From Eledone cirrhosa (taxonomy: Eukaryota), in assembly GCA_964016885.1 (NCBI GenBank), contig OZ024759.1, forward strand, positions 7,564,001 through 7,628,000: a stretch of 64,000 nt of DNA, written 5' to 3'. This document shows positions 1-64,000 of this stretch, in pieces. Each line of letters begins with the position of its first letter. The first letter of the stretch is position 1. The notes beneath the pieces are model-generated. The model worked only from the letters and a program-made list of their open reading frames with translations. It did not search any database and had not been told where the DNA came from. The position numbers were made by a program, and so were the translations under genes.

Positions 1-60
1 TGTGTGTTTGTGTATATATATATATATATGTATATGTGTGTGTGTATATATATATATATA

Positions 61-113
<53 letters not shown>

Positions 114-124
114 GTATATGTATA

Positions 125-157
<33 letters not shown>

Positions 158-224
158 GTATATGTGTGTGTGTATATATATATATATATGTATATGTGTG
201 TGTGTATATATATATATATGTATA

Positions 225-265
<41 letters not shown>

Positions 266-276
266 GTATATGTATA

Positions 277-309
<33 letters not shown>

Positions 310-376
310 GTATATGTGTGTGTGTATATATATATATATATGTATATGTGTGTGTGTATATATATATATATGTATA

Positions 377-407
<31 letters not shown>

Positions 408-432
408 GTATATGTGTGTGTGTATATATATA
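1..432. repeat. Compound (TA)n/(TG)n microsatellite
   Basis: Alternating TA and TG runs read directly. The YI/CV-rich ORFs here are artefacts. Confidence 0.97.
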
Positions 433-1685
433 TGGAAGCACGGCCTAGAGTCAAAAGGACTTAAAATTAACCTGGCTAAGACCAAAGTTCTAGTTTGTAG
501 GAAAGAAAACAAGGCGGCGGTCCCTTCTGGGAAATGGTCGTGCTCGGTGTGTAGGAAAGGAGTAGGTAGAAACTCCATTTTATGTCCTAAATGCAAAGTA
601 TGGGTGCATAAAAGATGTAGTGGGATCACAGGTAAGCTAACTAAGAACATAGATTTTACATGTGGCCGGTGTTCTGGTGCAATAAGTAGCAGCAAGTGCC
701 CACAAAATACTAGCTCTTTCAATTGCGCAGAGGGTTCTATAGAAATAGTGGACAGCTTCCGTTACCTGGGCGATAAAATCAGCAGTGGGGGAGGGTGCTC
801 TGAAAGTACAGTAGCTAGAGTCAGAACTGGTTGGAAAAAGTTCAGAGAGCTTATACCACTATTAGCTGCTAAAGGGTTCTCCCTAAAAATGAAAGGCAGG
901 TTGTACGATGCCTGCATACGAACAGCAATGTTGCATGGTAGTGAGACCTGGGCATTGTGTGCAGAGGATATACGCAGACTAGAGAGGAACGAAGCTTGCA
1001 TGCTCCGCTGGATGTGTAACAGTAATATACGTGAACGGCAAAGCATAAACGAACTAAGGAAAAAATTAGAGATAAGAGGGATCAGATGTTGTTTACTCGA
1101 GAGAAGGCTGTGTTGGTATGGACACGTGATGCGCATGAAAGTCGATAGCTGTATAACAAAGTGCAGGGCAATAAAGATAGACGGTAGCCACGGAATAGGC
1201 AGACCTAGAAAAACCTGGGATGAGCTGATAAACTCCGACCTCACACACTTACACCTCTCCAAGACAATGTCACTGGACCGAGACCTTTGGCGGTACTCAG
1301 TAACAGAGAAGTCCCGCCTTGCCAGTAGGCATCTCTAACAAAATACAACCCCCCCCCCCCCCCCCCACACCCCATCCACACCACCCCGTTCTATGTAAAG
1401 TTATGTTGATGCCGCGCCATCCAGGCCGAAACAAATGAGATCGTGTAGGTGTCACGACAAAAAACACAGTCCACGCTGTAATGTGGCCGTGTAGGCAACA
1501 CGGTAAAAACCTCCCAGACCCACACTGTAAATGTGGTTGGTGTTAGGAAGGGCATCCAACTGTAGAAAACCTGCCAGACAGTCCTATGCAAGCAAGACAA
1601 TCACTCTTGCCTCAAGTGGGACTACCCCCGTCCAAACCCATGCAAGCGTGGAACACGGACGTTAAACGTTGATGATGATGATGAT
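430..1685 (+). mobile_element. 5'-truncated RTE-clade LINE (family A): RT C-terminus with inserted PHD finger, 3'UTR, (GAT)n tail
   Basis: Frame reads [12 protein letters not shown]...FRYLG...RVRTGWKKF...LHGSETW...[12 protein letters not shown]...GRPRKTW, stop at 1338. The 3'UTR ends in gttaaacgtt(gat)n. Homologous to 40780-42040. Confidence 0.93.
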
Positions 1686-1722
1686 ATGTATATGTGTGTG
1701 TGTATATATATATATATGTATA

Positions 1723-1753
<31 letters not shown>

Positions 1754-1758
1754 GTATA

Positions 1759-1789
<31 letters not shown>

Positions 1790-1842
1790 GTATATGTGTG
1801 TGTGTGTATATATATATATATATGTATATGTGTGTGTGTGTA
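1686..1842. repeat. (TA)n/(TG)n microsatellite
   Basis: Direct reading; same repeat as 1-432, so the LINE interrupts it. Confidence 0.95.
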
Positions 1843-1954
1843 TTGAGAAAGAGAAGATAGTGAGGAGAATTTGTTTGTTATTGGGAAGTAAATAGGTTAA
1901 AAATGTTGTTGGAGGTCAATGGCTTCTGTTGAAGAGACGTAACAATGCCTTTAG

Positions 1955-4900
1955 TACAACCACAACCACAACTACCACCACAACAACAACTACCACCACT
2001 ACAACCACAACTACCACCACAACAACAACTACCACCACTACAACCACAACTACCACCACAACAACAACTACCACCACTACAACCACAACCAAAACTACCA
2101 CCACAACAACAACTACCACCACTACAACCACAACCACAACTACCACCACAACAACAACTACCACCACTACAACCACAACCACAACTACCACCACAACAAC
2201 AACTACCACCACTACAACCACAACCACAACTACCACCACAACCTTCACTACCACTACAACCACAACTACCACCACAACAACAACTACCACCACTACAACC
2301 ACAACCACAACTACCACCACAACAACAACTACCACCACTACAACCACAACCACCACCACAACAACAACTACCACCACTACAACCACAACTACAACCACAA
2401 CCACAACTACCACCACAACAACAACTACCACCACTACAACCACAACTACCACCACAACAACAACTACCACCACTACAACCACAACCAAAACTACCACCAC
2501 AACAACAACTACCACCACTACAACCACAACCACAACCACAACCACAACTACCACCACTACAACCACAACCACAACCACAACCACAACTACCACCACAACA
2601 ACAACTACCACCACTACAACCACAACTACCACCACAACAACAACTACCACCACTACAACCACAACTACAACCACAACCACAATTACCACCACAACAACAA
2701 CTACCACCACTACAACCACAACTACCACCACAACAACAACTACCACCACTACAACCACAACCAAAACTACCACCACAACAACAACTACCACCACTACAAC
2801 CACAACCACAACCACAACAACAACTAGTAACCACTACAACCACAACCACAACTACCACCACAACCTTCACTACCACTACAACCACAACCACAACTACCAC
2901 CACAACCTTCACTACCACTACAACCACAACAACAACTACCACCACAACCTTTACTACCACTACAACCACAACAAAAACTACCACCACTACAACCACAACT
3001 ACAACCACAACCACAACTACCACCACAACAACAACTACCACCACTACAACCACAACTACCACCACAACAACAACTACCACCACTACAACCACAACCAAAA
3101 CTACCACCACAACAACAACTACCACCACTACAACCACAACCACAACCACAACAACAACTAGTAACCACTACAACCACAACCACAACTACCACCACAACCT
3201 TCACTACCACTACAACCACAACCACAATTACCACCACAACCTTCACTACTACTACAACCACAACAACAACTACCACCACCACTACCACCACCACTACAAC
3301 CACAACAATAACTACCACCTCAACCTTCACTACCACTACAACCACAACAACAACTACCACCACAACATTCACTACCGCTACAACAACAACAACAACTACC
3401 ACCACAACCTTCACTACCACTACAACCACAACAACTACCACCACAACCTTTACTACCACTACAACCACAACAACAACTACCACCACAACCTTCACTACCA
3501 CTACAACCACAACAACAACTACCACCACAACCTTCACTACCACTACTACCACCACAACCTTCACTACCACTACAACCACAACCACAACTACCACCACAAC
3601 ATTCACTACCACTACAACCACAACCACAACTACCACCACAACAACAACTACCACCACTACAACCACAACCACAACTACCACCACAACAACAACTACCACC
3701 ACTACAACCACAACCACAACTACCACCACAACAACAACTACCACCACTACAACCACAACTACAACCACAACCACAACTACCACCACAACAACAACTACCA
3801 CCACTACAACCACAACTACCACCACAACAACAACTACCACCACTACAACCACAACCAAAACTACCACCACAACAACAACTACCACCACTACAACCACAAC
3901 CACAACAACAACTAGTAACCACTACAACCACAACCACAACTACCACCACAACCTTCACTACCACTACAACCACAACCACAACTACCACCACAACTACAAC
4001 CACAACCACAACTACCACCACAACAACAACTACCACCACTACAACCACAACTACCACCACAACAACAACTACCACCACTACAACCACAACTACAACCACA
4101 ACCACAACTACTACAACCACAACTACCACCACAACAACAACTACCACCACTACAACCACAACTACAACCACAACCACAACTACCACCACAACAACAACTA
4201 CCACCACTACAACCACAACCAAAACTACCACCACAACAACAACTACCACCACTACAACCACAACCACAACCACAACAACAACTAGTAACCACTACAACCA
4301 CAACCACAACTACCACCACAACCTTCACTACCACTACAACCACAACCACAACTACCACCACAACTACAACCACAACCACAACTACCACCACAACAACAAC
4401 TACCACCACTACAACCACAACTACCACCACAACAACAACTACCACCACTACAACCACAACTACAACCACAACCACAACTACCACCACAACAACAACTACC
4501 ACCACTACAACCACAACTACCACCACAACAACAACTACCACCACTACAACCACAACCAAAACTACCACCACAACAACAACTACCACCACTACAACCACAA
4601 CCACAACAACAACTAGTAACCACTACAACCACAACCACAACTACCACCACAACCTTCACTACCACTACAACCACAACCACAACTACCACCACAACCTTCA
4701 CTACCACTACAACCACAACAACAACTACCACCACAACCTTTACTACCACTACAACCACAACAAAAACTACCACCACTACAACCACAACCACAACTACTAC
4801 CACAACAACAACTACCACCACTACAACCACAACTACAACCACAACCACAACTACCACCACAACAACAACTACCACCACTACAACCACAACTACCACCACA

Positions 4901-7900
4901 ACAACAACTACCACCACTACAACCACAACCAAAACTACCACCACAACAACAACTACCACCACTACAACCACAACCACAACCACAACAACAACTAGTAACC
5001 ACTACAACCACAACCACAACTACCACCACAACCTTCACTACCACTACAACCACAACCACAATTACCACCACAACCTTCACTACTACTACAACCACAACAA
5101 CAACTACCACCACAACTACCACCACCACTACAACCACAACAATAACTACCACCTCAACCTTCACTACCACTACAACCACAACAACAACTACCACCACAAC
5201 ATTCACTACCACTACAACCACAACAACAACTACCACCACAACTTTCACTACCGCTACAACCACAACAACAACTACCACCACAACCTTCACTACCACTACA
5301 ATCACAACAACAACTACCACCACAACCTTCACTACCACTACAACCAAAACAACAACTACCACCACAACAACAACCACAACCACAACAACAACTAGTAACC
5401 ACTACAACCACAACCACAACTACCACCACAACCTTCACTACCACTACAACCACAACAACAACTACAACCACAACTACCACCACAACCTTCACTACCACTA
5501 CAACCACAACAACAACTACCACCACAACCTTCACTACCACTACAACCAAAACAACAACTACCACCACAACAACAACCACAACCACAACAACAACTAGTAA
5601 CCACTACAACCACAACCACAATTACCACCTCAACCTTCACTACAACTACAACCACAACAACAACTACCACCACAACCTTTACTACCACTACAACCACAAC
5701 AACAACTACCACCACAACCTTCACTACAACCACAACAACAACTACCACCACAACCTTCACTACAACTACAACCACAACAACAACTACAACCACAACTACC
5801 ACCACAACCTTTACTACCACTACAACCACAACAACAACTACCACCACAACCTTCACTACCACTACAACCAAAACAACAACTACCACCACAACCTTCACCA
5901 CCACTACAACCACAACAACAACAACTACCACCACAAACTTTACTACCACTACAACCACAACAACAACTACCACTACAACCAAAACCACAACTACCACCAC
6001 AACCTTTACTACCACTACAACCACAACCACAACTACCACCAGAACATTTACTACCACTACAACCACAACAACAACTACCACCACAACCTTCACTACCACT
6101 ACAACCACAAGAACAACTACCACTACAACCACAACAACTACCACCACAACTACCACCACAACCTTTACTACCACTACAACCACAACAACAACTACCACCA
6201 CAACCTTCACTACCACTACAACCACAACAACAACTACCACTACAACCACAACAACAACTACCACCACAACTACCACCACAACCTTCACTACCACTACAAC
6301 CACAACAACAACTACAACCACAACCTTCACTACCACTACAACCACAACAACAACTACCACCACAACCTTCACTACCACTACAACCACAACAACAACTACA
6401 ACCACAACCTTCACTACCACTACAACCACAACAACAACTACCACCACAACCTTCACTACCACTACAACCACAACAATAACTACCACCACAACCTTCACTA
6501 CCTCTACAACCACAACCACAACTACCACCACAACCTTCACTATCACTACAACCACAACAACTACAACCACAACCTTCACTACCACTACAACCACAACAAC
6601 AACTACCACCACAACCTTCACTACCACTACAACCACAACAACAACTACCACCACAACCTTCACTACCACTACAACCACAACAACAACTACCACCACAACC
6701 TTCACTACCACTACAACCACAACAACAACTACCACCACAACCTTCACTACCACTACAACCACAACAACAACTACCACCACAACCTTCACTACCACTACAA
6801 CCACAACAACAACTACCACCACAACCTTCACTACCACTACAACCGCAACAACAACTACCACCACAACCTTCACTACCACTACAACCACAACAACAACTAC
6901 CACCACAACCTTCACTACCACTACAACCACAACAACAACAACCACCACAACTACCACCACCACTACAACCACAACAACAACTACCACCACAACCTTCACT
7001 ACCACTACAACCACAACAACAACTACCACCACAACCTTCACTACCACTACAACCACAACCACAACTACAACCACAACCTTCACTACCTCTACAACCACAA
7101 CCACAACTACCACCACAACCTTCACTACCTCTACAACCACAACCACAACTACCACCACAACCTTCACTACCTCTACAACCACAACAACAACTACCACCAC
7201 AACCTTCACTAGCACTACAACCACAACAACAACTACCACCACAACCTTCACTAGCACTACAACCACAACAACAACAACCACCACAACCTTCACTACCACT
7301 ACAACCACAACAACAACAACCACAACAACAACCACCACCACAACCTTCACTACCACTACAACCACAACAACAACAACCACAACAACAACTACCACCACAA
7401 CCTTCACTAGAACTACAACCACAACAATAACTACCACCACAACCTTCACCACCACTACAACCACAACAACAACTACAACCACAACCTTTACTACCACTAC
7501 AACCACAACCTTCACTACAACTACAACCACAACAACAACCACCACCACAACCTTCACTACCACTACAACCACAACAACAACAACCACAACAACAACTACT
7601 ACCACAACCTTCACTAGAACTACAACCACAACAATAACTACCACCACAACCTTCACTACAACTACAACCACAACAACAACTACAACCACAACTACCACCA
7701 CAACCTTTACTACAACTACAACCACAACAACAACTACCACCACAACCTTCACTACCACTACAACCACAACAACAACTACCACCACAACCTTCACCACCAC
7801 TACAACCACAACAACAACTACCACCGCAACCTTCACTACCACTACAACCACAACAACAACTACCACCACAACCTTCACCACCACTACAACCACAACAACA

Positions 7901-10900
7901 ACTACCACCACAACCTTCACTACCACTACAACCACAACAACAACTACCACCACAACCTTCACTACAACTACAACCACAACAACAACTACCACCACAACCT
8001 TCACTACCACCACAACCTTCACTACCACCACAACCTTCACTACCACTACAACCACAACAACAACTACCACCACAACCTTCACCACCACTACAACCACAAC
8101 AACAACTACCACCACAACCTTCACTACCACTACAACCACAACAACAACTACCACCACAACTACCACCACAACCTTCACTACCACTACAACCACAACAACA
8201 ACTACAACCACAACCTTCACTACCACTACAACCACAACAACAACTACCACCACAACCTTCACTACCACTACAACCACAACAACAACTACAACCACAACCT
8301 TCACTACCACTACAACCACAACAACAACTACCACCACAACCTTCACTACCAATACAACCACAACAATAACTACCACCACAACCTTCACTACCTCTACAAC
8401 CACAACCACAACTACCACCACAACCTTCACTATCACTACAACCACAACAACTACAACCACAACCTTCACTACCACTACAACCACAACTACCACCACAACC
8501 TTCACTACCACTACAACCACAACAACAACTACCACCACAACCTTCACTACCACTACAACCACAACAACAACTACCACCACAACCTTCACTACCACTACAA
8601 CCACAACAACAACTACCACCACAACCTTCACTACCACTACAACCACAACAACAACTACCACCACAACCTTCACTACCACTACAACCACAACAACAACTAC
8701 CACCACAACCTTCACTACCACTACAACCGCAACAACAACTACCACCACAACCTTCACTACCACTACAACCACAACAACAACTACCACCACAACCTTCACT
8801 ACCACTACAACCACAACAACAACAACCACCACAACTACCACCACCACTACAACCACAACAACAACTACCACCACAACCTTCACTACCACTACAACCACAA
8901 CAACAACTACCACCACAACCTTCACTACCACTACAACCACAACCACAACTACAACCACAACCTTCACTACCTCTACAACCACAACCACAACTACCACCAC
9001 AACCTTCACTACCTCTACAACCACAACCACAACTACCACCACAACCTTCACTACCTCTACAACCACAACAACAACTACCACCACAACCTTCACTAGCACT
9101 ACAACCACAACAACAACTACCACCACAACCTTCACTAGCACTACAACCACAACAACAACAACCACCACAACCTTCACTACCACTACAACCACAACAACAA
9201 CAACCACAACAACAACCACCACCACAACCTTCACTACCACTACAACCACAACAACAACAACCACAACAACAACTACCACCACAACCTTCACTAGAACTAC
9301 AACCACAACAATAACTACCACCACAACCTTCACCACCACTACAACCACAACAACAACTACAACCACAACCTTTACTACCACTACAACCACAACCTTCACT
9401 ACAACTACAACCACAACAACAACCACCACCACAACCTTCACTACCACTACAACCACAACAACAACAACCACAACAACAACTACTACCACAACCTTCACTA
9501 GAACTACAACCACAACAATAACTACCACCACAACCTTCACTACAACTACAACCACAACAACAACTACAACCACAACTACCACCACAACCTTTACTACAAC
9601 TACAACCACAACAACAACTACCACCACAACCTTCACTACCACTACAACCACAACAACAACTACCACCACAACCTTCACCACCACTACAACCACAACAACA
9701 ACTACCACCGCAACCTTCACTACCACTACAACCACAACAACAACTACCACCACAACCTTCACCACCACTACAACCACAACAACAACTACCACCACAACCT
9801 TCACTACCACTACAACCACAACAACAACTACCACCACAACCTTCACTACAACTACAACCACAACAACAACTACCACCACAACCTTCACTACCACCACAAC
9901 CTTCACTACCACCACAACCTTCACTACCACTACAACCACAACAACAACTACCACCACAACCTTCACCACCACTACAACCACAACAACAACTACCACCACA
10001 ACCTTCACTACCACTACAACCACAACAACAACTACCACCACAACCTTCACTACAACTACAACCACAACAACAACTACCACCACAACCTTCACCACCACTA
10101 CAACCACAACAACAACTACCACCACAACCTTCACTACCACTACAACCACAACAACAACTACCACCACAACCTTCACTACAACTACAACCACAACAACTAC
10201 CACCACAACCTTCACTACAACTACAACCACAACAACAACTACCACCACAACCTTTACTACCACTACAACCACAACAATAACTACCACAACAACAACTACC
10301 ACCACAACCTTCACTACCACTACAACCACAACAACAACTACCACCACAACCTTCACTACCACTACAACCACAACAACAACTACCTCCACAACAATAACTA
10401 CTACAACCACAACTACCACCACAACCTTCACTACCACCACAACCTTCACTACCACTACAACCACAACAACAACCACAACAAAAACTACCACCACAACCTT
10501 CACTACCACTACAACCACAACAACAACTACAACCACAACTACCACCACAACCTTCACTACCACTACAACCACAACAACAACCACAACAACAACTACCACC
10601 ACAACCTTCACTACCACTACAACCACAACAACAACTACAACCACAACTACCACTACAACCACAACAACAACTACAACAACAACTACCACCACAACCTTCA
10701 CTACCACTACAACCACAACAACAACAACCACAACAACAACTACCACTACAACCACAACAACAACTACAACCACAACCTTCACTACCACTACAACCACAAC
10801 AACAACTACCACCTCAACCTTCACTACCACTACAACCACAACAATAACTACCACCACAACAACAACTACCACTACAACCACAACAACAACTACCACCTCA

Positions 10901-11622
10901 ACCTTCACTACCACTACAACCACAACAACAACTACCGCCTCAACCTTCACTACCACCACAACCACAACAACAACTACAACCACAACCTTCACTACCACTA
11001 CAACCACAACAACAACTACCACCTCAACCTTCACTACCACTACAACCACAACAACAACAACCACAACAACAACTACCACTACAACCACAACAACAACTAC
11101 CACCTCAACCTTCACTACCACTACAACCACAACAACAACAACCACAACAACAACTACCACTACAACCACAACAACAACTACCACCACAACCTTCACTAAC
11201 ACTACAACCACAACAATAACTACCACCACAACAACTACCACCACAACCTTCACTACCACTACAACCACAACAACAATTACCACCACAACCTTCACTACCA
11301 CTACAACCACAACAACAACAACCACAACAACAACTACCACCACAACCTTCACTACCACTACAACCACAACAACAACAACCACAACAACAACTACCACCAC
11401 AACCTTCACTAACACTACAACCACAACAATAACTACCACCACAACAACTACCACCACAACCTTCACTACCACTACAACCACAACAACAACAACCACAACA
11501 ACAACTACCACTACAACCACAACAACAACCACAACAACCTTAACTACCACTACAACCACAACAACAACGACCACAACAATAACTACCACCACAACCTTCA
11601 CTACCACTACAACCACAACAAT
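1955..11622. repeat. 9.7-kb ACN-trinucleotide minisatellite (poly-Thr-like), ~42-bp unit ACCTTCACTACCACTACAACCACAACAACAACTACCACCACA in the distal part
   Basis: Nearly G-free plus strand built from ACC/ACA/ACT triplets. A recurring ACTAGTAACC junction shifts frame in the first 3.6 kb. Confidence 0.95.
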
Positions 11623-11624
11623 AA

Positions 11625-11990
11625 GGTTTTCTATGGCTGGGTGCCCTTCCTAACACCAACCACCTTTACAGTGTGGACTGGGAGGTTTTTACCATGTTAC
11701 CTACACGGCCATATTACAGCATGGACTGTGTTTTTTTTTGTTGTGACACCTACACGCCCTCATTTATTTAGGACTGGATGTTGTGGTACCAACATAACTT
11801 TACAGTGAAAAGGGTGGTGTGGATGGGGTGGGGGTAGTGGGACGGGGTGTATATTTGGTTAAGAGGTGCCTACTGACTGTAGGTTTTGCTTTGTACTTAG
11901 GCAAGGCGGGTCTTCTGTATTACTGCGTAGCGCCAAAGATCTCGGTCCAGTGACATTGTCTTAGAGAGGTGTAAGTGTGTAAGGTCGGAT
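11625..11990 (-). mobile_element. RTE family A fragment (end of ORF plus partial 3'UTR)
   Basis: Colinear with 40895-41240 (gcccttcctaacaccaacc...ctcggtccagtgacattgtc). Confidence 0.88.
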
Positions 11991-12156
11991 TTTAGCAAAC
12001 AGTGAGTGTGTTCTGTTGTTAGTTCTGGCCATATTACAACAATATGACCCTCCCCAAGTATAACAATATATTGTTATATATATAATAGAAAATGGCTAAC
12101 ACAGATACAAAAACAATTAATGTTATTATGTTCATACTTTGAATGAAAGATGTGAA

Positions 12157-12158
12157 TG

Positions 12159-12197
<39 letters not shown>

Positions 12198-12340
12198 ATG
12201 TATATATACATATATGTATGTGTGTGTGTATATATATATATGTGTGTGTGTGTGTATGTATGTATATATACATATATGTATGTGTGTGTGTATATATATA
12301 TATGTGTGTGTGTGTGTATATGTATATATACATATATGTA

Positions 12341-12381
<41 letters not shown>

Positions 12382-12576
12382 ATATATATATGTATATGTG
12401 TGTGTGTATATATATATATATGTGTGTGTGTGTGTATGTGTATGTATATATATATGTGTGTATATATATATATATATGTGTGTGTGTGTCTATATACATA
12501 TATATATATGTGTGTGTGTATATATGTGTGTGTGTGTGTATATATATATGTGTGTGTGTGTATATATATATATATA

Positions 12577-12619
<43 letters not shown>

Positions 12620-12748
12620 ATATATATATATATATGTGTGAGTGTGTGTATATATGTGTGTGTGTGTGTGTATATATATATGTGTGTGTGTGTATATATA
12701 TATATATATGTGTGTGTATATATATATATATGTGTGTGTGTATATATA

Positions 12749-12833
<85 letters not shown>

Positions 12834-12890
12834 ATATATATATATGTGTGTGTGTATATATATATATGTGTGTGTATATATATATATATA

Positions 12891-12929
<39 letters not shown>

Positions 12930-13001
12930 ATATATATGTGTGTGTGTGTATATATATATATATGTGTGAGTGTGTGTATATATGTGTGTGTGTGTGTGTG
13001 T
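12157..13001. repeat. (TA)n/(TG)n microsatellite
   Basis: Direct reading. Confidence 0.97.
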
Positions 13002-13439
13002 CATCAATTAATGTGAGTGTTTCTCTGGTCGTGGGTTGGAAAGGTCATTAGAACTTAACCTGGAGGGAGGGGGGGTCTATGGGAGGGTGGGGGTGGGTAT
13101 AGAAAAGGTGTGGGGAGGGGGTCGATGTAGGGGAGGGTGGGGTGATGGGTGTGGGTGAGGTGTTAAAGAAGGAAGTAAGACTGTAAGGGGCAACACTGAG
13201 ATATACAGCTGTCACCTCTTCCTGGAGTATCTCTCAATATTGGACTTGGTCCATAAAAATGACTAACGTAAGGATAAATGTAAAAAATAGGGAGCATCTT
13301 ATGTAAAGGGGTTTCGACAGAAGAGTAGAAGAGGGGGGGGGGGGAAGGGGAGAAGGAATGAAGTATGGTGGAATTATTTTGGTAAGAAATGTTTATGGTA
13401 ATTGTTTGTCAGATGTTTCTGATAATAAACACTTGTTTG

Positions 13440-14451
13440 TATATATAGACTGGTATATATGTGTGTGTATATAGAGAGACTGGAATATATGTGTGTGTGT
13501 ATATATATATATAGAGAGAGAGGGGAATGTATGTGTGTGTATATATATAGAGAGAGACTGGAATATATGTGTGTATATATATATATAGACTGGAATATAT
13601 GTGTGTGTATATATATAGAGAGACTGGAATATATGTGTGTGTGTATATATAGAGAGACTGGAATATATATGTGTGTATATATATATAGACTGGAATATAT
13701 GTGTGTGTATATATAGAGAGACTGGAATATATGTGTGTGTGTATATAGAGAGACTGGAATATATGTGTGTGTGTATATATATAGAGAGACTGGAATATGT
13801 GTGTGTATATATATATAGACTGGAATATATGTGTGTGTATATATAGAGAGACTGGAATATATGTGTGTGTATATATAGAGAGACTGGAATATATGTGTGT
13901 GTGTATATATATAGAGAGACTGGAATATATGTGTGTGTATATATATAGAGACTGGAATATATGTGTGTGTATATATAGAGAGACTGGAATATATGTGTGT
14001 GTATATATAGAGAGACTGGAATATATGTGTGTGTATATATAGAGAGACTGGAATATATGTGTGTGTATATATATATATATAGAGAGAGAGGGGAATGTAT
14101 GTGTGTGTATATATAGAGAGAGACTGGAATATATGTGTGTGTATATAGAGAGAGACTGGAATATATGTGTGTGTGTATATATAGAGAGAGACTGGAATAT
14201 GTGTGTGTATATATATATATAGAGAGACTGGAATATATGTGTGTGTATATATATAGAGACTGGAATATATGTGTGTATATATATATAGAGACTGGAATAT
14301 ATGTGTGTGTATATATATAGAGAGAGACTGGAATATATGTTTGTGTATATATATATAGAGACTGGAATATATGTGTGTATATATATATATAGAGAGACTG
14401 GAATATATGTGTGTGTATATATATAGAGAGACTGGAATATATGTGTGTGTG

Positions 14452-14487
<36 letters not shown>

Positions 14488-17400
14488 CTGGAATATATGT
14501 GTGTGTGTATATATAGAGAGAAAACTGGAATATGTGTGTGTGTGTGTATATAGAGACTGGAATATATGTGTGTGTATATATATAGAGAGACTGGAATATA
14601 TGTGTGTGTGTATATATATATAGAGACTGGAATATATGTGTGTGTATATATATATATAGAGACTGGAATATATGTGTGTGTATATATATAGAGACAGGAA
14701 TATATGTGTGTGTATATATAGAGACTGGAATATATGTGTGTGTATATATATATAGAGACAGGAATATGTGTGTGTGTATATATATATAGAGACTGGAATA
14801 TATGTGTGTGTATATATATAGAGACAGGAATATATGTGTGTGTGTATATATATATAGAGACTGGAATATATGTGTGTGTGTATATATAGAGAGACTGGAA
14901 TATATGTGTGTGTATATATATAGAGAGAGACTGGAATATATGTGTGTGTATATATATAGAGACTGGAATATATGTGTGTGTATATATATATAGAGACTGG
15001 AATATATGTGTGTGTATATATATAGAGAGAGACTGGAATATATGTGTGTGTATATATATAGAGAGAGAGACTGGAATATATGTGTGTGTATATATATATA
15101 TAGAGACAGGAATATATGTGTGTGTATATATATAGAGACTGGAATATATGTGTGTGTATATATAGAGAGACTGGAATATATGTGTGTGTATATATATATA
15201 TAGAGACTGGAATATATGTGTGTGTATATATATAGAGACTGGAATATATGTGTGTGTATATATATAGAGAGAGACTGGAATATATGTGTGTGTATATATA
15301 TAGAGAGACTGGAATATATGTGTGTGTGTATATATATAGAGAGACTGGAATATATGTGTGTGTATATATATATAGAGAGACTGGAATATATGTGTGTATA
15401 TATATAGAGAGACTGGAATATATGTGTGTGTGTATATATATATAGAGACTGGAATATATGTGTGTGTGTATATATATAGAGAGACTGGAATATATGTGTG
15501 TGTATATATATAGAGAGAGACTGGAATATATGTGTGTATATATAGAGAGACAGGAATATATGTGTGTGTGTATATATAGAGACTGGAATATATGTGTGTG
15601 TATATATATATATAGAGAGAGACTGGAATATATGTGTGTGTGTATATATATATAGAGAGACTGGAATATATGTGTGTGTATATATATATATATAGAGACT
15701 GGAATATATGTGTGTGTATATATATAGAGAGACTGGAATATATGTGTGTGTGTATATATATATAGAGACTGGAATATATGTGTGTGTGTATATATATAGA
15801 GAGACTGGAATATATGTGTGTATATATAGAGAGACAGGAATATATGTGTGTGTGTGTGTATATATAGAGACTGGAATATATGTGTGTGTATATATATATA
15901 TAGAGAGACTGGAATATATGTGTGTGTATATATATATATAGAGACTGGAATATATGTGTGTGTATATATATAGAGAGACTGGAATATATGTGTGTGTATA
16001 TATATATAGAGAGACTGGAATATATGTGTGTGTATATATATAGAGAGAGACTGGAATATATGTGTGTATATATAGAGAGAGACTGGAATATATGTGTGTG
16101 TGTATATATATAGAGACTGGAATATATGTGTGTGTATATATATAGAGAGACTGGAATATATGTGTGTGTGTATATATAGAGAGACTGGAATATATGTGTG
16201 TGTATATATAGAGAGAGAGACTGGAATATATGTGTGTGTATATATATAGAGAGACTGGAATATATGTGTGTGTGTATATATAGAGAGAGACTGGAATATA
16301 TGTGTGTGTGTATATATATAGAGAGACTGGAATATATGTGTGTATATATATATAGAGAGACTGGAATATATGTGTGTGTGTATATATATATATAGAGACT
16401 GGAATATATGTGTGTGTATATATAGAGAGAGACTGGAATATATGTGTGTGTATATATAGAGAGAGACTGGAATATATGTGTGTGTGTATATATATAGAGA
16501 GAGAGACTGGAATATATGTGTGTGTGTATATATATAGAGAGACTGGAATATATGTGTGTGTGTGTATATATAGAGAGACTGGAATATATGTGTGTATATA
16601 TATATAGAGAGACTGGAATATATGTGTGTGTGTATATATATAGAGACTGGAATATATGTGTGTGTATATATATAGAGACAGGAATATATGTGTGTGTATA
16701 TATATATAGAGACTGGAATATATGTGTGTGTGTATATATAGAGAGACTGGAATATATGTGTGTGTATATATATATATAGAGACAGGAATATATGTGTGTG
16801 TATATATATAGAGACTGGAATATATGTGTCTGTATATATATAGAGAGACTGGAATATATGTGTGTGTATATATATAGAGAGAGACTGGAATATATGTGTG
16901 TGTATATATATATATAGAGAGACTGGAATATATGTGTGTGTATATATATATATAGAGACAGGAATATATGTGTGTGTATATATATAGAGACAGGAATATA
17001 TGTGTGTGTATATATATAGAGACTGGAATATATGTGTGTGTATATATAGAGAGACTGGAATATATGTGTGTGTATATATATATATAGAGACTGGAATATA
17101 TGTGTGTGTATATATATATAGAGAGACAGGAATATATGTGTGTGTATATATATAGAGACTGGAATATATGTGTGTGTATATATATATAGAGACTGGAATA
17201 TATGTGTGTGTATATATATAGGGAGAGACTGGAATATATGTGTGTGTGTATATATATATAGAGAGACTGGAATATATGTGTGTGTATATATATATATAGA
17301 GACTGGAATATATGTGTGTGTATATATATAGAGAGACTGGAATATATGTGGGTGTATATATATATAGAGAGACTGGAATATATGTGTGTGTATATATATA

Positions 17401-19218
17401 TAGAGAGACTGGAATATATGTGTGTGTATATATATAGAGAGACTGGAATATATGTGTGTGTGTATATATATATAGAGACTGGAATATATGTGTGTGTGTA
17501 TATATATAGAGAGACTGGAATATATGTGTGTATATATAGAGAGACAGGAATATATGTGTGTGTGTATATATAGAGACTGGAATATATGTGTGTGTATATA
17601 TATATATAGAGACTGGAATATATGTGTGTGTATATATATATATAGAGACTGGAATATATGTGTGTGTATATATATAGAGAGACTGGAATATATGTGTGTG
17701 TATATATATATAGAGAGACTGGAATATATGTGTGTATATATAGAGAGAGACTGGAATATATGTGTGTGTGTATATATATAGAGACTGGAATATATGTGTG
17801 TGTATATATATAGAGAGACTGGAATATATGTGTGTGTGTATATATAGAGAGACTGGAATATATGTGTGTGTATATATAGAGAGAGAGACTGGAATATATG
17901 TGTGTGTATATATATAGAGAGACTGGAATATATGTGTGTGTGTATATATATAGAGAGACTGGAATATATGTGTGTGTGTATATATATATAGAGACTGGAA
18001 TATATGTGTGTGTGTATATATATATAGAGAGACTGGAATATATGTGTGTGTATATATAGAGAGAGACTGGAATATATGTGTGTGTATATATATATAGAGA
18101 CTGGAATATATGTGTGTGTGTATATATATATAGAGAGACTGGAATATATGTGTGTGTATATATAGAGAGAGACTGGAATATATGTGTGTGTATATATATA
18201 GAGAGACTGGAATATATGTGTGTGTATATATATAGAGACTGGAATATATGTGTGTGTATATATATAGAGAGACTGGAATATATGTGTGTGTGTATATATA
18301 TAGAGAGACTGGAATATATGTGTGTGTATATATATATAGAGACTGGAATATATGTGTGTGTGTGTATATATATAGAGACTGGAATATATGTGTGTATATA
18401 TATATAGAGAGAGACTGGAATATATGTGTGTGTATATATATAGAGAGAGACTGGAATATATGTGTGTGTATATATAGAGAGAGACAGGAATATATGTGTG
18501 TGTGTATATATATATAGAGAGACAGGAATATATGTGTGTGTGTATATATATATAGAGAGACAGGAATATATGTGTGTGTGTATATATATATAGAGAGACT
18601 GGAATATATGTGTGTGTATATATATAGAGAGACAGGAATATATGTGTGTGTATATATATATATAGAGACTGGAATATATGTGTGTGTATATATATAGAGA
18701 GACTGGAATATATGTGTGTGTGTATATATATATATATAGAGAGACTGGAATATATATGTATATATATATATAGAGAGAGAGAGACTGGAATATGTGTGTG
18801 TATATATATATACATAGAGAGAGAGACAGGAATATATGTGTGTGTGTATATATATAGAGAGAGACTGGAATATATGTCTGTGTGTATATAAATATAGAGA
18901 GAGAGAGGAATATGTGTGTGTATATATATATATATATATAGAGAGAGAGACTGGAATATATGTGTGTGTGTATATATACATAGAGAGAGAGACTGGAATA
19001 TATGTGTATATATATATATATAGAGAGAGAGACTGGAATATATGTGTGTATATATATATACATAGAGAGAGAGAGACAGGAATATATGTGTGTGTGTATA
19101 TATACATAGAGAGAGAGAGTGAGAGTGGAATATATGTGTGTATATATATATATATAGAGAGAGAGACTGGATTATATGTGTGTGTATATATATATATATA
19201 GAGAGAGAGAGACTGGAA

Positions 19219-19248
<30 letters not shown>
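13440..19248. repeat. Compound satellite (GA)n-CTGGAA-(TA)n-(TG)n-(TA)n, ~35-40 bp unit
   Basis: Fixed CTGGAA/CAGGAA core between variable dinucleotide runs, well over 100 units. Confidence 0.96.
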
Positions 19249-19249
<1 letters not shown>

Positions 19250-19677
19250 TTTTTCCGTTTATCGTTTTCGGTGCGCTCGGCCGATTAACCCACTAGATAT
19301 GCAAATTAGGCTGCTCAACTGTTAATATGCATAAGGTAAGTGTACACGTTCAACAATCTGGCAGGAAGGTATACGTTGCTGACGACAGCTAACAAGCTTG
19401 AAACTAGTACAGCGTTCTTTGTCAGTGTTGAACAAACGAGCAACGATGGTTGCTAGACACTACAGCTTAATACGGGATGTTTGTTTACAAACACACCGAG
19501 CATTATAATAAATGTTCGGTGAATCCATTCGTACATATATATATGTGTGCATGTATATATATATATATATACATACTACTGTACGTCTGTATACATATAT
19601 GTATGTACGTATACATACTTATATTTAAGTAACAGCCGTACTAAGAGTGGGAAATGAAATTTCGTTTCATTTTTTCC

Positions 19678-19678
<1 letters not shown>
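19249..19678 (+). mobile_element. ~430-bp non-coding hammerhead-bearing element (Penelope pLTR or retrozyme-like)
   Basis: Island in (TA)n, bounded by the direct repeat TTTTTTCCGT. Contains a hammerhead. A homologue lies at 29031-29325. Confidence 0.6.
19373..19415 (+). ncRNA. Minimal type I hammerhead ribozyme
   Basis: ACGTTG-CTGACGA-C-AGCT-AACA-AGCT-T-GAA-ACTAGT-A-CAGCGT: stem I, core, stem II, palindromic stem III, GUA cleavage triplet. Confidence 0.78.
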
Positions 19679-19735
<57 letters not shown>

Positions 19736-19742
19736 GAATATA

Positions 19743-19830
<88 letters not shown>

Positions 19831-19855
19831 CTGGAATATATGTGTGTGTGTGTGT

Positions 19856-20941
19856 CATCATCATCATCATCATCGTTTAACGTCCATCTTCCACGCTAAC
19901 ATGGGTTTGGACGGGAGTTTTCCCACTTGAGGCAAGAGTGGTTGTCTTGCTCGTATAGGACTGTCTGGCGGGTTTTCTACGGCTGGATGCCCTTCCTAAC
20001 ACCAACCACATTTACAGTGTGGGTCTGGGAGGTTTTTACCGTGTTGCCTACACGGCCACATTACAGCGTGGACTGTGTGGTTTTTTTGTCGTGACACCTA
20101 CACAACCTCATTTGTTTTGGACTGGATGTTGTGGCACCAACATAACTTTACATTTAAGGGGGTGGTGTGGATGGGGTGGAGGTAGTGGGACGGGGGTGTA
20201 TTTTGTTAGAGGTGCCTACTGACTGTAGTAGGTTTCACTTTGTACTTAGGTAAGGCAGGTCTTCTCTATTACTGAGTACTGCCAAAGGTCTCGGTCCAGT
20301 GACATTGTCTTGGAGAGGTGTAAGTGTGTGAGGTCGGAATTTATCAAGTCGTCCCAGGTTTTTCTGGGTCTGCCTACTCCGTGGCTACCGTCTATCTTTA
20401 TTGCCCTGCACTTTTTTATTCAGCTGTCGTCTTTCATGCGCATCACGTGACCATACCAACATAGCCTTCTCTTGAATAAACAACATCTGATCCCTCTTAT
20501 TTCTAATTTCTCACTTAGTTCATTTATGCTTTGCCGTTCACGTATATTACTATTACACATCCAGCAGAGCATGCAAGCTTCGTTCCTCTCCAGTCTGCGT
20601 ATATCCTCTGCACACAATGCCCAGGTCTCACTGCCATGTAACATTGTTGTTCGTATGCAGGCATCATACAGCCTGCCTTTCATTTTTAGGGAGAACCCTT
20701 TAGCGGCCAATAGTGGTATAAGCTATCTGAACTTTTTCCATCCCGTTCTGACTCTAGCTACTGTACTGTCAGAGCACCCTCCCCCACTGCTGATTTTGTC
20801 ACCCAGGTAACGGAAGCTGTCCACTATTTCTATAGAACCATCTGTGCAATGGAATGAGCTAGTATTCAGTGGGCACTTGCTGCTATTTATTGCACCAGAG
20901 CACCGGCCACATGTAAAATCTATATTCTTAGTTAGCTTACC

Positions 20942-20945
<4 letters not shown>
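19856..20945 (-). mobile_element. 5'-truncated RTE family A copy
   Basis: (CAT)n tail, 3'UTR, and ORF remnants 20420-20710 and 20723-20945 with stops. Confidence 0.92.
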
Positions 20946-20993
<48 letters not shown>

Positions 20994-21245
20994 AAGACTG
21001 GAATATATATGTGTGTATATATATAGAGACTGGAATATATGTGTGTGTATATATATATATATAGAGAGAGAGAGACTGGAATATATGTGTGTGTATATAT
21101 ATATATAGAGAGAGAGATTGGAATATATGTGCGTGTGTATATATATAGAGAGACTGGAATATATGTGTGTGTGTATATATATATAGAGAGACTGGAATAT
21201 ATGTGTGTGTGTGTATATATATATATAGAGAGAGAGAGGAATATA

Positions 21246-21292
<47 letters not shown>

Positions 21293-21309
21293 TGGAATAT
21301 GTGTGTGTG
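20946..21309. repeat. CTGGAA compound satellite
   Basis: Same unit as 13440-19248. Confidence 0.93.
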
Positions 21310-22609
21310 TCATCATCATCATCATCATCGTTTAACGTCCATCTTCCACGCTAGCATGGGTTTGGACGAGAGTTTTCCCACTTGAGGCAAGAGTGGTTGT
21401 CCTGCTCGCATAGAACTGTCTGGCGGGTTTTCTACAACTGGATGCCCTTCCTAACACCAACCACATTTACAGTGTGGGGCTGGGAGGTTTTTACCGTGTT
21501 ACCTACACGGCCACATTACAGCGTGGACTGTCTGGCGGGTTTTCTACAACTAGATGCCCTTCCTAACACCAACCACATTTACAGTGTGGGGCTGGGAGGT
21601 TTTTACCGTGTTACCTACACAGCCACATTACAGCGTGGACTGTCTGGCGGGTTTTCTACAGCTGGATGCCCTTCCTAACACCAACCACATTTACAGTGTG
21701 GGGCTGGGAGGTTTTTACCGTGTTGCCTACACGGCCACATTACAGCGTGGACTGTGTGGTTTTTTTGTCGTGACACCTACACGACCTCATTTGTTTAGGA
21801 CTGGATGTTGTTGTACCAACATAACTTTACATTGAAAGGGGGGGGGGGGTAGTGGGACGGGGGGGTATTTTTGTTAGAGGTGTCTACTGACTGTAGTAGG
21901 TTTCACTTTGTACTTAGGTAAGGCGGGTCTTCTGTATTACTGCGTAGCGCCAAAGATCTCGGTCCAGTGACATTCTCTTGGAGAGGTGTAAGTGTGTGAG
22001 GTCGGAATTTATCAAGTCGTCCCAGGTTTTTCTAGGTCTGCCTACTCCGTGGCTACTTTCCATTTTTATTGCCCTTCACTTTTTTATACAGCTGTCATCT
22101 TTCATGCGCATCACGTGACCATACCAACGTAGTCTTCTCTCGAGTAAATAACATTTGATTCCTCTTATTCCTAATTTTTCCCTTAGTTCATTTATGCTTT
22201 GCCGTTCACGTATATTACTATTACACATCCAGCAGAGCATGCAAGCTTCGTTTCTCTCCAGTCTGCATATATCCTCTGCACACAATGCCCAGGTCTCACT
22301 GCCATGTAACATCGCTGTTCGTATGCAGGCATCATACAGCCTGCCTTTCATTTTTAGAGAGAACCCTTTAGCGGCCAATAGTGGTATAAGCTCTCTGAAC
22401 TTTTTCCATCCCGTTCTGACTCTAGCTACAGTACTTTCAGAGCACCCTCCCCCACTGCTGATTTTGTCACCTAGGTAACGGAAGCTGTCCACTATTTCTA
22501 TAGAACCATCTGTGCAATGGAATGAGCTAGTATTCTGTAGGCACTTGCTGCTACTTATTGCACCAGAGCACCAGCCACATGTAAAATCTATATTCTTAGT
22601 TAGCTTACC

Positions 22610-22612
<3 letters not shown>
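21310..22612 (-). mobile_element. 5'-truncated RTE family A copy with a 112-bp 3'UTR triplication
   Basis: ORF 22076-22612 encodes the RT C-terminus. Repeat units start at 21415, 21527 and 21639. Confidence 0.92.
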
Positions 22613-22657
<45 letters not shown>

Positions 22658-23107
22658 AAGACTGGAATATATATGTGTGTGTATATATAGAGACTGGAAT
22701 ATATGTGTGTATATATATATATATAGAGAGAGAGACTGGAATATATGTGCGTGTGTATATATATATATAGAGAGAGAGACAGGAATATATGTGTGTGTAT
22801 ATATATATATAGAGAGAGACAGAGGAATATATGTGTGTGTGTATATATATATATAGAGAGAGAGGAATATATATGTGTGTGTGTATATATATATAGAGAG
22901 AGAGAGAGACTGGAATATATGTGTGTGTGTATATATATATATAGAGAGAGAGAGACAGGAATATATGTGTGTGTATATATATATATAGAGAGAGAGGAAT
23001 ATATGTGTGTATATATATATAGAGAGAGAGAGAGACTGGAATATATGTGTGTGTATATATATATATAGAGAGAGAGAGGAATATATGTGTATATATATAT
23101 ATATATA
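22613..23107. repeat. CTGGAA compound satellite
   Basis: Direct reading. Confidence 0.93.
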
Positions 23108-23604
23108 GGTGGTTGCGCTGGTATGGACATGTGATGCGTATGAATGATGACAGCTGCATAAAAAGGTGCAGAGCACTAGAAGTTGATAGAAACCGCGGAG
23201 TGGGGAGACCCAAGATGACCTGGGATGAGGTGATAAAAGCTGACCTTACACAATTACACCTCTCAAAGGCAATGACACACGACCGTGACTTCTGGCGTCA
23301 CGCAGTAATACAGAGTACCCGACCTCCCATGGGTACAAGCTGAAGCATATAGACAATATGCCCCCACACCCCCCACCGCAAAGTGGACGTGGAGGTGCCA
23401 CGGCAAAAAAGCACCCAGCACTCACTGTAAATGAGGTTGGTATTAGGAAGGGCATCCAGCTGTAGAAATCAAGCCAAATCAGTTCCTGTATGAGCAAGGC
23501 ATGGTCAGCCGACCAGACACTGCCCACAACAGGACAACCCGTCTAACCAATGCTAGCATGGAAGAATGGATATAAAACAGTGATGATGATGATGATGATG
23601 ATGA
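23108..23604 (+). mobile_element. 3' fragment of RTE family B
   Basis: [19 protein letters not shown]...GRPKMTWDEVIKADL, then 3'UTR and (GAT)n tail. Matches 25880-26520 inverted. Confidence 0.9.
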
Positions 23605-24442
23605 TATATATAGAGAGAGAGAGACAGGAATATATGTGTGTGTGTATATATATATATAGAGAGAGAGAGACAGGAATATATATATATATGACTGGAATAT
23701 ATGTGTGTGTATATAGAGAGACTGGAATATATGTGTGTGTATATATATATATATATAGAGAGAGAGACAGGAATATATGTGTGTATATATATATATATAT
23801 AGAGAGAGAGAGACAGGAATATATGTGTGTGTGTATATATATATATATAGAGAGAGAGAGACAGGAATATATATATATATGACTGGAATATATGTGTGTA
23901 TATATAGAGAGACTGGAATATATGTGTGTATATATATATAGAGAGAGAGAGACAGGAATATATGTGTGTGTATATATATATAGAGAGAGACTGGAATATA
24001 TGTGTGTGTGTATATATATATAGAGAGAGAGAGGAATATGTGTGTGTATATATATATAGAGAGAGAGAGGAATATGTGTGTGTGTATATATATATATAGA
24101 GAGAGAGACTGGAATATATGTGTGTATATATATATATATAGAGAGAGAGAGAGAATGGAATACGTGTGTGTGTATATATATATATAGAGAGAGAGAGGAA
24201 TATATGTGTGTGTGTATATATATAGAGACTGGAATATATGTGTGTGTGTATATATATAGAGACTGGAATATATGTGTGTGTGTATATATATAGAGAGAGA
24301 AAGAGACAGGAATATATGTGTGTATATATATATACAGAGACTGGAATATATGTGTGTGTATATATATATATATATAGAGAGAGAGAGACTGGAATAAATG
24401 TGTGTATATATATATATATAGAGAGAGAGAGAGACAGGAATA

Positions 24443-24489
<47 letters not shown>

Positions 24490-24556
24490 TGAGAGACTGG
24501 AATATGTGTGTGTATATATATATATATATAGAGTGAGAGACTGGAATATATGTGTG

Positions 24557-24587
<31 letters not shown>

Positions 24588-24640
24588 GAATATGTGTGTG
24601 TATATATATATATAGAGAGAGAGACTGGAATATATGTGTG

Positions 24641-24671
<31 letters not shown>

Positions 24672-24806
24672 GAATATGTGTGTGTATATATATATAGAGA
24701 GAGAGAGACTGGAATATATGTGTGTATATATATATATATATATAGAGTGAGAGACTGGAATATATGTGTATATATATATAGAGTGAGAGACTGGAATATG
24801 TGTGTG

Positions 24807-24837
<31 letters not shown>

Positions 24838-25177
24838 GAATATGTGTGTGTGTGTATATATATAGAGAGAGACTGGAATATATGTGTTTGTGTATATATA
24901 TATAGAGAGAGAGAGGAATATGTGTGTGTGTGTATATATTTAGAGAGAGAAAGAGACAGGAATATGTGTGTGTGTGTATATATATATACAGAGACTGGAA
25001 TATAAGTGTGTGTGTATATATATATATAGAGAGAGAGACAGGAATATGTGTGTGTATATATATATAGAGAGAGAGAGACTGGAATATGTGTGTGTATGTA
25101 TATATATAGAGAGAGAGACTGGAATATGTGTGTGTATACATATATATATAGAGAGAGAGGAATATGTGTGTGTATAC
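23605..25177. repeat. CTGGAA/CAGGAA compound satellite
   Basis: Direct reading. Confidence 0.94.
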
Positions 25178-25418
25178 ACACAGTCCACGCTGTAATGTGG
25201 TCGTCTAGGTAACACGGTAAAAAGCTCCCAGTCCACACTGTAAATGTGGTTGGTGTTAGGAAGGACCCCCAGCCGTAGAAAACCTGCCGGGGACAGTCCT
25301 ATACGAGTGAGACACGGTCACCCGACCAACCTTGCCACAAGTGGGACAACTCCCGTCTAACCCATGCTAGCGTGGGAGATGGACGTTAAATGATGATTAT
25401 GATGATGATGATGATGAT
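25178..25418 (+). mobile_element. RTE family A 3'UTR-only fragment with (GAT)n tail
   Basis: Matches 1465-1685. Confidence 0.85.
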
Positions 25419-25734
25419 AGAGAGAGAGACACTGAAATATGTCTGTTTGTAAATATATAGAGAGAGGGGGACTGGAATATATGTGTGTATATATATATAT
25501 ATATATAGAGACTGGAATATATGTGTGTATATATATATATATATGTTGGAGGTGAGTTTTATTGTAGTACAATAAAGCAATGCAGATATCGGATAAGTAG
25601 CACTCTACAGTTTGTAGGACTGGAGTATAAATAATATATATAAGATCAATACATCAATCTAAAACTACTCTTCATATGTTGATTTAAAACTGCACTATTC
25701 ACAAGTGTTTTTTAACCTTCATATCATGTCTCCC

Positions 25735-25805
25735 TATTTTATCTGACGAAAACGCAAATGTCATCGCATGATGATATTTGTTTTTGAAATGCGCATAATA
25801 AAATA
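25735..25805 (+). ncRNA. Type I hammerhead ribozyme with long stem II
   Basis: TATTTTAT-CTGACGA-[16-bp stem II, 15 of 16 paired, loop GCAT]-GAA-ATGCGCAT-A-ATAAAATA. Perfect 8-bp stem I, AUA triplet. Confidence 0.82.
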
Positions 25806-25879
25806 CATGGAACTCTTTTAACCATCTTTTGATCTTATATATTATATATATATATATATATAGAATGGAATATATGTTA

Positions 25880-28800
25880 CATCATCATCATCATCATCAT
25901 CATGACCGTTTTACGTCCGTTCTTCCATGCTAGCATGGGTTAGACAGGGTGTCCTGTTGTGGGCAATGTCAGGTCAGCTGACCCTGTCTTGCTCATACAG
26001 GAACTGATTCTGGCTTGATTTCTACAGCTGGATGCCCTTCCTAACACCAAGCTCATTTACTGGGTGCTTTTCTTCCGTGGCGCCTACATGTCCACTTTAC
26101 AGTGTGGGCTGGGTGCTTTTTTGCTATGGCACCTCCACAAACACTACAGTGAATGCTGGCTGCTTTTTTACTGTGGCGCCTACACAACCACTTTACAGTG
26201 TGGGCTGGGTGTTTTTTTGCCGTGGCACCTCCACGACCACTTTGCAGTGGCAGGGTGTGGGGGCATATTGTCTATATACTTCAGATTCGGCTTGTACCCG
26301 TGGGGAGTCGGGTCTTCTGTATTGCTGCATGACGCCAGAGGTCACGGTCGTGTGTCATCGCCTTTGAGAGGTGTAATTGGGTAAGGTCGGCTTTTATCAC
26401 CTCGTCCCAGGTCTTCTTGGGTCTCCCCACTCCGCGGCTTCCATTGACTTCTACTGCTCTGCACCTTTTTATGCAGCTGTCATCCTTCATACGTATCGCA
26501 TCTCCATACCAGCGCAACCGCCTCTCCTGCACACAGCATTTGATTCCTCTTATGCTTAGTCTCTCTCTCAATTCGTTTAAGCTTTGTCGTTCGCGTATAT
26601 TACTATTACACATCCATCGGAGCATGCAGGCTTTGTTTCTTTCTAATCTACATAAGTCTTCCACAGACAGAGCCCAGGTGTCACTACCATGTAACATTGC
26701 TGTTCGTATACACGCATCATACAGTCTGCCTTTCTTTTTGAGAAAAAAGCCTTTTGCAGCTAGCAGTGGTAGCAGCTCCCTGAACTTCTTCCATCCCGTT
26801 CTTGCCCTAGTTATTGTACTTTCTGAACACCCACCTCCGCTGCTAATTCGGTCACCTAGGTAGCAGAAGCTGTCTACTGTTTCTACAGAGCCCTCCCAGA
26901 GATTGGTGGTACTTGTTTCCTGTGGCTGTTTGCTGCTACATGTGAAGCCTACATTCTTAATTAAGCTTCCTGAGATCCCGCTACATCTCTTGTGTACCCA
27001 TTGTTTGCATTTGGGGCAGAGAATAGAGTTCCTATTTACACCTTTCCTACATACTGAGCAAGGCCATTTCCCTGAGGGGATCTGGGTTCTGTTTTCTCGT
27101 CTACTTACAAGGACCTTAGTCTTTGTCAGGTTGACTTTGAGACCCTTTCTTTCTAGTCCCTGCTTCCAAGTTTGGAATTTCTTCTCTAGTTCTACCATAG
27201 ATTCAGCTATAAGTGGAAGGTCATCTGGAGTTCCCATGGGCATCCGGCCTTAAACTCCTCCGTTATTGCCTGCAGGACTATGATGAACAGGAGAGGGCTA
27301 AGAACAGAGCCCTGGTGGACACCGACCTTTACGCTAAATTCCTCGCTATACTCATTGCTAATCCTAACTTTGCTGACTGCTCCCCTATACATGGCGTATA
27401 TAGCTTTCACAAGCCATTCATCTACTCCTAGTTTTCTAAGAGCCCACCAGATTATAGCACAGGGAACTCTGTCAAAGGCTTTCTCGAGATCGACGAATGC
27501 CAGGTAGAGTGGCTTACTTTTAGCTAGGTACTTTTCCTGTAACTGCCTCACAAGGAAGAGGGCATCAGTGGTGCTTTTTCCTGGCACAAACCCAAATTGC
27601 ATTTCATTTAGTTTCACCTGGTCCCTAATCAATTGTGCTATAACTCTTTCTGTTACTTTCATGACCAAGAGTCTACTTGGGGTAGGGTCTCTTCTTCCCA
27701 TGCATTCTCCTCATTTAGTAATCAATCATAATGGCTCTTCCACGCATCTTTCTTCTCAGCACTTGTGAGGGCAAGCTCACCTTTATCATTCCGGATACAC
27801 TTCTCTCCAATGACATCACAATTCTCTCTGACACACTGCCTCGCAATCTTGAAAACCTCCTGTTTCTGGTCCTCACGTTGCAAAACATGCTTGATTTTTC
27901 TATCCTCTGCTTCCCTCCTAGCTAAGTATACTTGTCGCCTAGCTTCCCTCCTGGTCTCTATGTAATGTACCCTGCTTCCCCCGTTCTTCCATTCTCTCCA
28001 TGCCCGTCTCTTGGCCTAAACTGCCTCATCTACCTTATTGTTCCACAACAAAGTCACTCTCCTCCTGCCTGTGGTCTTACGCCAGCCATAGATCTCATAC
28101 ATCGCCTCTAGTAAGTTATTTTTTAGGAACTCCCAGTGCTCTTCTACATTGAATGTCTCTATCTGTTCTTCTTTACTGTCATAGGCATTGAGTAAAATAT
28201 CTTTAAATCTGTTACTGGATGAGGGGTCTTTCAGTTTCTAGATCTTTCTTCTCCAGGTTGGCTTCTGTTTCCAGGTTCATCTAGTTCTGATTGTGAGGTC
28301 GCTGACAACTAAGCTATGTTGGGAGGTACATTCCTAACTAGGGAAGGCTTTTGTGTTTACGACCGTCCATCTGTCACGTCCTCTGATGAGGATAAAATCT
28401 ATCTGAATAGAATGCTCCCCTGATCTATAGGTGATCAGGTGGTTGTCGGGTTTTTTGAAGTTTGTGTTGCATATCGACATGTCATTGGCGTCGCAGAATT
28501 CTAGGAGCCTGAAGCCTTCTTCATTTCTTGTGCCAACCCCATGGCCTCCATGGACTATATAGAAGCCGTCACAGTGTTTACCTACATGTCCGTTAAAATC
28601 TCCTGCGATGATTAAGAAGTCATTGTCGTTTGTTAGAGCAGTAGTGTACATTAGGGACTTGTAAAACCTATCCTTAAGTTCGTCTGGCAACCCAGATTGG
28701 GGTGCGTAAGCTAATATTATTGTGCCATGCTTTGCAGCATAGTTACGTCCCTTTACGGTCTGAGTTCAAATCCTGCCGAGGTTGACTTTGCCTTTCATCC

Positions 28801-29030
28801 TTACGGGGTCGATAAAATAAAGTACCAGTAATGCACTGGGTAATTGCTGGCCTTGTGCCTAAAAGTAGAAACAATTATTGTGGTAATTGTTTTATTCAGG
28901 ACTAGTCTGAGTTTAATGATTCTTGCATTCACCCTGTTCACTGAGATTACTTTATCTACCCACTTGTCAGCTAGTAGGATATCTACACCACCCATCCCAT
29001 CCTCATTTCCCACCCAGGAAAATTTGTTTT
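25880..29030 (-). mobile_element. Decayed RTE family B LINE (APE + RT + PHD-like insert), internally deleted
   Basis: APE motifs (GDFNGHVG, QIDFIL), RT motifs (AFVDLEKAFDRV, GVHQGSVLSPLLF), ORF 26281-27243. Frameshifts and a small deletion at LYADD. Confidence 0.92.
28725..28873 (+). mobile_element. 5'-truncated Nin/Deu-domain-type SINE inserted into the RTE APE region
   Basis: B-box GAGTTCAAATCC and GCCTTTCATCC..GGGGTCGATAAAAT..GTACCAG domain. Target-site duplication ATTATTGTG at 28716-28724 and 28874-28882. Confidence 0.85.
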
Positions 29031-29325
29031 CCAAACATTTATTATAATGTTCGGTTTGTTTGTAAACAAACAGCCCGAATTACGCCGTACAGTGTTCGGC
29101 AACCATCGTTGCCCTTTTGTTCAACACTGACACAGGAACAATGAACTAGTTTCAAGCTTATTAGCTATTGTCAGCATTGTATACCTTACAAACAAACTGA
29201 ACATTATAATAAATGTTCGGTAAACCCATACATACATGTATATATATATGTGTGCATGTATGCACATACTACTGTACATACTACTGTACATCTGTATACA
29301 TATATGTATGTATATATACATATAC
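29031..29325. mobile_element. Rearranged (inverted + direct) copy of the 19.3-kb hammerhead element
   Basis: 29031-29187 matches ~19367-19520 inverted. 29186-29325 matches ~19485-19618 in direct orientation. Confidence 0.72.
29138..29180 (-). ncRNA. Hammerhead ribozyme copy, probably inactive (core CUGACAA)
   Basis: Minus strand reads ACAATG-CTGACAA-T-AGCT-AATA-AGCT-T-GAA-ACTAGT-T-CATTGT. Confidence 0.68.
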
Positions 29326-29672
29326 GAGAATGCTGAGGATGGCTCTGAACATTAATCAGTATACACTGAGGATGAAAAACTCAGAGCTGTATGGGAGCAT
29401 CCCAAGAGTCAGCTCAAAAGTGACACAGAGGAGACTGAGGTTGGCTGGACATGCTCACCGACATCCAGAGTTGACATTGCGCTCAGTGCTTCTTTGGGAG
29501 CCCCTACATGGACACACTAGAAGAGGAAGACCAAGGTTAACGTATGTTGATGCCCTAAGGACAGACACTGGTCTATTGGAGATGCAGGACATGGCAGTGA
29601 TACTGAGGGACAGAGACCGCTGGAGAGAACTCGTCCATGGATCTCGGGAATTTTACCCGCCTTAGAATAGAA
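29323..29672 (+). mobile_element. 3' fragment of a third RTE-like LINE family (C)
   Basis: TRMLRMALN...RRLRLAGHAHRHPE...LWEP...RGRPRLTYVD...RDRWR, a typical RTE C-terminus. Confidence 0.82.
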
Positions 29673-29801
29673 TATATATATATATATATATATATGGCTT
29701 CTACATGACTAGAATTGTTTAAACATGATGTTCACACTACTAATGTATTGAGTACCTTACTCACTATGGTTACCTGCAATTGAACCTGACATACACACTC
29801 T

Positions 29802-29835
<34 letters not shown>

Positions 29836-30024
29836 ATTGTTTCTACTTTTGGTACAAGGCCAGCAATTACCCAGTACATTACCGGTACTTTATTTTATCG
29901 ACTTCGTAAGGATGAAAGGCAAAGTTAACCTCGGCGGGATTTGAACTCAGAATGGCAAGGGCCGTAACTCTATGCGTCAAAGCATGGCGTCCGACCCTCT
30001 ACCGATACTGCCAATCCACCGTCC
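29836..30024 (-). mobile_element. Nin/Deu-type SINE
   Basis: Reverse complement of 49865-50052. Confidence 0.85.
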
Positions 30025-30043
30025 TACATATATATATTAATAG

Positions 30044-33000
30044 ATATGTTTCTTTGTTAGCCACAGGGGCACAAAAGAAGGGGACAAATACAAAGGGGGA
30101 AGTTTACATACAATAAAAACGTGTATCACAAATGTAATTTAAAAATCAATCGATTTTCCCCAATAGGGGGAGACAGTTCATTTGGGTAACACATACCCCC
30201 GAAAAAATGTGCAACCCTCATCTCCAGGAGTACGAAGAGTGAGTACCCCTTTCCTCTTTTCCTCTTTTTCGTCAACCTACAGGCTTATATAGAGAGAAGG
30301 CCCAACCACTCGGGCCATCTTTGCCACATTCACCCACCTTTCATAAAATTTGCTGGGGTACAGCACCTTTTTCTCCATCGTGATTCTTCTTCCAAAATGA
30401 TATTTGAAAAAACGAATCAGTTGTTGGCCGGAGAGAAAGGTGTCTGACCTCAGCCCTTTTAACCTCATCCACCATACAACCTCTTTCACCATAGCCATAA
30501 CACATAGGAAAACCACCTCTCCCTGGTTTTTGAAGGAGGGTGGTGGTTTGATCATGACAATGGACTCGGTGGTCAACCGGATTGGTCCCACCCGCGACAA
30601 TAGTCGTTCTACATAGCCCCACAGGTCGGTAACGCCCGGGCAGTGTATGAATGCGTGCGCGACGGTTTCCTCATCTCGCACGCATCTCGGACAGATCTTT
30701 TTCGACGGGTCCCTCCCCGGGCGCCCATGTCTGTAGAGCTTGTCTCGAACTGGTAGAGCTCCTCCATAGCACTGCCAGGCCAGGGACTTTTGGAAGTTGT
30801 CCATTGGTCCCAGTCGGAAGGTCCTACCGAACAGACTGGCCAGTTCGTCTTCCTCTACGCCTAGAGTTTCTCCGAGTGCGTCGTCGCACTTGCTGCGGAT
30901 TAACCTTCTATAGAATGACGAAGTGGAGTCTCCACTGATTGCCAGGTCCGCCTGCCAGAGGGCTGTGAGCGCCTGAGCACATTCGATGTGCCAGTCGCCC
31001 ATTTTCCTCAGTCTTTGCTTGACCCAGGACTGCAGCTCGGTCAGCGAGACGAGTCGTGGGAAAGCTCGCCTCACGAACGGGGCCCACACCGGTTGTCCGG
31101 TGAGGAATACGTAGAGATGCCGCAGCCTGAGCGCGTGTTTGCGCATCGTCAGCCACGGCATCCCCAGCCCTCCGTTGGAAGGGTGTTGGCAGCAGATGGA
31201 TCTTCTCACCAAAGGAGCCCGCCTCCTCCAAAGGAATTGGAAGAGCGCGCGCCCCATTTTGGTGAGCGGATCGGCTGGACAAGGCACGACAGTCAAGCAG
31301 TAGTAGATGGCGGACGCTATAAAAGTTTGCCACCTCCGCTCGACCTTTCAAGGATAGTTTGCACTCAGCCAACTTCTGGGTGAGTGCAAACACCTTGGCT
31401 GACACCTCGTTCCAGTTCTTCTCCACCTGGAGGTCCGGACCAAACCAGACCCCGAGCAGCTTTACCGGTCCTTACGTCCAGCTTCCGACGACGCCATCGG
31501 AAGGCATCGGTCTGCCTCTCCACGATCCGAGTTGCAAACCGATGGACTCGTCTCGGTTCAGCTTCGCTCCTGTGAACCTTTCGTATTCCTTCGGTAAGGT
31601 GCCGACTTCCTCGATTTGCGAGGAATTCGACACCATTACTGTCACGTCGTTGGCGTAGGCCGACGCCGCTTTCCGCAGTCCCGGTTCCAGAGGGTTGCCC
31701 TGCAATGGCTTGAGAGTCAGTACGTACAGAAGGGAGGAGAGAGGGCATCCCTGTCGGATGGATCGCATGTTATGGAACGGCTCCGAGAGGTAGCCGTTCA
31801 CCTTGATGCTTGAACAGATGTTGCTGTTGTGCATTGCAGCAATCCAGCCCCTGAACACGGATCCAAAGTGTGCCACCTCGAGCACCGCATCTAGGTAATG
31901 ATGGTCAACCCTATCGAAAGTCTTAGACTGATCCAAGTTGATCAGGGCCCCACCGAAGCCGAGTTTACACCCTACCCTCTCTATGATGTATCGCATGAGG
32001 TGGAGGTTGTCGTGTATGGACCTGGTTGGGATTGTGCATGTCTGTGTTTCTCCCACCAGGTTCTCGACGACAAGCGCCAGTCTCTTTGCCAACACCTTGG
32101 CCAAAATCTGTAACTCTGTGTTTAGCAGAGTTATGGGCCGGAAGTTGGCTATGTCATCCCCCTTATTCTCGTCCTGCCTGACTAGTGTGACTACGCCCCC
32201 GGTCAGAGAGCTGGGAATTCTCCCGTTCTGTTGCCAGTTGCAGTAGACCGCTTCCAGGAGACCGGAGAATAAGTCCAGCATTGCTACGTAAAATTCGTAG
32301 GGTAGACCGTCGAGACCTGGAGATTTGCGTTTGCCGCATTGGCTTAGCGCGTCCCCTATCTCAGCGGCCGAAATCGGCTTTTCGCAGAACTTCGCCTCGC
32401 TGTCCGAGAGTCGCGGTAAGCCGTCGAGGTATGGACTGAAATCCATAGCCCCTCCCGGCGCGCCGCCCTGCCCGAACAGTTGAGAAAAGTGCCGCTGAAA
32501 GGCCGCACACATCTGCTTCGGCTCACGTATCACGCGTCCGTCTTGGTCCTTCAAAGACCCAATTGTGGACTTGTTGCCACTTTTTGCCTCCGTCACTCGG
32601 GCCCAGCTAACAGCTTTGGCTCCCTCGTTTCCCAGAGCATATATTTTGCTTCTGACAACGCAGCCCTCGTGCGTTGCATCGAAGAACTGGTCCAAGGCCG
32701 TTCTCGTTGTTAGCACGCTGGCTACATTGCCACTTCTAATTGCCTCTTCTACTTTATCTACCAGTTCCTTCTCGGTCCTATTTCTATCTAACGCTAATTT
32801 TTTACTAAAAACTAACGAGTCTAATCTAACTGCCCTCTTGAGAGAGTACCACCATCTGTTGTTGACAATGGCAAGTGCTGTTTAACTAAAGTGCTAATCC
32901 GTCTACTGTAGGCTTTGCATCTCGGTAATGACAAGTTCAGCTTCCAGTAGCCGGGTCCTTGTCTCTGGGTTCTATCAAGGTTAACCATTCAGGTCACTAG

Positions 33001-34371
33001 TTTGTGATCTGAATAGGCAACCATGAACATTTGTGGACATCCTTATTTCTAACTAGAACCCTATCTAGGTACGATCTAGATGTTCTGCTGCGATTAGTCC
33101 ACGTCCACAGTGGTACAGTCGGAAAATCTAGTCGATATCCATCGGCCAGGTCAAATTGTTTGAGGCTGTTACACCCCCTTTATCGGGACATGCTCCCACA
33201 TAGTCCCAACGTGCATCTAGGATTCCATTCCAGTCCCCCATTAAAAGCAAGGAGCGGGACGTTCTCAGAAAAGTCTCTAGACGTTTGAAGAAGTCTGGCC
33301 ACGGTGTCCCGGATGGGGCATATGCGGCCACCAGCCTGAAGGCCCCACCTTCACTACTGTCAATGTCTAGGACCACCAGTCGACCCTCCGGGTCCAGATG
33401 TACCGTCTGTGTTACGAGGCCCAGGTGTTTCCGCAGCAAAACGGCAAGCCGCCTCCACCCCACCCCCACCCCCGGCTGACAGAGAGATGCGTAGATCTCA
33501 AAGTCATCGAAGATGGGGGCCAGCTGTCGCTCGCTGTGGATCCTGGACTCGCAAATGGTTACTATATCCATACTGTGCGATCTGAGGTCGTTTAAGAGTT
33601 TGCCCTGTTTCCAGGGCATCCCCAGGCCGCGTACATGCACACACCCAACTCTTATATTGGCCATGTTGGTTCTGAAAAGTTAAAAGAAGAGGAGAAGAAA
33701 ACGTTCACCTCTTCGTCTCCCGGGGATCAGACCGCACGATTTCCATGGGGGTGTTAGAGGGTTTGTCTGGGTGGGTGGTGGGGAGGGGTGTCTGATGGGG
33801 TGGGGGTGTCTGGGGTGAGGGTGGGGAAACTTTTTAAAAGGACGCGGTTAATGGATTTAACACAAGATACTACCCACGTCCTTAGGAAAGTTTTCCTTTA
33901 AAGACTTATAGGGACCCTAATCATTTTTTAATTAGGTTTGTCTACACAGTTCGAAAAAGTTTTTCCTCCAAAAGATGACCTCCATTAAAGTTTTGTTTTT
34001 ACTGTTTATGTATGTGTAATGTTCTTGTTGTGTTGTGGTGGTTTTTGTCTGTTGTTCTTGTGGGAGCTTTCGTTTTGTTGTAGGTGTTTGTGTTTGGAGT
34101 GATGTCGTGGTTTTGTTTTCGGGACGGGGGGGGGGGGGGGGTTGTAATGTTTGTGTTGTTTGTGTTGGTGGTTGTATGTTTGTTGTGATGTTTGTCACTT
34201 GGTGATGATGAGGGGGCCTCGTCCGTTGTGGTGTCTGTTATATTTGGAAGGGGTATGTTTTGGGGAGCTGTTGTGTTTGTGGGTGTTTTTGCAGTGGTTT
34301 TAGGTGGAGTGGGGTTGGGTTGGACTGTGCTTGCAGGTTGGTTTGTTGTTCTTGCTTTGGTTATGTTTGCG

Positions 34372-34424
<53 letters not shown>

Positions 34425-34728
34425 TTGCTGCTGCTGTTGTTGTTGTTGTTGTGGTGGTGGTGGTGGTGGTGGTGGTTGTGTTGTTGTTTTGTGTTGGCAG
34501 TAGTGCCTTTTTTTTTTTGTAGTTAACTGAGGACAGTAAGCCTTCAGGTGACCACTGCTTAAACAGTGGTAACATGAAGGCCGCCTACCCTCAACAGAAA
34601 TGTTTATGTGTGAAATTCCATCCAGAGGCACACGTTGGGGTATTTTAGCTATCCGTTCTGGCCTCATTTGGACCATTGAATGTGCCTCTGGAGGACTTTC
34701 CCACCGAAATGATGGTGTCTTCGTCCAG
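30044..34728 (-). mobile_element. L1/Tx1-like LINE, 5'-truncated within ORF1, decayed
   Basis: ORF1 remnant with CCHC knuckle (CYHCLSSGHLKAYC). ORF2 from 33664: APE (GDWN, SDHK), RT (SPGLDGLP, FRPITLLN, RQGCPLS, YAND), C-terminal CPRC..ETVAHAFIHC. Frameshifted. Confidence 0.9.
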
Positions 34729-34748
34729 ACAGACAGACATGTAGATAG

Positions 34749-37700
34749 ATATCTTTCTTCTATCTGCCACAGGGGTGTACAAAAATGGGACATTACAAGA
34801 CGTGACGGCAGGGGTTTTACATAAAAATAACTTTAACATATATAAATAACAATAAACTATATATAATAAAATAACAATTGAAATCCCCAATAGGGGGAGA
34901 ACGTTACTACAGGGTTGTTTTACACCCGTGGATAGAACAACCCTCAACACCAGGAACACGTTTTGTAGGTGTTCCTGTCTTCCCTCTGTTTATCTTCCTC
35001 AACCTACAGGTTTATATAGAGAAGGCCCATTCACTCGGGCCATTTTTGCCACATTGACCCACCTTTCAGCGAATTTACTGAGGTGTAGCACCTCTCTCTC
35101 CACTCTCACCTTCCTTCTGAAGTGGTACTTAAAGAAGGGGATGAGTTGTCCGGAGAGAAAGGTACTTGCCCTCAGTCCTTTTAACCTCGTCCACCATATT
35201 ACCTCTTTCGCCATAGCCACCAGACAGAGGAAGACCGCCTCTCCTTCACTCTTAAATGAAGGCGGTGGGGTGATCCTCACGATGGACTCGGCTGACAACT
35301 GGATGCGTCCCACACGTGACAGTAGCTGTTCGACATAATTCCACAGGTCGGCCACCCCTGGGCACTGAACAACTGCGTGCAGAACGGTTTCGATGTCCTG
35401 CTCGCATCTTGGACAGGTCCCTTTGGCAGGATCTCTGCCAGGGCGTCCGTGCCTGTAGATTTTGTCTCGAACTGGTAGAGCTCCTTGGTAGCACTGCCAG
35501 GCCAGAGACCTCTGGAAGTTGTCCATAGGCCCTGGGCGGAAAGTCCTCCCGAACAGACTGGTCAGTTCGTCCTCCTCGATGCCTAGAGTTTCCCCGAGAA
35601 CGTCGTGGCACTTATCCTCCACTAATCCCTTATAGAATGTTGAAGTGGACTCTCTGCTAAGTGCCGTTTCCGCTTGGTAGAGGGCTGTGAGCGCCTGTAG
35701 GCACTCGAGGTGCCAGGCACCCATTTTCGGTCTTCACTTGACCCAGGACTGCAGCTTTGTTAGTGAGACGAGTTGTGGAAGAGCTTGTCTCACAAACGGC
35801 AGCCACACCGGTTCACCGGTCAAGAATACCTGGAGATGGCGTAGCCTCAGCGCATGTTTGCGCATCATTAGCCACGGCATGCCCAGCCCTCCATTAGAAG
35901 GGTGTTGACAGCAGATGGATCTCCTCACCAATGGAGCCTGTTTCTTCCAGAGGAACTTGAAGAGTAGGCGTTCCATTTTGGTAAGGTATTCATGGGGGCA
36001 AGGCACAACTGTCAAGCGGTAGTAGATGACAGACGCCATGTAAGTGTTCGCCACCTCCGCTCGTCCTTTCAAGGAGAGTTTGCACTCAGCCCACTTCTGG
36101 GTGAGTGCAAACACCTTCGCCGTGACCCCCATTCCAGTTCGTGTCCACCTGGAGGTCTGGACCGAACCAGACCCCGAGCAATTTCACCGGTCCTTCCGTC
36201 TAGTGTCCAACAACACCGTCGGAAGGCATGGGTTTGCCTCTCCATGTGCAGAGCTGCAAACCGACAGACTTGTTTGGGTTTAGTCTTGCTCCTGTCAACG
36301 TTTCTTATTCCTGTAATAGGTTGCCAAAATTCCCCGATTTCCGAGGTTTTCGACACCATTACGGTAATGTCGTCGGCATAAGCTGACGCTGCTTTCCGCA
36401 GTCCTGGTTCGATCGGGATGCCGTGCAACAGCTCCAACTTCCCCAGTAACGGCTCGAGAGTCAGTACATACAGAATGGTGGAGAGAGGGCATCGCTGACG
36501 GATGGAACGCATGATTTGGAATGGCTCTGATAGGTAGCCATTCACCTTGACTGCCGAGCAGATGCTGGTGTGCATGGCAGCGATCCAGCCTCTGAAGACG
36601 GGACCGAAGCCGGCCGCCTTGAGAACTGATTCCAAGTATTGATGGTCGATCCTGCCTTAGACTGATCTAAATTGATCAGAGCCCCACCAAAGCCAGGTTT
36701 ACACCCTACCCTCTCTATGATGTATTGCATGGGGTGGAGGTTGTCGTGTATGGACCTGGTCGGGATTGCACACGTTTGGGCTTCCCCTACCAGGTTCTCG
36801 ATGACAAGCGCCAGCCTTGCTGCTAATACCTTGGCCAAAATCTTTAACTCTGTGTTGAGCAGTGTTATGGGCTTGAAATTGCTTATCTCATCCTCCTTGT
36901 TCTCATCTTTCCTGATCAGCGTTACTACGCCTCTGCCTGTAGAATTAAGAATCCTCCCGTTCTGCTGCCAGTTGCAGTAGACCGCTTCGAGGACGCCAGA
37001 GAACAAGTCTGGCATGTCTATGTAAAACCCATAGGGTAGACCATCTAAACCAGGTGATTTGCGTTTCCCGCAGCGGACTAGGGGCATCTTCTATTTCGCC
37101 CGCTGTGATCGGCCTTTTGCAACTCTCCGCATCCGTGCTCGAGAGTCGCGGTACGCCATCGAGGTAGGAGCTGAAGTCCATCACCTCGCTCGATGTACCG
37201 TTTTGCCCGAACAGTTGTGCCAAATGCTGCTGGAAGGCCGTGGACACCTGATTGGATTCAAGTATAATGCGGCAATCTTTGTCTTGCAAAGACCGAATTG
37301 TGGATTTGTTGCCACTTTTCGCCTCTGCCACTCGGGCCCAGCTAACAGCTTTGGCTCCCTCGTTTCTTAGAGCACGTGTTCTACTTCTGACAATACAACC
37401 TTCGTGTTTCACGTTGAAGAACTGGTCTAGTACCGTTCTCGCCGCTAGCACGTCAGCTGTACTGCCATTCCTAAGTGCCTCTTCTACTTTAGCTACCAGT
37501 TCCTTTTCAGTTTTGTTTTTTTCTAAAGCTACTTCCTTACTAAATGCTATCGATCTATTCTAATTGCTCTCTTGAGAGTGCTCCACCACCTGTTGTTGAC
37601 GATCACCCCCATCAACTGGCACTTAACTAAGGTGCTAATCCGTTTACTGTAGGCCTTACGCGCCAGGAGTGACATGTTTAGCTTCCAGTATCTGGGTCCC

Positions 37701-38183
37701 TGTCTATGTGTTCTATCAAGGTTGACTACGCAGGTGACTAATTTGTGGTCTGAATAGGCAACCATGTGGATTTGTGGACAGTTTAATGTTTCCTTATCAT
37801 TCTGTCTAATTAAAATTCTATCTAAATACGATCTAGAAGACCCAGTGCAGTTGCTCCATGTCCACAGTAGTGCACTTGGGAAGTCTAGTCGATATCTAAC
37901 AGCCAGTTGGAATTGGCTGATGAGATTTTTGAGGCTATTACACCCCCCCTCTATTATCACAAGCTCCTACATAGTCCCAACATGCGTCTAAGATGCCATT
38001 CCAGTCCCCCACTAACACTAAGGAGAGAGACGTTCCCAGGAATGGCTTCAGACGCTTGAAGAACTCTAGTCGCGATGTCCCAGTCGGGGCATATACGGCC
38101 ACCAGTCTGAAAGCTCCACCTTCACTACCATTCATGTCCAGGACCACCAGGCTGCCCTCCGGGTCCAAGTGAATCGTCTGTAT
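34749..38183 (-). mobile_element. Second L1/Tx1-like copy (ORF2, truncated in APE)
   Basis: Colinear paralogue of 30044-33410 with YADDIT and CPRC..ETVLHAVVQC motifs. Confidence 0.9.
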
Positions 38184-38189
38184 TTTGAG

Positions 38190-38217
38190 ATAGATAGACA
38201 GACAGAGTCAGATAATC

Positions 38218-38266
<49 letters not shown>

Positions 38267-38267
38267 T

Positions 38268-38298
<31 letters not shown>

Positions 38299-38357
38299 TA
38301 TAGACAGACAGACATATAGACAGACAGACATATAGACAGACAGACAGACATATAGAT
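38190..38357. repeat. (AGAC)n/(AGAT)n microsatellite
   Basis: Direct reading. Confidence 0.92.
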
Positions 38358-38475
38358 ATATTTCTTTATTAGCCACATAGATAGACATTCTGTAATCAAT
38401 CCTGATGTCCTGCTGTGATAATGGAGGTAAAACTATAAAAGGAAGGAAGACAAACAAGAAGCGACACATATATAG

Positions 38476-40682
38476 ACATCCACACATCCACACACATCCA
38501 CACATCCACACATCCACACACATCCACACACATCCACACACATCCACACACCAAACACACATCCACACACCAAACACACATCCACACACATCCACACACC
38601 AAACACACACATCCACACACATCCACACACCAAACACACATCCACACACATCCACACACCAAACACACATCCACACACATCCACACACCAAACACACACA
38701 TCCACACACCAAACACACACATCCACACACCAAACACACATCCACACACATCCACACACATCCACACACCAAACACACATCCACACACATCCACACACCA
38801 AACACACACATCCACACACCAAACACACATCCACACACATCCACACACCAAACACACACATCCACACACCAAACACACATCCACACACATCCACACACCA
38901 AACACACACATCCACACACCAAACACACATCCACACACCAAACACACACATCCACACACCAAACACACATCCACACACATCCACACACCAAACACACACA
39001 TCCACACACATCCACACACACCCACACACCAAACACACATCCACACACATCCACACACCAAACACACATCCACACACATCCACACACCAAACACACATCC
39101 ACACACCAAACACACACCAAACACACACCAAACACACATCCACACACATCCACACACCAAACACACACATCCACACACCAAACACACACCAAACACACAT
39201 CCACACACATCCACACACCAAACACACATCCACACACATCCACACACCAAACACACATCCACACACCAAACACACACCAAACACACATCCACACACATCC
39301 ACACACCAAACACACACATCCACACACCAAACACACACCAAACACACATCCACACACATCCACACACCAAACACACACATTCACACACCAAACACACACC
39401 AAACACACATCCACACACATCCACACACCAAACACACACATCCACACACCAAACACACACCAAACACACATCCACACACATCCACACACCAAACACACAT
39501 CCACACACCAAGCACACACCCCCACACATCCACACACCAAACACACACATCCACACACCAAACACACATCCACACATCCACACACATCCACACACCAAAC
39601 ACACATCCACACACATCCACACACCAAACACACACATCCACACACCAAACACACATCCACACACATCCACACACATCCACACACCAAACACACACATCCA
39701 CACACCAAACACACATCCACACACATCCACACACCAAACACACACGTCCACACACATCCACACACCAAACACACATCCACACACATCCACACACCAAACA
39801 CACACATCCACACACCAAACACACATCCACACACATCCACACACCAAACACACATCCACACACCAAACACACATCCACACACATCCACACACATCCACAC
39901 CCCAAACACACACATCCACACACCAAACACACATCCACACACCAAACACACATCCACACACCAAACACACATCCACACACATCCACACACCAAACACACA
40001 CATCCACACACCAAACACACACATCCACACACCAAACACACATCCACACACATCCACACACATCCACACACCAAACACACATCCACACACCAAACACACA
40101 CATCCACACACCAAACACACACATCCACACACCAAACACACATCCACACACATCCACACACCAAACACACACATCCACACACCAAACACACATCCACACA
40201 CATCCACACACCAAACACACACATCCACACACCAAACACACATCCACACACCAAACACACACATCCACACACCAAACACACATCCACACACCAAACACAC
40301 ACATCCACATACCAAACACACATCCACACACCAAACACACACATCCACACACCAAACACACACCAAACACACATCCACACACATCCACACACCAAACACA
40401 CACATCCACACACCAAACACACATCCACACACCAAACACACACATCCACACACCAAACACACATCCACACACCAAACACACACATCCACACACCAAACAC
40501 ACATCCACACACCAAACACACACATCCACACACCAAACACACATCCACACACCAAACACACACATCCACACACCAAACACACATCCACACACCAAACACA
40601 CACATCCACACACCAAACACACATCCACATACCAAACACACATCCACACACCAAACACACACATCCACATACCAAACACACA
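38476..40682. repeat. CA-rich minisatellite (CACACATC / CACACCAAA subunits)
   Basis: Direct reading; overlapping ORFs are artefacts. Confidence 0.95.
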
Positions 40683-40778
40683 TATATATATATATGTGTA
40701 TATGTGTGTTAATTTATGAGAAATAAACAGCAATTATCTCACATAAATTAACATAAACAAGATATCATGAATATATAT

Positions 40779-43700
40779 ATCATCATCATCATCATCGTTT
40801 AACGTCCATCTTCCACGCTAGCATGGGTTTGGACGGGAGTTTTCTCACTTGAGGCAAGATTGGTTGTCTTGCTCGTGTAGGACTGTCTGGCGGGTTTTCT
40901 ACGGCTGGATGCCCTTCCTAACACCAACCACGTTTACAGTGTGGACTGGGAGGTTTTTACCGTGTTACCTACACGGACTGTGTTTTTTTGTCATGACACC
41001 AACGCGACCTTATTTGTTTCGGACTGGATGCTGTGGTACCAACATAACTTCACATTTAAGGGGGTGGTGTGGATGGGGTGCGGGTAGTGGGGCCAGGGTA
41101 TATTTTGTTAGAGGTGCCTACTGAGTGTAGGTTTCGCTTTGTACTTAGGCAAGGCGGGTCTTCTGTATAACTGTGTATCGCCAAAGATCTCGGTCCAGTG
41201 ACATTGTCTTGGAGAGGTGTAAGTGTGTGAGGTCGGAATTTATCAAGTCGTCCCAGGTTTTTCTGGGTCTGCCTACTCCCTGGCTACCGTCTATTTTTAT
41301 CGCCCTGCACTTTGTTATACAGCTGTCGTCTTTCATGCGCATCACGTGGCCGTACCAACGTAGTCTTCTCTCGAGTAAACAGCATCTGATCCCTCTTATT
41401 CCTAATTTCTCCCTTAGTTTGTTTATGCTTTGCCGTTCACGTATATTACTATTACACATCCAGCGGAGCATGCAAGCTTCGTTCCTCTCCAGTATGCGTA
41501 TATCCTCTGCACACAATGCCCAGGTCTCACTGCCATGCAACATTGCTGTTCGTATGCAGGCATCATACAGCCTGCCTTTCATTTTTAGTGAGAACTCTTT
41601 AGCGGCCAATAGTGATATAAGCTCTCTGAACTTTTTCCATCCCGTTCTGACTCTAGCTACAGTACTTTCAGAGCACCCTCCCCCACTGCTGATTTTGTCA
41701 CCCAGGTAACGGAAGGTGTCCACTATTTCTATAGAACCATCTGTGTAATGGAATGAGCTAGTATTCTGTGGGCACTTGCTGCTACTTATTGCACCAGAGC
41801 ACCGGCCACATATAAAATCTATATTCTTAGTTAGCTTACCTGTGATCCCACTACATCTTTTATGCACCCATACTTTGCATTTGGGACATAAAATGGAGTT
41901 TCTGCCTACTCCTTTTCTACACACTGAGCATGGCCATTTCCCAGATGGGACTGGTGCCCTATTTTCCTTCCTACAAACTAGAACTTTAGTCTTAGACAGG
42001 TTAATTTTAAGGCTTTTGATTCTAGGCCATGCTTCCATATTTGGAATTTCTTCTCTAGTTCGGCCATTGATTCAGCTATGAGCGTTAGATCATCTGCATA
42101 TAGGAGTTCCCATGGGCAGCCAGTCTTGAACTCCTCTGTTATAGCCTGAAGGGCAATAATAAATAGGAGGGGGCTAAGGACGGAGCCCTGATGAACACCA
42201 ACCTTTACGCTAAACTCTTCACTATATTTGTTGTTAATTCTAACCTTGCTGACTGTTTCTTTATACATGGCTTGTATAGCTCTCACAAGCCACTCATCTA
42301 CACCTAGTTTTCTAAGAGCCCACCAGATAATGGAGCGGGAGACTCTGTCAAAGGCTTTCTCCAAGTCAACAAAAGCTAAGTATAGGGGTTTACTTTTAGC
42401 TAGGTACTTCTTCTGTAGTTGTTGTACGATGAAAAGAGCGTCTGTGGTACTTTTACCTGACACAAACCCGAACTGCATTTCATCTAGATCAATTCGCTCT
42501 CTGATTAGTTGCGCTATTACTTTTTCTGTGACCTTCATGACCTGGTCGATTAATTTAATGCCTCTATAGTTACCCCTATCTAGGGCATCTCCTTTACCCT
42601 TGTAGCAGTTAATGATGATGTTGCTACGCCAGTCCTTCGGAACGACCCCATTCTGTATGACTTGGTTTACTATCTGGGTGACCATAGTGTGTCCCACCGT
42701 TCCAGATGCTTTCAGCATTTCAGCAACTGTTTCCGAAGGCCCAGCCGCCTTACCCGTCTTCATATCTTTGATTGCCTTACTTATTATACTACCTTCAACC
42801 AGCACTGCTGGTTCCTCTATTGGATCGATGTGGGGGAGACTGTCTTTCTCCCATTTATTCTCCTCATTTAGTAGCCTTTTGTAGTGACACTTCCAAGTTA
42901 CCTTCTTATCAGCGTCAGTGATGGCAAGTACACCATCATCATTAAGGACACACTTCTCGCCGACAATATCACTGTTTTCCTTGACACATTGCCTAGCAAT
43001 CCTGAACACCTCACGTTTTTGGTCCTCGCGTTGTAGAACATGCTTGAACTTTCTTTCCTCTGCTTCCCTTCTTGCAAAGTACACTTGTCTCCTAGTTTCC
43101 CTCCTGGCCACTTGATAGTCTTCTCTACTTCCCCCATCCCACCATACTTTCCAAGCCTGCTTTTTGGCCTTAATTGACTCCTCCACCTTACTGTTCCACC
43201 ACCACGTTACCCTATAGGCCTGCTCCAACCACAGACATCATCTGCCGCCTTCAGCAGGTTAGCTTTCAGGAATTCCAACTGTTCCTCTATATTGTATGAC
43301 TCTAATTGCTCTTCCTTACTGTCAAAAGCATCAAGTAATATGCTTTTAAATTTATTACTGGCTGTGGGGTCCTTTAGCTTCCATATTTTCTCCTGAGGAT
43401 AGTCCTCTTCTGTTGTCGAGTACGACTTGTCCTGACTACGAGGTCGTTGACTATGAGTCTATGTTGGGAGGTGCATTCTTCATGGAGGAGGGATTTAGTG
43501 TTTACGATAGACACTCTATCACGTCTTCTGGTAAGGATATAATCTATCTGACTGGTGTGTTCCCCTGATCTATAGGTGATCAAGTGATTGTCTCATTTTT
43601 TGAAGTTAGTGTTACAGACAGTTAGGTTATTTGCATAACAGAATTCCAGGATTCTGGTGCCTTCCTCATTTCTAGTACCAAACCCATAGCCTCCATGGAT

Positions 43701-44692
43701 TCCATCATAGCCATCACAATGTTGTCCAACGTGACGATTTTGGTTGCCAGCAATAATTATATAGTCACTGTCGGTTATTTGGGAGGTAGTGAGCATCAAT
43801 GTCTCATAGAATCTGTCTTTTATAATGCCAGGCAGTCCGGATTGGGGTGCATACGCAGATATTACTGTCACAGTAGTTCTATTGAGGACAAGTCTTATTT
43901 TAATTATTCTGTCGTTCACTCTATTTACGTCTATTATCTTATCTACCCATTTTTCTGCTAACATGATTCCTACCCCACCCAGCCCATTTTCATTTCCCAC
44001 CCAGAAAAGCTTATAGCATCGTTTTTTACCCACAATGAGTCTAGCAGACCCACCCCTCCACCTGGTCTCTTGGATACAGCAAACATCAACCTCCTTGCGT
44101 TCAAGCATTTCTGCAACCTCGTTAGAGCGACCTTTTAAGGTGCCTACATTCATGGTACCAACTCTGAAGTTTTGGATTGCGTTTGGTGGGTTGGAACGGT
44201 GGGGCACGGGGAGGGGAGGGGTCTGGGGTTAGGGTTATGTTGGCCATCCGCGGCCGAAACAAAGAGGAGGAGTCCTTGCCCTTTCGTCCGGCAGCATGAG
44301 GTGAATTTGTCTTTATCTTTGGCATTGTCACTGAGTGTCCAGATTTTTTCAGACTCCCCAGAATTTCCTAGTCCATCCATCATATCGAAAGGCAACCGGA
44401 AGAAGTGATAGCATAGGCCGCTGACTTATGATTGGTCGAACTAATAATAATGGTGGTGAGTGGGGGCGGGTGGGAGGGGTATGGGGTAGTTAGCGAGAAG
44501 GTTTAAATAAAATCCTCGAAATTTGGGTATAATTGGACAAGCATATAACAGTAATAAGCGAATAATATTTAGTACAACCTGACAGAATTATAGAATAGCA
44601 TTGAGATGGACCGGGAAATGGAGAGAACGAAAGAAAATAGCATTCTACATTACATTTTCACAGGAGAACGAACAGTGTGACCATTAATAAGA
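40779..44692 (-). mobile_element. Near-full-length RTE family A LINE (5'UTR, APE, RT with PHD insert, 3'UTR, tail), frameshifted
   Basis: GTMNVGTL, CCIQETRW, SAYAPQ, QIDYIL, NYRGIKL, DLEKAFDRV, GVHQGSVLSP, LYADD, FRYLG across ORFs 43593-44207, 43374-43583, 41978-43228 and 41145-42038. The 5' boundary is uncertain (44400-44692). Confidence 0.93.
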
Positions 44693-44717
44693 ATATATAT
44701 ATATATATATATCATAT

Positions 44718-45048
44718 ATCATCATTTTTATGTCCGCTTTTCCCTGCTTGCAAGGGTGGGACGGGAACTGATTCTGGCTTGATTTCTACAGCTGGATGCC
44801 CTTCCTAACACCAACCTCATTTACAGTGAGTGCTGGGTGCTTTTTTGCCATGGCACCTCCACGACCACTTTGAGTGGAATGATAGGGACCCCAGTCCCTA
44901 TCATTTCATTTCTACAGCTGAGTAAACTGGAGCAATGTGAAATAAAGTGTCTTGTTCAAGGAAACAACACATCACCTGGTCTGAGAATTGAACTCACAAC
45001 CTTTCTATTGCAAGCCCAATGCTCTAACCACTAAGCCATGCACCTTCA
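44718..45048 (-). mobile_element. tRNA-derived CORE-type SINE with RTE-B 3' tail
   Basis: Reverse-complement homologue of 53227-53559. Confidence 0.87.
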
Positions 45049-45392
45049 TATACATATACATATGGCATATTTTGGCAGTGGGTTTTGGTTATCGTGTTGA
45101 GCTCTACTGATGAACGACTCCAACCGTGACTAATCCCACTGAAAAGTTTTGTGAAATAGTCTTTTTAAGACTATATAGAGCATTTGTAGTTTTTCCCAAT
45201 TGAAGGATGAGTATTTAAACTTTATTTTATTCTGAGTTAAGACTCTATTGGTTTTTTCCCTGGATTTCACAAAATCTGTGGATAAAATCTCTGTCTTGAT
45301 TTTTATTTTAATTAAGTTTCAATTATTTTCCCACATCTTACGTTAAATATTTTCCATTTTGACGTTATAGTCACTTATATATTATGAAATAC

Positions 45393-45548
45393 TTGTTTCT
45401 ACTTTAGGCACAAGGCCAGCAATTACCCAGTGCATTACTGGTACTTTATTTTATCGACCCCGTAAGGATGAAAGGCAAAGTTAACTTCGGCGGGATTTGA
45501 ACTCAGATCGTAAAGGGACGTAACTATGCTGCAAAGCATGGCGTTGGC
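45393..45548 (-). mobile_element. Nin/Deu-type SINE, 5'-truncated
   Basis: Matches 28725-28873 inverted. Confidence 0.85.
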
Positions 45549-45599
45549 TTCTTGCTCACATTAATTTCTCTATTTTCATTTATATATATATATATAAAT

Positions 45600-45636
<37 letters not shown>

Positions 45637-45715
45637 AATACACACATATATATATATACACACACACACATATATATATATATAAATACACACACACACA
45701 CATATATATATAAAT

Positions 45716-45797
<82 letters not shown>

Positions 45798-46353
45798 TGA
45801 TGAGGGACGTATTTTATTACATGTTACCATGTGCTACCTGCAGTATTTTTCTCTATATTTTAATACATATATTTACCACTGCGATTCTCTGTTTTTTTTC
45901 TCTCTCTCTTACTGTTCCCCCATTCTCTCTGTTTCTCCCCCTCTGTCTTGTCCGTTAACTCTTCCTCACACTTTCACTCACTCACTGTTTTTCTCCCTCT
46001 TCTCTTCATTTCATCCTGCACTCACGGACGCTATTTTTTCTCTCTCTGCTCAATGGCCTTCGTTCGTGCTGGCACTATTCTCTAAGCGCTCATATATTCA
46101 CCTAGCTTACGCTAACAGAATAATTTTTGAAGCTTGTTTCTCTCCCACGGTATGCTATATTTTCTGTTGTTCTCCTGTCTCACTCGCTTTACGCGTTTTA
46201 ATTGTCCTAATAACTTATTTTGGTTATTATTGCACCGAAGTGAGATATATGATTTTTAATGCAATGAAATATCTATGATCTTCGGCAAATCACTGATGAG
46301 GGACGTATTTTATTACATGTTACCATGTGCTACCTGCAGTATTTTTCTCTATA

Positions 46354-46423
<70 letters not shown>

Positions 46424-46426
46424 AAT

Positions 46427-46459
<33 letters not shown>

Positions 46460-46462
46460 AAT

Positions 46463-46521
<59 letters not shown>

Positions 46522-46542
46522 CACACACATATATATATATAT

Positions 46543-46576
<34 letters not shown>

Positions 46577-46790
46577 GCAAAAGTTTTATTTAAGATTGTT
46601 GGGTTACAACATGTAAATATTTTATAACTGATATAAAAGCACTCAACAGTTTCTGGAGTAGGTTTACGATATGAAACAAATGGAAACTATATTTATAAAA
46701 CCATATTTATTTCGTTATATATATTTCTGGGATATCATATGGTATGCCTTCCTCAGACAAAATACAATACATAAGCTGTTTTATAAATAA

Positions 46791-47779
46791 CTAGCAGTAA
46801 AGCCCGGCGTTGCTCGGGGTCGCTCAGTAGCTGTGTTAAAGTTACAATGTTAAGTTTCTTTCTTGGCTTAAAAACTGTAGTGTCTACTGTGCAGACTTGC
46901 ATGTGGTGTTTTTGATTAATATTCCCTCAACCAACAATATGCCTTATGAAGTTAAGAAAACATAACGATAACCCGAATGTTATAACAAAAGAGGATGCTG
47001 GGGATAGAAACTGCACTGGTTATTTATTAACAAAGATCGAAAATGTAAACACTGCAACGCAGAGAAAAACATTAGCGTAACCAAATTATCAGTTATGTCT
47101 GTCTGCACGCCTATATCACCTCTCTGCACGACTGTCTGTCTGCACGCCTATATCACCTCTCTGCACGACTGTCTGTCTGCGCGCCTATATCACCTCTCTG
47201 CACGACTGTCTGTCTGCGCGCCTATATCACCTCTCTGCACGACTGTCTGTCTGCACGCCTATATCACCTCTCTGCACGACTGTCTGTCTGCACGACTGTC
47301 TGTCTGCACGACTGTCTGTCTGCACGCCTAACGACGAAATATTTGCTTGTTTTACGTAGTCTTTAAATAGACTTGTTTTCAAGTAAAAATATTGTTTTAA
47401 AATGCTTTTAAATGGAAATGAAGCAAAACGGAAGCTTAGTGTTCGAACTGATGAATTTTGCAGGTCAATATTTTGCTGGCTCGACAACTGTTAATGTCAT
47501 TTTAAACGCTGAGAAAGCCAGCGTAATTTTTTACGTAAGACGCTCAATGTAAACAGAACAAAGGGAAATAACTGATCACTTACGCTCAAAAATCGATACA
47601 TTATATTCGATTTCGTCACATAGGGTGGGTCAATTTGAAATTTTTTTTCTTCCGATGTCTTCGCTAGGGCTCAATGTACAAGTATAGCAATTTCGGTGCA
47701 ATTCCGTGAGAGATTCCGAGAGGAGATGTGTGCCAAAAATCGATAGACAGACAGACAACCACAGTTTTATATATATAGA
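46791..47779 (-). mobile_element. Non-autonomous Helitron (left-arm copy)
   Basis: Mirror image of 47860-48831. Confidence 0.87.
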
Positions 47780-47859
47780 TTAGTGACATACCTTGTAATA
47801 ATGCAACTTCCATTTAAAAAGTTAAATGGAAGTTGCATTATTACAAGGTATGTCACTAA

Positions 47860-48831
47860 TCTATATATATAAAACTGTGGTTGTCTGTCTGTCTATCGAT
47901 TTTTGGCACACATCTCCTCTCAGAATCTCTCACGGAATTGCACCGAAATTGCTATACTTGTACATTGAGCCCTAGCGAAGACATCGGAAAAAAAAAATTT
48001 CAAATTGACCCACCCTATGTGACGAAATCGAATATAATGTATCGATTTTTGAGCGTAAGTGATCAGTTATTTCCCTTTGTTCTGTTTACATTGAGCGTCT
48101 TACGTAAAAAATTACGCTGGCTTTCTCAGCGTTTAAAATGACATTAACAGTTGTCGAGCCAGCAAAATATTGACCTGCAAAATTCATCAGTTCGAACACT
48201 AAGCTTCCGTTTTGCTTCATTTCCATTTAAAAGCATTTTAAAACAATATTTTTACTTGAAAACAAGTCTATTTAAAGACTACGTAAAACAAGCAAATATT
48301 TCGTCGTTAGGCGTGCAGACAGACAGTCGTGCAGACAGACAGTCGTGCAGAGAGGTGATATACGCGTGCAGACAGACAGTCGTGCAGAGAGGTGATATAG
48401 GCGTGCAGACAGACAGTCGTGCAGAGAGGTGATATAGGCGCGCAGACAGACAGTCGTGCAGAGAGGTGATATAGGCGTGCAGACAGATAGTCGTGCAGAG
48501 AGGTGATATAGGCGTGCAGACAGACATAACTGATAATTTGGTTACGCTAATGTTTTTCTCTGCGTTGCAGTGTTTACATTTTCGATCTTTGTTAATAAAT
48601 AACCAGTGCAGTTTCTATCCCCAGCATCCTCTTTTGTTATAACATTCGGGTTATCGTTATGTTTTCTTAACTTCATAAGGCATATTGTTGGTTGAGGGAA
48701 TATTAATCAAAAACACCACATGCAAGTCTGCACAGTAGACACTACAGTTTTTAAGCCAAGAAAGAAACTTAACATTGTAACTTTAACACAGCTACTGAGC
48801 GACCCCGAGCAACGCCGGGCTTTACTGCTAG
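47860..48831 (+). mobile_element. Non-autonomous Helitron with internal 37-bp minisatellite
   Basis: 5' TCTATATATATAAAA, 3' hairpin CCCGAGCAACGCCGGG followed by CTAG, inserted between A and T. The empty site gtcactaa|ttatttata is seen at ~49474-49490. Confidence 0.9.
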
Positions 48832-49054
48832 TTATTTATAAAACAGCTTATGTATTGTATTTTGTCTGAGGAAGGCATACCATATGATATCCCAGAAATA
48901 TATATAACGAAATAAATATGGTTTTATAAATATAGTTTCCATTTGTTTCATATCGTAAACCTACTCCAGAAACTATTGAGTGCTTTTATATCAGTTATAA
49001 AATATTTACATGTTGTAACCCAACAATCTTAAATAAAACTTTTGCATATATATA

Positions 49055-49087
<33 letters not shown>

Positions 49088-49098
49088 GTGTGTGTATT

Positions 49099-49137
<39 letters not shown>

Positions 49138-49140
49138 ATT

Positions 49141-49171
<31 letters not shown>

Positions 49172-49202
49172 ATTTATATATATATATGTGTGTGTGTGTG
49201 TG

Positions 49203-49248
<46 letters not shown>

Positions 49249-49728
49249 TATAGAGAAAAATACTGCAGGTAGCACATGGTAACATGTAATAAAATACGTC
49301 CCTCATCAGTGATTTGCCGAAGATCATAGATATTTCATTGCATTAAAAATCATATATCTCACTTCGGTGCAATAATAACCAAAATAAGTTATTAGGACAA
49401 TTAAAACGCGTAAAGCGTAATAATGCAACTTCCATTTAAAAAGTTAAATGGAAGTTGCATTATTACAAGGTATGTCACTAATTATTTATAAAACAGCTTA
49501 TGTATTGTATTTTGTCTGAGGAAGGCATACCATATTTTTAATATGATATCCCAGAAATATATATAACGAAATAAATATGGTTTTATAAATATAGTTTCCA
49601 TTTGTTTAATATCGTATTTATATATATATATATATAAATATGAATTAGTTTTGCGAGGTTTTTGATATGAAATCGTGTGTCGAAACAAATATTGTTATAC
49701 TTGGGGAGGGTCATATTTGTGTAATAAT

Positions 49729-49839
49729 ATTGTTTCTACGTTAGGAACAAGGCCAGCAATTACCCAGTGTATTACTGGTACTTTATTTTATCGACCCCAT
49801 AAGGATGAAAGACAAAGTCAACCTTGGCGGGATTTGAAC
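49729..49839 (-). mobile_element. Nin/Deu-type SINE, truncated
   Basis: 3' part of the same SINE family. Confidence 0.82.
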
Positions 49840-49864
49840 AATATTATTTGTGTAATAATAATAA

Positions 49865-50052
49865 GGGCGGTGGATTGGCAGTATCAGTAGAGGGTCGGAC
49901 GCCATGCTTTCCAGCATAGTTACGTCCTTTTACGGTCTGAGTTCAAATCTCGCCGAGGTTGACTTTGCCTTTCATCTTTACGGGGGTCGATAAAATAAAG
50001 TACCAGTAATGCACTGGATAATTGCTGGCCTTGTGCCTAAAGTAGAAACAAT
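49865..50052 (+). mobile_element. Nin/Deu-type SINE, full length
   Basis: GGGCGGTGGATTGGCAG head, B-box GAGTTCAAATC, GCCTTTCATC..GTCGATAAAAT domain, flanking duplication ATTTGTGTAATAA. Confidence 0.87.
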
Positions 50053-50228
50053 GATTTGTGTAATAAATTTGCCAGAATTTATAGCAGAACACACTCACTG
50101 TTGGTTGGTTTTCACTTCTGTATCTTTTATATCGGTTAATTTAATTTATTCGGTCCTCAATGTTTACCATTGACTGACCAACAGTCAAAAATACAGATAC
50201 AATATAGACACAAACACATATATATAGT

Positions 50229-50276
50229 CTAACAAAGTTCTTTCGTTGCACACTTGCAACATCGTCAATGGTGCTA
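50229..50276 (-). ncRNA. Degenerate hammerhead-like motif downstream of the GIY-YIG relic
   Basis: Minus strand reads TTGACGA-T-GTTGCA-AGTG-TGCAAC-GAAA. Stems I and III are poor. Confidence 0.45.
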
Positions 50277-50554
50277 TTATGTTTCCTCCCGTTGCATTGT
50301 ATGCCTACGCCATCTTTATTTAGTCTGTTTATTTATTTATTTATTTATTTATTTTTGTCTTCTTCTCTGCGCATGCGTTTGCGTGTGTGTATAATGTTTG
50401 GGTGACTGTATATTGGTTATTGTATTCTATCTTAGTTTACTAGTGTGTGTTTATATGTGTTTGTTGTTATTGTGCTTGTGTATGTATTTATTTATTTATT
50501 TTTTTATTTATTTATTTATACTTCTCTTAGGTCAGTGTTGTTTGTTTGGGTGTT

Positions 50555-50815
50555 GTTGTTATTCCATTCATTTTTTCTGTTTAGCCTTGGCCTTCTAAGT
50601 TCTATTTCGCTGGCCTCTCTGATTTGCCTACCTGCTGCGTCATTTCTATGTTTAGATATTATTTTAATTTCTATGTTGTCTATGTTACCGTCCTGTTGTT
50701 GTCTGGCAAGTTTGTATAGTACTGAATCGTTTTTTCGTCCTTTTAGTTCCCCCAGTGTTGGTCTATCCTTTCACCTATGCTCCGAGCTGTCTCGCCTATG
50801 TTGTCATGTTTCTGC
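50555..50815 (-). pseudogene. Penelope-like element GIY-YIG endonuclease remnant
   Basis: Manual translation of the minus strand gives NIGETARSIGERIDQH, a frameshift, then DSVLYK...GRQIREASEIELRRPRLNRKNEW. Confidence 0.75.
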
Positions 50816-51158
50816 AGAAACATGACAACAACATAGAAATTAAATAGAAATTAAAAAACGACTTAAACATGTGATGTGACTGTTGTATCGTGGTTTGGTG
50901 AAGATGAGGTTGGAGAGATGCAGGGAGGATTGGATGTATATGGGGGGGGGGAGAGGTTGGAGGAAGCGCTTGAGAGTAGAATGGAGTGGTAGAGAGTCGT
51001 GGAATATTAAAATGGAAGAAGCAAAGAAAATTTCAAAGATATGAAAGATTTCCTGGTGGAGGTTCAGGTGTACTCCAGGTTGATATCCAGTTTCGGGGTG
51101 AAAATCCAATTAGAAAATCCAACAAATTTTGAGAGGTGCACGTAAGCGTTGATATATA

Positions 51159-52039
51159 CAGGGTGAGGACGATATTTGTTCGCAATTTTCAACTGCTAAT
51201 TTTATGCAATTTATTTTTACTTCCGTTGTCACTCTTGTCTCCATAAAAACAGTGACTATATTTCCATTATTTATTTTCAGAATAATTGATTATGAATAAT
51301 TTTGAACCTCCAAATTTGTGGAAGAGACACGGAGTTCTTCTTGGAATCCGCGCCGGGAGGACAAATAAGACCAGAAGATCAACTCCCAGAACAACAGGTG
51401 TCTCGCTGTCTCATCCAAAGACGTGCCCAGAGTCATGCAGACAAAGTTTCCAGCGACAACATTGGTCTTAGGTGTCGTCAGCAGTCGAGGTGACGTCATG
51501 CCACCTCACTTCTTCCCTGAGAGCCTCAAGCTGAACACTGATGGATACATCCACGTTCTGAGCGAAGTAGTAAAGCCCTGGATCGACCAGGTAGCTGCAG
51601 GTAGGCCGTATGTGTGGCAGCAAGGCTCAGCGCCCTGCCATACCAGCCGAAAGACCCAAGCCTGGCTGTCAGAGAACTTCGTCGACCACACATCACCTGA
51701 CATCTGGCCTCCCAGCTCACCTGACTGCAACCCTTTCGACTTCTTTGTGTGTGGCGCAGTGGAACGAGACACCAACAGATCTAGCTGCAATACGAAAGAC
51801 GATCTGAAGGCCAAGATCACAAGTGCATTTAGGGGCCTAAGTCGGGGGACAGTGACGAAGGCCTGTAGCCGGTTCCGAGGCCGTCATCAAAGCCAATGTC
51901 GGATTTATCGAGTGAGATAGAAAGAACAAGTCATGAAGACATACTGACCCAAGTTTGATAAATAAATCTTAAAAAATAAAACTACTGTGTTCATTTTTCC
52001 TAGACAGTAATCTTGAGAACAGATATCGTCCGCACCCTC
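51159..52039 (+). mobile_element. Tc1/mariner DD37D (maT-type) transposon relic, internally deleted
   Basis: ~27-bp imperfect TIRs CAGGGTGAGGACGATATTTGTTCGCAA preceded by TA. ORF 51423-51920 has QQ(D>G)SAPCH and WPPSSPDCNPFD with 37-residue spacing. Confidence 0.88.
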
Positions 52040-52203
52040 TTCGATATAAATACCCCCTCCGCCTCCGTGGTATTTTCTTCGTGGTTATAAGAGGCTTAGC
52101 TCTGTTTCTCGACCGTTATATCGCGTGACTATCTCCCCCTCCGCCTTTTGGGATTCTTTCTCACGTCGTGTAGACGCGTTCTTGAGACTAGTAAAATGAG
52201 GTA

Positions 52204-52293
52204 TCCTCTTGATAAGTCGGCAGACCTCGCAAGGACTCTATATCTTTATGATGTATTGTTTTTGTTTATGCCACGAAACTACGTAGTCGAGGA
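52204..52293 (+). ncRNA. Type I hammerhead ribozyme, U3-A8 core variant
   Basis: TCCTC-TTGATAA-GT(C)GGCA...TGCCAC-GAA-ACTACGTAGT-C-GAGGA, GUC cleavage triplet. Confidence 0.72.
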
Positions 52294-52362
52294 ATCTAGG
52301 AGCAGTTTAGGTATGATACATTTTATTACTAATTATATCTAAATGTTTCTTCTCTCTTCATA

Positions 52363-52408
<46 letters not shown>

Positions 52409-52499
52409 GTATGTAAAAGGTAAACAGAAATCACAACACAATCGGTACAGTATATGGAAGGGATATATTAGGTTAACGCTTGAAATAGCTGGAAGAGGG

Positions 52500-52535
52500 T
52501 CTTAACGTTTCGGACGCTAGTCCTTCATCAGAAGA
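52500..52535 (-). ncRNA. Minimal type I hammerhead ribozyme
   Basis: Minus strand reads TCTT-CTGATGA-A-GGAC-TAGC-GTCC-GAA-ACGT-T-AAGA. Confidence 0.75.
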
Positions 52536-52667
52536 AAGAATGAGAAATAAAATAGAAGATTAAGGGGACAGCCGGGATGGAATTGGAAAAAATGTCTTTA
52601 GATAAAAATAACAGGTCCATTCATGTTGACATCTCTTGCAAACCTGTTGGTGGTGGCGTTTTGTGTG

Positions 52668-53098
<431 letters not shown>

Positions 53099-53102
<4 letters not shown>

Positions 53103-53212
53103 TCATCCTCATTGTTTAACGTCTATCTTCCATGCTAGCATGGGTTAGACGGGTTTGTCCCATTTGAGGCAAGTTTGGTCGGGGTGACCATGTCTTGCTC
53201 ATACAGAACTGA
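53099..53212 (-). mobile_element. RTE 3'-terminal fragment
   Basis: gtttaacgtc..ccatgctagcatggg terminal motif shared with the other RTE copies. Confidence 0.75.
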
Positions 53213-53226
53213 TATATATATATTAT

Positions 53227-53559
53227 GGAGGCACATGGCTTAGTGGTTAGAACATTGGCCTTGCAATCGAAAGGTTGTGAGTTCAATTCTCAGACCGGGT
53301 GATGTGTTGTTTCCTTGAGCAAGGCACTTTATTTCACATTGCTCCAGTTTACTCAGCTGTAGAAATGAGATGATAGGGACTGGGGTCCCTATCATTCCAC
53401 TGCAAAGTGGTCGTGGAGGTGCCACGGCAGAAAAGCACCCAGCACTCACTGTAAATGAGGTTGGTGTTAGGAAGGGCATCCAGCTGTAGAAATCAAGCCA
53501 GAATCAGTTCCCGTCCCACCCTTGCAAGCAGGGAAAAGTGGACGTAAAATGATGATGAT
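53227..53559 (+). mobile_element. tRNA-derived CORE-type SINE with RTE-B 3' tail
   Basis: A-box TGGCTTAGTGG, B-box GAGTTCAATTC, CORE-like CCTTGAGCAAGGCACTT..CAGTTTACTCAGCTGTAGAAATG, 3' part nearly identical to 23380-23487, (GAT)n tail. Confidence 0.88.
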
Positions 53560-53609
53560 TTAATAAAGAAGAAAGACGATTTTAAATAAACATGCTCTGT
53601 GTGTTATAT

Positions 53610-56341
53610 GTCAACCTGACCTAGGGCTAAACTGTCTCAGTTATTACATCTCTGATCATAGAGCTGCTCTACCACCACTGGTCAACCTGACCTAGGGCTA
53701 AACTGTCTCAGTTATTACATCTTTGATCATAGAGCTGCTCTACCACCACTGGTCAACCTGACCTAGGGCTAAACTGTCTCAGTTATTACATCTTTGATCA
53801 TAGAGCTGCTCTACCACCACCGGTCAACCTGACCTAGGGCTAAACTGTCTCAGTTATTACATCTCTGATCATAGAGCTGCTCTACCACCACTGGTCAACC
53901 TGACCTAGGGCTAAACTGTCTCAGTTATTACATCTTTGATCATAGAGCTGCTCTACCACCACTGGTCAACCTGACCTAGGGCTAAACTGTCTCAGTTATT
54001 ACATCTCTGATCATAGAGCTGCTCTACCACCACTGGTCAACCTGACCTAGGGCTAAACTGTCTCAGTTATTACATCTTTGATCATAGAGCTGCTCTACCA
54101 CTGGTCAACCTGACCTAGGGTTAAACTGTCTCAGTTATTACATCTCTGATCATAGAGCTGCTCTACCATCACTGGTCAACCTGACCTAGGGCTAAACTGT
54201 CTCAGTTATTACATCTTTGATCATAGAGCTGCTCTACCACCACTGGTCAACCTGTCCTAGGGCTAAACTGTCTCAGTTATTACATCTTTGATCATAGAGC
54301 TGCTCTACCACCACTGGTCAACCTGACCTAGGGCTAAACTGTCTCAGTTATTACATCTCTGATCATAGAGCTGCTCTACCATCACTGGTCAACCTGACCT
54401 AGGGCTAAACTGTCTCAGTTATTACATCTTTGATCATAGAGCTGCTCTACCACCACCGGTCAACCTGACCTAGGGCTAAACTGTCTCAGTTATTACATCT
54501 CTGATCATAGAGCTGCTCTACCACCACTGGTCAACCTGACCCAGGGCTAAACTGTCTCAATTATTACATCTCTGATCATAGAGCTGCTCTACCACCACCG
54601 GTCAACCTGACCTAGGGTTAAACTGTCTCAGTTATTACATCTCTGATCATAGAGCTGCTCTACCACCACTGGTCAACCTGACCCAGGGCTAAACTGTCTC
54701 AATTATTACATCTCTGATCATAGAGCTGCTCTACCACCACCGGTCAACCTGACCTAGGGTTAAACTGTCTCAGTTATTACATCTCTGATCATAGAGCTGC
54801 TCTACCACCACTGGTCAACCTGACCCAGGGCTAAACTGTCTCAATTATTACATCTTTGATCATAGAGCTGCTCTACCACCACTGGTCAACCTGTCCTAGG
54901 GCTAAACTGTCTCAGTTATTACATCTTTGATCATAGAGCTGCTCTACCACCACTGGTCAACCTGACCTAGGGCTAAACTGTCTCAGTTATTACATCTTTG
55001 ATCATAGAGCTGCTCTACCACCACTGGTCAACCTGACCCAGGGCTAAACTGTTTCAATTATTACATCTTTGATCATAGAGCTGCTCTACCACCACTGGTC
55101 AACCTGTCCTAGGGCTAAACTGTCTCAGTTATTACATCTCTGATCATAGAGCTGCTCTACCACCACTGGTCAACCTGACCTAGGGCTAAACTGTCTCAGT
55201 TATTACATCTTTGATCATAGAGCTGCTCTACCACCACTGGTCAACCTGTCCTAGGGCTAAACTGTCTCAGTTATTACATCTTTGATCATAGAGCTGCTCT
55301 ACCACCACTGGTCAACCTGACCTAGGGCTAAACTGTCTCAGTTATTACATCTTTGATCATAGAGCTGCTCTACCACCACTGGTCAACCTGTCCTAGGGCT
55401 AAACTGTCTCAGTTATTACATCTTTGATCATAGAGTTGCTCTACCACCACTGGTCAACCTGACCTAGGGCTAAACTGTCTCAGTTATTACATCTTTGATC
55501 ATAGAGCTGCTCTACCACCACTGGTCAACCTGACCTAGGGCTAAACTGTCTCAGTTATTACATCTTTGATCATAGAGCTGCTCTACCACCACTGGTCAAC
55601 CTGACCTAGGGCTAAACTGTCTCAGTTATTACATCTTTGATCATAGAGCTGCTCTACCACCACTGGTCAACCTGTCCTAGGGCTAAACTGTCTCAGTTAT
55701 TACATCTTTGATCATAGAGCTGCTCTACCACCACTGGTCAACCTGACCTAGGGCTAAACTGTCTCAGTTATTACATCTTTGATCATAGAGCTGCTCTACC
55801 ACCACTGGTCAACCTGACCTAGGGCTAAACTGTCTCAGTTATTACATCTCTGATCATAGAGCTGCTCTACCACCACTGGTCAACCTGACCTAGGGCTAAA
55901 CTGTCTCAGTTATTACATCTCTGATCATAGAGCTGCTCTACCACCACTGGTCAACCTGACCTAGGGCTAAACTGTCTCAGTTATTACATCTTTGATCATA
56001 GAGCTGCTCTACCACCACTGGTCAACCTGACCTAGGGCTAAACTGTCTCAGTTATTACATCTCTGATCATAGAGCTGCTCTACCACCACTGGTCAACCTG
56101 ACCTAGGGCTAAACTGTCTCAGTTATTACATCTCTGATCATAGAGCTGCTCTACCACCACTGGTCAACCTGACCTAGGGCTAAACTGTCTCAGTTATTAC
56201 ATCTCTGATCATAGAGCTGCTCTACCACCACTGGTCAACCTGACCTAGGGCTAAACTGTCTCAGTTATTACATCTCTGATCATAGAGCTGCTCTACCACC
56301 ACTGGTCAACCTGACCTAGGGCTAAACTGTCTCAGTTATTA
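53610..56341. repeat. 71-bp tandem satellite, ~38.5 copies
   Basis: Unit CTGATCATAGAGCTGCTCTACCACCACTGGTCAACCTGACCTAGGGCTAAACTGTCTCAGTTATTACATCT; period 71 (53641 to 53712). Confidence 0.97.
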
Positions 56342-56619
56342 TTCTAACCAAAAGCAATAATCAATAAAAGGCTGCATGAGAACTCTGTATATTAATATAT
56401 TTATGTCTGAGTATGTGTGTCAGTGCATGTGTGTGTGTGTGCGTATATATGTGTATGTGTGTGTGTGTGAGTATGAACCAGTGTATGTGTGTCAGGGTGT
56501 GTGTATGTACTTAATAGATGTGTATGTATGTATATGGCTTTAAATCTGTCTATAAATTTATGTCTATGGCCATATATCTGTGTGAGTATATATATATATA
56601 TATATATATACTATATGTA

Positions 56620-59123
56620 TGGTTAGGTTTAGGGGTATGGCATTAAACTACATCCAGTGGCAAGGCTCCAGTTAGGGTGTTCAGGAGTTGTGGGGAATGT
56701 GGAGTTACCCCTTAGTTGTCATGACTCCCAGGTCTGCTCTGGCCTCGAGTAGTAGTACCTGTTAGGGCCCCAATTATGGGTTAAATAACTACCTTATTCG
56801 AGTGACGCCGGTAAGGTATTGTCAGCTATTGAAAGGAACATGGAGAGTCGATCTAACAGCACTAGGGTTAGAGCCCCTAATTACACTGTCAAGGAGCAGT
56901 CTGGTCGTTATGACTCGGCTGGCTTAGAGCCACAGAGAGGGCCAGTGGATGATGGATCAGCTGCCTCTGAGACAAATATAAAGAATGCAGTTTTGTCCTG
57001 CAGAAGAGGCATTAAAATGGGCACTTTGAATGTGAGGACTATTCGGACGCTGGAGAAGAGAGGGGAGTTGGGACATCTGTTCGAGGAGAGTGGTATACAG
57101 ATACTTGCGATCCAAGAACACAGGATCCTACACGATGAGCCCGTGAGGAGTGTGATGATTGGGGAGAGGAGCCAGCTCATCACCACATCGGCAGTGAGGA
57201 ACATGACCAATGCTGCAGTGGGAGGAGTGGGTTTTGTTTTCAGCACAAAAACCAGTCTATTGGTGAGGGAAATAATGCCTGTCTCCCCATGAGTGTTGAA
57301 GTTGACCTTCAATGGAAACCCAAGACTGACAATCATCTCAGCCTATAGTCCAACCAAGGAGGACAGTGATGTGAGTGCAGAAGAGTTCCATGAGGAGGTG
57401 TGTAGAGCTGTCAACACCACTCAAGCACACAATATCCTGCTTGTTTTGGGGGACTTCAATGCACATCTGAGTAAGGAGGGCAGTGAAGATCCTTGCTGGT
57501 TCTTCCAAAACAACATCAACCGAAATGGAAGACTACTGAGAGACACCCTGCTGGAGGCGAACTTGATGGCGACCAACCTAAGGTTTAGGAAGAATCTGGG
57601 GAAGATGTGGACATACATCTCATATATGCACCTGTCCAAGTCCCAGATTGATTTCATTCTGGTGAGGAAAAAGTGGCGGAATAGTGTTCTAAACACAGAA
57701 CCATACAGCTATTTCAGTACACTGGGTAGTGACCACCGGTTTCTTATGAGTGAGGTCCGGGTGAGCTTAAGAAAGAGCAAGGCTCAGCCCCGGAGAGCAA
57801 TCTATGACTGAGAAGCTTTCAAGGAAGATGATAAGCTACAGGAGAGGTTCACAGTAGAAGTGAGGAACAGGTTCAGTGCTGTGTGAAGAGAGAGAGGAGG
57901 TACGGGCACTTCACCAATGCAGTGGCAGAAGCAAGTGAGACCCTGGTGCCGAGGAGAAAGAACAAAAGGAAGCACGTCAGCTCTGCAAACCCAAAAGTGT
58001 GTGCAGCCAGAGAACACCTGAAAGCTGTCAAGGACCAAATCTATGCTGATCCTACGGAGGAGAGGATGGAGACTGTGGAGGTGATGAGGGAAGAACTCTG
58101 TACCGCTTACACTGAGGTCAGAGAGGAGGCACTGATAGAGAAGATCAGAAGTGTGGAGAGAGCGGTTGACAGATCTGGATGTAAGGAGAGCTAGATGATC
58201 ATCAACGAGATTACAGGGAGGGAGAGGTGTTCGAGTCAGATCCAGGGAACAGGGCCCGAGGATAGGAAGAGGAAATGGCTGGACCATTTTAGGACCCCAC
58301 TAGGAAAGCCGTCCTCCACAGCCCAGAACACTGGGGAGATCAGGCGGCTGTTTGAGGAACTGGATATTGAGACAGAGCCCTTCACCAGAGAGGAGCTTCA
58401 GAGATCCAAGAAGAAGATCAAGGAGGGCAGGGCTCATGGAGAAGATGGAGTGGCATCAGAGGTGATGAAGAGGTGTGATTTTGATGATATCATTCTGGGG
58501 TTCTGTAACCAGGCACTGGAGAAAGGAGTTGCCCCGAATCAGTGGAGCATCAGTAATATTGTCCCAATGCCAAAGAAGGGAGATCTCTCTAACACCAACA
58601 ACTACAGGGGGATCTCACTGACGTCACTTGTGGCAAAGACCCTCAACATGATGATTCTTAACAGGATCCGGCCCGAGATGGTGAAGAAGCTCAGAGACAA
58701 CCAGAACGGCTTCAGAGAGGGAAGATCAACCACCAGTCACATCCTGATGCTGAGGAGAATATTAGAGGGAGCTAGAGCAAAGTGCCTTCCTGCAGTCATG
58801 GTTTTCATTGATTTTAGGAAGGCCTTTGATTCTGTGGACCATCACTTCCTAATGAAGATCTTACAGGCTTATGGAATCCCCAAGAAGATAGAGGACCTGA
58901 TATCACTGCTCTACACCAACACCAAAGCCCAAGTCATTACACCTGATGGGATGACAGAGTTCTTTGAGATACTGGCTGAAGTGCTCCAGGGAGATACATT
59001 GGCTCCCTACCTTTTTATCATCGCAGTGGACTATTGTATGTGCCTTGCACTGGAGAAACACCAGAACTCTGGCTTTACTGTAGGACCGGCTCAGAGCAGG
59101 AGAGTTAAGGCGAAAAAGATATC
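56620..59123 (+). mobile_element. RTE-like LINE (probably family C): 5'UTR, APE and N-terminal RT, broken before YADD
   Basis: GTLNVRT, AIQEHR, SAYSPT, GDFNAH, QIDFIL, SDHR, NYRGISL, QNGFR, DFRKAFDSV, LQGDTLAPYLF, with in-frame stops. Confidence 0.9.
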
Positions 59124-62100
59124 AGACAGATATATATATAGTGAGAAAGAGAGGTAGACAGACAGACAGATATATATATAGTGAGGGAGAGAGGTAGACA
59201 GACAGACAGATATATATATAGTGAGAGAGAGAGGTAGACAGACAGACAGATATATATATAGTGAGAGAGAGGTAGACAGACAGACAGATATATATATAGT
59301 GAGAGAGAGAGAGGTAGACAGACAGACAGATATATATATAGTGAGAGAGAGAGAGAGGTAGACAGACAGATATATATATAGTGAGAGAGAGAGAGGTAGA
59401 CAGACAGACAGATATATATATAGTGAGAGAGAGAGGTAGACAGACAGACAGATATATATATATAGTGACAGAGAGGAAGACAGACAGACAGATATATATA
59501 TAGTGAGAGAGAGGTAGACAGACAGACAGATATATATATCTGTCTGTCTGTCTACCCCTCTCTCTAACTATATATATATCTGTCTGTCTGTCTACCTCTC
59601 TCCATCACTATATATATATATCTGTCTGTCTGTCTACCTCTCTCTCTAACTATATATATATCTGTCTGTCTGTCTACCTCTCTCTCACTATATATATATC
59701 TGTGTGTCTGTCCACCTCTCTCCCTCACTATATATATATCTGTCTGTGTGTCTACCTCTCTCTCACTATATATATATCTGTCTGTCTGTCTACCTCTCTC
59801 TCACTATATATATATCTGTCTGTCTGTCTACCTCTCTCTTTCACTATATATATATCTGTCTGTCTGTCCACCTCTCTCCCTCACTATATATATATATCTG
59901 TCTGTCTGTCCACCTCTCTCCCTCACTATATATATATCTGTCTGTGTGTCTACCTCTCTCTCTCTCTCTATATATATATCTGTCTGTCTGTCCACCTCTC
60001 TCCCTCACTATATATATATCTGTCTGTCTGTCCACCTCTCTCCCTCACTATATATATATCTGTCTGTCTGTCCACCTCTCTCCCTCACTATATATATATA
60101 TCTGTCTGTCTACCTCTCTCTCTCTCTCTATATATATCTGTCTGCCTGTCTACCTCTCTCTCACTATATATATATCTGTCTGTCTGTCTACCTCTCTCTT
60201 TCACTATATATATATCTGTCTGTCTGTCTACCTCTCTCTCTATCACTATATATATATCTGTCTGTCTGTCTACCTCTCTCTCTCTCACTATATATATATC
60301 TGTCTGTCTGTCTACCTCTCTCTCTCTCTCTATATAAATATCTGTCTGTCTACCTCTCTCTCTCACTATATAAATATCTGTCTGTCTGTCTACCTCTCTC
60401 TCCCTCACTATATATATATCTGTCTGTCTGTCTACCTCACTCTCTCTCACTATATATATATCTGTCTGTCTGTCTACCTCTCTCTCTCTCACTATATATA
60501 TATCTGTCTGTCTGTCTACCTCTCTCTTTCACTATATATATATATCTGTCTGTCTGTCTACCTCTCTCTCTCTCACTATATATATATCTGTCTGTCTGTC
60601 TACCTCTCTCTCTCACTATATAAATATCTGTCTGTCTGTCTACCTCTTTCTCCCTCACTATATATATATCTGTCTGTCTGTCTACCTCTCTCTCCCTCAC
60701 TATATATATATCTGTCTGTCTGTCTACCTCTCTCTCTCTCACTATATATATATCTGTCTGTCGGTCTACCTCTCTCTCACTATATATATATCTGTCTGTC
60801 TGTCTACCTCTCTCCCTCACTATATATATATCTGTCTGTCTGTCTACCTCTCTCTCCCTCACTATATATATATCTGTCTGTCTGTCTACCTCTCTCACTA
60901 TATATATATCTGTTTGTCTGTCTACCTCTCTCTCTCTCACTATATATATATCTGTCTGTCTGTCTACCTCTCTCTCACTATATATATATATCTGTCTGTC
61001 TGTCTACCTCTCTCTCCCTCACTATATATATATCTGTCTGTCTGTTTACTCCTCTCTCTCTCACTATATATATCTGTCTGTCTGTCTACCTCTCTCTCAC
61101 TATATATATCTGTCTGTCTGTCTACCTCTCTCCCTCACTATATATATATCTGTCTGTCTGTCTACCTCTCTCCCTCACTATATATATATCTGTCTGTCTG
61201 TCTACCTCTCTCTCCCTCACTATATATATATCTGTCTGTCTGTCTACCTCTCTCTCACTATATATATATATGTCTGCCTGTCTACCTCTCCCTCTCACTA
61301 TATATATATCTGTCTGTCTGTCTACCTCTCTCCCTCTCACTATATATATATCTGTCTGTCTGTCTACTTCTCTCTCACTATATATATATCTGTCTGTCTG
61401 TCTACCTCTCTCCTTCACTATATATATATCTGTCTGTCTGTCTACCTCTCTCTCTCTCACTATATATATATCTGTCTGTCTACCTCTCTCTCTCTCACTA
61501 TATATATATCTGTCTGTCTGTCTACCTCTCTCTCTCACTATATAAATATCTGTCTGTCTGTCTACCTCTCTCTCTCTCACTATATATATATCTGTCTGTC
61601 TGTCCACCTCTCTCCCCCTCACTATATATATATATATCTATCTGTCTGTCTACCTCTCTCTTCCTCACTATATATATATCTGTCTGTCTGTCTACCTCTC
61701 TCTCTCTCACTATATATATATCTGTCTGTCTGTCTACCTCTCTCTCTCACTATATATATATCTGTCTGTCTGTCTACCTCTCTCTCTCTCACTATATATA
61801 TATCTGTCTGTCTACTTCTCCCCCTCACTATATATATATCTGTCTGTCTACCTCTCTCCCTCACTATATATATATCTGTCTGTCTGTCTACCTCTCTCCC
61901 TCACTATATATATATCTGTCTGTCTGTCTACCTCTCTCTCTCTCACTATATATATATCTGTCTGTCTGTCTACCTCTCTCTCACTATATATATATATGTC
62001 TGTCTGTCTACCTCTCCCTCTCACTATATATATATCTGTCTGTCTGTCTACCTCTCTCCCTCTCACTATATATATATCTGTCTGTCTGTCTACCTCTCTC

Positions 62101-63327
62101 TCACTATATATATATATGTCTGTCTGTCTACCTCTCCCTCTCACTATATATATATCTGTCTGTCTGTCTACCTCTCTCTCTCTCACTATATATATATCTG
62201 TCTGTCTGTCTACCTCTCTCTCTCTCACTATATATATATCTGTCTGTCTGTCTACCTCTCTCTCACTATATATATATATGTCTGTCTGTCTACCTCTCCC
62301 TCTCACTATATATATATCTGTCTGTCTGTCTACCTCTCTCTCACTATATATATATATGTCTGTCTGTCTACCTCTCCCTCTCACTATATATATATCTGTC
62401 TGTCTGTCTACCTCTCTCTCTCTCACTATATATATCTGTCTGTCTGTCTACCTCTCCCTCACTATATATATATCTGTCTGTCTGTCTACCTCTCTCTCAC
62501 TATATATATATCTGTCTGTCTGTCTACCTCTCTCCTTCACTATATATATATCTGTCTGTCTGTCTACCTCTCTCTCTCTCACTATATATATATCTGTCTG
62601 TCTGTCTACCTCTCTCTCTCTCACTATATATATATCTGTCTGTCTGTCTACCTCTCTCTCACTATATATATATCTGTCTGTCTGTCTACCTCTCTCTCTC
62701 TCACTATATATATATCTGTCTGTCTGTCTACCTCTCTCCCCCTCACTATATATATATCTGTCTGTCTGTCTACCTCTCTCTCACTATATATATATCTGTC
62801 TGTCTGTCTACCTCTCTCTCTCTCACTATATATATATCTGTCTGTCTACCTCTCCCCCTCACTATATATATATCTGTCTGTCTACCTCTCTCTCTCACTA
62901 TATATATATCTGTCTGTCTGTCTACCTCTCTCTCTCTCACTATATATATATCTGTCTGTCTACCTCTCCCCCTCACTATATATATATCTGTCTGTCTACC
63001 TCTCCCTCACTATATATATATCTGTCTGTCTGTCTACCTCTCTCTCCCACTATATATATATCTGTCTGTCTGTCTACCTCTCTCTCTCTCACTATATATA
63101 TATCTGTCTGTCTGTCTACCTCTCTCTCTCTCACTATATATATATCTGTCTGTCTACCTCTCCCCCTCACCATATATATATCTGTCTGTCTACCTCTCCC
63201 TCACTATATATATATCTGTCTGTCTGTCTACCTCTCTCTCCCACTATATATATATATCTGTCTGTCTGTCTACCTCTCTCTCTCACTATATATATATCTG
63301 TCTGTCTACCTCTCCCTTTCTCACTAT
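59124..63327. repeat. ~40-bp compound satellite (TA)n(TCTG)nTCTACC(TC)nAC, orientation switch at ~59535
   Basis: Direct reading; 59124-59534 is the reverse complement of the remainder. Confidence 0.96.
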
Positions 63328-64000
63328 TTCTAGGGACGTCCCGTTCCCTGCTTTTAGTGGGGGATTGGAATGGTATCCTGGATGCACGTTGGGACTATGC
63401 AGGGGCATGTCCCGATAGAGAGGGGTGCAACAGCCTCAAGGGGTTACTCGGCCGATTTGACCTGGCCGATAGATTTCGACTAGATTTTCCGACGGTGCCA
63501 ACCTGGTCTTGGTCAAATCGCAGCGGATCATCTAGGTCGTACCTAGATAGATTTTTAGTTAGAAATAAGGACAGGGACTTTTTAAGTTGTCCAGAAATGC
63601 TCATGGTTGGCTATTCAGACCACAAGTTGGTGACCTGCATGGTCAACCTTGATAGAACGCATAGACAGGGCCCCGGTTACTGGAAGCTCAACTTGTCCTT
63701 GCCGGCAAGTGGAGCCTACAGGGATCGGATTAGTACGTTAGTTAAGGAACGGTTGACTGGAGCGATCGTCAACAGCAGGTGGTGGGTATCTCTAAAGAGA
63801 GAGATTAGAGTAGTCTCGATAGAATTTAGTAAGGTTCTAGCTGCGGATAGGAATAGGAAGGAAAGGGAGCTAATAGATAGAGTAGAAGAGGCTATTAGAA
63901 GCGGCGACGTGGCCAGAGTGCTAGCGTCGAGAACGGCTTTGAGCCAGTTTTTCGACGCTAAGCACGAAGGCTGCTGCGTTGTCCGAAGTAAAATACGTGC
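63328..64000 (+). mobile_element. Third L1/Tx1-like copy (APE C-terminal part), runs off the window
   Basis: FLGTSRSLLLVGDWNGILDARWDY...SRSYLDR...YSDHKLV...GPGYWKLN. Confidence 0.88.

What the first reader, a model, noticed from the sequence alone, without database searches (positions are those of the whole stretch)
19373..52535. Five to six minimal type I hammerhead ribozymes from several unrelated families in 33 kb
Seen: motifs at 19373(+), 25735(+), 29138(-), 50229(-, degenerate), 52204(+) and 52500(-). The well-preserved ones have the YUGANRA...GAAA core, a paired stem II, a closing stem I and a palindromic loopless stem III (ACTAGT, ATGCGCAT, ACTACGTAGT, ACGT). They sit in short non-coding islands, most inside (TA)n. 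Known: this is the architecture of dimer-forming minimal hammerheads of Penelope-like elements and metazoan non-LTR retrozymes. Inference: this genome hosts several distinct self-cleaving, non-coding retroelement families, possibly mobilised by Penelope enzymes (GIY-YIG relic at 50.6 kb), that the ORF track cannot show.
Basis: partly seen in the sequence, partly recalled or inferred. Interest (0 to 1): 0.8.

Follow-up and report, generated by a model that had tools for sequence, protein, structure and literature searches.

The report
Penelope ribozyme repeats, one scrambled hammerhead

Summary
Four pass a strict descriptor that gives 0.05 hits per shuffled window, and all six belong to high-copy repeat families. 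The motifs at 50229, 52500 and 25735 are 3' ends of coding Penelope-like elements (PLEs), not non-coding families. 19373/29138 (one family), 52204 and a missed one at 45101 are 420-626-bp ORF-less tandem units (non-LTR retrozymes) with PLE insertion marks: fixed 3' ends at (TA)n, inverted arms, 5' truncation. These are new members of known kinds. The notable one (46204-46304, mirror copy near 49300) is a 495-bp-unit family whose hammerhead blocks run site-GAAA-CUGAUGA, as in type-SGC ribozymes from metatranscriptomes, but with stem II detached from A9 by two extra helices. Its six helices covary (16 of 33 pairs, 0 of 500 shuffles), about 17,000 copies exceed the control, and published Octopus Naiad ends show the same design by eye. 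Cleavage, circles and expression are untested. This scan noted both the two-armed retrozymes and the rearranged hammerhead before on other DNA; I checked them independently here.

The parts
19248..19680 (+). Family A retrozyme, ~1.03 units of a 420-430-bp ORF-less tandem unit, 3' end at (TA)n
19373..19415 (+). A hammerhead: type I, stem I 6 bp with distal extension, stem II 4 bp, palindromic ACTAGT; predicted cut after 19409; 10.1/11.1 not a G-C pair
29030..29330 (-). Older family A copy with inverted arm; hammerhead 29138-29180 with C3.A8 mismatch (probably inactive); boundaries approximate
25543..25835 (+). Family B: 5'-truncated 3' end of a Hydra-like PLE preceded by an inverted ~105-nt tail; hammerhead 25735-25805, predicted cut after 25797
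45063..45590 (+).
45101..45181 (+). F hammerhead: type I with a stable stem III hairpin (predicted monomer-competent); predicted cut after 45175
45798..46362 (+). Family G, ~1.15 units of a 495-bp tandem unit with no recognisable gene, ending at (TA)n
46204..46304 (+). G rearranged hammerhead: helix a 46204-07/46301-04; hairpin c 46209-14/46223-28; stem II 46230-34/46260-64; helix d 46235-40/46280-85; stem III 46243-48/46269-74; stem I 46250-55/46287-92; GAAA 46266-69; CUGAUGA 46293-99; predicted cut after A46249
49245..49417 (-). Second G copy (ribozyme ~49298-49398), made by the local inverted duplication 46185-49417
46710..46762 (-).
48860..48912 (+). Family I hammerhead, mirror copy of 46710-46762
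49510..49571 (+). Family I hammerhead, third copy
50054..50816 (-). Family E: 5'-truncated coding PLE; broken GIY-YIG region 50618-50799, 3' UTR, hammerhead 50233-50273 (C3U in this copy, weak stem I)
49615..49732 (-). 3' terminus of the family E PLE, split off by an inserted repeat
52040..52365 (+). Family C retrozyme (591-bp unit), 5'-truncated, ending at (TA)n; hammerhead 52204-52293 with U3-A8 core, GUC site, predicted cut after 52288
52408..52665 (-). Family D: 3' UTR/pLTR of a coding PLE; classic minimal hammerhead 52500-52535

Best explanation
Steps. (1, shown) Each family has one or two fixed 3' ends abutting (TA)n, about 60-270 nt downstream of the predicted cut, variable 5' truncation and often an inverted second arm that uses the other fixed end. 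(2, inferred from PMC11167929) A PLE endonuclease nicks AT-rich DNA and the RT starts at two internal sites of the RNA, one per DNA end. (3, shown) Copies read through the predicted cut site and reach ~87 units, so the template was not a cut linear monomer. (4, inferred) It was a ligated circle made by ribozyme cleavage of tandem transcripts, or an uncut multimer; I favour circles at about 60:40. (5, predicted) Palindromic stem III motifs (A, B, C, D, I) cut as dimers; F, with its own stem III, and G cut as monomers. (6, predicted) In G the order is site, GAAA, CUGAUGA; helix d clamps stems I and II as in type-SGC; the chain is opened between A9 and position 10.1, where helix a and hairpin c form a multi-way junction that brings the stem II 5' strand in from upstream.
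For: Motifs above chance. Copy numbers: A-type 16-mer 29,646 vs 2 control; C 23-mer 7,458 vs 0; G-type patterns 17,827 vs 2,322 and 2,106 vs 127. Coding parents: D 8 of 30, E 8 of 30 loci including the window's own; B in L231 and L023; none upstream for A (0 of 30) or C (0 of 30); F 1 of 20, behind a TA run. Units of 420, 591, 626 and 495 nt with longest stop-free frames of 61, 86, 78 and 137 aa. Fixed ends: A 43 of 44 arms at two sites, C 46 of 47, F 19 of 21 at one, G 16 of 16 at two; 12 of 13 two-armed A loci use different ends on the two arms (overlapping loci repeat in C and G). Units within one insertion are closer than between insertions (C: 0.5% opposite arms vs 2.1%; A: 3.1% vs 3.6%). 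Covariation: A 4 of 13 pairs; G 16 of 33 pairs, 93.5% of cells paired, 0 of 500 shuffles, slid controls 27-43%; a second G lineage respells all six helices and closes stem II with G-C next to GAAA. Naiad_Obim and Naiad_Ovul 3' ends in the supplement of PMC8557442 show the same six helices by eye.
Against: No cleavage or RNA data. In the one PLE studied in vitro, ribozyme mutants still inserted and uncut RNA was the main substrate (PMC11167929). 8 of 9 Xenopus retrozyme dimers did not cleave (bioRxiv 10.64898/2026.07.22.740005), and minimal motifs cleave poorly (PMC4209133). Family A lacks G10.1-C11.1 in 9 of 10 aligned variants, family E has a 2-bp stem I, and the main G lineage has U at 11.1, often unpaired. 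Related sequences can beat the shuffle control without structure (tool caveat), helix a has only 1 two-sided change in A1, and the greedy six-helix parser passes 17% of shuffled controls. No Naiad or other coding parent for G was found in this genome. The tail is 56-170 nt here against 30-40 nt in the papers.
Confidence: 0.68

Rival explanations
1. The ribozymes are dispensable for insertion: long uncut tandem transcripts are the RT template, long arrays grow afterwards by DNA-level duplication, and no circular RNA takes part.
For: PMC11167929: hammerhead mutants did not affect insertion in vitro and no reads ended at the cut site. Within-insertion similarity fits a multimer as well as a circle. 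The window itself shows a DNA-level inverted duplication.
Against: Core and stems stay conserved with compensatory changes across diverged subfamilies, which requires selection on the RNA fold. Circles are shown for coral, mussel and axolotl retrozymes (PMC7229834, passages).
Confidence: 0.3
2. The G structure is real but is not an active ribozyme; it is an RT-binding or priming element that keeps hammerhead-like nucleotides, or it cuts only with a protein bound.
For: Stem II is not adjacent to CUGAnGA (direct pairing of at most 2 bp in 46 of 46 motifs), which breaks an assumption of PMC10085705. One fixed 3' end lies just past the motif. The Anolis PLE hammerhead needs protein to cut (PMC11167929).
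Against: C3, U4, G5, A6, G8, A9, G12, A13, A14, A15.1 and U16.1 are invariant in 26 of 26 aligned sequences while N7 and the stems vary; the site is AUA, AUC, GUC or GUU, never NUG, in 46 of 46, although the parser required this.
Confidence: 0.2
3. A, C, F and G are not independent non-autonomous elements but pseudo-LTRs of coding PLEs whose ORFs were not sampled, as turned out for family B.
For: B scored 0 of 30 with the first protein queries, yet has a coding parent. Loci reach only 1.5 kb upstream and were ranked by similarity to short queries.
Against: A, C, F and G form perfect head-to-tail tandems whose unit holds no gene, which was not seen for B, D or E.
Confidence: 0.15
4. The motifs are chance matches in AT-rich repeat DNA.
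For: No Rfam hammerhead hit; folding z-scores are weak, -0.5 to -2.8.
Against: 5 hits against 0.05 expected, thousands of copies, compensatory changes, and a fixed place at PLE 3' ends.
Confidence: 0.01

Closest known systems
Minimal type I hammerheads of metazoan Penelope-like elements (Cervera and de la Pena 2014, PMC4209133)
   Same: Palindromic or absent stem III, extra nucleotide after A9, U3-A8 core variant, location at PLE 3' repeats (B, D, E, I; core variant in C).
   Different: New sequences. B and C have much longer stem II regions; A and B lack G10.1-C11.1.
Metazoan non-LTR retrozymes (Cervera and de la Pena 2020, PMC7229834; Li, Clavereau and Pollet 2026, bioRxiv 10.64898/2026.07.22.740005)
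   Same: ORF-less, low-GC tandem units with one type I hammerhead per unit, coexisting with PLEs (A, C, F).
   Different: Units of 420-626 nt are at or above the 150-450 nt first described, though within the 51-972 nt of the 2026 preprint. The two fixed ends and inverted arms are not described in the parts of those papers that I read. Circles were not shown here.
Type-SGC hammerhead / HRIMA-1 (Eckert et al. 2023, PMC10085705)
   Same: Order site, GAAA, CUGAnGA; short linker from stem I to stem II (3-5 nt in most copies); an extra helix joining the other sides of stems I and II; full core.
   Different: The stem II 5' strand does not follow CUGAnGA but lies upstream, joined through helix a and hairpin c. 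It sits in an animal genomic retroelement; the paper found type-SGC only in environmental data, none in genomes of known organisms.
Naiad PLEs (Craig et al. 2021, PMC8557442)
   Same: (TA)n targets, partial tandems and inverted arms. Octopus Naiad 3' ends carry the G design by eye; Naiad_Ovul is flagged 'HHR_half_core' in the supplement.
   Different: G has no ORF and no Naiad copy was linked to it in this genome. The paper calls cephalopod Naiads inactive remnants, whereas G copies are up to 100% identical.
Hydra and Neptune/Nematis PLE clades (PMC8557442)
   Same: [quoted passage not shown]
   Different: Clade labels rest on motifs read by eye; no tree was built.

Membership tests
PLE minimal type I hammerhead | CUGAnGA (or U3-A8) and GAAA...UH core with stems I and II | tested here: met
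   A, B, C, D, F, I met; window copies 29138 (C3.A8) and 50233 (U3.G8, 2-bp stem I) are defective
PLE minimal type I hammerhead | Palindromic stem III allowing a dimer | tested here: met
   A, B, C, D, I palindromic; B and I exchange TGCGCA and TATATA. Not met for E (AGAACU) or F (hairpin)
PLE minimal type I hammerhead | G10.1-C11.1 pair | tested here: inconclusive
   Present in C, D, E; absent in most A (1 of 10) and in B
PLE minimal type I hammerhead | Lies in the terminal repeat of a coding PLE | tested here: met
   D 8 of 30, E 8 of 30, B 2 loci; not found for A, C, F; not tested for I
PLE minimal type I hammerhead | Self-cleavage as dimer | not testable with these tools
   Needs in vitro transcription
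Non-LTR retrozyme | Head-to-tail tandem unit with one type I hammerhead per unit | tested here: met
   A, C, F. G is tandem but its ribozyme is not type I
Non-LTR retrozyme | No protein-coding capacity, GC below 45-50% | tested here: met
   GC 0.38, 0.41, 0.33, 0.39; longest frames 61, 86, 78, 137 aa
Non-LTR retrozyme | Expressed as unit-length circular RNA | not testable with these tools
   No usable RNA data; needs RNase R and divergent RT-PCR
Non-LTR retrozyme | Target-site duplication when present | not tested
   Ends lie in (TA)n, which hides duplications
PLE-type insertion | Fixed 3' end, 5' truncation, partial tandem, inverted arm, (TA)n target | tested here: met
   for A, C, G (F: fixed end, no inverted arm in 20 loci); for B
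PLE-type insertion | 30-40-nt tail between two RT start sites | tested here: inconclusive
   Two ends exist but are ~56 (A), ~57 (G), ~105 (B) and ~166 nt (C) apart
Type-SGC hammerhead (HRIMA-1) | Order site, GAAA, CUGAnGA with stems I and III paired | tested here: met
Type-SGC hammerhead (HRIMA-1) | Block C intact: stem II 5' strand within 1-2 nt of CUGAnGA | tested here: not met
   Direct pairing of at most 2 bp in 46 of 46 motifs; the strand before GAAA pairs upstream instead
Type-SGC hammerhead (HRIMA-1) | Short stem I-stem II linker and an interaction helix | tested here: met
   Linker 4 nt in the window; helix d 97% paired with 4 of 6 pairs changed on both sides
Type-SGC hammerhead (HRIMA-1) | Site-specific self-cleavage | not testable with these tools
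   Needs in vitro assay
Naiad-derived element | Shares its 3' end with a Naiad (N-terminal GIY-YIG, RT) in the same genome | tested here: inconclusive
   Design matches published Octopus Naiad ends by eye; one exact 18-nt motif gave no match in G000; no protein search was run

The most novel reading that the evidence does not exclude
Family G carries an active hammerhead of an undescribed topology: the pseudoknotted (SGC-class) wiring opened at the A9/10.1 step, with two extra helices plugged into the core. It is the missing ribozyme of Naiad retrotransposons, it survives in some 17,000 non-autonomous copies that are still spreading in this genome through circular RNAs, and these are reverse-transcribed from two fixed start sites by a Penelope-type enzyme.
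Probability: 0.5. Interest if true: 0.85.

Novelty: new variant of a known kind. Interest (0 to 1): 0.62.

Why it matters
They show at one locus the whole PLE-ribozyme community (coding parents and ORF-less riders), and the two fixed ends give genomic support for the proposed but untested mobilisation of retrozymes by PLE enzymes. The rearranged G motif matters more. Non-circular hammerhead permutations were reported only from environmental sequence, standard descriptors and Rfam miss this form, and it would explain why Naiads seemed to have a hammerhead core without stems. It is a 100-nt RNA with a predicted cut site and natural compensatory variants, so it can be tested in a week.

Tried and rejected
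Rfam: only miRNA-like noise on TA repeats, nothing at gathering score. DNA search for family C found nothing, not even itself (common words skipped); replaced by a pattern. A six-permutation scan requiring an intact stem II found no rearranged motif in the window, which is how the split stem II showed up. A CGS match at 47448/48190 needs 107- and 35-nt loops inside another repeat; treated as chance, not followed up. No RNA holder listed. Contigs of runs of unrecorded kind were laid on G and on C/D; a monomer-length contig that returns to its start in run X4 fits tandem DNA as well as a circle, so nothing was concluded. Pfam gave no hit for the E protein, the window relic or the Hydra-like ORF; BLASTP of Hydra-like versus E-type endonuclease was not significant. 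An exact Naiad-end motif had no match. No sequence similarity among A, C, F units and B, D, E 3' ends beyond simple repeats, so no parent could be assigned. Single-sequence folding does not recover most active folds. The opposite-arm distance for G is confounded by short arms and was not used. The Hydra-like ORF near a G copy in L232 is separated from it by a TA end and an inverted copy, so it is not a parent.
Full report
Setting. The window is G000:C20:7,564,001-7,628,000 of a 3.0-Gb genome, largely satellites and broken LINEs. I take the host to be a cephalopod from recalled repeat sequences and from earlier notes of this scan; no tool named it.

Observation. All six motifs are present; exact spans are. 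A strict type I descriptor found 5 motifs (19379+, 25743+, 29174-, 45107+, 52531-) against a mean of 0.05 in 60 shuffles. The 52204 motif has a bulged stem II and is caught by a relaxed rule; 50233 is weak. Rfam names no hammerhead among 150 of 170 printed matches and none in 7 loci. Using family queries, the window holds 12 motifs: A x2, B, C, D, E, F, I x3, G x2. Two of them (one G, one I) come from a 3.2-kb local inverted duplication (96.6% over 3,278 nt). In 239 fetched loci (781 kb, partly overlapping and biased to TA-rich nests) the same families occur as bystanders 69 times, about one per 11 kb. The window (one per 5 kb) is therefore dense but not exceptional.

E (50233) is continuous with the GIY-YIG relic at 50618-50799; 8 of 30 E loci, the window's included, have PLE coding sequence upstream on the same strand. 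The family core is CUGAnGA in 29 of 33 matches. A related family 59% identical in protein has compensated stem II pairs and a 4-bp stem I; its endonuclease hits Pfam GIY-YIG below the cut-off. D (52500) has RT or GIY-YIG sequence upstream in 8 of 30 loci (RVT_1 E 5e-7 for L073). B (25735) scored 0 of 30 with those queries, but L231 shows a near full-length PLE ORF, a 1-kb UTR and then the B hammerhead, and L023 repeats this. The first ~105 nt of the window's B island are an inverted copy of the sequence that follows the 3' end. The B protein resembles Hydra-1_Obim by eye (supplement of PMC8557442); Pfam is blank and the Atlas gives a GIY-YIG lead at 0.95. D and E have the CX4CxxC linker that the paper gives for Neptune and Nematis; I did not resolve the clade.

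Three families are ORF-less tandem units. A (19373, 29138) has a 420-430-nt unit, C (52204) 591 nt, F (45101) 626 nt; GC 0.33-0.41; longest stop-free frames 61, 86 and 78 aa. An A-type 16-mer occurs 29,646 times (control 2) and a C 23-mer 7,458 times (control 0). No PLE coding sequence lay upstream in 30 A and 30 C loci; the one F case is behind a TA run. C carries U3-A8 in 71 of 71 matches, a swap reported for Schistosoma PLEs (PMC4209133). Ten chosen A variants show 4 of 13 pairs changed on both sides, but the 10.1-11.1 pair is G-C in only 1 of 10. These fit metazoan non-LTR retrozymes (PMC7229834; bioRxiv 10.64898/2026.07.22.740005).

Insertion marks. Arms end at fixed sites next to (TA)n: A at about +215 and +270 after the predicted cut (43 of 44 arms), C at +80 and about +246 (46 of 47), F at +266 (19 of 21), G at +65 and +122 (16 of 16); positions include a few TA bases and overlapping loci repeat in C and G. 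In 12 of 13 two-armed A loci the two arms use different ends. This matches the PLE layout in PMC8557442 and the two internal RT start sites found for an Anolis PLE (PMC11167929), although the spacing here is longer than their 30-40 nt. Because copies read through the cut site, the template was a circle or an uncut multimer. Units of one insertion are more alike than units of different insertions, which fits either.

The missed family G. I had seen a CUGAUGA at 46293 preceded rather than followed by GAAA. G is a 495-nt unit with many identical copies and an array of about 43 kb, about 87 units if continuous, whose ends and 20 inner loci I saw. Patterns for GAAA-N20-25-CUGAnGA-N-GG give 17,827 matches (control 2,322) and 2,106 (control 127). 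Alignment A1 holds 26 sequences: 25 of the 38 distinct hits plus L137; I left out 9 truncated or rearranged copies, 2 unrelated matches, 1 copy of the second lineage and 1 near duplicate. The six-helix model gives 93.5% paired cells, 16 of 33 pairs changed on both sides (shuffles 10.0, 0 of 500) and 27-43% pairing when slid; relatedness inflates the shuffle test and helix a has one two-sided change. All core positions are invariant. A second lineage respells every helix and closes stem II with G-C next to GAAA (no formal count). Of 88 distinct motifs, 46 had stems I and III of 4 bp or more; in all 46 the strand after CUGAnGA cannot pair with the strand before GAAA (at most 2 bp), and 37 of 46 had all six helices against 17% in a shuffled control.

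How G compares. It shares with HRIMA-1 the order, the short stem I-II linker and the helix clamping stems I and II (PMC10085705). It fails that paper's rule that stem II follows CUGAnGA within 1-2 nt. My reading: the single extra nucleotide that PLE hammerheads carry after A9 is here replaced by helix a and hairpin c, and the chain ends lie in helix a. It works like a type-SGC hammerhead but is not a member by that definition. Craig et al. report that Naiads lack canonical hammerheads yet flag some as 'HHR_half_core', Naiad_Ovul among them. The 3' ends of Naiad_Obim and Naiad_Ovul in their supplement show all six helices by eye (not run through a tool). An exact motif from them did not match G000, so which enzyme moves G now is open.

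Against. Nothing here shows cleavage, circles or expression. Published assays are sobering: low activity for minimal motifs (PMC4209133), 1 of 9 dimers active (2026 preprint), and cleavage not needed for insertion in vitro (PMC11167929).

Literature seen. PMC4209133 parts 1-2 of 4; PMC7229834 12 passages; bioRxiv 10.64898/2026.07.22.740005 parts 1-3 of 5, supplements not seen; PMC8557442 passages, supplement rows and part 24 of 59; PMC11167929 parts 1-2 of 4; PMC10085705 outline, parts 3-4 of 8, first part of the Discussion and passages, supplements not seen and possibly relevant; passages of PMC13725137, PMC10162972 and PMC11300833, none describing this form. Searches listed no paper on a rearranged hammerhead in an animal genome or in Naiads; the library lacks most subscription papers.

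Verdict. The finding as written is real but ordinary (new members of known kinds; about 0.35 on its own). The interval also holds a well-supported structural variant of the hammerhead that I did not find in print, which sets the class and lifts the score to 0.62. This scan has noted both themes before on other DNA.

Noticed in passing
window 46185-49417: Near-perfect 3.2-kb palindrome centred near 47820 that duplicates G and I ribozymes and an unrelated element with a 37-bp internal tandem (Helentron-like by recall), followed at 49417-49616 by short re-copied pieces; fold-back during insertion or replication, or an assembly artefact.
   Followed up: partly
G000:C4:299,750,676-299,793,758 (L175, L182-L200, L233, L234): About 43 kb of G units at 97-100% identity between two TA tracts, roughly 87 units if continuous.
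   Followed up: partly
L231:1976-5500: Near full-length Hydra-like PLE with one break in the ORF, 1-kb UTR, B hammerhead and an inverted 5' copy.
   Followed up: yes
L014:500-1050, L099, L156: Sister family of E (E2), with a better-paired hammerhead and compensated stem II.
   Followed up: partly
L011, L086, L095, L105, L131, L145, L150, L221, L253: At least six further type I hammerhead families turned up in flanks, some with U3-A8 cores.
   Followed up: no
window 51369-51920 (+): 183-aa frame that looks like a Tc1/mariner transposase remnant by eye; no Pfam hit.
   Followed up: no
window 47443-47610 (+) and mirror: CUGAUGA and GAAA-N35-UA with 5-bp stem I but a 107-nt stem II region; probably chance.
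   Followed up: no
window 59123-63327: 40-bp satellite that reverses direction at about 59530, giving a long hairpin (source of the miRNA-like Rfam hits).
   Followed up: no
A-type hits: Spacings of about 466, 480, 503 and 538 nt besides 420-430 nt suggest several A subfamilies with different unit lengths.
   Followed up: no
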